This document shows, in pieces, positions 1-64,000 of a DNA stretch of 64,000 nt. Location: the NCBI RefSeq assembly GCF_054482525.1, contig NZ_CM137006.1. The stretch is one strand, 5' to 3'. The position numbers were made by a program, and so were the translations under genes. The notes under the pieces were generated by a model. It had not been told where the DNA came from and searched no databases. It worked only from the letters and a program-made list of their open reading frames with translations. Within the stretch, counting starts at the first letter, position 1. Each line of letters starts with the position of its first letter.

Positions 1-327
1 AAAGACACCGATACCGGGGAATATATCTCCAGCATTAACCCGGATACCGTTACCAGTACCCTGAATATTCCGATCGCTCACAGTGGCTTCTCTGTTGGTT
101 GGGTCGGTACGTTTGCCGATCGCTCAACACATATCAGCAGCAGCTACAGCAAACAACCTGGCTATGGTGTGAATGATTTCTACGTCAGTTATCAAGGACA
201 ACAGGCGCTCAAAGGTATGACCACTACTCTGGTATTGGGCAACGCCTTCGATAAAGAGTACTGGTCGCCGCAAGGCATCCCACAGGATGGTCGTAACGGA
301 AAAATTTTCGTGAGTTATCAATGGTAA
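1..327 (+). CDS. chuA: TonB-dependent outer membrane haem receptor, C-terminal fragment (5' end outside window)
   Basis: Frame 1 is open from position 1 and ends ...GRNGKIFVSYQW then TAA at 325-327; the terminal aromatic residue is typical of a TonB-dependent receptor beta-barrel; chuS follows directly. Confidence 0.8.
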   Translation, partial: KDTDTGEYISSINPDTVTSTLNIPIAHSGFSVGWVGTFADRSTHISSSYSKQPGYGVNDFYVSYQGQQALKGMTTTLVLGNAFDKEYWSPQGIPQDGRNGKIFVSYQW

Positions 328-334
328 TCATCTG

Positions 335-358
335 CCCCGATATTTCGGGGTATTTATC
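335..358 (+). terminator. Intercistronic stem-loop between chuA and chuS (possible attenuator or partial terminator)
   Basis: CCCCGA-tatt-TCGGGG perfect 6 bp stem at 335-350 followed by T-rich tatttatc; lies 8 nt after the chuA stop and before the chuS RBS. Confidence 0.4.
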
Positions 359-375
359 TGGAAGGAAGAGAGACA

Positions 376-1404
376 ATGAACCACTACACACGCTGGCTTG
401 AGTTAAAAGAACAAAATCCCGGAAAGTACGCGCGTGACATCGCAGGTTTAATGAATATCAGCGAAGCAGAACTGGCATTTGCACGCGTCACGCACGATGC
501 GTGGCGGATGCGCGGCGATATCCGTGAAATTCTGGCGGCGCTCGAAAGTGTTGGCGAAACCAAATGTATTTGCCGTAATGAATATGCAGTCCATGAGCAA
601 GTTGGTGCGTTCACAAACCAGCATTTGAACGGACATGCCGGATTGATCCTCAATCCGCGCGCGCTGGATTTACGTCTGTTTCTCAATCAATGGGCCAGTG
701 TTTTCCACATCAAAGAAAACACGGCTCGTGGCGAACGCCAGAGTATTCAGTTCTTTGATCATCAGGGCGATGCATTACTAAAAGTTTATGCCACCGACAA
801 TACCGATATGGCGGCATGGAGTGAGCTTCTGGCACGGTTTATCACCGATGAGAATACGCCGCTTGAGTTAAAAGCCGTTGATGCGCCAGTTGTTCAAACG
901 CGAGCCGATGCCAGTGTGGTCGAGCAAGAGTGGCGGGCGATGACCGACGTTCATCAGTTTTTTACGTTGCTCAAGCGCCACAACCTGACGCGCCAACAGG
1001 CGTTCAATCTGGTGGCAGACGATTTGGCCTGCAAAGTATCCAACAGTGCGTTGGCGCAAATTCTTGAATCTGCACAGCAGGATGGCAATGAAATCATGGT
1101 GTTTGTTGGCAACCGTGGCTGCGTACAGATTTTCACCGGTGTGGTAGAAAAAGTGGTGCCAATGAAAGGTTGGCTGAATATTTTCAACCCGACGTTTACC
1201 CTTCATCTATTAGAAGAGAGCATTGCTGAAGCCTGGGTTACCCGTAAACCGACCAGCGATGGCCACGTAACCAGCCTGGAATTGTTTGCCCATGATGGTA
1301 CGCAGATAGCGCAACTTTATGGTCAACGTACAGAAGGTGAACAGGAGCAAGCGCAATGGCGTAAGCAAATTGCTTCGTTGATACCGGAAGGCGTTACTGC
1401 ATAA
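376..1404 (+). CDS. chuS: Haem oxygenase / haem degrading protein ChuS (HemS family)
   Basis: 342 aa ORF with RBS GGAAGGAAGAG upstream; length and sequence match recalled ChuS/ShuS; immediately downstream of the receptor gene. Confidence 0.85.
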   Translation: MNHYTRWLELKEQNPGKYARDIAGLMNISEAELAFARVTHDAWRMRGDIREILAALESVGETKCICRNEYAVHEQVGAFTNQHLNGHAGLILNPRALDLRLFLNQWASVFHIKENTARGERQSIQFFDHQGDALLKVYATDNTDMAAWSELLARFITDENTPLELKAVDAPVVQTRADASVVEQEWRAMTDVHQFFTLLKRHNLTRQQAFNLVADDLACKVSNSALAQILESAQQDGNEIMVFVGNRGCVQIFTGVVEKVVPMKGWLNIFNPTFTLHLLEESIAEAWVTRKPTSDGHVTSLELFAHDGTQIAQLYGQRTEGEQEQAQWRKQIASLIPEGVTA

Positions 1405-1464
1405 CGTATAATTAACGGGAGGTCTGGCTATTTATTGTTGGGCCTCTTTATATTAATCAATCGA

Positions 1465-1995
1465 TCACACCAGATAATCAATATGCTGATGGCGTACCAA
1501 CTCATTGATCCGCTTAAGATTGAGGATCATCATGATATTGTGTTTATGGCAGTAGAACGTTTTTAGCGATATTTTCAGTTTCTCCAGAATATCTTCCGTT
1601 GTCATTTGATTCGCAATGCAGCTCAGAACCTGATGCTGCTTGCGCGAAAGGGACACATCCGCTTCAGGCACAGAGCAGTAACTGCCATTGATGAGTGCGA
1701 CAAAGTCGATGATGGTGATAGTTCGCGGAACAAAGGTCACCGGTACTTTCCCCAGGCAGCGTTTAATATTAAAGGGGGAGAAAATAATCACATGGACAGG
1801 TTTTAATCGTTCAATTTGAGTGAGCAAATTAGAATGAAATACATTATTCATTAATGTATCAATAATGACGAAGGCATGCTGATGCAACATTACGTCGATC
1901 TCTTCTTCGTTCTGTATATGAACGACATTACCTTTACTCAGAATGTTTTTCATCGCAGTGAAGAACATCGTATCCCTGGTAATTATAAGAAACAT
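1465..1995 (-). CDS. dctR: LuxR-family transcriptional regulator DctR (YhiF)
   Basis: 176 aa ORF with a C-terminal LuxR-type HTH (…LSRKQHQVLSCIANQMTTEDILEKLKISLKTFYCHKHNIMMILNLKR…); synteny with slp. Confidence 0.85.
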   Translation of the reverse strand: MFLIITRDTMFFTAMKNILSKGNVVHIQNEEEIDVMLHQHAFVIIDTLMNNVFHSNLLTQIERLKPVHVIIFSPFNIKRCLGKVPVTFVPRTITIIDFVALINGSYCSVPEADVSLSRKQHQVLSCIANQMTTEDILEKLKISLKTFYCHKHNIMMILNLKRINELVRHQHIDYLV

Positions 1996-2110
1996 AACCG
2001 ACTCCTGGTGCGGACATTAACTTTATAATCAGTTTGCCAAAGGTAATTAACAGGACAGGGCTTATAATAATAATAGTTAGCTGGCTGTGTATTAATTTGA
2101 TGTAATGCAT

Positions 2111-2139
2111 GATGCAGATGCTGAGAAAGCATCTGCATC
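2111..2139 (-). terminator. Stem-loop downstream of slp (putative terminator)
   Basis: GATGCAGATGCT-gagaa-AGCATCTGCATC perfect 12 bp stem 12 nt after the slp stop; the downstream tract is A/T-rich but not a clean U-run. Confidence 0.4.
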
Positions 2140-2150
2140 TCTCGGTGGTG

Positions 2151-2717
2151 TTATTTGACCAGCTCAGGTGTTACCTGACTCACCGCATTGGTGTAGTAAG
2201 GCGCGCCCCAGCCCGGTTCCGGCCAGAATGCACCATAGCCGTAATCCCACAGGTTATAGGTGGTATTAACCACTTCTCTCAAATGCCACACCTGGATGCC
2301 CTGCATATTCACTTCGAGGAAGTTATACGGGACTTTATTGATAAAGCCAGGTTGTTCACCCTGAATGGTACCGAGGATGGTAACAAAGTGATTACGATAG
2401 TTCACTGGATCAAGGAAGCCGCTTTGTCTGGCGAGCAGTCGGCCCTGATAGTTGGCTTCAATATCAGGCTTCGCATAGCTATCCAACGGTAATACAGCGA
2501 TTTCTAACAACGTATCCGTTTTGCCATTGATAACGTTGATAACCTTCCCACCAAAGCGCGCTTGTTGACCAACATATAACCCCGGCTGGTTATGAACAGC
2601 AACAAAACTTTTTTGAATATCAGGTTGGTTATTGCCTTTGATATTTTGCGGAATTGAACTACATGCGGCAAGCAAAAATGAAAGGCTGAGGATGAGTGCA
2701 CCTTTTGTCATGTTCAT
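2151..2717 (-). CDS. slp: Outer membrane lipoprotein Slp
   Basis: Start refined to MNMTKGALILSLSFLLAACSS (lipobox LAAC), giving 188 aa; the track ORF has an 11-residue N-terminal extension. Confidence 0.9.
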   Translation of the reverse strand: MNMTKGALILSLSFLLAACSSIPQNIKGNNQPDIQKSFVAVHNQPGLYVGQQARFGGKVINVINGKTDTLLEIAVLPLDSYAKPDIEANYQGRLLARQSGFLDPVNYRNHFVTILGTIQGEQPGFINKVPYNFLEVNMQGIQVWHLREVVNTTYNLWDYGYGAFWPEPGWGAPYYTNAVSQVTPELVK

Positions 2718-2960
2718 GTTACTATCCTTATCAACAAATATTAAAACCATAATAGATATTTCTTTATAGTTTTCATCTGATTCTGAGGCGATATGCCTGA
2801 TAGTAACGTAAACCTGTCTGATGTTTATATCCCTCTGTTTAGTTTAATTCTGTTAATTTTGGGGCGTGACATGAGTATCCATCGCCCCATAAAATAGCCT
2901 TTTTTTAAAGGTACATAAAATCTATTTTATTCAATGATTATAAAGCGCTAATGTTCAATA

Positions 2961-4184
2961 TTATGGGATTATATTCTGGTAATGATTTGATAAGCGAATT
3001 CTTTTGCCAGTTGGTATTTCTATTTCCACCCCATAATTTATAGTTTTTTCATCAGGTAGCGATCTCTTTAAATAAGGTGCGCATGACATTTTTTTTGGGT
3101 TAAGCGTCTCGCGTTGAAATACTTCGAATTGATATTCAGACATTTCTGCCCATGTTTGAATTTTATTGTATCGGGAGAGTGTCGTAAAGGCTTTAACTTG
3201 CTTATAACATTGTTTTTTGAATTCTTGCTGATATTTTAATATGTCATTGTATGAAATATTGGTTATCCTGGCCTCTAAGAATTTAATTATTGTCGAAGCA
3301 ATTTCCGCTTTTGCTCGTAAAAAGTTGTCATTAATGGTTAATAATGTTGAAAATAAACCTTCGATTTGTTTGTCAAGATATTGATCGTCTTTATATAATT
3401 TTGGGGTAGGGTGTTCTTTATGTGAAAAAATAGTGTCACCTAAATTTGCGTCAGTGAAATTTATATTAAGTAGATCTTCGAAATAAAACCTTGACAAGGT
3501 TAGAACGAACCCGGACAGGTTCTGTCCTGTCATATTGAAATCAATAAAGTTGGTTCCGGCAAAGACTTTCATCCTGTTTTTATTTTCACTGTGCTTAATA
3601 TATAACTTCGTCATTTTTTGATACAGGTTTTGAATATCTTTTATATTAGTCGGTAAGTCAGCCTGTTGTTCAGCAATAAAATTAGTATCTGAAAACATGG
3701 TTTGGACACTGAATCTTACTGGTATTCCCTCTTCTACGCTAATTTTAGTTATGATTGCCTTGTCGGGTTTAGGATTAGCGACAACAATGATTCGACATTC
3801 AGCACTTTTGTTTTTTTCGTATCTAATGTTATTAATCTGATTAAGTATTGATTGTGTCTGTTGCGTAAGTGGTGTCGAACTTATCGTTTCAATGTTAGTA
3901 ATAAGACTTACAAGTTGAGCCACAACTTTTGAGTAGTCTGCATTTGTATATGTAGTGTTCGTGTGGCACGCATTAATTTGTTGGAGTTGTTGTTGCGCTA
4001 AATCAAATTGTTCAGCGTTATATCCTTCTTCAGACAATGAAAAATTAATGGGTTGCTGTTCTTCCTGATTATCACAAGGCCACATCGGTGTGTCTGGTGT
4101 TTTAACATTGTCGGTATCTGTTGTGCGGTTATAAATATCGCCGTGATATGTATTTATCATACCTGGGGTAAAGTCAATTGACAT
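2961..4184 (-). CDS. yhiS: Uncharacterised AT-rich protein, YhiS-like (intact 407 aa), with a possible pentapeptide-repeat segment
   Basis: Long ORF in a strongly AT-rich block; RBS AAGGA 5 nt upstream of the ATG; position corresponds to yhiS between slp and ars; central segment [42 protein letters not shown] resembles A(D/N)LXX repeats. Confidence 0.6.
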
Positions 4185-4763
4185 AACATTCCTTATTGTT
4201 CATCTATTTCGCTAAATTTTTTAAATCGGAGAATTAGAGCAGGAATGGATTTTCTTCTACGCGGAAATAAACACAATGCGTCATATCTTCCTGATATAAT
4301 TACCTTTAACTTCCCTTTCATTTCCACCCGGTAATATTTGTGTATAAAAAAAGGGCAGTGATAGTATCGTAAAGGAAAACGTTAACAACTATCAAAAAGC
4401 GCTCATTTTAAAAAGTTATGATGTTCTCCGATAGTGTGTGAAGTGATATTTTTGTGATGTTTTAGATGTGTAATAATGAACCAGGTTAAAGTGTATTTAA
4501 AAATGTGTTGTATTGGCGACTGAAATCTGCCCTTTAAAAGGGGGGATAGCACTGAAACAAAGAGACATTGCTTCTCCGATAAAATGTCAGAGAAGCATGA
4601 TTGCGTGGTGATTGTCGATTGATGACTTACTGACGGATCCGTCATCATTCTCAAAGCATTAGTTAAGTTATTTGTGATTTTTAAGGATTATCCTACCTAT
4701 GATTTTCTACTCAGAAGGATAAGGCACTCACAATGCTCCTTATAGTTTACTGCTGGCATCTAT

Positions 4764-5765
4764 TTAAAATAGCATTTGAGTCAAATAGCCCATCAAGATA
4801 GCCATACCTAAGATAACCGTCAGGAATGCAACTATCATCGGTATTCTGAACATTGATTTAAGTAATATCACTTCCGTCAGGCTTGCGCCGGCACTGCCGA
4901 TGATTAATGCCATTAATGCTCCCAGACCCATTCCTTTTGTCATCAGAACAGATGCCAGAGGGATAACCGCCTCTGCCCGGATATACAGCGGAATACCGAC
5001 AACGGCGCTCAATGGGATGGCGAAGGGATTATCTGCCCCTGCATGAGCGGCAATCCACTCTGAGGGAATAAAGCCATAAATAAAAGAGCCTATTAATACC
5101 CCTAACAAAAGATATGGCAGTACATCTTTAAACTGTTGCAACGCATCTTTGGTGGCTAGTTTTATGGGATTAATACTTACCACAGCTTTGGTACTGCAAC
5201 AGTTTACTACAGGTTTCTCAATGGCTTTAGCCGCTGGACTACAGCAACTCACTTTTATTGGCGTATATGTCGTCCCCGGCGAAGTTTTGGCTGGAGCACA
5301 ACAATTTGCTGATGAGCTTTTACTGGCAATGATATGACGTTCAAATCCCAGGGAATCCAGGATAATACTGGCAAGTACGGAGACGCCGGCGGCGATAATC
5401 GCGTACAACAAGGTAACTTTCCAGCCAAAGGTCACCCACATTAACCCGACGATAATGGGATTAAGTAATGGGGAAACAAATAAAAAAGTGAGGGTCGGGC
5501 CGAACCCGGCTTTCGCTGACAACAATCCACGTAACATTGGGATTGTCGAGCAACTACAGAACGGGGTAACGGCTCCCAACAGAGCCGCCAGGAGATAGCC
5601 TCTCCCTTTTCTGGCCCCCATCATCTGCTGGATTTTATGGTCTGGCACCTTTTGTCTTATCAGGCTCACACCGGCACTAATCACTATAAACAGCAAGGAA
5701 AGCTCGACGGCGAGAAACACAAACATCTCTGCGGCATCTTGCAGCATCGCAAGCCAACTACTCAT
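4764..5765 (-). CDS. ArsP-like (DUF318/YraQ-type) permease with a TPFCSCS motif; putative organoarsenical efflux permease
   Basis: Multi-TM protein with GAVTPFCSCSTIPMLRGL (motif at 5547-5567) and a loop with three vicinal Cys pairs (NCCAPA, VSCCSP, VNCCST; 5196-5303); start refined to the ATG at 5765 (GAGG 6 nt upstream); divergent from an ArsR-family gene. Confidence 0.65.
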   Translation of the reverse strand: MSSWLAMLQDAAEMFVFLAVELSLLFIVISAGVSLIRQKVPDHKIQQMMGARKGRGYLLAALLGAVTPFCSCSTIPMLRGLLSAKAGFGPTLTFLFVSPLLNPIIVGLMWVTFGWKVTLLYAIIAAGVSVLASIILDSLGFERHIIASKSSSANCCAPAKTSPGTTYTPIKVSCCSPAAKAIEKPVVNCCSTKAVVSINPIKLATKDALQQFKDVLPYLLLGVLIGSFIYGFIPSEWIAAHAGADNPFAIPLSAVVGIPLYIRAEAVIPLASVLMTKGMGLGALMALIIGSAGASLTEVILLKSMFRIPMIVAFLTVILGMAILMGYLTQMLF

Positions 5766-5788
5766 ACGTAACCTCATTGAATAAATCT

Positions 5789-5847
5789 ATATTTCCAGAA
5801 TAATCGAAATAAAATTCAGATCAAGATATTTCTGGTATTATCGAAAT
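5789..5847. promoter_or_regulatory. Two palindromic operator-like repeats in the divergent promoter between the permease and ArsR-family genes
   Basis: ATATTTCCAGAATAATCGAAAT (5789-5810) and ATATTTCTGGTATTATCGAAAT (5826-5847); each is ATTTC-N10-GAAAT. Confidence 0.4.
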
Positions 5848-5872
5848 ATCAACCAGACAAAGGGGGTGTCAT

Positions 5873-6193
5873 ATGCAGTTGGAAGAAGTTGCTAAAGCGC
5901 TGAAAGAGCTAGGTCACCCGACCCGTTTGTTCATATTCAAACACCTGGTCAAAGCGGGGGAACAAGGCTTGCCGGTCGGTGAGTTGCAAAAGCAGCTTGG
6001 GATACCCGGCTCTACACTCAGTCACCATATCTCAGCACTGGTATCGGTAGGGCTGGTCAAACAAAACCGTGAGAGTCGAACGCTGATGTGTGTTTCGCAA
6101 TACGCAATGCTGGAAGCGATAATTGAATTCTTACGCGAGGAGTGCTGCGTAAATAGCAAAACACATGGCGAAGGGGCCACGAAGAACAAATAA
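5873..6193 (+). CDS. ArsR/SmtB-family metalloregulator with C-terminal vicinal cysteines (Cys91-Cys92)
   Basis: 106 aa; HTH region GELQKQLGIPGSTLSHHISALVSVGLV; lacks the ELCVCDL-type site of canonical ArsR but has REECCVNS near the C-terminus; divergent from the permease. Confidence 0.7.
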   Translation: MQLEEVAKALKELGHPTRLFIFKHLVKAGEQGLPVGELQKQLGIPGSTLSHHISALVSVGLVKQNRESRTLMCVSQYAMLEAIIEFLREECCVNSKTHGEGATKNK

Positions 6194-6210
6194 GGGGGCA
6201 TATCCCCCTT
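6192..6210. terminator. Bidirectional terminator hairpin between the convergent ArsR-family gene and arsC
   Basis: AAGGGGG-catat-CCCCCTT flanked by A/T runs, in the 20 bp gap between the two stops. Confidence 0.5.
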
Positions 6211-6213
6211 TAG

Positions 6214-6639
6214 CTATTTCAGGCGTTTACCCGCTTCATCAACCACTTTCTCGCCATCTTCCTTGGTGAACGCGCGTTGTTGCGCATCTGGCAGAATTTC
6301 CAGCACCACTTCTGAAGGGCGGCACAGGCGAGTTCCCAGCGGCGTCACCACAATCGGGCGATTAATCAGAATCGGGTGCTGAAGCATAAAGTCGATTAAC
6401 CGATCGTCAGTAAATTTATCTTCTGCAAGGCCCAGTTCCTCATACGGCTCGACGTTTTTACGCAGCAGCGCGCGTACGGAAATCCCCATATCGGCAATGA
6501 GTTTGACCAGTTCATCACGCGTCGGTGGGGTTTCCAGATAATAGACAATGGTCGGTTCTGTGCCGCTGTTGCGGATCATCTCCAGCGTATTTCGCGACGT
6601 GCCGCAGGCTGGGTTGTGATAAATGGTAATGTTGCTCAT
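6214..6639 (-). CDS. arsC: Arsenate reductase
   Basis: 141 aa ORF starting MSNITIYHNPACGTSRNTLEMIR; last gene of arsRBC. Confidence 0.9.
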   Translation of the reverse strand: MSNITIYHNPACGTSRNTLEMIRNSGTEPTIVYYLETPPTRDELVKLIADMGISVRALLRKNVEPYEELGLAEDKFTDDRLIDFMLQHPILINRPIVVTPLGTRLCRPSEVVLEILPDAQQRAFTKEDGEKVVDEAGKRLK

Positions 6640-6651
6640 ATCGGTATCTCA

Positions 6652-7941
6652 TTACAAAGTGAAAGAGAGGCGTAGCGCCAGCGCAGCCAGCGTTACAAAC
6701 AGCACAGGCAGGGTCATGATAATCCCTGTACGGAAGTAATATCCCCAGCTGATAGTCATATTCTTCTGCGAAAGTACGTGCAGCCAGAGTAGCGTAGCCA
6801 GGCTACCAATTGGGGTAATTTTCGGCCCCAAATCGCAGCCAATCACGTTGGCATAAACCATCGCTTCTTTGATAACGCCAGATGCCGTGCTGCCATCAAT
6901 GGACAACGCGCCAACCAGTACCGTCGGCATATTGTTCATAATAGAAGAGAGGAAGGCGGTGAGGAATCCGGTGCCGAGCGTCGCGGCCCACAGGCCGTTT
7001 TCCGCCAGCACGTTGAGTACGCCAGAAAGATATTCCGTTAGTCCGGCATTGCGCAGGCCATAAACCACCAGATACATGCCGAGCGAGAAGATGACAATCT
7101 GCCAGGGCGCACCGCGTAGCACCTTACCCGTATTAATCGCATGACCGCGTTTAGCGACGACAAATAATATCAACGCGCCCACTGCCGCAATGGCGCTGAC
7201 CGGAATGCCGAGCGGTTCCAGGACGAAAAATCCCACCAGCAGAAGCAGTAAAACAACCCAGCCAGTTTTGAACGTAGCAGGATCTTTAATCGCTTCTGCG
7301 GGAGATTTCAGCAGCGCCATGTCGTAGTTCTGCGGAATATCTTTGCGGAAATAGAGATGCAACATCACCAGCGTGGCAACAATCGCGGCGATATCCACCG
7401 GCACCATCACCGAGGCATATTCGCGAAAGCCGAGGCCAAAGAAATCTGCGGAAACGATATTCACCAGGTTGGAGACAATAAGCGGCAGGCTGGCGGTATC
7501 GGCAATGAATCCGGCCGCCATCACGAACGCCAGCGTAGTGCCTTTACTGAACCCTAAAGCCAGCAGCATGGCGATGACAATTGGCGTTAAAATCAGCGCC
7601 GCACCATCATTGGCAAACAGAGCTGCAACGGCAGCACCGAGCAGGACAATCCAGGTGAACAGCAAGCGACCGCGTCCATTGCCCCAGCGTGAGACGTGCA
7701 GCGCTGCCCATTCAAAAAAGCCGGACTCATCCAGCAGCAGGCTGATGATAATAACGGCAATAAACGCAGCCGTCGCGTTCCAGACGATATTCCACACCAC
7801 CGGAATATCACCCGGATGTACCACGCCCGTAACTAACGCCAGTACTGCGCCGAGTGTTGCACTCCAGCCGATGCCTAAACCTTTCGGCTGCCAGATAACC
7901 AATACGATGGTCAGGACAAAGATAGCGCCTGCCAGTAACAT
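6652..7941 (-). CDS. arsB: Arsenite efflux pump ArsB
   Basis: Start refined to [13 protein letters not shown] (GGGAGG RBS 4 nt upstream), giving 429 aa; polytopic membrane protein. Confidence 0.9.
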
Positions 7942-7995
7942 AATGCCTCCCGGAAAAAACACATGTGCAAATCCATATGTGTTTAGATAAATTTT

Positions 7996-8349
7996 TTAAC
8001 TACAAATGTTCTTACTGTCTTCGGAACAATTTTGTCGAGCCAAGTTGCGGACAATCACCTGAACCTTTTCCTGTTCGCATCGCCAGGCCTGCTCAATAAT
8101 TTTCGCGGCCCATGATGGAATATGCGGTGATAAGCGGTAATGAACCCACTTACCCTGCTTGCGATCCAGCAATAGCCCACTTTCACGCAGCAATGCCAGG
8201 TGGCGGGATATCTTGGGCTGCGACTGATCGAGGGCAGTGCAGAGATCGCAGACGCATAATTCTCCCAGCTCGCTGAGCAGTAAAACGATGCCCAGACGGG
8301 TTTCATCAGCAAGAATTTTGAACAGTTGGATGGGTAACAGAAATGACAT
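7996..8349 (-). CDS. arsR: Arsenical resistance operon repressor ArsR
   Basis: 117 aa with the metalloid-binding ELCVCDLC motif in the HTH region. Confidence 0.9.
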   Translation of the reverse strand: MSFLLPIQLFKILADETRLGIVLLLSELGELCVCDLCTALDQSQPKISRHLALLRESGLLLDRKQGKWVHYRLSPHIPSWAAKIIEQAWRCEQEKVQVIVRNLARQNCSEDSKNICS

Positions 8350-8500
8350 ATTGCGCTCCTGATTGTTGCAGGTAGTGTCTCTCTTCGAAGCGGATAAGTC
8401 AAAAATATATATGGTTTAACGAATGTGTATGTGCAGAGGAAGGTAATAGGTGTGAATTTTGAGTTGGCTATTTATTTGAAAGGAGGTCTGAATCAGGACG

Positions 8501-8586
8501 TAAAAAAACCGACTTTGCGTCGGTTTTTTACTTTCCAGCCCTGAGTTGGTGGCTCTGGCCGGAGTGAGAATGCCCACATCTAACGG
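8501..8586 (-). ncRNA. agrB: Antisense sRNA of the dinQ locus, copy proximal to arsR (agrB-like)
   Basis: About 90 bp repeat unit; 33 nt (GCTCTGGCCGGAGTGAGAATGCCCACATCTAAC) identical to a segment of the dinQ leader at 8986-9018; ends in an intrinsic terminator (stem CCGAC/GTCGG flanked by A7/T6); agrA/agrB assignment from recalled K-12 order. Confidence 0.5.
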
Positions 8587-8734
8587 TTCAATACTATTAG
8601 CCAGTGGCTAACATTGCAAGCGTTAGCGATTTCTTCAGCTGGCGAAGGGACAGTTTGCTATACATGTTGGTGAAAGAGGATTTATATACTTTCATCGGGT
8701 CGCTGCCGTACCAGGCCTTGTCCGAATCCGGACG

Positions 8735-8820
8735 TAAAAAAACCGACTTCGCGTCGGTTTTTTACTTTGCAGCCCAGAGTTGGTGGCTCTGGCTGGAGTG
8801 AGAATGCCATCATCTAACGC
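8735..8820 (-). ncRNA. agrA: Antisense sRNA of the dinQ locus, second copy (agrA-like)
   Basis: Second copy 234 bp from the first, with several mismatches to dinQ in the complementary segment; same terminator structure. Confidence 0.5.
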
Positions 8821-8882
8821 ATCAATGCTAATACCATACTGAAACTATTGCAAGGACATGCTGGTTTTATAACCTGTATGTA

Positions 8883-8898
8883 CTGTATGATTATCCAG
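8883..8898 (+). promoter_or_regulatory. LexA box (SOS operator) upstream of dinQ
   Basis: taCTGTATGATTATCCAGtt fits the CTG-N10-CAG LexA consensus, about 190 bp upstream of the dinQ ORF. Confidence 0.6.
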
Positions 8899-9091
8899 TT
8901 AGTTCTGAGGCATTTTCACTCTGGTAATGCGCATAAACGCTTTCAAAGTCCTGGTCAGAAGTACGGGTGGTGCCGTTAACTGATGCTCTGGCCGGAGTGA
9001 GAATGCCCACATCTAACAATGGGGCATGCGCCGTGACAGGCAGTGGATGAGTAAGCGGATGCATTCTCACTCCATCGCATGGAGAAAACGG

Positions 9092-9175
9092 GTGATTGAT
9101 AAAGCAATCATCGTTCTTGGGGCGTTAATTGCGCTGCTGGAACTGATCCGCTTTCTGCTTCAGCTTCTGAACTGA
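9092..9175 (+). CDS. dinQ: SOS-induced toxic membrane peptide DinQ (27 aa, GTG start)
   Basis: GTG ATT GAT AAA... encodes VIDKAIIVLGALIALLELIRFLLQLLN, a single hydrophobic helix; GGAG RBS 7 nt upstream; a 6-codon upstream mini-ORF (ATG at 9079) overlaps the start. Confidence 0.7.
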   Translation: MIDKAIIVLGALIALLELIRFLLQLLN

Positions 9176-9191
9176 TAGCGGAAACGTAGCT

Positions 9192-9222
9192 AAGGGCAAA
9201 GAGCACACCACTCTTTGCCCTT
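9192..9222. terminator. Hairpin between the convergent dinQ and gor genes
   Basis: AAGGGCAAAGAG-cacacca-CTCTTTGCCCTT, 12 bp perfect stem, just 3' of both genes. Confidence 0.5.
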
Positions 9223-9228
9223 TAACAT

Positions 9229-10581
9229 TTAACGCATGGTCACGAACTCTTCTGCCGCCGTCGGGTGAATGGCGACGGTATTGTCGAAGTCTTTTTTGGT
9301 CGCCCCCATCTTCAGCGCCACCGCGAAGCCCTGCAACATTTCATCCATACCAAAACCAATGCCGTGAATTCCGACAATCTTCTCTTCCGGTCCAACGCAT
9401 ACCAGTTTCATGCGGCACGGCTGGCGGTGAGTGGTGACGGCGGTATACATCGCGGTGAAAGAGGATTTATACACTTTCACCTGATCGTCGCCGTACTGCT
9501 CGCGCGCCTGCGGTTCCGTTAAACCAACAGTCCCAATCGGCGGATGGCTGAAGACCACGGTCGGAATGTTGCTGTAATCGAGATGCTCATCCGGCTTGTT
9601 ATTAAACAGGCGTTCAGAGAGACGGCGACCCGCTGCAACTGCTACCGGTGTCAGTTCCACTGCACCCGTGTTATCGCCCACCGCGTAAATACCTTCAACG
9701 TTGGTGTTTTGATATTTATCGACGACGATATAGCCTTTTTCGTTGGTTTTAACGCCAGCGGCTTCCAGGTTGATGTTGTCATTGGCAGGCTCGCGACCAA
9801 TCGCCCAAATCAGGCAATCCACCGTTTCACTACGCCCATCTTCCAGCTCCAGCGTCAGGCTGCCATCGGCATTTTTCACCACCGCTTTCGGGATGGCATT
9901 GGTATGCAACTGTGGGCCTTCGGCGTTCATCACTTCGACCAGCGTTTCAGAGATCATCGGGTCGAAGCTGCGCAGCGGCGCGTGTTTACGTACAAACAGA
10001 TGCGTTTTCGCGCCGAGGCCGTTAATCACGCCCGCCAGTTCAACGGCGATGTAACCCGCGCCAACAACCGCTACGCGCTCTGGCAGCGCCGGAAGGGCGA
10101 AGAAGCCATCAGAATCAATACCGTATTCCACGCCCGGAATATCCGGGTGGCTCGGACGACCGCCGGTGGCGATCAGAATATGATCGGCCGTGATGGTTTC
10201 GCCGTTTACCTTCAGCGTTTTGGCATCAACGAAGCGGGCAAAGCCTTTGATTACATCAACGTTATTTTTACCGAGCACGTTTTCATAGGAAGTATGAATA
10301 CGGTCGATATAGGCGGTACGGCTGGCGATCAACGTTTCCCAGTTGAATTTATTGATAGTGGTATCGAAACCATAATCCGGACCGTACATGTGGATCGCTT
10401 CACGGATTTGCGCCGCGTGCCACATCACTTTCTTCGGTACGCAACCGACGTTCACGCAGGTGCCGCCCAGTTCTTTGGCTTCAATCAGCGCACATTTCTG
10501 GCCGTACATAGCCGCGCGGTTGATGGAGGCGATACCGCCGCTGCCGCCGCCGATGGCGATGTAATCATAGTGTTTAGTCAT
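9229..10581 (-). CDS. gor: Glutathione reductase
   Basis: 450 aa; FAD site GGGSGGIAS and redox-active disulfide [13 protein letters not shown]. Confidence 0.95.
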
Positions 10582-10652
10582 GACAGAGTGTCCTTATCGT
10601 TGATTACCGCGATTGTAGCGCGAGACGTAATAGGTGCCAGCAATGGCTGCAA

Positions 10653-11495
10653 TTACTCCGGCACGATCCAGCTTACGGTGGCGTGCCCGGTACCAGCCGG
10701 AACCAGTTTGCTGTGCAGCCACGGCAGCACGTTATTCATCTGCTGTTCCAGCTTCCACGGCGGGTTAATCACAATCATGCCGGAAGCGGTCATGCCACGG
10801 CGATCGCTGTCTGGCAGTACCGCCAGTTCAATTTGCAGAATTTTGCGAATGCCGGTCGCTTCCAGGTCGTGGATCATGCGCTTAATTTGCTGGCGCAACA
10901 CCACTGGATACCACAGTGCGTAAGTGCCAGTGGCGAAACGTTTATAGCCTTCTGCTATCCCGCTGACCACCGCCTGATAGTCGGTTTTCATTTCATACGG
11001 CGGGTCGATAAGGATTAAACCACGGCGGGAAACCGGCGGCAGTTTGGCCTTAAGCTGCTGGAAACCATCGGCTTTTTCGACGCGCGCACGGCTGTCTTTC
11101 TGAAATTCAGAACGCAGCAACGGGTAATCGCTCGGGTGCAGTTCGGTCAGTTGCAGGCTGTCCTGTTCACGCAGTAACTGACGAGCAATCAACGGTGAAC
11201 CGGGGTAGTAACGCAACTGACCGCTACGGTTGAAGTGTTTTACCACATTGATGTACGCCTCCAGCTCCGCAGGCAAATCGTCCTGCTGCCAGATACGGGC
11301 GATACCTTCGAGATATTCGCCGGTACGCTCGGCATGTTCGCTGCCTAACTGATAACGCCCGGCCCCTGCGTGGGTATCGAGATAGAGAAACGGTTTATCT
11401 TTCTCTTTCAGCGACTCGATGATCAGGCTCTGAACGGTATGTTTAAGGACGTCGGCGTGGTTGCCAGCGTGAAAGCTGTGGCGATAACTGAGCAT
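10653..11495 (-). CDS. rlmJ: 23S rRNA (adenine2030-N6)-methyltransferase RlmJ (YhiR)
   Basis: Start refined to MLSYRHSFHAGNHADVLKH, giving 280 aa. Confidence 0.9.
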   Translation of the reverse strand: MLSYRHSFHAGNHADVLKHTVQSLIIESLKEKDKPFLYLDTHAGAGRYQLGSEHAERTGEYLEGIARIWQQDDLPAELEAYINVVKHFNRSGQLRYYPGSPLIARQLLREQDSLQLTELHPSDYPLLRSEFQKDSRARVEKADGFQQLKAKLPPVSRRGLILIDPPYEMKTDYQAVVSGIAEGYKRFATGTYALWYPVVLRQQIKRMIHDLEATGIRKILQIELAVLPDSDRRGMTASGMIVINPPWKLEQQMNNVLPWLHSKLVPAGTGHATVSWIVPE

Positions 11496-11697
11496 GGGTA
11501 AAGGTGTTCCGGTAAGTAAAAATCGGCCCGTATTCGGGGCGCACAAAAGCCTATCAGGACAGTATACCGAAAAGAGGCCGCCGCCGCGAAAGCGTAACGT
11601 TTCTCATTGAAATTCACTACACTTAACCCCATGCTACAAACATTATGTAAAGCGCCTGTTGAGCGCTTCCTTAACCTCTTTAACCAGGACTGCGCTA

Positions 11698-13740
11698 ATG
11701 ACGAATCCGTTACTGACTCCCTTTGAATTGCCTCCGTTTTCTAAAATTCTCCCGGAACATGTCGTTCCAGCCGTGACTAAGGCGCTGAACGACTGCCGCG
11801 AAAATGTGGAGCGCGTAGTAGCGCAAGGGGCACCGTACACCTGGGAAAATCTCTGCCAGCCGTTGGCGGAAGTGGACGATGTGCTGGGGCGTATCTTCTC
11901 CCCGGTCAGCCACCTGAACTCGGTGAAAAATAGCCCGGAACTGCGTGAAGCCTACGAACAAACCCTGCCGCTGCTGTCGGAATACAGCACCTGGGTAGGG
12001 CAACATGAAGGGCTGTATAAAGCATATCGCGACCTGCGCGATGGCGATCATTACGCCACGCTGAACACGGCTCAGAAAAAAGCGGTTGATAACGCACTGC
12101 GCGACTTCGAACTCTCTGGCATCGGTCTGCCGAAAGAGAAACAGCAGCGTTACGGCGAAATTGCTACCCGTCTTTCTGAACTGGGCAATCAGTACAGCAA
12201 CAACGTCCTCGATGCGACGATGGGCTGGACCAAACTCGTTACCGACGAAGCGGAGCTGGCGGGAATGCCTGAAAGCGCGCTGGCTGCGGCAAAAGCCCAG
12301 GCTGAAGCGAAAGAGCTGGAAGGTTATTTGCTGACGCTGGATATCCCAAGCTATCTGCCGGTAATGACTTACTGCGACAACCAGGCCTTGCGTGAAGAGA
12401 TGTATCGTGCTTACAGCACCCGCGCTTCCGATCAAGGCCCGAACGCCGGTAAGTGGGACAACAGCAAGGTGATGGAAGAGATCCTCGCGCTGCGTCACGA
12501 ACTGGCGCAACTGCTGGGTTTTGAAAACTACGCCTTTAAATCCCTTGCCACTAAAATGGCAGAAAACCCGCAGCAGGTGCTGGATTTCTTAACCGATCTG
12601 GCAAAACGCGCGCGTCCGCAGGGCGAAAAAGAGCTGACACAACTGCGTGCCTTCGCCAAAGCCGAATTTGGCGTCGATGAGTTGCAGCCGTGGGATATCG
12701 CTTACTACAGCGAAAAACAAAAACAGCATCTCTACAGCATCAGTGACGAACAGCTGCGTCCGTACTTCCCGGAAAACAAAGCGGTTAACGGCTTGTTTGA
12801 AGTGGTGAAACGTATTTACGGCATCACCGCTAAAGAGCGTAAAGATGTTGATGTCTGGCATCCGGATGTACGTTTCTTCGAACTGTATGACGAGAACAAC
12901 GAACTGCGCGGCAGCTTCTACCTCGACCTGTATGCCCGTGAAAACAAGCGCGGCGGGGCGTGGATGGATGACTGTGTAGGCCAGATGCGTAAAGCCGACG
13001 GTTCGCTGCAAAAACCGGTCGCGTATCTGACCTGTAACTTCAACCGCCCGGTAAATGGTAAACCGGCGCTGTTTACCCATGACGAAGTGATCACCCTGTT
13101 CCACGAGTTCGGTCACGGCCTGCACCATATGCTGACCCGCATCGAAACCGCCGGTGTATCCGGGATCAGCGGGGTGCCGTGGGATGCGGTCGAACTGCCG
13201 AGCCAGTTTATGGAAAACTGGTGCTGGGAGCCTGAGGCGCTGGCGTTTATCTCCGGTCACTATGAAACCGGCGAACCGCTGCCGAAGGAGTTGCTGGATA
13301 AAATGCTGGCGGCGAAGAACTACCAGGCGGCGCTGTTTATCCTGCGTCAGCTGGAGTTCGGCCTGTTCGATTTCCGCCTCCATGCCGAGTTCCGCCCGGA
13401 TCAGGGAGCGAAAATCCTCGAAACTCTGGCAGAAATCAAGAAACTGGTTGCCGTAGTACCGTCTCCATCCTGGGGCCGTTTCCCGCACGCTTTCAGCCAT
13501 ATTTTCGCCGGTGGTTATGCCGCAGGTTACTACAGCTACCTGTGGGCCGACGTGCTGGCGGCAGATGCCTTCTCGCGCTTTGAGGAAGAGGGCATTTTCA
13601 ACCGTGAAACCGGACAGTCGTTCCTCGACAACATTCTGAGCCGTGGCGGTTCAGAAGAGCCGATGGATCTGTTCAAACGCTTCCGTGGTCGTGAACCGCA
13701 GCTGGATGCGATGCTGGAGCATTACGGCATTAAGGGCTGA
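11698..13740 (+). CDS. prlC: Oligopeptidase A (M3 family zinc metallopeptidase)
   Basis: Start refined to [14 protein letters not shown], giving 680 aa; zinc motif HEFGHGLHH. Confidence 0.95.
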
Positions 13741-13747
13741 TCATTCA

Positions 13748-14500
13748 GTGAAAATCTGCTTAATTGATGAAACAGGCACCGGAGACGGTGCCTTATCTGT
13801 TCTGGCGACCCGCTGGGGGCTGGAACATGATGAAGACAACCTGATGGCGCTGGTATTAACGCCGGAGCATCTGGAACTGCGCAAGCGTGATGAGCCAAAA
13901 CTTGGCGGCATCTTTGTTGATTTTGTTGGCGGGGCGATGGCGCACCGTCGCAAATTCGGCGGCGGACGTGGGGAGGCAGTGGCGAAAGCGGTGGGTATTA
14001 AAGGCGATTATTTGCCAGACGTGGTGGACGCTACCGCAGGGCTGGGGCGCGATGCCTTTGTGCTGGCTTCGGTCGGCTGCCGCGTGCGGATGCTGGAGCG
14101 TAATCCGGTGGTTGCTGCATTGCTCGACGACGGCCTGGCGCGTGGTTATGCGGATGCGGAAATCGGCGGCTGGTTGCAGGAGCGGTTGCAGTTAATTCAC
14201 GCTTCCAGCCTGACGGCGCTGACCGATATTACTCCGCGCCCGCAGGTGGTCTATCTCGATCCGATGTTCCCGCATAAGCAGAAAAGCGCGTTGGTGAAAA
14301 AAGAGATGCGAGTCTTTCAGTCGCTGGTGGGGCCGGATCTTGATGCCGATGGATTGCTGGAGCCTGCACGCTTGCTGGCGACCAAACGCGTGGTGGTAAA
14401 GCGCCCGGACTACGCGCCGCCGCTGGCGAATGTCGCCACGCCAAACGCGGTAGTGACCAAAGGGCATCGCTTTGATATTTATGCCGGAACGCCGGTGTAA
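13748..14500 (+). CDS. rsmJ: 16S rRNA (guanine1516-N2)-methyltransferase RsmJ (YhiQ)
   Basis: GTG start 8 nt after the prlC stop ([14 protein letters not shown]), giving 250 aa; the track ORF extends upstream into prlC. Confidence 0.9.
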
Positions 14501-14504
14501 AAGT

Positions 14505-14536
14505 AAAGCAGGGTAGCGTTATCGCTACCCTGCTTT
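14505..14536. terminator. Bidirectional intrinsic terminator between rsmJ and dtpB
   Basis: AAAGCAGGGTAGCG-ttat-CGCTACCCTGCTTT, perfect 14 bp stem. Confidence 0.7.
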
Positions 14537-14548
14537 CTGCAAGAATAA

Positions 14549-16018
14549 TTAATGGCTTTCGGGCGTCGCAATCATTCGTTTCAGCCACGGCACCATCAGC
14601 AGCATCACCACCGCAACGCCCAGCGTAACCAGGCCAATCTTACCAAACACGTTGGTATAGACGGGCAACGTCTCAAGCGGATCGGTAATGTTGTCTGGTA
14701 CTGCGGTAAATGTTGCCACATAGCCGCCCAGCAAGAACGCGGCAGCCTGCGTCAGGAACCACATCCCGAGAATAAAGCCCATCAAATGCTGCGGCACCAG
14801 GGCAGCAATCATCGCCAGGCCAAGGGCGCTAATAAACAGTTCACCTAGGCTCTGGAATAAGTAAACCAGCACAATAAACCACGGCGATGTCAGCCCCTGG
14901 GCATCCGCAAACCACATTCCCGCAGCTGCAGCCGTCAAAAAGCCCAGTGAGCACATAAACATGCCGAGAGTAAATTTCATCGGCATAGAGAGATCTTTGC
15001 CTTTGTTACCCAGATGCGTGTAAATGCCTGCCAGTATTGGGCTGGCGAGTACCACCCAGAACGGGTTAAGCGCCTGGAAGCTGACCGGGTTGATGGAAAA
15101 GCCGAGAATTTCATGATGCACGTTGTTGATGGCAAAGAAGTTCAGCGACGTTGGCATCTGGGCGTAGAGAATGTAAAACACCACCGCTTCGAGCATCAGG
15201 ACAAAGGCGACAAACATTTTATTGCGCCCGGTTTTATCCAGCTTGAATGCCTGACGAAAGAAAATGATGGTGACGACGATGGAGAGAACAATCAGCACCA
15301 GATTGGCGACTTCTACGTTGTGCATCAGCCATGCACAGACGAAGATCATCACCACGCTGCCAAGTAACACGTACAACAGTTTGCTGAAGCTCATCGGCCG
15401 GAAGTCGGGTTCAGAACCAATGTCTTTCACCATTCCGCGACAGGCGATGTAAACCAATAGCGCGATAATTAATCCTGCACCGCACAGGTTGTAGGTGACT
15501 GAATAGCCGAATCTATCAGCGATCACAGGGGCCAGCGATAACGCTATCAACGAGCCGATGTTGATCGACATATAGAACAGGGTAAATGCGCCATCAAGCC
15601 GCGGATCTTTCGGCGGATAGCACTTCGAAAGCAAGCTGGCTGGGTTAGCTTTAAACAGGCCGTTACCGACAGCGATAGTCCCCAGGGCGATGAAAATCAG
15701 GTCAGGCTTAAGTAGCGACAGGCCGGTCATGAAGTAGCCAATCGCCAGCACAAGTGCTCCGAGAACAATGGTGCGTTTGGTCCCCAGCAGGTGGTCGCCG
15801 ACATAGCCGCCAATGGAAATGAGGCCATAGACCAGCGCAGCAAAAGCACCAAAAGTGACAAAAGCCTGTTCTTGCGAGAATCCAAGCTGCTTAACGAAGA
15901 AAACCGCCAGTACGCCCTGCACGCCGTAGTAGCCGAATCGCTCCCATAACTCGACAAAAAAGATCATGAAAAATGGGCGAGGTTGCTGCAGCATCCCCAT
16001 GGGTGTTGTTGTATTCAT
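14549..16018 (-). CDS. dtpB: Dipeptide/tripeptide:H+ symporter DtpB (YhiP), POT family
   Basis: 489 aa starting [17 protein letters not shown]; 12+ TM MFS/POT-type protein. Confidence 0.95.
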
Positions 16019-16233
16019 ATTTATTAACCTTCCAATACCATCCTGAAAAGTATGAACGCGTAAGGGATAACGCGCGAAAAAGTTTACATCTGTCAGAGAT
16101 TCTTAATATTGATGCGGTGAATAGATTAATACACTATTACAACAGAAAATAACCAGCTGATCACACTAATGATGGAAAATATGATGGTGTTAAATGTTGT
16201 ATTGGCAGGGGATTTTGATTGCGTACGCAGACC

Positions 16234-16263
16234 GTAGGCCAGATAAGGTGTTTACGCTGCAAG
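16234..16263. repeat. Degenerate REP-like element
   Basis: GTAGGCCAGATAAGGTGTTTACGCTGCAAGG resembles the reverse complement of the REP consensus with several mismatches. Confidence 0.35.
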
Positions 16264-16278
16264 GTAACAAGGCGCGCC

Positions 16279-16308
16279 AAAAAGCAATACGCCCGCATAT
16301 GCGGGCGT
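16279..16308 (-). terminator. uspA intrinsic terminator
   Basis: On the minus strand ACGCCCGCATATGCGGGCGT (8 bp palindromic stem) is followed by attgCTTTTT, 26 nt after the uspA stop. Confidence 0.6.
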
Positions 16309-16333
16309 TCAGGAACACGTCGTAGAGGGAAGA

Positions 16334-16768
16334 TTATTCTTCTTCGTCGCGCAGCGGAACAATCAGCATATCAACGTGAACGGTGTTGATCAGCTGACGT
16401 GCGGAAGACATCAGTTTGCTCCAGAAGTCCTGGTGGTGACCACAAACCACCAAATCCATATCGTATTTCTTGATTGCATCGACCAGAACCTGGCCCAGGT
16501 CGCCGCTGCCGCTCAGGGTTTCAGTGATTGGGTAGCCTGCATTAGTGGAAAGCTCGGTCAGCGCATGATGTGTCTCTTCAGAGATGCGTTTCTGCATATC
16601 ACCCAGATTCACATCAATAAGCCCGGTGTATAGGTCAGAGTAGTTTACATCTACGTGGATCAGAGAAACTTTCGCATTATAGGGGCGAGCCATAGAGACT
16701 GCTTTCTCTACCAGAACTTTGCTTTCCGGGGAGAGATCGACCGCGATGAGAATGTGTTTATAAGCCAT
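16334..16768 (-). CDS. uspA: Universal stress protein A
   Basis: 144 aa starting [24 protein letters not shown]. Confidence 0.95.
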
Positions 16769-17158
16769 AGTGTTACTCCTTCCATAAAGTTGTCGATGAC
16801 TGGCCAGCTAGCGTTTCTTGTGCCGTTACGTCACCCGCGTCCTGCGAACTACGTGCGCGGGGCTAACCCAGCCGTAAAGATTCAGTGTTAAGACCATCCT
16901 TACCTTATAGCGACCCGGATGATCCGTCAATCCGCCTTGCTTACCCGTTAGATAAACAAATTTTCGACATGAATATATTGATAGTGGTTAACCTTCTGGA
17001 AAAAAAACAACCTGATCTCCTACACTATCTATAGAGCCGCTCGGATGTTGGTCACCACAAAAGCGGTTTCTCCAGGACCTGGTGTTAACTGATTGGCAGC
17101 GTATCGGGAGCGGTAGCCCCGGGGTGGAACTCCGCGGGCAGGTCGCCGGGGAGGAGGT

Positions 17159-17494
17159 ATGATAAGCACCGTCGCATTATTTTGGGCTTTATGTGTCGTT
17201 TGCATTGTTAACATGGCGCGCTATTTCTCATCACTACGCGCGTTGTTAGTGGTACTGCGTAACTGCGATCCATTGCTCTATCAATATGTTGATGGAGGGG
17301 GCTTTTTTACCTCACATGGCCAACCCAACAAACAGGTGCGTCTCGTTTGGTATATCTATGCCCAACGTTATCGCGATCATCACGATGATGAGTTTATTCG
17401 CCGCTGTGAGCGGGTGCGTCGGCAGTTTATTCTGACCAGCGCATTGTGTGGTCTGGTGGTGGTCAGCCTGATTGCATTGATGATTTGGCATTAA
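17159..17494 (+). CDS. uspB: Universal stress protein B (small membrane protein)
   Basis: 111 aa with two hydrophobic helices; GGAGGAGG RBS upstream; divergent from uspA. Confidence 0.9.
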
Positions 17495-17523
17495 GCACTT
17501 CAGCAAAAATAACGCATAAAAAA

Positions 17524-17552
17524 AGCGGGCCAGTAAACTGACCCGCTCGTTT
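17524..17552. terminator. Bidirectional terminator between uspB and pitA
   Basis: GCGGGCCAG-taaa-CTGACCCGC (one mismatch) preceded by A7 and followed by TCGTTTT. Confidence 0.6.
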
Positions 17553-17564
17553 TGGTGCGTGCGA

Positions 17565-19064
17565 TTACAGGAACTGCAAGGAGAGCCAGTAAAGCCCGCC
17601 GGAAAGCAGTACCGCAGCCGGAAGGGTAAACACCCAGGCCATCAGAATACTGGTCACGGTTTTACGCTGTAAGCCGCCGCCATCTACCACCATCGTCCCC
17701 GCGACAGAAGAGGAGAGTACGTGAGTGGTGGAAACCGGCATCCCGGTATAACTCGCCAGGCCGATGGACACTGCCGCCGTCATCTGGGCAGACATCCCCT
17801 GAGCGTAGGTCATGCCTTTCTTACCGATTTTCTCACCGATAGTCGTTGCCACACGACGCCAGCCAATCATCGTACCGATACCTAACGCCAGCGCGACCGC
17901 CATGATGATCCACACCGGTGCATACTCGATGGTGCTAAGCATGTCAGACTTCAGTTTCTTCAACAGGCGCTGATCGTCAGCACTCACGCCAGGCATCTTC
18001 ACCACTTTGTCGATAGTGTCAGAAACGCACAGCATAATGCGGCGCATCTGGCTACGTTGATCAAGCGACAGCTTATCGTAGCTTTCCACATCGGTAGTCA
18101 ACATGCCTTTCAGGCGGTTGAGCGCGTTAATGGTATTCGACGGATGGCAATGGAACTCCGCAGGTTGCGTTGCGCCAGCTTCCGGAGCCGGTACTAACTG
18201 ATCAGCACCGGTAGCCTGTTTCAGCAGCGCAGGGTGCTGCTCAAAGTAAGCTTCCACGTTGTTGATGGCATCACGGGTACGGGTGATTTCGTAGCCAGTG
18301 GCATTCATGTTCACCACGAAGCCTGCTGGTGCGACGCCAATCAATACCAACATAACCAGACCAATGCCTTTCTGACCATCGTTCGCGCCGTGCGAAAACG
18401 CCACGCCGATAGCGGAAAGGATCAGCGCAATACGCGTCCAGAACGGCGGCTTTTTCTTGCCGTCTTTCTTTTCACGCTCCGCTGGGGTCAGGTGGATACG
18501 GGCGCGTTTCTTGGTGCCGCTCCAGTAGCGACGCAGCAAGAAAATCAGACCGCCAGCAAACACCAGGCCGACAATAGGGGAAACGATCAGAGAACCGAAA
18601 ATACTTAATACTTTCGGGATATTGAGTGCATCCACCACTGACGTCCCGGTCATCAACGCATTGGTTAAACCAATCCCGATGATCGCGCCAATCAGCGTAT
18701 GAGAGCTGGATGCAGGTAAACCAAAGTACCAGGTACCCAGGTTCCAGATAATCGCCGCCAGCAACATAGAGAACACCATGGCAAGGCCATGAGACGATCC
18801 CATATTAAGCAGCAGATCCGTCGGCAGCATATGCACAATGGCATAGGCAACACTCAGACCACCCAGCAAAACACCCAAAAAGTTGAACACCGCCGCCATA
18901 ACCACGGCGAGCTGAGAACGCATCGCGCGGGTATAGATAACGGTTGCCACGGCGTTGGCTGTGTCATGGAAACCATTGATGGCTTCGTAGAACAGCACAA
19001 AAGCCAGTGCAAGCAATAATAACAGCCCGGTATGCAAATCCAGGCCAGCAAACAAATGTAGCAT
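17565..19064 (-). CDS. pitA: Low-affinity inorganic phosphate transporter PitA
   Basis: 499 aa starting [40 protein letters not shown]. Confidence 0.95.
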
Positions 19065-19295
19065 AGGACGTTACGCCATTTTGAGGACATGAACGCGGCG
19101 CATTATCAGTGACTTTCGCGGCGCGGGCAAAGTGAAATATAGACTTTTTTTGATTTGCCTCCTGTATGGATTTCACTCAAAAAATAATTATCTTATATAA
19201 TTCAGGTAAATACTTCCTTTTAGTAATATTGATGCTGGTGCGACCACTGAGGAATCTTTACAATTCACGCCCGTTTTTTCTTAGAGGAGCGCAAC

Positions 19296-20498
19296 GTGGA
19301 AAGGTTTGATGCCATTATTATAGGCGCTGGTGCGGCGGGTATGTTCTGTTCTGCGCTGGCAGGTCAGGCAGGACGCCGGGTTCTGCTGATCGATAATGGT
19401 AAAAAACCAGGGCGCAAAATCCTCATGTCTGGCGGTGGGCGCTGCAACTTTACCAATCTTTATGTCGAACCGGGCGCTTATCTGAGCCAGAATCCGCATT
19501 TTTGTAAGTCTGCACTCGCGCGTTTTACCCAGTGGGATTTCATTGATCTGGTCAATAAACACGGCATCACCTGGCACGAGAAAACGTTAGGGCAACTCTT
19601 CTGCGATGACTCCGCGCAGCAGATTGTCGACATGCTGGTGGATGAGTGCGAGAAGGGCAATGTGGCCTTCAGATTGCGTAGCGAAGTGCTGAGTGTGGCG
19701 AAGGATGAAACAGGCTTCACGCTTGAACTGAACGGCATGACTGTCGGTTGCGAAAAGCTGGTCATCGCGACCGGTGGACTGTCAATGCCGGGGCTGGGCG
19801 CGTCGCCGTTTGGTTATAAGATTGCCGAACAATTTGGCCTCAACGTGCTGCCGACCCGCGCGGGCCTGGTGCCATTCACTCTGCATAAACCGTTGCTCGA
19901 AGAGTTACAGGTGCTGGCGGGCGTGGCGGTGCCTTCCGTGATTACCGCTGAAAACGGCACCGTTTTCCGTGAGAACTTACTCTTCACCCACCGCGGCTTA
20001 TCTGGACCGGCGGTGTTGCAAATTTCCAGCTACTGGCAACCGGGTGAATTTGTCAGTATCAATCTGCTACCGGATGTGGACCTCGAAACCTTCCTGAATG
20101 AGCAGCGTAATGCACATCCGAATCAGAGCCTGAAAAACACTCTGGCGGTTCATCTACCGAAGCGGTTGGTTGAACGTTTACAACAACTCGGGCAAATCCC
20201 GGATGTCTCGCTAAAACAGCTCAACGTGCGTGACCAACAGGCACTGATTAGCACATTGACCGACTGGCGCGTACAACCCAACGGCACTGAAGGCTATCGC
20301 ACTGCCGAAGTGACGCTCGGCGGCGTGGACACCAACGAACTCTCTTCACGGACGATGGAAGCGCGCAAAGTGCCTGGGCTGTACTTCATCGGCGAAGTGA
20401 TGGACGTCACCGGCTGGCTGGGGGGCTATAACTTCCAGTGGGCGTGGTCGAGTGCATGGGCTTGTGCGCAGGATTTGATTGCAGCGAAGTCGTCCTGA
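19296..20498 (+). CDS. yhiN: Flavoprotein YhiN (HI0933-like predicted oxidoreductase)
   Basis: 400 aa; GTG start with GAGGAG RBS; FAD motif IIIGAGAAG. Confidence 0.9.
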   Translation: MERFDAIIIGAGAAGMFCSALAGQAGRRVLLIDNGKKPGRKILMSGGGRCNFTNLYVEPGAYLSQNPHFCKSALARFTQWDFIDLVNKHGITWHEKTLGQLFCDDSAQQIVDMLVDECEKGNVAFRLRSEVLSVAKDETGFTLELNGMTVGCEKLVIATGGLSMPGLGASPFGYKIAEQFGLNVLPTRAGLVPFTLHKPLLEELQVLAGVAVPSVITAENGTVFRENLLFTHRGLSGPAVLQISSYWQPGEFVSINLLPDVDLETFLNEQRNAHPNQSLKNTLAVHLPKRLVERLQQLGQIPDVSLKQLNVRDQQALISTLTDWRVQPNGTEGYRTAEVTLGGVDTNELSSRTMEARKVPGLYFIGEVMDVTGWLGGYNFQWAWSSAWACAQDLIAAKSS

Positions 20499-20812
20499 GC
20501 TATTTCCTAAAGATGAAAATTATTAGAGTCGCATTAAAAATGAGCTAATTTTGATAGTGGTTATCTTGTGATTATTTTCTAATGAGACTGTGAACTGAAA
20601 CCCTCCATGCTTAATATAAGGTGGAAGGAAAGGTGATTAAAACTCCCCCAGTGGCCAGATCTTTATAAAATATGAACAGGTTGAAAAAATCAGCAACTTT
20701 GCTGTTTTTTTATACTTAACCACTATGCATTAATTCTGCGTTATTTCATGATACCTGAGAAAAACCAGCGTTACGCAAATGGTCAACGCTGGTTTTATCC
20801 GGTACGTTGCAA

Positions 20813-31785: not shown

Positions 31786-31830
31786 CAACTGAACTTAATT
31801 TTATAAATTAAGTTCAGTTAATATCTTTTC
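31786..31830 (+). terminator. AT-rich perfect inverted repeat followed by a T-run, downstream of the antitoxin gene
   Basis: AACTGAACTTAATTT-tat-AAATTAAGTTCAGTT (31786-31818), then aatatcttttctttcc. Confidence 0.5.
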
Positions 31831-31851
31831 TTTCCTCGTTTTAGAAATAAC

Positions 31852-34655
<2,804 letters not shown>

Positions 34656-34659
<4 letters not shown>

Positions 34660-35600
34660 GCGTGGGCTCCTTCATGACGACGAATGCGCGGGTCCAGCGC
34701 GGCGTTGAGCAAATCAACAATCAAATTACAGACCACAAAAACCACCACCATCATCAGCGTAAAGCACTGGATCACCGGATAGTCACGGTTAAAAATCGCC
34801 GATACCGCATAGCGCCCGACGCCCGGCCAGGCAAAGATGTTTTCGATAATCATCGTCCCGCCAATCAGTTCGCCAATGTGCATCCCCACGGCGGTGATCA
34901 TCGGCAGCGAGGCATTGCGCAGAATATGACGACGTTCGGTCTGTTTGTCGTTCAGGCCGCGTAGCCGCGCCCAGGTGACGTGACGCTGACCGGCGACGTC
35001 CAGCATACTGGCGCGCAGTAGCCGTGCATTAATCGCCAGCGACATAAAGGCAATGGAAACCGCAGGCAAAATGATGTGCTGCCAGCCGCCGTAGCCCATC
35101 GCGGGTAGCCATTGCAGATACACCGAAAACGCCATCACCAGTAAAAACGCCAGCCAGAAGTTGGGCATCGACACGCCGAGAAACGCGATGAAACGTACGG
35201 CGAAATCCGGCAGACGATCGCGATGGCGCGCCGCCCAGATACCGAGCGGTACGGAAGTGAGCAGAATTAACACCAGCGCGGCACCTGCAAGTTCCAGCGT
35301 GGCGGGCAGGAAGTTCAGCATATCGTCCAGCACCGGGCGTTGGCTGGCGAATGAGATACCAAAGTCAAGATGCAGCGCCTTCCACAACCAGGTGCCGTAC
35401 TGGACATACAGCGGCTGATCCAGCCCCAGCATGGTGCGGGTAGAAGCCAGCATCTCCGGCGTCGGCGGCAGGTTAGACAGACGCAGATAATCGAGCGCCG
35501 GGTCGCCGGTGCCGAGGCGCAGCATCAGAAAAATGATCACCGAGGCGGCGAGCACCATCGGGATCAGCAGCAGAAAGCGGCGTAATACGTAACGCAACAT
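34656..35600 (-). CDS. nikB: Nickel ABC transporter permease NikB
   Basis: 314 aa polytopic permease of the DppB/OppB type. Confidence 0.9.
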
Positions 35601-37174
35601 TAAGGTTTCACCGGTTTAATCTGTTCGAACGGAATTTCGGTGGCGATCGGCGCGTAGGGGATGTTACCCAGCTCCGGTTTTGATACCACCATCATTGAGA
35701 TGTAACTGATAGGCAGATAAACCGCCTCGTCATGCAGACGGGTCAGAATGTCGCGATACAGCGCCTGACGTTGCGTTTCGTCATGGGTCGCCAGCACTTC
35801 GCCGATCTCTTTATCAATCAGCGGCTTGTCGGCTAATCCTTGCTGTGCCTGGAAATCAGCGTGCGACGGTACGCGCATTGAACTCAGGAAGGCGTGTGGA
35901 TCGTATGGCGCGCCCCAGGTGCGATGGAAAATCATGCCAAAACGACCGTCGCGCTGACGAGCATAGATACTGCTCTCTTCTTCGCCAACCAGTGAGACAT
36001 CTGCGCCAATCTGGCGCATATCAGCCTGAATGATTTCCGCCATCGATTTGCTTAACGCATCGGTGCCGATGAACGACAGTTCAATGCGCAGCGGCTGACC
36101 ATTTTTCTCGCGGATGTCTTTGCCCGCAGGAAGCGTCCAACCGGCTTTTTCCAGCAACGCTTTCGCTTTCTGCGGATCGTACTGGCGCGGTTTCAGGCCG
36201 AGGTTGGCGTAGGGCACAGAAGGGGCAAACAGGGTGTCGGCGACCTGCTGGGTGCCATACAACGCGTTATCAATCAGCGATTTTTTGTTTACCGCGTAAT
36301 TAAGAGCTTCACGTACGGCCAGCTCGTTGGTGGGGGCTTTGGCGGTATTGAGTGCCAGCATCACGGTTTCGATCGGCTGTGACAGTTGGGTGTGGTAAGC
36401 CGGGTTCTGGCTAAAGCGGGCGAAGGTATCGAGCGGTAATAACCCTTCATTTCCGTACAGCAGGTCGATATCGCCAGTTTCAAACGCCACCGCGCGGGTA
36501 GTCGGGTCCGGGATCACGTTAAAGGTGATCTTTTTAATCGCTGGCTTTTCGCCCCAGTAGTTTTCGTTACGGACGAAGACATCGTACTGATTCAGTTTCG
36601 ATTCCTGTAAAACCCACGGCCCGGTGCCAATCGGCGCTTTAATTCCGTTCATGGTTTCGTGGTTTTTAAACTGCGAGGGGGCGATAAAACGGAAAGGACG
36701 GGGCAGGGCCAGTTCTTGCAGGAAAGGATAGTAGGCGCTTTTCAGGGTGATTTGCAGCTCGTTTTTACTGAGTGCTTTGACATCAACAATCTGGTTTGCC
36801 AGCTCCAGCCAGGCGTGACGTTGACGGTTATCGAGCACTGCGCGGAAGTTTTCTGCCGCCGCCTCTGCATCAAACGGTTCGCCGTTGGAGAATTTCACGT
36901 CATCACGCAGGGTGAAGGTCCAGGTTTTACCATCTTCTGAATGAGTCCAGCTTTTTGCCAGCCACGGGATCACCGAACCGTCTGCCTGATATTTCACCAA
37001 TGGTTCATAAACCATGCTCTGGGCGAACATCTGGTTAGGCGTGTAAAGGTGCGGGTTTAGTGGCCCGACATTCACCGGCCAGGCGGTGGTGATTTCATCT
37101 GGTGCAGCGGCATGGACGATAAAAGACGCACAAGCCAGCAGCGCAAATAGAGTGCGGCGGAGTGTGGAGAGCAT
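35600..37174 (-). CDS. nikA: Periplasmic nickel-binding protein NikA
   Basis: 524 aa with signal peptide [25 protein letters not shown]; first gene of nikABCDE-nikR. Confidence 0.95.
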
Positions 37175-37211
37175 GGTAACCCCAATGGATTAAAATAGAT
37201 GGCGGAAATAA

Positions 37212-37239
37212 GTATGACGATTTTAAGTATTCGTCATAC
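37212..37239 (-). promoter_or_regulatory. NikR operator in the nikA promoter
   Basis: GTATGA-N16-TCATAC dyad (GTATGAcgattttaagtattcgTCATAC) about 40 bp upstream of nikA. Confidence 0.8.
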
Positions 37240-37284
37240 TGATAACCTGTTCTGGATCAAAAGATGGACAGTCGGGTGGGCGGA

Positions 37285-37872
37285 TCAGTTAACTGAATCG
37301 ATCCATTGCACACTGTCGGCGGAGAGCGTAAAGGGGGTGGGAGTGCAGATCGCCAGGCTTAAATTATCAAGCTGGCAATGGCTGACCGACAGTGATGACT
37401 GATAGGTGCTGTCTACGCTGACGATTTGCCAGGCGCTGCCGCCACGTTGTTTAACGATGGCTTCTTTGCGTGTCCAGATGCGCCAGAACATTTCCAGTTG
37501 CTGATCAGGATGCACGGCGTCCATCTCAGCGTGTTCCCCGAGGCTGAACACCGCGTTCGCCAGCCAGCGCCAGTTGGCGCGCGGGCGAATCACTTCGATA
37601 TCGCAGCCGACTTCGCCTTCATCGCTCAACAGCAGGGCGATATCGTCACCGCTATGGCTTAAGTTGAACCATAGCGGCGTTTCCGGCGCGAATGCAGGTT
37701 TGCCTTGTTCGCCATAGATGATCTCCGGTAGCGGGGAAAGCGTGTGCGAAAGCAATGCACGCCCCGCCAGCCAGCGTTCGCGTCGTGGACCTTGCGGTGC
37801 TTGATCGCGTAAAGCCGGTGGCAGTGGAGCTGCGCTTAAGGTCGAAACTTTCCCCAGAACTATCCGATACAT
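37285..37872 (-). CDS. acpT: 4'-phosphopantetheinyl transferase AcpT
   Basis: Start refined to MYRIVLGKVSTL, giving 195 aa; PPTase motifs (GEQGKPAF, WTRKEAIVKQ); starts 2 nt after the upstream ketosynthase stop, so it is the last gene of the operon. Confidence 0.85.
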   Translation of the reverse strand: MYRIVLGKVSTLSAAPLPPALRDQAPQGPRRERWLAGRALLSHTLSPLPEIIYGEQGKPAFAPETPLWFNLSHSGDDIALLLSDEGEVGCDIEVIRPRANWRWLANAVFSLGEHAEMDAVHPDQQLEMFWRIWTRKEAIVKQRGGSAWQIVSVDSTYQSSLSVSHCQLDNLSLAICTPTPFTLSADSVQWIDSVN

Positions 37873-37873
37873 A

Positions 37874-39103
37874 TCAGGGCCAACGTTTAATGATGATGGA
37901 TGTATTAATGCCACCAAAGGCAAAGTTGTTACTCTGCAAAAACTCACAATCAACTTTGCGGGCTTCATGCATGATGTAATCCAGCGCGCCACAATTCGGG
38001 TCTGGTTTATTCAGGTTTAGCGTAGGCGCAAACCAACCTTCGCGCATCATTTGCAGACTCATCCAGGCTTCGAGCGCGCCACAGGCACCAAGCGTATGAC
38101 CAAAATAACTTTTCAGCGAGGAGAGCGGCACATTATCACCGTAAATGGTTGCTGTCGCCAGACTTTCTGCCATATCACCGCGATCGGTCGCCGTACCATG
38201 CGCTGAAATATAGCCGATATCTTGTGCGCTTAACCCGGCGATTTTCAGCGATTGCTCCATACAATACTGCATGGTTTCGCGCTGCGGCTGGGTAATATGT
38301 GCCGCGTCGCAGTTAGTCGCAAAGCCGACGATTTCACCGTAAATGGTCGCGCCGCGCGCTTTGGCGTGCTCCAGTTCTTCGAGAATGAGCGTACCTGCGC
38401 CTTCACCAATCACCAGCCCGTCGCGGTTTTCATCGAACGGTGAAGGTGTGGTTTTCGGCGCATCATTGTGCTGGCTGGTGGCGAAAAGCGTATCAAATAC
38501 CGCTGCTTCTGAAGGGCATAACTCTTCGGCACCACCAGCAACCATCACCGTTTGATAACCGTGGCGAATGGCTTCCCACGCATAACCGATTGCCTGGCTG
38601 CCGGAGGTACAGGCGCTGGAGGTTGGAATCACCCGCCCGCGCAGGCCGAAAAAGAGGCCAGTATTAACGGCGGTGGTGTGTGGCATCATCTGCACATAGG
38701 TGGTGCCAGTGATGTTGTTCGTGTGCTTTTCCGTCAGCATGGTGGCGAACTCGCTCACCGGGCCGGTACTGCCGGTCGATGAACCGTACGCAATGCCCGT
38801 TTCGCCGCTGGTTAATATCGGATCGCCAATCAACCCTGCCTGCTCTAATGCCAGCTCTGTCGCACGGGTCGACATTTGCGACACGCGGCCCATCGCACGG
38901 ATACGCTTGCGGGTGTAATGCTCCGGCAGCGTAAAATCATCAACAGGCGCGCCAAGCAGGGTGTGCAGACCATCGTAGACCTGCCACTCCGGCATTTTGC
39001 GCACTGCATTCTCATACGCCAGCAGACGCGCGGAAACGTCCTGCCAGTTTTCACCAAAGGCAGTCACGCCGCCCATTCCTGTAATCACTACGCGACGTGT
39101 CAT
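37874..39103 (-). CDS. apeR: Beta-ketoacyl-ACP synthase (FabB/FabF-like), APE cluster, ApeR position
   Basis: 409 aa; active-site context IPTSSACTSGSQAIG and C-terminal HTLGACG. Confidence 0.8.
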   Translation of the reverse strand: MTRRVVITGMGGVTAFGENWQDVSARLLAYENAVRKMPEWQVYDGLHTLLGAPVDDFTLPEHYTRKRIRAMGRVSQMSTRATELALEQAGLIGDPILTSGETGIAYGSSTGSTGPVSEFATMLTEKHTNNITGTTYVQMMPHTTAVNTGLFFGLRGRVIPTSSACTSGSQAIGYAWEAIRHGYQTVMVAGGAEELCPSEAAVFDTLFATSQHNDAPKTTPSPFDENRDGLVIGEGAGTLILEELEHAKARGATIYGEIVGFATNCDAAHITQPQRETMQYCMEQSLKIAGLSAQDIGYISAHGTATDRGDMAESLATATIYGDNVPLSSLKSYFGHTLGACGALEAWMSLQMMREGWFAPTLNLNKPDPNCGALDYIMHEARKVDCEFLQSNNFAFGGINTSIIIKRWP

Positions 39104-39831
39104 AACATCCCTCCGTTGATGGAAATAACCTGGCGGGTGACGTAACCCGCAATATCAGACATTAAATAGCTGGCAAGCCCGGCAACTTCTTCCGCCTGGC
39201 CCATGCGTTTCATGGGGATCATCGACATTGCCTCTTTCAGAGCGCTCTCTTCCATTTCGATCATCCCGGTATCAATAAGCCCCGGCGCGATGCAGTTGAC
39301 GGTGATTTTGCGCTTCGCGAGTTCGATAGCCAGTGCTTTTGTTGCGCCGATAATTCCGGCTTTGGCAGCGCTGTAGTTCACCTGTCCGCGATTGCCCATC
39401 ACGCCGGAAACCGAGGACAGCGTGATGATTCGTCCACCCTGGCGTGCGCCGATCATCGGCATAATGCACGGCTGAATGACGTTGTAGAAACTGTCGAGGT
39501 TGGTGTGGATCACCGCATCCCAGTCGTCATCGCTTAAAGCCGGAAAAGCGGCATCGCGGGCGATCCCGGCGTTACTAACCACGCCGTACCAGGCACCGTG
39601 TTGCGCGATCTCGTGCTCCAGCACTTCCCGACACTGTTCGCGGTTTGCGACGTCGAAACTGAGCAAACGCCCGTTACCACCGTTAGCGACAATGGCATTC
39701 AGCGTTTCCTGAGCGCCTGCGGCGTCACGGTGATAGTGAACGCCAATGTTAAAACCGTCTGCCGCCAATTGGCAGGCGATGGCGCGACCAATGCCTTTGC
39801 TGGCACCAGTAACCAGAACTGAACGACTCAT
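39100..39831 (-). CDS. apeQ: 3-oxoacyl-ACP reductase (SDR, FabG-like), ApeQ position
   Basis: 243 aa; Rossmann motif TGASKGIGRAIA and catalytic YSAAK. Confidence 0.85.
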   Translation of the reverse strand: MSRSVLVTGASKGIGRAIACQLAADGFNIGVHYHRDAAGAQETLNAIVANGGNGRLLSFDVANREQCREVLEHEIAQHGAWYGVVSNAGIARDAAFPALSDDDWDAVIHTNLDSFYNVIQPCIMPMIGARQGGRIITLSSVSGVMGNRGQVNYSAAKAGIIGATKALAIELAKRKITVNCIAPGLIDTGMIEMEESALKEAMSMIPMKRMGQAEEVAGLASYLMSDIAGYVTRQVISINGGML

Positions 39832-40295
39832 CAGGACGCTCCTTGTTGAAACAGGGTGGTAAGTTCTTCCGCGGTCGGCTGGAAGGTGTTAATGCGGCCC
39901 GTTGCTTCGCCGTCGTTGATACTGCACTCAAAACTGCCGAAGCGATCGTCTTGCATCAGGAGTTTGACGGTAATGGTCAGCGTCTGGCCTGCGGGCAGAA
40001 TGCCAGCGGCGCAAAGCAATTCACGTGCGCCCAGTACCATCCCTAACTCAATACTGTTTTTGCCCTGCTGGTGGCGATGCCAGCCAGACCAGACGCCGAC
40101 GGTTTGCGCCATCAATTCAAGGGCAAACCAGCCAGGGAGATTGCCGTCCGGGTCGAGAAACGGTGCCAGTACGCCACTGGGCGAAACCGTCACGCGGCAC
40201 ACCGCGCTGTCATCGCTGACGCTCACCACGTCTTCCAGCAGTAACATGGGCGCGTCGTGGGGCAGATAAGCGCCGGGGGATAAATAGTGGCTCAC
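39831..40295 (-). CDS. apeP: Hotdog-fold 3-hydroxyacyl-ACP dehydratase (FabA/FabZ-like), ApeP position
   Basis: 154 aa; LPHDAPMLLLEDVV... typical of FabA/FabZ-like dehydratases; overlaps both neighbours. Confidence 0.7.
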   Translation of the reverse strand: MSHYLSPGAYLPHDAPMLLLEDVVSVSDDSAVCRVTVSPSGVLAPFLDPDGNLPGWFALELMAQTVGVWSGWHRHQQGKNSIELGMVLGARELLCAAGILPAGQTLTITVKLLMQDDRFGSFECSINDGEATGRINTFQPTAEELTTLFQQGAS

Positions 40296-41470
40296 GAAAC
40301 CCTCCCGAGCAGAATGCTGGCGTTATTGCCGCCAAAGGCGAAGGAATTGGACAGGATCACCGGACGTGCCAGCGGCTGTGGTTGTTCGATAATGCCGCAC
40401 GGTGGCAGCGTGGGATCGCGCGGCGACAGGCTGAAGTCCTGAGCGAGCAGCGGTAAATCACGCTGTAAAATCAACATGCTGATTGCCGCCTCGGTAATGC
40501 CCGCCGCGCCCAGCGTGTGTCCGGTCAAATGTTTGGTGGAACTGCAAGGTACGCGTTCGCCAAACAGGGCGTTAACCACCATCGATTCAATCTGGTCGTT
40601 GAGTTGTGTGGCGGTACCGTGCAGGTTGATATAGCCGACGTCATCTGGCGTAAGCTGCGCATCGGTCAGCGCCTGGTTAATGGCGCGGATCGCCCCTTCG
40701 CCCTGCGGATGCGGGGCCGAAATATGGTAAGCGTCGCTCGATTCACCAACGCCCAGTAACGCGATGGGCTGCGGTTCACGGGTTAATAACATCAGTCCCG
40801 CCCCTTCGCCAATGGTGATACCTGCGCGGTCACGACCAAACGGCTGACATAAGGTGGGCGAGAGCGATTCGAGGCTGTGAAAACCGTTAATCGGCATCCG
40901 GCTCAGAGTATCTGCGCCACCCACAATGGCGGCATCGACCAGCCCCGCTTCGATAAGCCTGCGCCCGCTGATCATCGCTCTGGCGCTGGAAGAGCAAGCG
41001 GTTGAAAGGGTATAAGCCGGGCCATCGAGCGCCAGCCAGTGGCTGAGAAAGCGCGACGGATCGCCAAGTTCCTGTTGCGCGTAGTGCCATGTGGTGCTCG
41101 GCTGTCCGTTGGTGCGCAGGTTAACGTGCGTGTCGCCCTCATGCAGGCCGGAGGTGCTGGTGCCAAGTACAATCGCGATGCGCTCGTGACCATATTTCGC
41201 GATAGCGTCATCAACCTGCGGCTGGATCTGCGCCAGCGCCGCCAGCAGGATCTGATTGTTGCGCGAGCGGTGCGCAGCGAATTTTTCGGGGATAAGCGGA
41301 AGCTCGCCATCCACGCCAGCCAGGACCGCCTGCGGATGCCCCTGCAACCAGCCTGCGCGCGGACGCATGCCGGGAGCGACACCGCGAGTCAGGTTGGCTG
41401 CGATCTCATCAAGGTTATTTCCCAGGGCGTTGATCATGCCGACGGCGGAAATATAAATCATATCAGTCAC
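40292..41470 (-). CDS. apeO: Beta-ketoacyl-ACP synthase, ApeO position
   Basis: 392 aa; active-site Cys context YTLSTACSSSARAM; HLTGHTLGAAG near the C-terminus. Confidence 0.8.
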   Translation of the reverse strand: MTDMIYISAVGMINALGNNLDEIAANLTRGVAPGMRPRAGWLQGHPQAVLAGVDGELPLIPEKFAAHRSRNNQILLAALAQIQPQVDDAIAKYGHERIAIVLGTSTSGLHEGDTHVNLRTNGQPSTTWHYAQQELGDPSRFLSHWLALDGPAYTLSTACSSSARAMISGRRLIEAGLVDAAIVGGADTLSRMPINGFHSLESLSPTLCQPFGRDRAGITIGEGAGLMLLTREPQPIALLGVGESSDAYHISAPHPQGEGAIRAINQALTDAQLTPDDVGYINLHGTATQLNDQIESMVVNALFGERVPCSSTKHLTGHTLGAAGITEAAISMLILQRDLPLLAQDFSLSPRDPTLPPCGIIEQPQPLARPVILSNSFAFGGNNASILLGRVS

Positions 41471-42047
41471 CTAAGTATTGAATGGTGATGTGGTATTTAA
41501 AGACATGCTGCTCAATGCTGATTGGCACGCGTTTGCCCTTGCGATTCAAATAGGTGATTTCCGTGACCAGCTTGCCGCTGGCGTTACGCAGCTCGCGTTT
41601 GTCACCGTTGTCGCGAAGTGTCCAGCCAGTGGGAAGTTGCGGCTGCCAGGCGCTAATCGGCCAGTGGCTGAGCATCACGTCAGCCAGTACCTGACTTGCG
41701 GGCGGTAACTGTGGGACGACGATCGATTGCTCGGCGCGTAGCCCTTGCGCATCGTAGGTCACCAGAAACAGGCGAATGCCGACCGACGACAGTCCGGCAA
41801 GGGTGATTTTCTGGTCGTCGGCGTTAAGCATCACTAGCAGCGACTGGGTTTTGCCGTTGAAGCTGCCGGTCAACAGTTGCTGGGAATTGACGGCGGGTGA
41901 AATCCCCGGCGCAGGCAGCGTGATGCGCGTGCCAGGTTGCAGCCACGCTTGCGGGCGGCCTTCCTGTTCTGGTTGCGAGTGGCTACAGCCGGTGAGGATA
42001 AGCGTAGCGGTCAGGGCGAACGCTCGCCAGAATGTGGGTTTGATCAT
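41463..42047 (-). CDS. apeN: Lipoprotein (DUF3261-like), ApeN position
   Basis: 194 aa with lipoprotein signal peptide MIKPTFWRAFALTATLILTGC. Confidence 0.65.
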   Translation of the reverse strand: MIKPTFWRAFALTATLILTGCSHSQPEQEGRPQAWLQPGTRITLPAPGISPAVNSQQLLTGSFNGKTQSLLVMLNADDQKITLAGLSSVGIRLFLVTYDAQGLRAEQSIVVPQLPPASQVLADVMLSHWPISAWQPQLPTGWTLRDNGDKRELRNASGKLVTEITYLNRKGKRVPISIEQHVFKYHITIQYLGD

Positions 42048-44362
42048 TTTTTTGTTCTCTTTTTATCGGGCATGGCCAGCGGCGAAAGCAGGAAGGCGGT
42101 GAAAATACCGCTCACCAGCACAATGCCAAAACTGCTGATGGCCTGGGTGGCGCTGAATACCAGCATTCCCAGCGTCAGCAAGGTGGTGAGCATTGCCAGC
42201 GTGATCGCCAGTAGCGAAGTTAATGGTGTGCCGCGCGGATTACTGAAAAACAGCGTGTAGTTGATGCCGATGCCAAGCACCAGTACCAGCGCCAGCAGCG
42301 AAAAGAGATTCACCGCCTGCCCGCTCATCGCCAGCACCGCCAGACCGCAGCCCAGTGAAAGCACCGAAGGCACCAGGCTGATAAACCCTTTGCGCCAGCC
42401 GAGGCGGGCCACTGCGCCGCAGGCAATTACTGCCAGCGCCACCAGCAACAAGCCGGTTAACACATAACGGTAAAGTGCGAACAATTCATCAAAGGTGTTT
42501 TTGCGATCAACCCAGGCAATGCCACAAGGGTAATAGCTGGAGATTTCCTGTAGCGCCGCGCTATTTTTAACCCCTTCAACCGGCACCAGCACGCCGCTTG
42601 CGCCATTTTCCAGCGTCAGCCACAGCAGACGCCAGCCTTCACTGGCGGGGCTTGCCAGCCATTCATCAACCTTCACTGGCATGGCGTTAAGATCCGGGTT
42701 CACCGCCGTCAGCCCGGCATTTTGCAGTGCTTTTGTTACCGTCGGGGCAGCCGTTTTCAGCAGGTCTAAATCTTCCTCCTGCCGCGCCAGGGAGTTCAGC
42801 GGAATGGTGCGGTAGTTGCTGATAAGGCCGTCTTTTTTCGCTTTCTCCAGCGAGGTGGTAAATGTCTCCAGCCGTCCCAAGGTTTGCTGTGACGAATCGC
42901 CGTAAACCACAAACCATTTTTGATCGACGCTTTGTCCGGTCAGGGCGGTGATGGCTTTCTCCTGCGCCAGAATATGCTGCGGTAGCGCCTGTAACTGCGA
43001 GATATCGTCATCGACGCACAGCATTGACATCCCCGCCAGCGAAAACAGCGCCAGCGCGACGGGCAGACCCCGCGACAGTTTTTTATTACGCCGCCACGCT
43101 GCCAGCCAGCGCAGCATCAGCGCCATCGCTGGAACCGGACGCACCGGCAGGCCACGGCACAGCCACGGATGCCAGAACAGGACGGTCAGACAGGAGGCGC
43201 TCAACCCGACGGCGGCAAAAATCGCCATCTGGCGAATGCCGGGGAAGGGGGCGAGCATCATAATCAGATACGCCGCCACGGTGGTGAGCAGCGCCAGCAG
43301 CAGGGCATTGCGCACTTTCGCCAGGCTTTGCCACGGCGAAACGTCATTGCCGTGCACCATCCGCTCGGTGAGGTAATAGAGCGTGTAGTCAGCGGAAATG
43401 CCGATAACGCTCATGCTCATCACCAGCGTCATCAGGTGTAATTCGCCGAAAATCAACAAGGTGGCGACCGTTCCCGCCAGCGCGCCGATGCCGATGGAAA
43501 TCACACACATCAGCAACGGGCGCAAAGAGCGGAACACCGCCACAATCAGCAATATCACCCCCAGCAGCGTTGCCACGCCCAGGGTGGAGATATCCTGCTT
43601 CGCCTGTTGGCTGGCGTAATCGCTGTAAAACACCGTGCCGCGTGAGAGCAACTGAGCCTGCGGGTAACGCGTTTTCAGATCCTTTTCCAGCGTATTCAGG
43701 GTCGTGATGAGCTGGTGGGTTTGCTGCATATCAAACGACGATCCCGCCAGTTCGCCGTGCAGCAGATACCAGTAGTTGCCCTGGGGATCCTGCGTCACCA
43801 GCCAGCCGTCCATCAGCCGCAAACGCTGGCCGTTTTTCGCCATCGCCAGCTGCGAGCCACGCATTAACATCAGCGGATCGTTTTGCAGCTCCTTACCGCT
43901 TACCCCGGAGAACGCAGAATAAAGCTGGGAGAGGATCCACTGCGCCTGCGCTTCGCCGCCGTTTTGCAGGCGCGCGCGGGTGTCGGGGTCAATCAGACCG
44001 TTGCGATGCTGCCAGAAAAACGCTCCCCACGCCTGCTGGCTGGCGGCATCCATTGGCCCTTTAACGTCGCCGAGCGCAGCGGATTTTTGCAGCAGCGTCA
44101 GCCACTCCTGAGCGACCCTGGGATTAGCCTCTTTACCGGGGCTGACCAGCCACACCAGTTGGCGGTCCAGACGCTGCATAAAGCCGTCATTCAGCGCTGG
44201 GGGAATATCGCCCATCGCCTGTTTGGGTAACATAGCCAGTACGCTACTGTTCAGTCGTGATTGCGGCAACAGGATCAGCAACGCCGCCGCCATGACCAGG
44301 CAGACGATCCCCCATAACAGCGCCGGGCGTTTACTGGGCGGCAAAACGTTGGCGTTCGTCAT
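42044..44362 (-). CDS. apeM: MMPL/RND-superfamily membrane exporter, ApeM position
   Basis: 772 aa with two blocks of TM helices separated by soluble domains. Confidence 0.75.
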   Translation of the reverse strand: MTNANVLPPSKRPALLWGIVCLVMAAALLILLPQSRLNSSVLAMLPKQAMGDIPPALNDGFMQRLDRQLVWLVSPGKEANPRVAQEWLTLLQKSAALGDVKGPMDAASQQAWGAFFWQHRNGLIDPDTRARLQNGGEAQAQWILSQLYSAFSGVSGKELQNDPLMLMRGSQLAMAKNGQRLRLMDGWLVTQDPQGNYWYLLHGELAGSSFDMQQTHQLITTLNTLEKDLKTRYPQAQLLSRGTVFYSDYASQQAKQDISTLGVATLLGVILLIVAVFRSLRPLLMCVISIGIGALAGTVATLLIFGELHLMTLVMSMSVIGISADYTLYYLTERMVHGNDVSPWQSLAKVRNALLLALLTTVAAYLIMMLAPFPGIRQMAIFAAVGLSASCLTVLFWHPWLCRGLPVRPVPAMALMLRWLAAWRRNKKLSRGLPVALALFSLAGMSMLCVDDDISQLQALPQHILAQEKAITALTGQSVDQKWFVVYGDSSQQTLGRLETFTTSLEKAKKDGLISNYRTIPLNSLARQEEDLDLLKTAAPTVTKALQNAGLTAVNPDLNAMPVKVDEWLASPASEGWRLLWLTLENGASGVLVPVEGVKNSAALQEISSYYPCGIAWVDRKNTFDELFALYRYVLTGLLLVALAVIACGAVARLGWRKGFISLVPSVLSLGCGLAVLAMSGQAVNLFSLLALVLVLGIGINYTLFFSNPRGTPLTSLLAITLAMLTTLLTLGMLVFSATQAISSFGIVLVSGIFTAFLLSPLAMPDKKRTKK

Positions 44363-44936
44363 CGGTCAGTTGCGCTGGCGTCAGTTGATGTTGGGTAAGA
44401 GCGATATCGGTGCGATCGCCCTGTTTATCATTAAGCTGAATGCTCTCCAGATAGGTTTGCCCGGCGAGATCGATGGTGTTGAAAATTTTATCCAGCGGCG
44501 TGGTGGTCGGCGTCAGGCGCAGTGTCCAGCGGCCTTCGCCTTTGTCAGCAAATTCGACGCGGAAGTTTTGTTCCAGCACTTTGCGATCGGCCTGGAACAG
44601 CGCGCGCAGCAGGTGGTTAAACTGGAACATCTGCGGGTTATTTTCTGCCGTGATAATTTGCGGCGGCTGACCGTTGATCACCTGCACCATGCGTTTATCG
44701 TCCAGCAATAGTTGCATGGGGAACGGTGAGGTTTGATCCCACAACAGCCCCTGGTCGCGGGCGATCAACATCTGGCCCTGAGATCGTAGCGGCTGCGGCA
44801 GATCTTTAATCGTCCGGGTTTGATCGAAATGGGCGCGGATCACTGGCTGTTCGGTAAAGCGTTGCTGAAGATCGTCCAGGTTCAGGGCGCTCACAAACGG
44901 GCTAATCAGCAGCGCCAGCAGCGGTAAAAATTTCAT
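44331..44936 (-). CDS. apeL: LolA-like outer-membrane lipoprotein carrier protein, ApeL position
   Basis: 201 aa with signal peptide MKFLPLLALLISPFVSALNLDDL; ATGA overlap with the upstream gene. Confidence 0.65.
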   Translation of the reverse strand: MKFLPLLALLISPFVSALNLDDLQQRFTEQPVIRAHFDQTRTIKDLPQPLRSQGQMLIARDQGLLWDQTSPFPMQLLLDDKRMVQVINGQPPQIITAENNPQMFQFNHLLRALFQADRKVLEQNFRVEFADKGEGRWTLRLTPTTTPLDKIFNTIDLAGQTYLESIQLNDKQGDRTDIALTQHQLTPAQLTDDERQRFAAQ

Positions 44937-45355
44937 GGTTTGACTCCCATGCGTTCAAACAGAATATCGGGGCTGACAAAGCACAGTTCGCGGCTTTGCT
45001 CGTCGACCGCGACCTGAATGGTGTATCCGGTGGTGGCGCGTTTTCCCGTTTCGGCATCGAAAATCTGATAGCCAATCCGCAGACGGTTTTCGAACTCTTC
45101 GATATGCGCACGCACGCGGATGCGTTGCTCAAAGGTGAGGGCGTGGCGATATTTCACCCTCGCATCGACCACTGGCCACAAATAACCGGACTCTTTCATC
45201 TGCCGATAGCCGTAATTGAACTGGTTGAGCAGCGCCTCGCGGGCCACTTCAAAGTAGCGAAAATAGTTACCGTGCCAGGCCACGCCCATCATATCGACGT
45301 CGTGAAAGGGAATGGTCAGCTCGACTTCAGCGGTAAATCGGGGATCGTTAAGCAC
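44933..45355 (-). CDS. apeK: Hotdog-fold acyl thioesterase (4HBT family), ApeK position
   Basis: 140 aa; N-terminal ...IPFHDVDMMGVAWHGNYFRYFEVAREALL typical of 4HBT/YbgC-type thioesterases. Confidence 0.7.
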   Translation of the reverse strand: MLNDPRFTAEVELTIPFHDVDMMGVAWHGNYFRYFEVAREALLNQFNYGYRQMKESGYLWPVVDARVKYRHALTFEQRIRVRAHIEEFENRLRIGYQIFDAETGKRATTGYTIQVAVDEQSRELCFVSPDILFERMGVKP

Positions 45356-45358
45356 CCT

Positions 45359-47035
45359 TTACTCCTTGTCCTGGACTTCCGGCAGTTGCCAGAAATCGAA
45401 AAAATTAAACCAGTCGAGGGGGGACTGGAGCGCGTAATATTCCAGACGCGCGGCGTAATGATCGATAGCGTTTTGCAGCGCCTGCTGGCGTTCGCCACGC
45501 GGCAACAGCAGCGGGTCGGCAAAGGTTTCGCAGTGAATATGCAGCTTGCCGTGCTGGCGCAGCGCGAAAATCAGATTCACCGGGCAGCGCAAAATAGACG
45601 CAAGAATAAACGGCCCCTGCGGGAAGGGCGCAGGCTGGCCCATAAACGGACTCCAGCAGACTCGCCAGTCGCCGCCGCGTTGCGGGTTGACGGCGATGCG
45701 GTCACCGACAATCGCCACCCATTCGCCGTTATCCAGCTTCTCTTTGAGCAGGATGGCGGTTTCTGGGCCGATATCCGTCACCGGGAGCAGGTTGATGCCT
45801 GCCTGCGGGGCCATCTCCTGCATTATCTGTTTAAAGCGTTGGGCGTTTTCGCTAAACACCAGCGCGTTAATGGTTTTGTAGCCCTGAATTTTTGCCAGCG
45901 CCCGGCACACTTCCACATCGCCAAGATGCGAGGCCAGCAGCAATTTGCCGCGCGGATCGCTGACGTTAAGTGCCGCTTCTGCGCCTGGTGCAAACAGCAC
46001 ATCACGCCCGAGTTGCAGCTCGCCGCGCCAGCTGGCGATTTTGTCGAGCATGGCGTTGCCGAAACGTAGAAAGTGCTGATAGCTGTTGATTTTTGCTGCC
46101 AGTGGTTGTTGTTGGCGCACACGGGCGAGCCAGGCTTGCGACGCTTTACGCGCACGAGCAGCGGTGAGCCAGTAGACGCCCACCACCGGGTAAAGCAGCG
46201 CGGTAAACGCAGTTCTTCCCAGCAGACGCCAGACCAGCAGCATCAGGCGCATTCCCCATAATCCTTTCACTTCGCTCTGCCGCGCCCAGTGGCTGGAAGA
46301 GCTGCGCATCAGCAGTGAAGGAATACGCGGCAACATGCCGAAAAACAGACGTGTGTGCATGAGCGAGATGCGGACGTTATCTTTCAGGGCATCAAAATGC
46401 GAAAGCCCGTCCAGTGGATAGGTGACGCGGGTCGGCACGAAATAGCTGGTGTTTCCCTGCCAGTAGAGGCGCACCATCACTTCAGTGTCGAAATCCATCC
46501 GCTTGCCGATGGTGGCGTATTTTGCCAGTTGCAGCGTTGGCGCAACCGGATAAACGCGAAAGCCGCACATGCTGTCTTTCAGTTGCAGGGAGAGCGTTTC
46601 GATCCATACCCAGACGTGGGTGACCCAGCGCCCGTACAGCCGTGAGCGGGGGATGGAGTCATCGTAAATCGGCTGGCCGGAGATCAGCGCCGCAGGCTGC
46701 TGTTCAGCGAGTGCCAGCAGTTTAGGGATGTCTTCAATCGCGTGCTGACCGTCAGCATCCACCTGTACCGCATGGCTGAAGCCCGCGTCTGCCGCCGCCT
46801 GTAAGCCGCGCATTACCGCCGCGCCTTTGCCTGCGTTTTCTGCCAGGCGAATTAAGGTCACGCCAGGCTGTTCGGCAACCAGATTATCCAGTTGCTGTTG
46901 CGTGGCGGCATCGCTGCCGTCATCCACCACAATACAGGGCAGATTAAATGGCTTAAGACGCGCCAGCACGCCCGGCATCATCGCACCGTGGTTGTAGCAG
47001 GGGATCAACACACAGGGAGAAAAGTTTACCGACAT
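45359..47035 (-). CDS. apeJ: Bifunctional glycosyltransferase family 2 / lipid A-type acyltransferase-like protein, ApeJ position
   Basis: 558 aa; N-terminal GT2 motifs (CIVVDDGSD, VQVDADGQH) and a C-terminal acyltransferase-like domain. Confidence 0.7.
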   Translation of the reverse strand: MSVNFSPCVLIPCYNHGAMMPGVLARLKPFNLPCIVVDDGSDAATQQQLDNLVAEQPGVTLIRLAENAGKGAAVMRGLQAAADAGFSHAVQVDADGQHAIEDIPKLLALAEQQPAALISGQPIYDDSIPRSRLYGRWVTHVWVWIETLSLQLKDSMCGFRVYPVAPTLQLAKYATIGKRMDFDTEVMVRLYWQGNTSYFVPTRVTYPLDGLSHFDALKDNVRISLMHTRLFFGMLPRIPSLLMRSSSSHWARQSEVKGLWGMRLMLLVWRLLGRTAFTALLYPVVGVYWLTAARARKASQAWLARVRQQQPLAAKINSYQHFLRFGNAMLDKIASWRGELQLGRDVLFAPGAEAALNVSDPRGKLLLASHLGDVEVCRALAKIQGYKTINALVFSENAQRFKQIMQEMAPQAGINLLPVTDIGPETAILLKEKLDNGEWVAIVGDRIAVNPQRGGDWRVCWSPFMGQPAPFPQGPFILASILRCPVNLIFALRQHGKLHIHCETFADPLLLPRGERQQALQNAIDHYAARLEYYALQSPLDWFNFFDFWQLPEVQDKE

Positions 47036-47379
47036 AGGCGGATCTTCCCGCTACTGGCGGTGTGGCGGGCGTCACCGTCGTGACGCTGATAGCTAAAGCT
47101 CAGAATCTGGCGTTCTTCCTGCCAGTTAAGCGTGAGCGTGACGCGGTTTTCCGGCAGCAACGGGGACTGGAATTTGATGTTCTGAATAGAGTGAAAACGC
47201 CAGCCAGGCGCGAGCAGGGCAAGCGCGTAGCTCATCGCCCAGTCGATTTGTGCAACTCCTGGAAGTAACGGCTGCACGGCAAAATGACCGCGAAACCAGA
47301 ACAGATCCGCCCTGAGATGCAGAACAATTTCAAGGTGATTCGCTTGTGCCTGATGGCGCTCGATTTCATGGGGCTTCAT
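47026..47379 (-). CDS. apeI: Hotdog-fold dehydratase (FabZ-like), ApeI position
   Basis: Start refined to MKPHEIERH (AGGAG RBS 8 nt upstream); contains FRGHFAVQPLLPGV. Confidence 0.7.
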   Translation of the reverse strand: MKPHEIERHQAQANHLEIVLHLRADLFWFRGHFAVQPLLPGVAQIDWAMSYALALLAPGWRFHSIQNIKFQSPLLPENRVTLTLNWQEERQILSFSYQRHDGDARHTASSGKIRLCR

Positions 47380-48727
47380 GAAATAACTCCTGTAATTGCG
47401 CATAGACACGCTTGTTCATACTGTTTACTGGCATTTCATCAATAACGCGCCAGTAACGCGGAATAGCAACTGGCTCCAGGGTCGGGCGCAGTAATCGCCG
47501 CCAGGTCATTTCCTGGCTATGCCCGCCGCCGTTCTGCCATTGCAGATGAGCTTCGTCATCCAGCACCAGCAAAACGCCGATGCTCTGACGCCCGCCGCGC
47601 GTAACGGGAACTGCCGCCGCCTCGCGAATGCCGTCCAGCGCCAGCAGACGTTGTTCTACTTCCTGGAGTGAAATACGTTTTTCTTCAATCTTAACGATGC
47701 GCCCACGACGCCCCATCAGATGGAACTGACCGTCCTGGCTAAACTGCAAGAGATCGTCGAGCAACAGGCCGTTATCTTCCGCTATCAGCGGTGAAAAGAG
47801 GCGAAATGCTTCACCTTCGACCTGGAAGTGCATACCTGGAAAGGGCCGCCAGCGGCGTTGCTCTTGTTCGCGGTAACGCCAGGCAATGACGCCGGTTTCC
47901 GTGCTGCCGAAGATTTCATCAGGCCAGACGCGCAGCCAGCTCTCGGTATATTGTACGTCCTGCCACGGCAGCTCACCGCCAGCAGAGAGAAGCACCTGAA
48001 CAGGCGGCGGGGATAGCTGAGCATCCAGACGCTTCAAAAATGCCGGGCTGCTGATGAAGATATAGCGATGCTGGTGACTCAATGCGGCAAACTGTTCGAC
48101 ATACCAGAGCATGGCGGCGTGCAGCGGTAATCCCAGCGCCATTGGCAGGAAAACGCGAAAAGTCAGGCCGTACAAATGCTGCGGCAAAACGGAACCGACG
48201 ACACGACATCCGGCAAGACGTGCGCCTAATCGTTCAGCCAGCAGTTCTGCTTCACGGTCCAGCAAATGAACAGGCTTAATTACCCGCTTTGGCTGCCCCG
48301 TAGAACCGGAGGTAAACAGCTCGATATAAGCGTCTGGCGCTATAGCGGCAAAGGTGAATGATTGTGTCGCGACTTGTGGGGAACTTGCTACCAACAGCAA
48401 TGAACCTTGCCAGTTAAGTTCGCTGTCGCTAAGTACACCATCGAACAGTTCACGTTGCTCATTAAGCTGGATGACACGGTTATGCCCCGGAAGCACCGGC
48501 GTTTTTCCGGCGTGTAGCGTGGCGAGCAGGGCAACGATAAATAGATAGCTGTTCTCAAAGCACAGCGCCCAGCGTTCACCCGGCTGTTGCTGCAAGCGGC
48601 AGATAAGTTGCGCGACATCGTGACGCAAATCGCCCAGTGTCCACGAGCTTTCGTCCAGCCACGCAATGGGCGTGTCATCAGGGCGTGGCGCAGTCAGCCA
48701 GCGTGCAAGCGGTAAGGTCTGCTTCAT
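47366..48727 (-). CDS. apeH: AMP-dependent synthetase/ligase (acyl/aryl-CoA or acyl-ACP ligase), ApeH position
   Basis: AMP-binding signature LFTSGSTGQPKRV; start refined to MKQTLPLARWL, giving an ATGA overlap with the upstream gene. Confidence 0.8.
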   Translation of the reverse strand: MKQTLPLARWLTAPRPDDTPIAWLDESSWTLGDLRHDVAQLICRLQQQPGERWALCFENSYLFIVALLATLHAGKTPVLPGHNRVIQLNEQRELFDGVLSDSELNWQGSLLLVASSPQVATQSFTFAAIAPDAYIELFTSGSTGQPKRVIKPVHLLDREAELLAERLGARLAGCRVVGSVLPQHLYGLTFRVFLPMALGLPLHAAMLWYVEQFAALSHQHRYIFISSPAFLKRLDAQLSPPPVQVLLSAGGELPWQDVQYTESWLRVWPDEIFGSTETGVIAWRYREQEQRRWRPFPGMHFQVEGEAFRLFSPLIAEDNGLLLDDLLQFSQDGQFHLMGRRGRIVKIEEKRISLQEVEQRLLALDGIREAAAVPVTRGGRQSIGVLLVLDDEAHLQWQNGGGHSQEMTWRRLLRPTLEPVAIPRYWRVIDEMPVNSMNKRVYAQLQELFHEAP

Positions 48728-49305
48728 GAGCGATCTCTTTTTATCACCTGACGGCGCACCAGCCATTCACCTGCCATTAACGTTCCCATCAACAAATAAG
48801 CAATCATGCCGTTCCAGGCGGTCCATAACGACATATCGCCATAAAGCGCGGTAAAGAGGGCAATTCCGCCGTTAATGATGAAAAAGCCGCACCAGATTTG
48901 CGTGACACGGCGGGTATAGCGCACGCCCTTTTCCGGGAGGTCTGGCTCCTGCAAACGTGCCAGCCGCTCAACTATCGGCATTGTCGACCACAGCGAACCG
49001 CCAAAAACCGCCAGCATGATCGCGTTAACCACTACCGGGTAAAACAGCAGTAGCTGGTGCGTTTTCAACAGAAAGCTGGCGACACACAATGCGATGCCCA
49101 CGACAGCGACGATTTGTGTGACGGCTTGTAGCGGCCCCGCCCGGCGACGGGTCTGGCGCAGGCGCAACAAAAGCAGCAACGCTATTAGCGGCAACAACCA
49201 GTGCAGGCCGTTATGCGCCAGGCCAAACCAAATCACAAACGGCCAGGCGAGCAGCAATAATCCAGTCAGCAGCTTAATCATCGGTAGCGAGCGAATGCCC
49301 GACAT
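48724..49305 (-). CDS. apeG: Small integral membrane protein, ApeG position
   Basis: 193 aa with about five hydrophobic helices. Confidence 0.6.
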   Translation of the reverse strand: MSGIRSLPMIKLLTGLLLLAWPFVIWFGLAHNGLHWLLPLIALLLLLRLRQTRRRAGPLQAVTQIVAVVGIALCVASFLLKTHQLLLFYPVVVNAIMLAVFGGSLWSTMPIVERLARLQEPDLPEKGVRYTRRVTQIWCGFFIINGGIALFTALYGDMSLWTAWNGMIAYLLMGTLMAGEWLVRRQVIKRDRS

Positions 49306-49309
49306 CAGA

Positions 49310-49561
49310 TCAGGCTTCTTGTAGCAGGCGTTCTACAGCCTCTACGACATCCTGAACTGTGCGCACTGCTTTAAACTCTTCCGGCTTGATTTTCTTACCG
49401 GTTTTCTTTTGCAGGTGCACAATCATGTCAACGGCGTCGATGCTGTCCAGTTCCAGATCTTCGTACAGGCGCGCTTCAGGTTTGATGTCCTGCGGATCGA
49501 TTTCAAACAGCTTAACCAGCAGGGCTGAGACTTCCTGATAGACGGTTTGTTGTTCTGTCAT
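49310..49561 (-). CDS. apeF: Acyl carrier protein, ApeF position
   Basis: 83 aa; phosphopantetheine-attachment context LELDSIDAVDM. Confidence 0.85.
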   Translation of the reverse strand: MTEQQTVYQEVSALLVKLFEIDPQDIKPEARLYEDLELDSIDAVDMIVHLQKKTGKKIKPEEFKAVRTVQDVVEAVERLLQEA

Positions 49562-49572
49562 GATGGCTTTCC

Positions 49573-49830
49573 TCAGGCACGTTGCGCAGCAATGAAAGAG
49601 GCCAGAGTGGCGACGGAGAAAAAGTGCTGACGCATCTCTTCACTTTCCGCAGAAAGTACAACGCCATATTGATTTTTCACTGCCAGCCCCAGTTCCAGGG
49701 CATCGATGGAATCCAGTCCTAAACCGTCGCCGAACAGCGGCGCATCGGTCTCGATATCATCAGGAGTCAACTCGTCCAGATTGAGGGTACTGATGATGAG
49801 GTTTTTAATTTCCAGATAAAGCGCTTGCAT
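49573..49830 (-). CDS. apeE: Acyl carrier protein, ApeE position
   Basis: 85 aa; attachment context LGLDSIDALEL. Confidence 0.85.
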   Translation of the reverse strand: MQALYLEIKNLIISTLNLDELTPDDIETDAPLFGDGLGLDSIDALELGLAVKNQYGVVLSAESEEMRQHFFSVATLASFIAAQRA

Positions 49831-50626
49831 TATTTATTCCTGAGAGAGGTAAACAACCTTGTTGTAATTGAAGCAAAAGATGCCGGTTTAACTGCCTTGC
49901 TGCCAGCGCCGGTTCTTGTGAAGTTGCATCGTAAAATTTATTGATTTCAACCCGACCATGGACTTCAACCGTAAAAAACGGCCGGTCAGGTGGAACGTCA
50001 TACCATTTACTTTGTTTATCCAGCAGATGCTCGCTACAGCCGATCGTCACGATGCGTAAATCGCTGGCACAGCGCACGGCAATATTCGCCGCCCCGCGCT
50101 GCAGCGTCATTTTTTCACCGGGCTTCGTTCGCGTGCCTTCGGGGAAAATCAGGATAGTGTCACCCTGTGCCAGTCGCTGTTGGCAGCGGGGTAACAGGGT
50201 TTCAGCTTCGCTGTTGATTAAATAATCTGCCGCCCGCACGACGCCGCCAAGAAAAGGATTTTTTAACAGCGCGCTTTTCACCAGGCAGTCAGTTTCTGGC
50301 ATGACTGACGCCAGCAGCACGTAATCGATCAGCGTGGGATGATTGGCTACGACGAGGCAACCGCGTTCCTGACGTAAAATTTCAGCGCCATCAATACGAT
50401 AATCCAGCACGCCAAGCCCTTTCGCGACAGTTAAAAACAGGCGAAAACTGGCGGCAATGCTGCGACGCGCCAAACGACGGCGGCGGGAAGTATCCCACAC
50501 CAAAACTAACAATATGTTAAACCACACGACAGAAAGCAGCAGGCCGCCGAGACCAAACAGGGCAAAACATAACCCGGTCATGACCAGTCGCCAGGTCCAC
50601 TCCAGACGTGACATCAGCTTACTCAT
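49805..50626 (-). CDS. apeD: Lysophospholipid/1-acylglycerol-3-phosphate-type acyltransferase, ApeD position
   Basis: HX4D motif NHPTLID and N-terminal TM helices; start refined to MSKLMSRLEW (ATGA overlap). Confidence 0.75.
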   Translation of the reverse strand: MSKLMSRLEWTWRLVMTGLCFALFGLGGLLLSVVWFNILLVLVWDTSRRRRLARRSIAASFRLFLTVAKGLGVLDYRIDGAEILRQERGCLVVANHPTLIDYVLLASVMPETDCLVKSALLKNPFLGGVVRAADYLINSEAETLLPRCQQRLAQGDTILIFPEGTRTKPGEKMTLQRGAANIAVRCASDLRIVTIGCSEHLLDKQSKWYDVPPDRPFFTVEVHGRVEINKFYDATSQEPALAARQLNRHLLLQLQQGCLPLSGINNASALSGN

Positions 50627-51345
50627 CTGCGGCTCCAGCGCCATTGCACGCGCTCGCCAGGCAGTGAAAATGCGTCTGCATTTTGTAAATAGTGCTGTAA
50701 AAACAACATGCTTTGCGGCAGTGATGTTTCATTGCCCGCAATGGCTGACTGCGTTTCACATTGCCAGTCATCGCCAGCTTCAATCACCAGCGCGACGGCG
50801 TACGGCCAGGTCGGCATTTCTGATGGCAGTTGTGGGTGATAAAACTCAGGCAGAAAGCCATCAAAATCGACCATCAGCACGCGCTGGTATCCCGCTTGTA
50901 ACAGGCTAAGCACTTCACACAAACCTTGCTGGAAAGTGTCGCGACCAGCAGAAAGCGATGACGAAACGATCGGCTGTTTGGCCGCAATGGTCAGGTTACC
51001 CACGGAAGAGTTGTGTACGGAGAGCGCGAAGTCGGTCGGAGAAAGCGCCTGTTCAGTTGCCAGTGCATGAACAATGCGGTAATTGCGCTCCAGTTCGCCA
51101 TGACGACTGGTATACAAAACGGCGTCTGGCTGATGGCGGCGTAGCATTGCCAGACCGCATTCAACAGCCAGTTTGCTGCCTGAACTAAGGCGGCGGGCGG
51201 TCATCATTGGCAGTTCACTTAATTTTGCCAACGGCGCGGCAGGGTCAATCGCCCACGGCTGGCGCGACCATGCTTGCCATTGCTGCGCTTCGCTAAGTCC
51301 AGGCGCCAGTGCCTGCCAGTCGGTAATATTTAATGTAAATTTCAT
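50623..51345 (-). CDS. apeC: Truncated ketosynthase-like protein without a canonical active-site Cys (chain-length-factor-like), ApeC position
   Basis: About 240 aa, with SVHNSSVGNL where a KS would carry its catalytic Cys; start refined to MKFTLNI (the track start is a TTG). Confidence 0.6.
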   Translation of the reverse strand: MKFTLNITDWQALAPGLSEAQQWQAWSRQPWAIDPAAPLAKLSELPMMTARRLSSGSKLAVECGLAMLRRHQPDAVLYTSRHGELERNYRIVHALATEQALSPTDFALSVHNSSVGNLTIAAKQPIVSSSLSAGRDTFQQGLCEVLSLLQAGYQRVLMVDFDGFLPEFYHPQLPSEMPTWPYAVALVIEAGDDWQCETQSAIAGNETSLPQSMLFLQHYLQNADAFSLPGERVQWRWSRR

Positions 51346-51385
51346 CAACGCGCGCCCGCGGTAAACCAAAATTATTAAGTGACGA

Positions 51386-52453
51386 TTATTTCTTTTGGCA
51401 TATCAAAAGTGTATGCCCAACGCCTAAATTATCGTGGCGCTCTGCTACCTGGAATCCTGCTTTATTCAGATAGTCGTAAAATTTCTCTGCACTATAGAAA
51501 CGGCTGTTACCGTTTGCCATGCAGGTAAAATAAAGTGAGGACGCGTTCAGGCTAAATGATGCTGCTTCAAACCGCTGCGCATCCCAGAACAACTCCATGA
51601 TGCAAACTTTTGCGCCAGGCTTCATTACGCTGGCGATTTTGCTGAGTATGCTAATTATTTGTTCGGGTGAAAAACAGTCTAAAAATTGGCTCATCCACCA
51701 GATATCAGCCTCGCCCGGTAATGGGGCATCGCTTAGCATATCCACCGCATGGAAATCTATGCGATCAGAAAAACCTGCATTCGCGATATTTTCTTTCGCT
51801 AGTACGATTTGTTGTGGCAGATCTAATAACGTCACGGCGATGTTTTCATTGTATTTGCAGCAACGCAAAGCCCACTTACCCGTATTGCCGCCTACATCGT
51901 ACAATGTTGTGGGGTTGTTGGCGAATACATAAGGCAGTGCGGCGTTAAATGCGCCATCTGAATAGTAATGATCAAACGCAAACCAGCTTTCACGAGCGGC
52001 GTCTGGTAATTGTGAAAGTGCCGGATATATCGTCGGCCAGTCGCCAAATACTTTTAACCCGGACGGTTTTCCTTCATTGAGTGAATCGGCGAGGAAGAAG
52101 AGCCCCTGGTAACAGACATCCTGGGTGAAATCCATATTCACGCGAGTCATAGTGTCATGCAGGAGGTAATGACCGATTTTCGCCAGGTAATACATTCCCT
52201 CTTTACAGGTAATAATTCGCCCGCTTAAGCCCATATCTAACAGAACGCTGGCCGCATATTCGTTGATATGGCTATGTTCGGTGATATCAGCCAGCGTTGC
52301 GCCATGTTTGCCTTGCCGATCCAGATATGAAAGTACACCCGCATTACGTAGGCAGAGTGCTGTTTGAAAAAGCATAGGGGCAAAGGCAATGCGTTGAGCT
52401 TCGGTAATCGCATCCAGTGCGCTAAGAGAATCCTGTTCGTACATGTTGGGCAC
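51386..52453 (-). CDS. apeB: SAM-dependent O-methyltransferase, ApeB position
   Basis: 355 aa; methyltransferase fold with YDVGGNTGKWA-type SAM-binding glycine motif; track start is a GTG, first ATG three codons later. Confidence 0.75.
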   Translation of the reverse strand: MPNMYEQDSLSALDAITEAQRIAFAPMLFQTALCLRNAGVLSYLDRQGKHGATLADITEHSHINEYAASVLLDMGLSGRIITCKEGMYYLAKIGHYLLHDTMTRVNMDFTQDVCYQGLFFLADSLNEGKPSGLKVFGDWPTIYPALSQLPDAARESWFAFDHYYSDGAFNAALPYVFANNPTTLYDVGGNTGKWALRCCKYNENIAVTLLDLPQQIVLAKENIANAGFSDRIDFHAVDMLSDAPLPGEADIWWMSQFLDCFSPEQIISILSKIASVMKPGAKVCIMELFWDAQRFEAASFSLNASSLYFTCMANGNSRFYSAEKFYDYLNKAGFQVAERHDNLGVGHTLLICQKK

Positions 52454-52512
52454 AACCTGTTAAGAGGGAATTAAATTATTATCGGACCGCAGCGGCCCGA
52501 CTTTAGGAAGAA

Positions 52513-52890
52513 TTATAAATCTGCGCCCGCTGACAAATTCAGTTGAATATCTTTGTCGAGATTGCGGACCCAGCGATTGTAGTTTTTATGAATTTGTCCG
52601 CCTGACGCTTGTAGGTTCTGGCTATTTTCATAATTGATATCGTAGCTGGATGCCGTGTAGTTAATGCGAATTTCGGCTGAATGATCGCGTGACTGTTGAC
52701 GTGCTTTAATTACGCCTTGTCCGGCTTCGGACATAATCCATTTGCGTTCAACGCCAGCTTTCAGAATCGCTTTTTTCACTTGTTCCTGGGTATGACCAGC
52801 GCTGACGGTTGAGTGAACCTGATCAATTGGCGCAGTACGCGCGCAACCCGCTAAAGCACCCACAACAGCAATAGCCGCAAACCATTTCAT
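52513..52890 (-). CDS. Small lipoprotein, first gene of the operon
   Basis: MKWFAAIAVVGALAGCART (lipobox LAGC), 125 aa; the track ORF start at 52902 gives a 4-residue extension; IS1 lies 14 bp upstream. Confidence 0.6.
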   Translation of the reverse strand: MKWFAAIAVVGALAGCARTAPIDQVHSTVSAGHTQEQVKKAILKAGVERKWIMSEAGQGVIKARQQSRDHSAEIRINYTASSYDINYENSQNLQASGGQIHKNYNRWVRNLDKDIQLNLSAGADL

Positions 52891-52895
52891 GTAAT

Positions 52896-52904
52896 GTCTC
52901 ATTA
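52896..52904. repeat. IS1 target-site duplication, left copy
   Basis: GTCTCATTA directly abutting the IS1 end; identical copy at 53673-53681. Confidence 0.9.
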
Positions 52905-52919
52905 GGTAATGACTCCAAC

Positions 52920-53423
52920 TTATTGATAGTGTTTTATGTTCAGATAATGCCCGATGACTTTGTCATGCAGCTCCACCGATTTTGAAAACGACAGCGACTT
53001 CCGTCCCAGCCGTGCCAGGTGCTGCCTCAGATTCAGGTTATGCCGCTCAATTCGCTGCGTATATCGCTTGCTGATTACGTGCAGCTTTCCCTTCAGGCGG
53101 GATTCATACAGCGGCCAGCCATCCGTCATCCATATCACCACGTCAAAGGGTGACAGCAGGCTCATAAGACGCCCCAGCGTCGCCATAGTGCGTTCACCGA
53201 ATACGTGCGCAACAACCGTCTTCCGGAGCCTGTCATACGCGTAAAACAGCCAGCGCTGGCGCGATTTAGCCCCGACGTATCCCCACTGTTCGTCCATTTC
53301 CGCGCAGACGATGACGTCACTGCCCGGCTGTATGCGCGAGGTTACCGACTGCGGCCTGAGTTTTTTAAGTGACGTAAAATCGTGTTGAGGCCAACGCCCA
53401 TAATGCGGGCGGTTGCCCGGCAT
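52920..53423 (-). CDS. insB: IS1 transposase InsB (expressed as InsAB' by -1 frameshift)
   Basis: 167 aa ORF within IS1, in the -1 frame relative to insA. Confidence 0.9.
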
Positions 53424-53617
53424 CCAACGCCATTCATGGCCATATCAATGATTTTCTGGTGCGTACCGGGTTGAGAAGCGGTGTAAGTGAACTGCAGTTG
53501 CCATGTTTTACGGCAGTGAGAGCAGAGATAGCGCTGATGTCCGGCGGTGCTTTTGCCGTTACGCACCACTCCGTCAGTAGCTGAACAGGAGGGACAGCTG
53601 ATAGAAACAGAAGCCAC
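53342..53617 (-). CDS. insA: IS1 protein InsA
   Basis: 91 aa starting [40 protein letters not shown] (zinc-finger-like). Confidence 0.9.
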
Positions 53618-53672
53618 TGGAGCACCTCAAAAACACCATCATACACTAAATCAGTAAGTTGGCAGCATCACC

Positions 53673-53681
53673 GTCTCATTA
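53673..53681. repeat. IS1 target-site duplication, right copy
   Basis: GTCTCATTA, identical to 52896-52904. Confidence 0.9.
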
Positions 53682-54008
53682 GAACCCCATTAAAGTATTG
53701 TTTTTACGAGTAAAGCAAGATTTAACTGTAATTGCTGGAATCACTATTCTTTATTTAGCGAAAAAATTACTTGTGAGATAAGTCAGTAAGTGCACATCAG
53801 AGTAAAAATTTCTGAAATGACTAAATTACTGCCAGCGGGGACCAACTATAAGTGAGTGAGAAAAATGAGGCAATAAAAATAACAGATTGTTATCAGTGCA
53901 TTCTTTGAGAGGGATTTAATCGCTATTCGGCGTTTATATATATTTGACTTAAGGAATGGTTTTTATAAATTAATTGTCTGAATAATGTTTCTTCATTTCC
54001 TCAAATCA

Positions 54009-54039
54009 AATGGCCACTGTTAGATAAACGGTGGCCATT
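54009..54039 (-). terminator. Stem-loop downstream of yhhT
   Basis: AATGGCCAC-13 nt loop-GTGGCCATT, 20 nt past the yhhT stop, followed on the minus strand by TTGATTTGAGG. Confidence 0.45.
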
Positions 54040-54058
54040 GCCTGCTCAGGAGGTGCTA

Positions 54059-64000: not shown

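Follow-up and report, generated by a model that had tools for sequence, protein, structure and literature searches.

A likely acpT-linked aryl polyene gene cluster of Escherichia coli with an IS1 element upstream of apeA

The 64,000-nucleotide stretch of DNA analysed here (the window) very probably carries the acpT-linked copy of the E. coli aryl polyene (APE) cluster, of the type found on O-island 138 (OI-138) of O157:H7 and made up of apeA to apeR followed by acpT. The aryl polyene system is not new and has already been published (Cimermancic 2014; De Lay & Cronan 2006; Grammbitter 2019/2020; Johnston 2021). A preliminary description, made from the letters of the window, had likewise read the locus as an APE cluster, and this reading is supported by gene order, protein identity, homologs in the structure 6QSP and matches to the Pfam ApeI-like and ApeP-like families. 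What was observed directly in this window is the identity, order and intactness of the genes, their catalytic motifs and their homology.

Gene boundaries were taken from the RefSeq CDS of a PCN033 record that matches at 100%, mapped onto the window. By this mapping, 19 intact genes lie at 37285-52890, all on the minus strand as had been reported: the 18 ape genes, beginning with the apeA start codon at 52890, and then acpT, ending at 37285. The preliminary description had the cluster right but counted eighteen genes including acpT; the items in its inventory are present, and ApeG (48724-49305, 193 aa) was left out. None of the 19 CDS contains an internal stop; every catalytic motif checked is there, as are the serines of the ACPs and both lipoboxes. 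With RefSeq start codons, overlaps of at least 4 nt occur at ten junctions, the number given earlier for ATGA-type or longer overlaps; six are of 4 nt (ATGA or GTGA type) and four are longer (10, 14, 26 and 32 nt). One more junction overlaps by 1 nt, and the rest are gapped (1, 1, 3, 4, 11, 40 and 68 nt). The acpT gene directly follows the last ketosynthase gene, as first described, its start codon lying 1 nt past the apeR stop codon.

The cluster sits between yhhT and acpT/nikA, and by BLAST the window is about 99.99-100% identical to E. coli PCN033. OI-138 of O157:H7 EDL933 occupies the same site with the same 19 genes and overlaps, at a nucleotide identity of 96.6-96.7%, and its proteins are 94-100% identical to those of the window, the ApeH, ApeI, ApeG and ApeA alleles included. 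The two differ only by strain-level SNPs and by the IS1 element upstream of apeA in the window. AcpT has been shown to modify the two ACPs of this island, homologs of ApeE and ApeF, in vitro (De Lay & Cronan 2006). The preliminary description was correct in calling K-12 AcpT orphaned from carrier-protein substrates encoded in an O157:H7 island, and the window cluster is the O157-type, acpT-linked copy. K-12 MG1655 has acpT alone at this site, 54 bp from yhhT, also as previously stated.

The genes for starter loading and chain building match the expected inventory closely. ApeH (47366-48727), the anticipated AMP-dependent ligase, is an AMP-binding enzyme with an SGSTGQPK motif and a deeply diverged allele, 66% identical to CFT073 ApeH; the literature assigns this adenylate-forming protein the transfer of an aryl starter, 4-hydroxybenzoate, to ACP. 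The two tandem acyl carrier proteins, ApeE (49573-49830) and ApeF (49310-49561), both carry the DSI motif within LDSID, and apeE is needed for pigment in CFT073 according to published work. AcpT (37285-37872) is an Sfp-type 4'-phosphopantetheinyl transferase (NF007676, 394.6 bits, cutoff 174) that, judging from the literature, would convert apo-ApeE/F to the holo form. Both ketosynthases credited with an active-site cysteine have a Cys-His-His triad: the elongating ApeO (40292-41461; 67% identical to 6QSP chain A, E 1.5e-172) and the initiating ApeR (37874-39103; NF006587, 778 bits), which matches PDB 4EWG (E 2.6e-164) and PDB 7F27 (E 6.4e-158), the latter deposited as a 3-oxoacyl-ACP synthase. 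The truncated ketosynthase-like protein noticed before is ApeC (50623-51345), the chain-length-factor-like partner of ApeO. Its 240 aa comprise only the N-terminal part of a ketosynthase (Pfam Ketoacyl-synt_2); it is about 60% identical to 6QSP chain B (E 7.8e-93) and, read by eye, has HNSS in place of the ketosynthase catalytic Cys motif.

The ketoreductase proves to be a 3-ketoacyl-ACP reductase, FabG2 (ApeQ, 39100-39831; TIGR01831, 475.8 bits, above the cutoff of 338.85), and the two predicted hotdog dehydratases fall into the Pfam ApeI-like (ApeI, 47026-47379; PF22818, E 8.5e-38) and ApeP-like (ApeP, 39831-40295; PF22817, E 1e-38) families. No enoyl reductase gene was found among the 19 CDS by product names and NCBIfam profile matches, which fits the synthesis of a polyene and not of a saturated chain. 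ApeB (51386-52444) is a SAM-dependent methyltransferase, assigned in the literature to the aryl head group, with Pfam Methyltransf_2 and dimerisation domains. The label of O-methyltransferase given to it holds as a Pfam family but fails as chemistry: since the known product carries a ring methyl on its 4-hydroxy-3-methylphenyl group, the ApeB reaction would be a C-methylation.

The remaining genes would serve lipid assembly and export. The thioesterase, the LPLAT-type enzyme and the GT2 enzyme of the preliminary description correspond to ApeK (44933-45355; 4HBT/YbgC type), ApeD (49805-50626; a PlsC-type acyltransferase with an HX4D motif) and the N-terminal domain of ApeJ (45359-47035), whose remaining ~330 C-terminal aa have no assigned domain; the roles of ApeD and ApeJ are taken from the literature. 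The proposed export module is likewise recovered, with an MMPL/RND-superfamily exporter of 12 hydrophobic segments (ApeM, 42044-44362), a LolA-like carrier (ApeL, 44331-44936) whose hydrophobic N-terminal segment, residues 2-20, we read as a signal peptide, and two lipoproteins. One of these, ApeN (41463-42047), is a DUF3261 protein with lipobox LTGC, named LolB-like in the literature; the other, ApeA (52513-52890), is small (125 aa, lipobox LAGC), has no Pfam or NCBIfam match and is dispensable for pigment in CFT073 according to published work. ApeG, a polytopic membrane protein with about five hydrophobic segments, also lacks a Pfam or NCBIfam match and has been placed in COG4648 in the literature. 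Homology is weak or absent for ApeA, for ApeG and for the C-terminal portion of ApeJ, and any roles given to these are tentative.

The flexirubin clusters of Bacteroidetes and the xanthomonadin clusters of Xanthomonas share the overall plan of the window cluster: an aryl starter is extended to a polyene by type II PKS/FAS-like enzymes, and export is of the LolA-like/RND kind. Their starters and gene orders differ from those of the window cluster, as does their tailoring (halogenation, dialkylresorcinol ester). ApeB, ApeQ and ApeL match the flexirubin models FlxJ (a methyltransferase family), FlxB and LolA2_flexi, all below the NCBIfam cutoffs (474.7 against 560, 266 against 340 and 55 against 125 bits). 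The apeA-R cluster of Xenorhabdus doucetiae has the gene set and naming of the window (Grammbitter 2019; bioRxiv 10.1101/2020.12.19.423268), and its crystallised ApeO:ApeC heterocomplex (PDB 6QSP) is homologous to both window proteins. This organism makes a 4-hydroxy-3-methylphenyl hexaene, the same chromophore as CFT073, and also a dimethyl variant (bioRxiv 10.1101/2020.12.19.423268). X. doucetiae is the only source from which the complete lipid is known, an APE-GalNAc-phosphate-glycerol bearing a C26:5 conjugated acyl chain.

Immediately upstream of the operon lies an IS1 element of 768 bp (52905-53672, minus strand; 23-nt inverted repeats at 52905-52927 and 53650-53672), which the preliminary description did not mention. 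Its insA/insB genes run in the ape direction, and 14 nt separate it from the apeA start codon. The element is missing from RefSeq PCN033 and from O157, and a 9-bp target-site duplication, TAATGAGAC in the minus-strand reading, is present in a proximal (52896-52904) and a distal (53673-53681) copy. The AT-rich native apeA upstream region of 327 bp (53682-54008, minus strand), the presumed location of the promoter, is now 777 bp away from apeA; within it we found one weak sigma-70-like match only (53873-53845), no better than chance. Just past the yhhT stop codon, a hairpin and T-rich tract (54009-54039, minus strand) likely form the yhhT terminator, which implies that ape has a promoter of its own. 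IS1 probably uncouples the ape operon from its native promoter and, by separating apeA from the native upstream region, probably reduces or rewires expression in this strain.

Whether the cluster, though intact, has been silenced or cut off from its normal regulation as an early-stage decaying island is a possibility we take seriously but lean against. IS1 insertions have a classical polar effect whichever way they face, the junction of IS1 and apeA contains no strong (consensus-grade) outward promoter match, and independent IS1 insertions have occurred in the same small region, intergenic in JX21CE8 and within apeA in Eco_23-3511. On the other hand, all 19 reading frames are intact and apeA itself is dispensable for pigment. 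As the element is oriented like the operon, transcription could read through into ape from an IS1 promoter or from upstream, and IS1 ends can reportedly form hybrid promoters, an observation said to go back to Prentki and colleagues in 1986. Candidate internal promoter-like matches are also present, in numbers no greater than chance expects.

The APE clusters of E. coli fall into two lineages: among 5,426 complete genomes, about 566-569 carry the acpT-linked one and about 259 the CFT073/Nissle island type. The CFT073 cluster, APE_Ec (c1186-c1204), has the same 18 genes, order and overlaps as the window (Table 1, Johnston 2021, PMC8253772), but its location is a pathogenicity island, with an integrase gene about 16 kb upstream, and it has no adjacent PPTase gene, whereas acpT adjoins apeR in the window. 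Fourteen of the 18 Ape proteins are 93-100% identical between the two; sharp differences are limited to ApeH (66%), ApeI (72%), ApeG (82%) and ApeA (64%). The CFT073 version is the one for which product, essential genes, protection from ROS and a biofilm phenotype have been measured (Cimermancic 2014; Johnston 2021, PMC8253772). In a heterologous host it yields a cell-bound yellow pigment, which core-gene deletions abolish (Johnston 2021, PMC8253772).

It seems improbable that the aryl polyene of the acpT-linked lineage differs from that of CFT073 in aryl starter, methylation pattern or chain length. The idea arises because the starter-loading ApeH and the dehydratase ApeI are deeply diverged while adjacent proteins are not, within a divergent block with sharp borders at about 47080-48900. 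Moreover, the apeH allele type follows genomic location (about 566 window-type and 259 CFT073-type genomes, Nissle 1917 carrying the latter), and in the literature searched all pigment experiments found used the CFT073-type cluster, none describing a product of the acpT-linked one. However, the window proteins share only 67% (ApeO) and 60% (ApeC) identity with their X. doucetiae counterparts, yet the hexaene of that organism is the same as the CFT073 hydrolysis product; such divergence alone does not predict different chemistry. In Enterobacterales, ApeH homologs spread continuously over 65-76% identity, and the proteins that set methylation and chain length (ApeB, ApeC, ApeO and ApeR) share 94-99.5% identity with those of CFT073.

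Housekeeping fatty-acid or lipid A metabolism, with no specialised pigment pathway, is effectively refuted and next to inconceivable: the KS, KR, DH and ACP proteins do also match generic FabF, FabG, FabZ/FabA and AcpP models and bear generic RefSeq product names, but their top matches are APE-specific structures and families, an enoyl reductase is not found among the 19 genes, the CFT073 ortholog cluster makes pigment once in K-12, and distribution is so patchy (missing from ~85% of complete E. coli genomes, K-12 included) that an essential role in lipid metabolism is impossible.

For the aryl polyene cluster, we propose a model in which chemistry and cellular role are carried over from CFT073 and Xenorhabdus experiments, with chromophore and lipid structures and the roles of ApeD, ApeJ and ApeF drawn from published work on APE clusters (bioRxiv 10.1101/2020.12.19.423268). 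AcpT would phosphopantetheinylate ApeE and ApeF, and ApeH would adenylate 4-hydroxybenzoate, the UbiC product, and load it straight onto ACP. After a first condensation by ApeR, the ApeO:ApeC ketosynthase/chain-length-factor pair would extend the chain by malonyl units, each round including reduction by ApeQ and dehydration by ApeI/ApeP; with enoyl reduction absent from every round, a conjugated hexaene would accumulate. Ring methylation by ApeB would give the 4-hydroxy-3-methylphenyl head group, and ApeK, ApeD and ApeJ may free the chromophore and join it to a glycerophospholipid/sugar anchor. The lipid would then reach the outer membrane via ApeG, ApeM, ApeL, ApeN and perhaps ApeA. By analogy with the characterised homologs, the end product would be a yellow outer-membrane pigment, acting as a scavenger of reactive oxygen species and favouring biofilm formation.

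The cluster at 37285-52890 is an O157-type, acpT-linked aryl polyene (APE) cluster with all 19 of its genes intact. It aligns along its whole length with the PCN033 chromosome at 100.0% identity and matches an O157 chromosome at 96.6% identity. With one insertion set aside, two SNPs in ~27.6 kb separate the window from PCN033, and the one that falls inside the cluster is a synonymous change in apeR. RefSeq annotation, mapped onto the window, places 19 coding sequences here on the minus strand, each with its start and stop codon and none with an internal stop. The preliminary description gave the limits of the cluster exactly: the acpT stop codon ends at 37285, and the apeA start codon opens at 52890. 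It also counted ten junctions with ATGA-type or longer overlaps, and the annotated coding sequences bear this out: the overlap is 4 nt (ATGA or GTGA) at six junctions and 10, 14, 26 or 32 nt at four, with a 1-nt overlap at one further junction and gaps of 1-68 nt at the others. Its inventory of eighteen genes requires amendment, since 18 ape genes and acpT make 19; apeG (48724-49305, minus strand), which encodes a 193-aa membrane protein, had been left out.

The characterised cluster of CFT073, APE_Ec, has 18 genes in 15.5 kb, in one orientation and with overlapping frames (Johnston et al. 2021 Table 1, PMC8253772). The window carries the same 18 genes, apeA to apeR, in an order identical to CFT073 c1204-c1186 and with the same predicted functions. 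Family and structure matches, motifs and gene order all agree with published APE clusters, and for that reason the APE reading of this locus is upheld and the system must be regarded as already published; the identification is correct, not new.

The core of the pathway is readily recognized. ApeO is an elongating ketosynthase; its partner ApeC, a chain-length-factor protein truncated to 240 aa, consists of the ketosynthase N-terminal domain alone (Pfam Ketoacyl-synt_2). In a PDB sequence search, ApeO matched chain A of 6QSP (E 1.5e-172, 67% identity) and ApeC matched chain B (E 7.8e-93, 60% identity). The molecule names in that entry are generic; we take it to be the X. doucetiae ApeO:ApeC heterocomplex. 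The second, initiating ketosynthase, ApeR, scores 778 bits against NF006587 (cutoff 470) and matches PDB entries 4EWG and 7F27 (the latter at E 6.4e-158), both deposited as beta-ketoacyl synthases; the Cys-His-His triad is seen in ApeO and ApeR alike. The ketoreductase ApeQ scores above cutoff for FabG2 (TIGR01831, 475.8 bits) and has the Y-x3-K motif, and Pfam identifies a pair of hotdog dehydratases, ApeI-like (E 8.5e-38) and ApeP-like (E 1e-38). No enoyl reductase gene was found among the 19 coding sequences.

The tandem carrier proteins ApeE and ApeF are both above cutoff (NF006617 and NF003757), and each has an LDSID motif containing the modifiable serine. The phosphopantetheinyl transferase gene acpT (NF007676, the AcpT equivalog, 394.6 bits with the cutoff at 174) begins 1 nt after apeR and is co-directional with the island that encodes these carriers. 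The CFT073 cluster is without a PPTase gene (Johnston et al. 2021, PMC8253772), and AcpT of O157:H7 EDL933 activates ApeE/F homologs in vitro, according to the account in that paper of De Lay and Cronan (2006). ApeH, the candidate adenylate-forming enzyme for loading 4-hydroxybenzoate onto the carrier protein, is a member of the AMP-binding family with an intact SGSTGQPK motif in the expected operon position; it is 66% identical to the CFT073 enzyme, and no relative was found in the PDB at E 1e-10 or better by sequence search. The description of ApeB as an O-methyltransferase holds in that its Pfam family, Methyltransf_2, is so named; the methyl group of the known product, however, is a ring C-methyl.

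The lipid-attachment and export module is also complete, with ApeD, ApeJ, ApeK, ApeG, ApeL, ApeM and ApeN in CFT073 order. Pfam assigns ApeD, which has an HX4D motif, to Acyltransferase (PF01553), ApeK to the 4HBT thioesterases, ApeL to LolA and ApeN, with its lipobox LTGC, to DUF3261. ApeM is an MMPL/HAE3/HpnN-like transporter with 12 hydrophobic segments, ApeG is a polytopic membrane protein with about 5, and ApeA has the lipobox LAGC. In ApeJ, the GT2 domain recognized by Pfam is confined to the N-terminal 130 residues, and the C-terminal ~330 residues (~231-558, window 45359-46340) match nothing in Pfam or NCBIfam; this half is termed an acyltransferase in the literature. A single hydrophobic segment lies in it, at residues 474-492. 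NCBIfam cutoffs were exceeded by the two full-length ketosynthases, FabG2, both carrier proteins and AcpT, and no NCBIfam model matched ApeA, ApeC, ApeG, ApeI, ApeN or ApeP. A concatenated query against Pfam then gave families for ApeC, ApeI, ApeN and ApeP, leaving ApeA and ApeG with no family match in either collection.

What such a cluster makes is known from two systems, as a cell-bound aryl polyene pigment has been demonstrated only for the clusters of CFT073 and X. doucetiae. Expression of the CFT073 cluster in K-12 Top10 gave a yellow, cell-bound pigment, and in the published CFT073 work this was lost in most core-gene deletions, kept in ΔapeA and partly kept in ΔapeF, ΔapeD and ΔapeJ. 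The Xenorhabdus chromophore is a hexaene with a 4-hydroxy-3-methylphenyl head, the same as the CFT073 hydrolysis product; the end product is APE-GalNAc-phosphate-glycerol with a C26:5 conjugated acyl and a C14 or C16 chain, and roles have been proposed for ApeF, ApeD, ApeJ, ApeM, ApeG, ApeL and ApeN (Grammbitter et al., bioRxiv 10.1101/2020.12.19.423268).

The chromosomal site had been described as one where K-12 carries acpT alone, and so it does: the MG1655 order is yhhT, 54 bp, acpT, nikA. An island-free strain aligns with the window up to 37892, so far that the last 19 nt of apeR are included; this position lies 20 nt upstream of the start codon of acpT. After 38 unrelated nt the alignment picks up again at 54063, where the final yhhT codons lie. 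These 38 nt, which take the place of the island in strains of the K-12 type, match nothing in the window, and the final yhhT codons themselves differ in island-free strains. The whole arrangement (window 37873-37892 and 54063; 3589-3646 of L004, the island-free comparison stretch) would fit a deletion or rearrangement in the lineage of K-12 type. On the far side of the nik operon, past nikR, the window has a hicA/hicB toxin-antitoxin pair (~31285-31732; 1-448 of comparison stretch L001), and in MG1655 nikR is followed by rhsB, which makes the nikR side a second junction that varies between strains. Among 5,426 complete E. coli genomes, about 820 have 80% or more of the cluster and 569 have a contiguous apeR-acpT junction; the acpT-linked lineage, which includes O157:H7 and the window strain, accounts for about 10%.

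At 52905-53672 there are 768 bases that PCN033 and O157 lack. This insert is an IS1 insertion sequence, ~98% identical to annotated IS1A/IS1B copies; 23-nt inverted repeats form its two ends (52905-52927 and 53650-53672), and 9 bp of target sequence (TAATGAGAC) are duplicated on either side (52896-52904 and 53673-53681). Its insA/insB frames (ORFs of 91 and 167 aa) run in the same direction as ape. The element stops 14 nt upstream of the apeA ATG and parts the operon from 327 bp of AT-rich native upstream region. IS1 is polar, and for this reason the likeliest effect is that expression of the operon in the window strain is reduced or rewired. Across the 5,426 complete genomes, no single full-length alignment matched the insertion. 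Other strains have IS1 nearby: in JX21CE8 it lies in the apeA-yhhT intergenic region at a different point (2087-2784 of L006, the stretch from that strain), and in Eco_23-3511 it splits apeA (1291-2445 of L007). These independent insertions suggest either that IS1 has a hotspot here or that expression of the operon has been under selection repeatedly.

A consensus scan of 37000-54400 for promoters and terminators returned 14 promoter-like sites, no better than the 10.8 ± 3.0 of shuffled controls, with no convincing native or IS1-hybrid promoter and no good outward promoter at the IS1-apeA junction. Just past the yhhT stop codon, on the minus strand, a hairpin with 13-nt arms followed by TTTGATTTG (54009-54039) is likely the terminator of yhhT. 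Such a terminator implies that ape has its own promoter within 53682-54008, where there is a single match to a sigma-70 promoter, a weak one (53873-53845). A search of 36000-56000 against Rfam with gathering thresholds gave no RNA family. As for regulation, the island corresponds in EDL933 to O-island 138 (OI-138), and entries of a microarray table (PMC2907692) give seven of the OI-138 genes (Z4851-Z4861) as 2-6 fold higher in an EDL933 rpoS mutant, and from these entries the acpT-linked cluster appears to be negatively regulated by RpoS.

The acpT-linked cluster differs from that of CFT073 in both site and sequence. The CFT073 cluster lies on an island ~16 kb downstream of an integrase gene, without acpT beside it, and in SCU-171 a cluster of this type adjoins cdiBA. 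Fourteen proteins of the window are 93-100% identical to their CFT073 counterparts, whereas ApeH (66%), ApeI (72%), ApeG (82%) and ApeA (64%) are diverged; the O157 proteins, these four included, are all 94-100% identical to those of the window. The divergence is confined to two sharply bounded blocks, one covering apeI, apeH and the 3' end of apeG (~47080-48900) and the other the 5' end of apeB and apeA (~52200-52905). Nucleotide identity to CFT073 is 53-85% within the blocks (in 60-nt windows), 63-75% for apeI-apeH-apeG as against more than 93% elsewhere, and 90-100% outside the two blocks (in 300-nt windows). The apeH allele tracks location, with the window type, linked to acpT, in 566 genomes and the CFT073/Nissle island type in 259. 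Recent import of either allele from another genus finds no donor, because the homologs in Citrobacter and Klebsiella are about as far from the one allele as from the other (71-76% identity).

Divergence of this degree need not by itself imply different chemistry, since the Xenorhabdus proteins are 60-67% identical and yet give the same hexaene as CFT073. The literature searched held no product data or pigment chemistry for the acpT-linked (O157/OI-138) version and no paper linking PCN033 with aryl polyenes. It is tempting to speculate, although we consider it quite improbable, that the acpT-linked cluster is not the equivalent of the CFT073 one, that its recombinant apeI-apeH-apeG block could yield a distinct pigment lipid by altering the aryl starter or the partner in dehydration, and that recurrent IS1 at apeA could mark selection for switching the operon on or off.

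For annotation, the 19 genes can now be named apeA to apeR and acpT in place of generic "FabF/FabG/hypothetical" labels. What remains of interest is the acpT-linked lineage, with its diverged ApeH, ApeI, ApeG and ApeA and a markedly different predicted starter-loading enzyme, together with the strain-specific IS1. The pigment lipid made by such a cluster is an antioxidant of the outer membrane, which gives protection against oxidative stress and favours the formation of biofilms. The minority CFT073/Nissle island type is the source of the chemistry and genetics published so far, while the acpT-linked type of O157:H7, PCN033 and their relatives is the commoner one in E. coli.

Follow-up and report, generated by a model that had tools for sequence, protein, structure and literature searches.

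ApeC of the Escherichia coli aryl polyene cluster, a natively short chain-length-factor protein and probable non-catalytic partner of the ketosynthase ApeO

The window analyzed here is a 64,000-nucleotide stretch of contig NZ_CM137006.1 (assembly GCF_054482525.1). It carries an aryl polyene (APE) cluster of 18 genes, which adjoins acpT and nikA-D (Table 1). Positions 33400 to 64000 of the window are about 99.99% identical to the annotated E. coli PCN033, except for one IS1 insertion, with 99.995% identity at the APE locus, and both the PCN033 annotation and the gene table of strain CFT073 identify the locus as the E. coli aryl polyene cluster. The polyene context proposed in the initial annotation of this DNA is thus correct. 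The open reading frames (ORFs) together with the PCN033 annotation give ApeO, ApeR, the tandem acyl carrier proteins (ACPs), ApeH, ApeQ, ApeP/I and the export genes for ApeM/L/N. Each gene is an intact ORF, and the strain apparently carries a complete APE island. The APE cluster is without a dedicated phosphopantetheinyl transferase, and in O157:H7 the homologues of ApeE/F are activated by AcpT (PMC8253772). In this strain acpT is thus retained beside the genes of its likely substrates.

Table 1. Coordinates of the cluster, its genes, the sequence elements of apeC and the insertion element in the window.
Feature	Position	Strand	Description and basis
Aryl polyene cluster, apeR-apeA	37874-52890	minus	18 genes; ORFs, PCN033 identity, CFT073 c1186-c1204 table
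acpT	37285-37872	minus	Orphan phosphopantetheinyl transferase; directly downstream of apeR
apeR	37874-39103	minus	Second ketosynthase, FabB/F-like homodimeric; 4ewg_A E 2.6e-164, 7f27_A E 6.4e-158
apeO	40292-41470	minus	Catalytic ketosynthase; 6qsp_A E 7.9e-173, PCN033 annotation; RefSeq start 41461
apeF	49310-49561	minus	Acyl carrier protein, tandem with apeE; ORF, annotation, PMC8253772 Table 1
apeE	49573-49830	minus	Acyl carrier protein, tandem with apeF; ORF, annotation, PMC8253772 Table 1
apeD	49805-50626	minus	Lysophospholipid acyltransferase; sequence, PCN033 annotation
apeC	50623-51345	minus	240 aa; ORF, PF13723, RefSeq name, 6qsp_B alignment, AF2 model
S132-A133-G134-R135 turn	50941-50952	minus	Predicted pseudo-active site; DSSP, Cys column mapping; no Cys, no Gln
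SVHNSSVGNL	50992-51021	minus	Residues 109-118; part of the signature S-P-x-x-F-x-x-S-V-H-N-x-x-x-G
R51-R52 invariant pair	51190-51195	minus	112/112 sequences; alignment to 7f28_A
IS1 element	52906-53672		768 bp; InsB ORF 52920-53423 and InsA ORF 53342-53617, both minus

The apeC ORF is real and intact. Two starts are possible in the ORF list, TTG at 51369 or ATG at 51345, and the stop ends at 50623. The ATG gives a protein of 240 aa with the N-terminus MKFTLNITDW. It is the RefSeq start in the 100%-identical stretch of E. coli PCN033 (WP_001366678.1), where the product is named 'beta-ketoacyl synthase chain length factor', and it also matches residue 1 of 6qsp_B in the alignment to the PDB. 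The product matches PF13723 (Ketoacyl-synt_2) with E = 2.9e-67 (226.9 bits; curated cut-off 25) and covers positions 1-223 of the 223 in the profile. The same Pfam scan gave no match to PF00109 (at E <= 1) or PF02801, and the NCBIfam scan of the product gave no match. The best match in the PDB is 6qsp_B, the ApeC of Xenorhabdus doucetiae (E = 7.8e-93, residues 1-239 of 239), and the second is 7f28_A, the ApeC of Acinetobacter baumannii (E = 1.2e-14). According to PMC8358021, ApeC was crystallized in 6QSP and 7F28 together with ApeO, as its chain-length-factor (CLF) partner. In CFT073 apeC is c1202 and is likewise called the CLF partner of ApeO (PMC8253772). The stretch around apeC is carried by 824 of the 5,426 complete E. 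coli genomes, in nearly all of them with at least 95% identity.

We identify the ORF as E. coli apeC, orthologous to the Xenorhabdus and Acinetobacter ApeC, and its product belongs to the ApeC/PF13723 family by every testable criterion. This orthology, the 6QSP and 7F28 structures and the RefSeq name support the earlier description of the protein as chain-length-factor-like. We note that the literature already describes ApeC together with its structure, partner and role, and that standard annotation already names the gene correctly.

The ketosynthase (KS) at 40292-41470, proposed at the outset as the partner of this protein, is the orthologue of ApeO. It keeps the Cys of TACSSS and the motifs HGTAT and GHTLGAAG. 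The initial annotation had also placed the ORF next to the full KS genes; they belong to the same cluster, but they are not adjacent. The gene of a classical CLF lies directly downstream of its KS gene and is often translationally coupled to it, whereas apeC is about 9 kb away from apeO, a distance that is also noted in PMC8253772, and is joined to apeD instead. The ATG of apeD overlaps the stop of apeC (ATGA), which suggests translational coupling of these two genes. Both this overlap with the acyltransferase gene and the gene order PF13723 gene, acyltransferase, ACP, ACP are retained in relatives that are only 27-30% identical.

When 1.8 billion representatives of 50%-identity clusters were searched exhaustively with HMMER, 2,119 relatives were obtained at E <= 1e-3, and the full-length PF13723 relatives in this search are typically 235-260 aa long. 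The gene was at first taken for a truncated KS gene. It is indeed short (240 aa against about 400), but it is not truncated: since the whole PF13723 profile is covered and the relatives are of like size, about 240 aa is the native architecture of the ApeC family. Lee et al. (PMC8358021) report that ApeC has kept the first thiolase domain and, from the second, no more than a few strands.

For the analysis of conservation an alignment of 112 diverse members was used, which are 27-52% identical to E. coli ApeC. Seven columns are invariant (R51, R52, S102, P103, F106, V110, and N112), and eight are conserved in at least 90% of the members (S80, S109, H111, G116, I120, E144, L157, and P166). E. coli ApeC has the conserved residue in all of these columns. 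In the alignment to 7f28_A its R51 and R52 correspond to Arg30 and Arg31 of the A. baumannii protein (AbApeC), conserved surface residues that were suggested to bind the acidic ACP (PMC8358021). The segment with this Arg pair is placed by hhalign opposite the Arg/Lys-rich FabF stretch SRKEQRKM. The signature S-P-x-x-F-x-x-S-V-H-N-x-x-x-G (residues 102-116; 50998-51042, minus strand) is invariant or nearly so in the 112 relatives, down to 27% identity.

An AlphaFold model of ApeC from the single sequence is unusable (pLDDT 38), and the AF2 model from the 112-sequence alignment has pLDDT of 96.7 and pTM of 0.93. The top match of the latter in a Foldseek search of the PDB is 6qsp_B, with TM of 0.95, rmsd of 1.4 Å and about 59% identity. 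The next matches are, in this order, 7f28_A, the ishigamide CLF 6kxf_B (E = 1.7e-08), FabFs, and the actinorhodin CLF 1tqy_B (E = 5e-07). With these matches to CLFs and FabF the predicted model confirms the thiolase/KS fold of ApeC, and a protein unrelated to the thiolase fold, the outcome that would have spoken against the chain-length-factor reading, does not apply.

The KS-like character of the sequence, as first described, is real, but it is visible solely to profiles and structure, namely to PF13723, Foldseek and hhalign. Pairwise BLASTP of ApeC against ApeO gives nothing significant (best E = 0.2). When the ApeC family is compared by hhalign with a single KS, either ApeO or ApeR, the probability is below 1%; the alignment to ApeO is meaningless and that to ApeR is merely suggestive. 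Against an alignment of six KS sequences (E. coli FabF, ApeO, ApeR, and three PDB homologues), hhalign gives E = 4e-4 over 149 columns.

ApeC has no catalytic Cys, in line with the first description of the gene. A conserved Cys was not found in the 112 relatives: no column of the family alignment has more than 16% Cys, and the cysteines of ApeC itself (residues 63, 143, and 196) are all in variable hydrophobic columns. The same description had SVHNSSVGNL at the place of the Cys-containing active site, and this assignment has to be given up. By the profile alignments and the secondary structure of the model, the motif precedes the site equivalent to the Cys by about 22 residues.

The register is defined as follows. 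hhalign places ApeC SPTDFALSVHNSSVGNLTI over a 19-residue FabF stretch, and in the gap-free core of the alignment ApeC SPTDFALSVHNSSVGNLTIAAKQPIVSSSLSAGRDTF lies over 37 FabF residues, with the FabF Cys on R135. Against ApeR alone the same region is aligned with a 3-residue gap and the Cys is on S132. In the PDB profile search the same ApeC stretch is aligned with 9s5h_C (412 aa, deposited as 3-oxoacyl-ACP synthase; E = 0.37). A KS HMM was also aligned to each member of the ApeC family, and the Cys column is covered in 57 of them. In 47 of the 57 this column comes 20-22 residues after the N of SVHN, in 43 it is at exactly +22 (G134), and in none is it on the SVHN motif. The residue found at the column is G in 35/57, A in 9/57, Q in 1/57, and Cys in 1/57.

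In the model, DSSP gives a strand at 127-131, a two-residue turn, a 17-residue helix at 134-150 and a strand at 155-162. This strand-turn-long helix-strand arrangement is the nucleophile-elbow unit of the KSs, with the elbow at S132-R135, where the family consensus is A/S-A-G-x. SVHN is in coil between the short helices 103-107 and 113-122 of the model. From the hhalign registers, the votes of the KS HMM and the modeled secondary structure we thus place the predicted pseudo-active site at the S132-A133-G134-R135 turn, not at SVHN. The signature at residues 102-116 is aligned with a 15-residue FabF stretch; its homologous counterpart in the KSs is the helix that precedes the catalytic Cys by about 22 residues. 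A register with SVHNSS over STACSS was also considered and is rejected: it appears only in BLASTP at E of 23-98, it calls for a beta-strand in a region that is helix and coil in the model, and it occurs in 0 of the 57 HMM alignments.

We suggest that ApeC is very probably the non-catalytic subunit of an ApeO-ApeC KS heterodimer, where it stands in for the second protomer and shapes the ApeO cavity. Its identity, its fold, the absence of the catalytic Cys, the orthology of the partner and the conserved gene context are established above. Heterodimer formation, shaping of the cavity and ACP docking by the E. coli protein would follow the example of the orthologues, as known from 6QSP, 7F28 and reconstitution in vitro. 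The ApeO-ApeC orthologues form a heterodimer with pseudo-twofold symmetry, in which ApeC is one thiolase fold without a cavity of its own and both subunits contribute residues to the wall of the one cavity present (PMC8358021). On its own ApeO-ApeC elongates the polyene fully (PMC8358021), whereas ApeR yields short species and a higher throughput. The Kd of ApeO-ApeC for ACP1 is 74 nM.

The mechanism we propose begins with a protein that retains essentially just the first thiolase half of a KS. In FabF-type KSs the catalytic histidines are in the C-terminal half. Since ApeC has no nucleophilic Cys and the C-terminal half is missing, it presumably cannot condense, and the Cys of ApeO would perform all condensations. 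ApeC would stand where a KS dimer has its second protomer, and would there close and shape the single ApeO cavity at the pseudo-twofold interface. The cavity shaped in this way would let the 4-hydroxybenzoyl-primed chain reach its full 6-7 double bonds. Through the invariant Arg51-Arg52 pair ApeC probably also helps to dock the ACP (ApeE/ApeF). ApeH loads the 4-hydroxybenzoyl starter (PMC8253772), so decarboxylative priming of the CLF type would be unneeded, in agreement with the almost complete lack of Gln at the Cys column.

In the available text of the literature no experiment on the E. coli ApeC protein itself was found. For CFT073, the available text of PMC8253772 reports that most deletions of core biosynthetic genes are non-pigmented and names apeA, apeD, apeF, apeJ, and apeK as the exceptions, with apeC unlisted. 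An ApeC point mutant that alters the length of the product was not found in the literature consulted either. 'Chain length control' by ApeC thus rests on the geometry of the cavity and on the analogy to the classical CLFs.

This leaves some weight to another view, which we nevertheless hold to be unlikely: ApeC could be mainly a structural chaperone or dimerization surrogate for ApeO, and perhaps a recruiter of the ACP, while the product length is set by ApeO and by the rigidity of the polyene. Such a role would suit a subunit that has no cavity of its own, whose strictly invariant residues include two surface arginines associated with binding of the ACP, and for which length-altering mutants are missing from the literature consulted. 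The authors of the structural study also ascribe release and termination to the restricted conformations open to a rigid polyene inside the cavity (PMC8358021). However, both subunits contribute to the wall of this cavity, and at its end stands Glu142 of AbApeC (PMC8358021), and a review states that the length of the ApeO-ApeC product is set by the depth of the pocket (PMC9006962). The scaffold view and the chain-length view overlap and are not mutually exclusive, and a scaffold with ACP docking is only a partial rival of the cavity-shaping subunit proposed here.

It could also be asked whether ApeC is itself catalytic, through another nucleophile or through His111/Asn112, acting perhaps as a decarboxylase in the manner of the classical CLF/KSQ proteins that contain Gln. 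H111 is nearly invariant and N112 invariant in a supposedly inert subunit, and classical CLFs of type II PKS systems decarboxylate malonyl-ACP. We reject this reading on conservation and architecture and consider it very improbable, because the elbow is A/S-A-G with just one Gln and one Cys among the 57 aligned members, and the starter arrives as 4-hydroxybenzoyl-ACP from ApeH, so that no decarboxylative priming is needed. Moreover, the second thiolase half, the site of the FabF-type catalytic His, is almost lost and ApeC has no cavity (PMC8358021). That the ORF is a decayed, truncated and functionless KS pseudogene, as its length of about 240 aa against about 400 for a KS and its missing catalytic residues might make one think, is practically out of the question and is ruled out by conservation, with relatives of typically 235-260 aa in 2,119 clusters at 50% identity, seven invariant and eight nearly invariant columns, full Pfam coverage, the gene present at nearly always at least 95% identity in 824 complete E. 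coli genomes, a very confident and compact model, and an orthologue that is a stable crystallized subunit.

As a probable non-catalytic partner of ApeO, ApeC of E. coli is closest to the crystallized orthologues. The proteins of X. doucetiae (6QSP_B) and A. baumannii (7F28_A) are like it in PF13723 membership, length, partner ApeO and apeA-R architecture, and the invariant RR pair and SPxxFxxSVHN are common to all. Xenorhabdus ApeC, with about 59% identity in the Foldseek alignment, shows species-level divergence only, and AbApeC is without the first ~20 residues that the E. coli and Xenorhabdus proteins keep (PMC8358021). The APE cluster of CFT073 (c1202 = apeC) is from the same species and has the gene order given in Table 1 of PMC8253772; it differs from the window, where IS1 lies immediately upstream of apeA.

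The classical type II CLFs (1TQY_B of actinorhodin, 6KXF_B of ishigamide, that is Iga12, and AntE) are, like ApeC, KS-derived and without the catalytic Cys. They replace one protomer of the KS dimer and contribute to a single pocket at the interface, as ApeC is proposed to do. Unlike them, ApeC is half-size, with one thiolase half and 240 aa instead of 360-400, and the target-normalized TM of its model to CLF/KS structures is 0.38-0.46 (Foldseek). Its sequence family (PF13723) is a different one, and its elbow is A/S-A-G (S-A-G-R in E. coli) instead of having the Gln of the aromatic CLFs. FabF and FabB have an N-terminal thiolase half homologous to ApeC (hhalign, E = 4e-4) and share with it the SP...N...G.LTI helix and the strand-turn-helix-strand core. 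The ApeC chain ends within the first thiolase half plus a few extra strands. In contrast to FabF and FabB, it has no Cys-His-His triad, an almost absent C-terminal half and no cavity, and would act in a heterodimer and not in a homodimer.

A separate observation concerns PDB entry 9s5h. Its chains B and C are a pair of ~412-aa proteins, deposited recently under the name '3-oxoacyl-ACP synthase'. Chain B resembles ApeO (E = 1e-45), and 9s5h_C is the sole non-ApeC chain of the PDB that is matched by the ApeC family profile (E = 0.37). In the aligned stretch 9s5h_C has ISNG where a KS would have the Cys motif. The B/C pair is possibly another KS-CLF pair.

Aryl polyenes are yellow membrane pigments that protect Gram-negative pathogens from oxidative stress and promote biofilms, and their biosynthetic gene clusters make up a family that ranks among the most widespread in bacteria (PMC8253772). 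In the aryl polyene pathway, elongation is the task of the ApeO-ApeC core. For its smaller subunit two corrections are gained here: the pseudo-active site is assigned to the A/S-A-G turn and not to SVHN, and the short length is native to the family.

What is puzzling is that SPxxFxxSVHN is invariant although ApeC is non-catalytic. No function for this segment was found in the literature consulted beyond a mention of the surface-conserved Thr83, which is T104 in E. coli. In FabB and FabF dimers residues near the helix upstream of the Cys, such as Met138 of FabB, are reported to line the acyl pocket. Should the His111/Asn112 segment extend into the pocket of ApeO or the entry for the ACP, it may serve to place either the phosphopantetheine arm or the 4-hydroxyphenyl head group. 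SPxxFxxSVHN would then give ApeC an active, sequence-specific role in trans. The joint reading that SPxxFxxSVHN is more than scaffold and that IS1 rewires the expression of the pigment cluster seems improbable to us.

The IS1 element is flanked by a 9-bp target-site duplication, GTCTCATTA, at 52897-52905 and 53673-53681. It lies upstream of apeA, at 3 bp from the first in-frame ATG and 15 bp from the RefSeq start of this gene, and it separates apeA, the first gene of the cluster, from the presumed promoter region beside yhhT. The insertion at apeA is absent from PCN033, and the arrangement is found in only 4 of the 5,426 complete E. coli genomes. In this strain IS1 before apeA could silence or re-drive the whole pigment cluster.

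Elsewhere in the window, two stretches, at 2001-4000 and 22001-26000, have a markedly low G+C content of 0.34-0.38 against ~0.52-0.58 in the remainder, which suggests that they are horizontally acquired islands.

Follow-up and report, generated by a model that had tools for sequence, protein, structure and literature searches.

A recent, simple IS1A insertion at the apeA start codon is predicted to reduce expression of an otherwise intact aryl-polyene operon in Escherichia coli

In a 64,000-nt stretch of DNA (contig NZ_CM137006.1 of assembly GCF_054482525.1; hereafter the window), a complete copy of IS1A is positioned at the very beginning of apeA, the first gene of an aryl-polyene (APE) biosynthetic cluster. 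We consider this to be the outcome of a simple and recent insertion that has polar consequences for the expression of an otherwise intact operon, and we assign this reading a probability of about 0.75. IS1A transposed by simple insertion into TAATGAGAC, a target that overlaps the apeA start codon, in a close relative of E. coli strain PCN033, and the staggered cut and its repair duplicated 9 bp. As far as can be predicted from the sequence, the most likely result is that expression of apeA-R is strongly reduced rather than activated.

The element occupies positions 52905-53672 on the minus strand and is exactly 768 bp long. Members of the IS1 family are recognized by a length of about 768 bp and by imperfect inverted repeats of about 23 bp that start with GGT(A/G)ATG, and this copy agrees in both length and repeats. 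The right terminal repeat (IRR, 52905-52927) reads GGTAATGACTCCAACTTATTGAT and the reverse complement of the left one (IRL, 53650-53672) reads GGTGATGCTGCCAACTTACTGAT; each is 23 bp long, and the two agree imperfectly, at 18 of 23 positions. The insA gene (53342-53617, minus strand) encodes a 91-aa protein that matches the IS1 zinc-binding domain, and it is overlapped by the 167-aa insB' open reading frame (52920-53423, minus strand). Joined via a -1 frameshift, insA and insB' give InsAB' (52920-53617, minus strand). The A6C slippery site, read from the sequence as AAAAAAC on the minus strand at 53360-53366, is presumably where this frameshift takes place, and an identically placed 698-nt CDS is annotated with 'programmed frameshift' in the IS1 copies of two other E. 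coli loci (L001 and L002). InsB' matched the NCBIfam profile for IS1 family transposases (NF033558; cut-off 100 bits) with 145.6 bits over profile positions 75-199, while InsA scored 91.3 bits over positions 1-81. The first-pass annotation had called a complete 768-bp IS1 at 52905-53672, and the call is borne out by the length, the inverted repeats, insA/insB' and the NF033558 match. Inside IRL lies a promoter-like site, CTGCCA-16-TATGAT (53638-53665, minus strand), which is a consensus match only and which we take to mark the position of the IS1 insA promoter, PIRL.

All 768 of the 768 bp (100% identity) recur in numerous copies bearing the annotation 'IS1-like element IS1A family'. Plasmids carry a large share of these identical copies, and a plasmid-borne donor copy is possible. 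The IS1A of E. coli chromosomes and of IncF/ColV-type plasmids has the same 768 bp, the same inverted repeats, insA/insB' and A6C site, and the same 9-bp duplication; the insertion site is the only respect in which the present copy differs from known ones.

IS1 is bordered by two copies of GTCTCATTA, a proximal one at 52896-52904, which reads TAATGAGAC on the coding strand and holds the conserved apeA start codon (52902-52900), and a distal one at 53673-53681. The copies are identical at nine of nine positions, with no extension past 9 bp, and the chance of such a match at the exact boundaries of the element is about 4^-9, or 4e-6. When IS1 and one repeat copy were deleted in silico and the flanks joined, the reconstructed empty site was identical to PCN033 (NZ_CP006632.1) at 991 of 991 bases; no bases were lost at the insertion site, and a single TAATGAGAC is found there in all four diverse E. 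coli alleles compared. Alignment of the window with PCN033 by BLAST gave three collinear blocks without gaps, with 4 + 1 + 1 = 6 mismatches in about 63.2 kb, among them SNPs at 37913 (in apeR) and 54656 (in yhhT). Compared with PCN033, the 63 kb are interrupted by IS1 alone, and the blocks on either side of it overlap by the duplicated bases. The identity of the empty site, together with only six SNPs in 63 kb, implies that the insertion was simple and recent, and by this comparison it is younger than a very recent common ancestor with PCN033. A simple, probably recent transposition without flanking deletion had been proposed earlier on the basis of a perfect 9-bp duplication, together with a suggestion to compare IS1-free alleles. 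The duplication holds at 9/9, and PCN033, which has the same flanks, contiguous and with one repeat copy, excludes a fortuitous duplication and upholds the proposal. The 64-kb window contains no second IS1, and neither a deletion nor an inversion was found adjacent to the element. A composite IS1 transposon or an IS1-mediated rearrangement was considered and is ruled out by the presence of a lone IS1 and by the contiguity of its flanks in PCN033.

The interrupted locus is an 18-gene APE cluster, apeA-R, located beside acpT. Its first gene, apeA (52513-52902, minus strand), encodes a lipoprotein that is labelled 'hypothetical protein' in PCN033; the other 17 genes, apeB to apeR, extend over 37874-52453 on the minus strand, all of them full length and with one SNP relative to PCN033 (37913). 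The phosphopantetheinyl transferase gene acpT (37285-37872, minus strand) follows directly downstream of apeR. All 18 operon genes are intact and have the same lengths as in the PCN033 annotation, and in the PGAP annotation of the identical PCN033 locus they are co-directional, with overlaps or short gaps between them. In PCN033 their products are, in order, a lipoprotein, a methyltransferase, a ketosynthase (KS) chain-length factor, a lysophospholipid acyltransferase and two acyl carrier proteins (ACPs; products 1-6); a membrane protein, an AMP-binding enzyme, a FabZ-like dehydratase, a GT2 glycosyltransferase, a thioesterase and a LolA-like protein (7-12); and an MMPL transporter, a DUF3261 protein, a KS, a dehydratase, FabG2 and a further KS (13-18). 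These products agree gene for gene with apeA-R as listed in Table 1 of the published description of the cluster, a set that includes a COG4648 protein, an adenylating enzyme, an MMPL/RND transporter, two dehydratases, two further KS and a ketoreductase (KR), and in which apeA, encoding a lipoprotein, is the first gene (PMC8253772). At the nucleotide level, the window is 91.5% identical to CFT073 c1186-c1204 over 14,954 bp. The collinear gene set and the identity to CFT073 identify the cluster as the E. coli APE cluster in its acpT-linked location, in line with the first-pass label of an 'APE-like operon'. Two features elsewhere in the window can be noted from the PCN033 annotation: a HicA/HicB-type toxin-antitoxin pair (31101-31732, plus strand) between nikR and yhhJ, and a frameshifted gene, annotated as a pseudogene in PCN033, between a permease gene and slp (about 3068-4184 in the window, mapped from L005:26245-27361).

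The characterized cluster of CFT073 (PMC8253772) has the same 18 genes in the same order and shares the thioesterase WP_000930891.1. The O157:H7 copy on O-island 138 is acpT-linked (De Lay and Cronan 2006, as cited in PMC8253772) and occupies, as in the window, the interval between yhhT and acpT. Homologues of ApeE/F from O157:H7 are AcpT substrates according to the same 2006 study, as cited in PMC8253772. Neither the CFT073 nor the O157:H7 reference cluster has IS1 at the apeA start. The CFT073 copy, however, sits in a different island (PAI-serX), and its nucleotide alignment with the window stops at position 52809, inside apeA; the 5' end of CFT073 apeA, which encodes the signal-peptide region, and all DNA upstream of it (L007:15656-16270) are unrelated to the window. 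Knowledge of the 'native promoter(s)' of the CFT073 cluster is therefore not transferable to this locus, and the divergence of their 5' regions suggests that the acpT-linked and CFT073 copies probably differ in regulation.

The exact position of IS1 relative to apeA depends on which of two in-frame ATG codons is used, ATG1 (52902-52900), which gives a protein of 129 aa, or ATG2 (52890-52888), which gives 125 aa. The coding strand of the empty allele has the sequence ...TTTAATGGGGTTC TAATGAGAC ATTAC ATG AAA TGG..., and PGAP places the start at ATG2 in PCN033, O157:H7, 042 and others, and at the equivalent of ATG1 in CFT073. Among the best 120 apeA homologues, 88 encode 129 aa and all 88 start at position 1, whereas at position 5, which corresponds to ATG2, Met occurs in only nine, as against Ile in 37 and Val in 27; positions 2-3 are rich in Lys, like the n-region of a lipoprotein signal peptide. 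Citrobacter rodentium and C. koseri carry an ape cluster at the same yhhS-yhhT locus, and the arrangement GGG(A/G)-N5-6-ATG1 is kept in E. coli and in both of these species, with ATT as codon 5 in Citrobacter. The homologue starts and the Citrobacter orthologues thus identify ATG1, which lies inside the 9-bp target, as the conserved apeA start, and IS1 is 2 nt, not 14 nt, upstream of it. The earlier placement of the element 14 bp upstream of the first gene was correct for the PGAP start at 52888-52890 but does not hold for the conserved one. Since homologues and Citrobacter orthologues favour the longer form, many E. coli apeA records, namely those with the 125-aa PGAP start, probably begin four codons late.

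In the empty allele, the native Shine-Dalgarno sequence of apeA (GGGG; 53685-53688, minus strand) is 5 nt upstream of ATG1. IS1 lies between the two; ATG1 is now parted by 777 bp from this sequence and from the whole AT-rich upstream region, and GGGG stands 782 nt away. Because the target was duplicated, the proximal copy regenerates ATG1 and the apeA reading frame is intact; upstream of the proximal ATG1 come, at 10 nt, a GGAG motif supplied by IRR and, at 17 nt, the insB' stop codon. The distal copy, together with the native Shine-Dalgarno sequence, opens a three-codon ORF (ATG AGA CGG TGA; 53679-53668, minus strand), and this Met-Arg-Arg-stop ORF has its end within IRL, a short way upstream of the region where the insA promoter of IS1 lies. 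Two modest points are added here, the corrected geometry, in which the start codon is part of the duplication and the Shine-Dalgarno sequence is split from its ATG, and the likely mis-annotation of the apeA start in many E. coli genomes.

Upstream of the insertion, the AT-rich yhhT-apeA intergenic region (53682-54058, minus strand) is the presumed native regulatory region; GC content is 31-36% over 53600-53999, and the spacer measures 391 bp. These values and the sequence itself support the first-pass statement that IS1 separates the first operon gene from the AT-rich region. The upstream neighbour yhhT (54059-55108, minus strand), which encodes an AI-2E family transporter, is co-directional with the operon and untouched by IS1. 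Homology with K-12-like genomes, which are without the cluster, starts only at about 54063. Just past the yhhT stop codon is a terminator-like hairpin (54009-54039, minus strand) with a 9-bp stem followed by UUUGAUUUG, a U-rich tract; the 78-nt segment containing it folds at -21.9 kcal/mol (z = -3.2). An automatic terminator scan with a permitted loop of 3-8 nt missed the hairpin, probably owing to its 13-nt loop. The presence of this hairpin after yhhT implies that the ape operon probably needs its own promoter in the intergenic region. The sole consensus match on the right strand of the spacer is TTGCCT-17-TATAGT (53873-53845, minus strand; 9/12), which is invariant in four E. coli alleles, themselves 99% identical and so uninformative for footprinting, and promoter-like matches in the spacer are at background (four found versus 3.0 +/- 1.6 in shuffled sequences). 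A native operon promoter within 53682-54058, as proposed at first pass, is plausible in view of the hairpin and the match at 53873-53845. Footprinting against the orthologous Citrobacter spacers was uninformative, as these are unalignable except for the Shine-Dalgarno sequence and the ATG. No Rfam match at E <= 1 was obtained for the spacer or the junction, and for the acpT-linked cluster a search of the literature brought up neither a mapped promoter nor a mapped transcription start site.

A promoter might instead have been created by the insertion itself, and the first-pass annotation had allowed for an outward IS1 promoter. IRR does bear an outward -35-like hexamer, TTGGAG, 8 nt from its tip, and IS1 is documented to form hybrid promoters from such a hexamer and a -10 element in the flank, as reported for afaA and acrEF (PMC8764528, PMC5526668). 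However, there is no -10 hexamer 16-18 bp from TTGGAG: the flank offers CATTAC, ATTACA and TTACAT, in none of which A2 and T6 are present together, and 9/12 is not reached by any combination. A transcript from a promoter of this kind would, moreover, start at ATG1, beyond it or within the coding sequence, and have no leader for apeA. No credible outward promoter was detected in the junction or in the last 100 bp of IS1, even at relaxed thresholds. A -35-like hexamer without a -10 partner predicts no new promoter, and activation of the operon by a hybrid promoter is accordingly regarded as highly improbable. The suggestion of an outward IS1 promoter finds no support, as IS1 ends carry half a promoter (PMC5526668, PMC8764528): a 600-bp IS1 terminus had no reporter activity alone, activity depending on the adjacent 20 bp (PMC5526668). 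In E. coli ST131, genes with IS1 upstream in the same orientation responded differently, afaA being raised, osmB lowered and ugd unchanged, with the outcome hinging on the presence of a -10 box and a hybrid promoter operating at afaA (PMC8764528). As in the present case, IS1 in these strains lies directly upstream of the gene, in the same orientation, and in or beside a genomic island, but here it has, in addition, come between the Shine-Dalgarno sequence and the start codon. Since there is no -10 box at the right distance, a decrease like that of osmB is to be expected rather than an increase like that of afaA.

The genes insA and insB' are on the minus strand like the operon, so that the reported common orientation of IS1 and the cluster is confirmed. 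If the operon promoter is in the upstream region, its transcripts must cross IS1 from IRL to IRR. IS1 insertions are classically polar through Rho-dependent termination. After the insA stop codon, the insB' frame of about 500 nt would rarely be translated, and Rho-dependent termination is therefore expected to remove most read-through. Read-through of transcripts initiated at the native promoter or at the InsA-repressed PIRL could leave a small residual expression, and such a transcript may be translated from ATG1, with the IRR-borne GGAG lying 10 nt upstream of it, or else from ATG2. The classic polar IS1 insertions of the 1968-1976 literature hit the gal and lac operons, in their leaders or early genes. 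As in gal and lac, IS1 here separates the structural genes of a long operon from their presumed promoter, and Rho-dependent polarity on every gene downstream is likewise expected; those insertions, however, were laboratory-selected null mutations, whereas the present one occurs as a natural allele and, through the duplication, leaves the first gene's reading frame preserved. Insertion of IS1 or IS5 activates the silent bgl operon, where the element is located upstream of an intact promoter and relieves silencing. The ape locus resembles bgl in that the element has entered the regulatory region of a horizontally acquired or cryptic operon, a region that is AT-rich and probably bound by H-NS. 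Nevertheless, at ape IS1 stands at the start codon and downstream of the presumed promoter, which makes the bgl mechanism of activation inapplicable.

Transcription from within the element has to be weighed against polarity. The operon might be driven from IS1, with transcripts from PIRL or from the native promoter passing through insA-insB' and out of IRR, and with apeA translated via the IRR GGAG or by re-initiation after the insB' stop codon; its expression would then be low, constitutive and decoupled from native control. PIRL is weak and auto-repressed, which counts against this reading. The common orientation of IS1 and the operon, the PIRL-like site (53665-53638) and the placement of GGAG and of the insB' stop 10 and 17 nt upstream of ATG1 are all compatible with it. 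There is also no convincing intrinsic terminator between insB' and apeA, where terminator-like matches are at background and a weak 5-bp stem (53012-52995) is the one candidate. The persistence of ugd expression behind a same-orientation IS1 (PMC8764528) is a precedent in its favour, while the 600-bp IS1 terminus without reporter signal (PMC5526668) is one against it. On balance, we regard an operon driven from IS1 as unlikely.

The polar reading would also lose its force if the insertion were neutral for most of the cluster, either because the main promoter or promoters are downstream, inside apeA or apeB or beyond, or because the cluster is mostly silent anyway. The APE cluster may give rise to a single polycistronic mRNA or to more than one (PMC8253772), and if there are several mRNAs, internal promoters could keep the downstream genes expressed; an upstream IS1 may also leave expression unchanged (PMC8764528). 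A few promoter-like matches are indeed present in apeB (51683-51654 and 51520-51491). However, internal promoter-like sites are no more common in the operon than in shuffled sequences (ten found versus 8.6 +/- 2.6), there is none in the 59-bp gap between apeA and apeB, and the genes overlap or leave short gaps, which points to co-transcription starting upstream of apeA. The intactness of all 18 genes would fit a neutral insertion, but it is uninformative because the insertion is so recent. A neutral insertion thus appears quite improbable, and polar reduction remains the preferred reading.

To place the insertion within the species, a 120-bp query across the left junction was compared with 5,426 complete E. 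coli genomes from RefSeq, a set that does not include the source strain. IS1 is carried by 4,950 of these genomes, at a median of about 11 places per genome, and the locus (apeA, the spacer and the end of yhhT) is present in 569 of the 5,426, including O157:H7 and strain 042. None of the 5,426 contained the exact IS1-apeA junction. Three apparent full-coverage matches proved to be a piece of the flank and a piece of a different IS1 about 490 bp apart that had been joined by the search. IS1 was likewise absent from beside apeA in all 47 contigs encoding an identical 125-aa ApeA. The junction hence represents an allele specific to the strain rather than a novel type of feature; the IS1A element and this type of event are already well documented, and the effect on the neighbouring operon is within the range described for IS1. 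For tracing the insertion in reads, TGTAATGTCTCATTAGGTAATGACTCCAAC can be used as a k-mer.

Elsewhere in the 991-bp region, IS1 in the same orientation was found in four of the 569 locus-bearing genomes, representing two events. In Eco_23-3511 it is inside apeA with the duplication GCCTTGTCC, and in JX21CE8, 23CRST027 and 23CRST031 it occupies a common site between the yhhT stop codon and the hairpin, with the duplication TGCCTGCTC (checked in JX21CE8 only). In one more genome, an IS1 of opposite orientation lies within yhhT. The nearby IS1 copies in other E. coli locus sequences are at L001:3319-4086, L002:3867-4634 and L017:1045-1742. With about 11 IS1 per 5-Mb genome, approximately one insertion would be expected by chance in 569 genomes x 1 kb. 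There is no clear excess over this expectation, and the evidence for an IS1 hot spot at the locus is not convincing.

Aryl polyenes are outer-membrane lipids; protection of E. coli against oxidative stress and promotion of biofilm formation have been reported for them (PMC8253772). PCN033, to which the window is nearly identical although it belongs to a different assembly, is a swine extraintestinal pathogenic strain. A decidedly doubtful variant is that the cluster has been rewired rather than silenced, apeA-R having become the distal part of the insA-insB' unit, transcribed from PIRL and translated via GGAG from the start codon regenerated by the duplication. If so, aryl-polyene production would be low, constitutive and uncoupled from native control, and, with three other independent IS1 insertions within about 1.5 kb in other strains, the locus could be a recurrent target of tuning by IS1. 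Otherwise, the event is routine, a further case of IS1 inserting at a strain-specific site. An intact cluster that is cut off from its upstream region provides a natural near-isogenic contrast to PCN033-like strains, and this contrast could show both the contribution of the chromosomal cluster in an extraintestinal pathogenic background and the location of its promoter.
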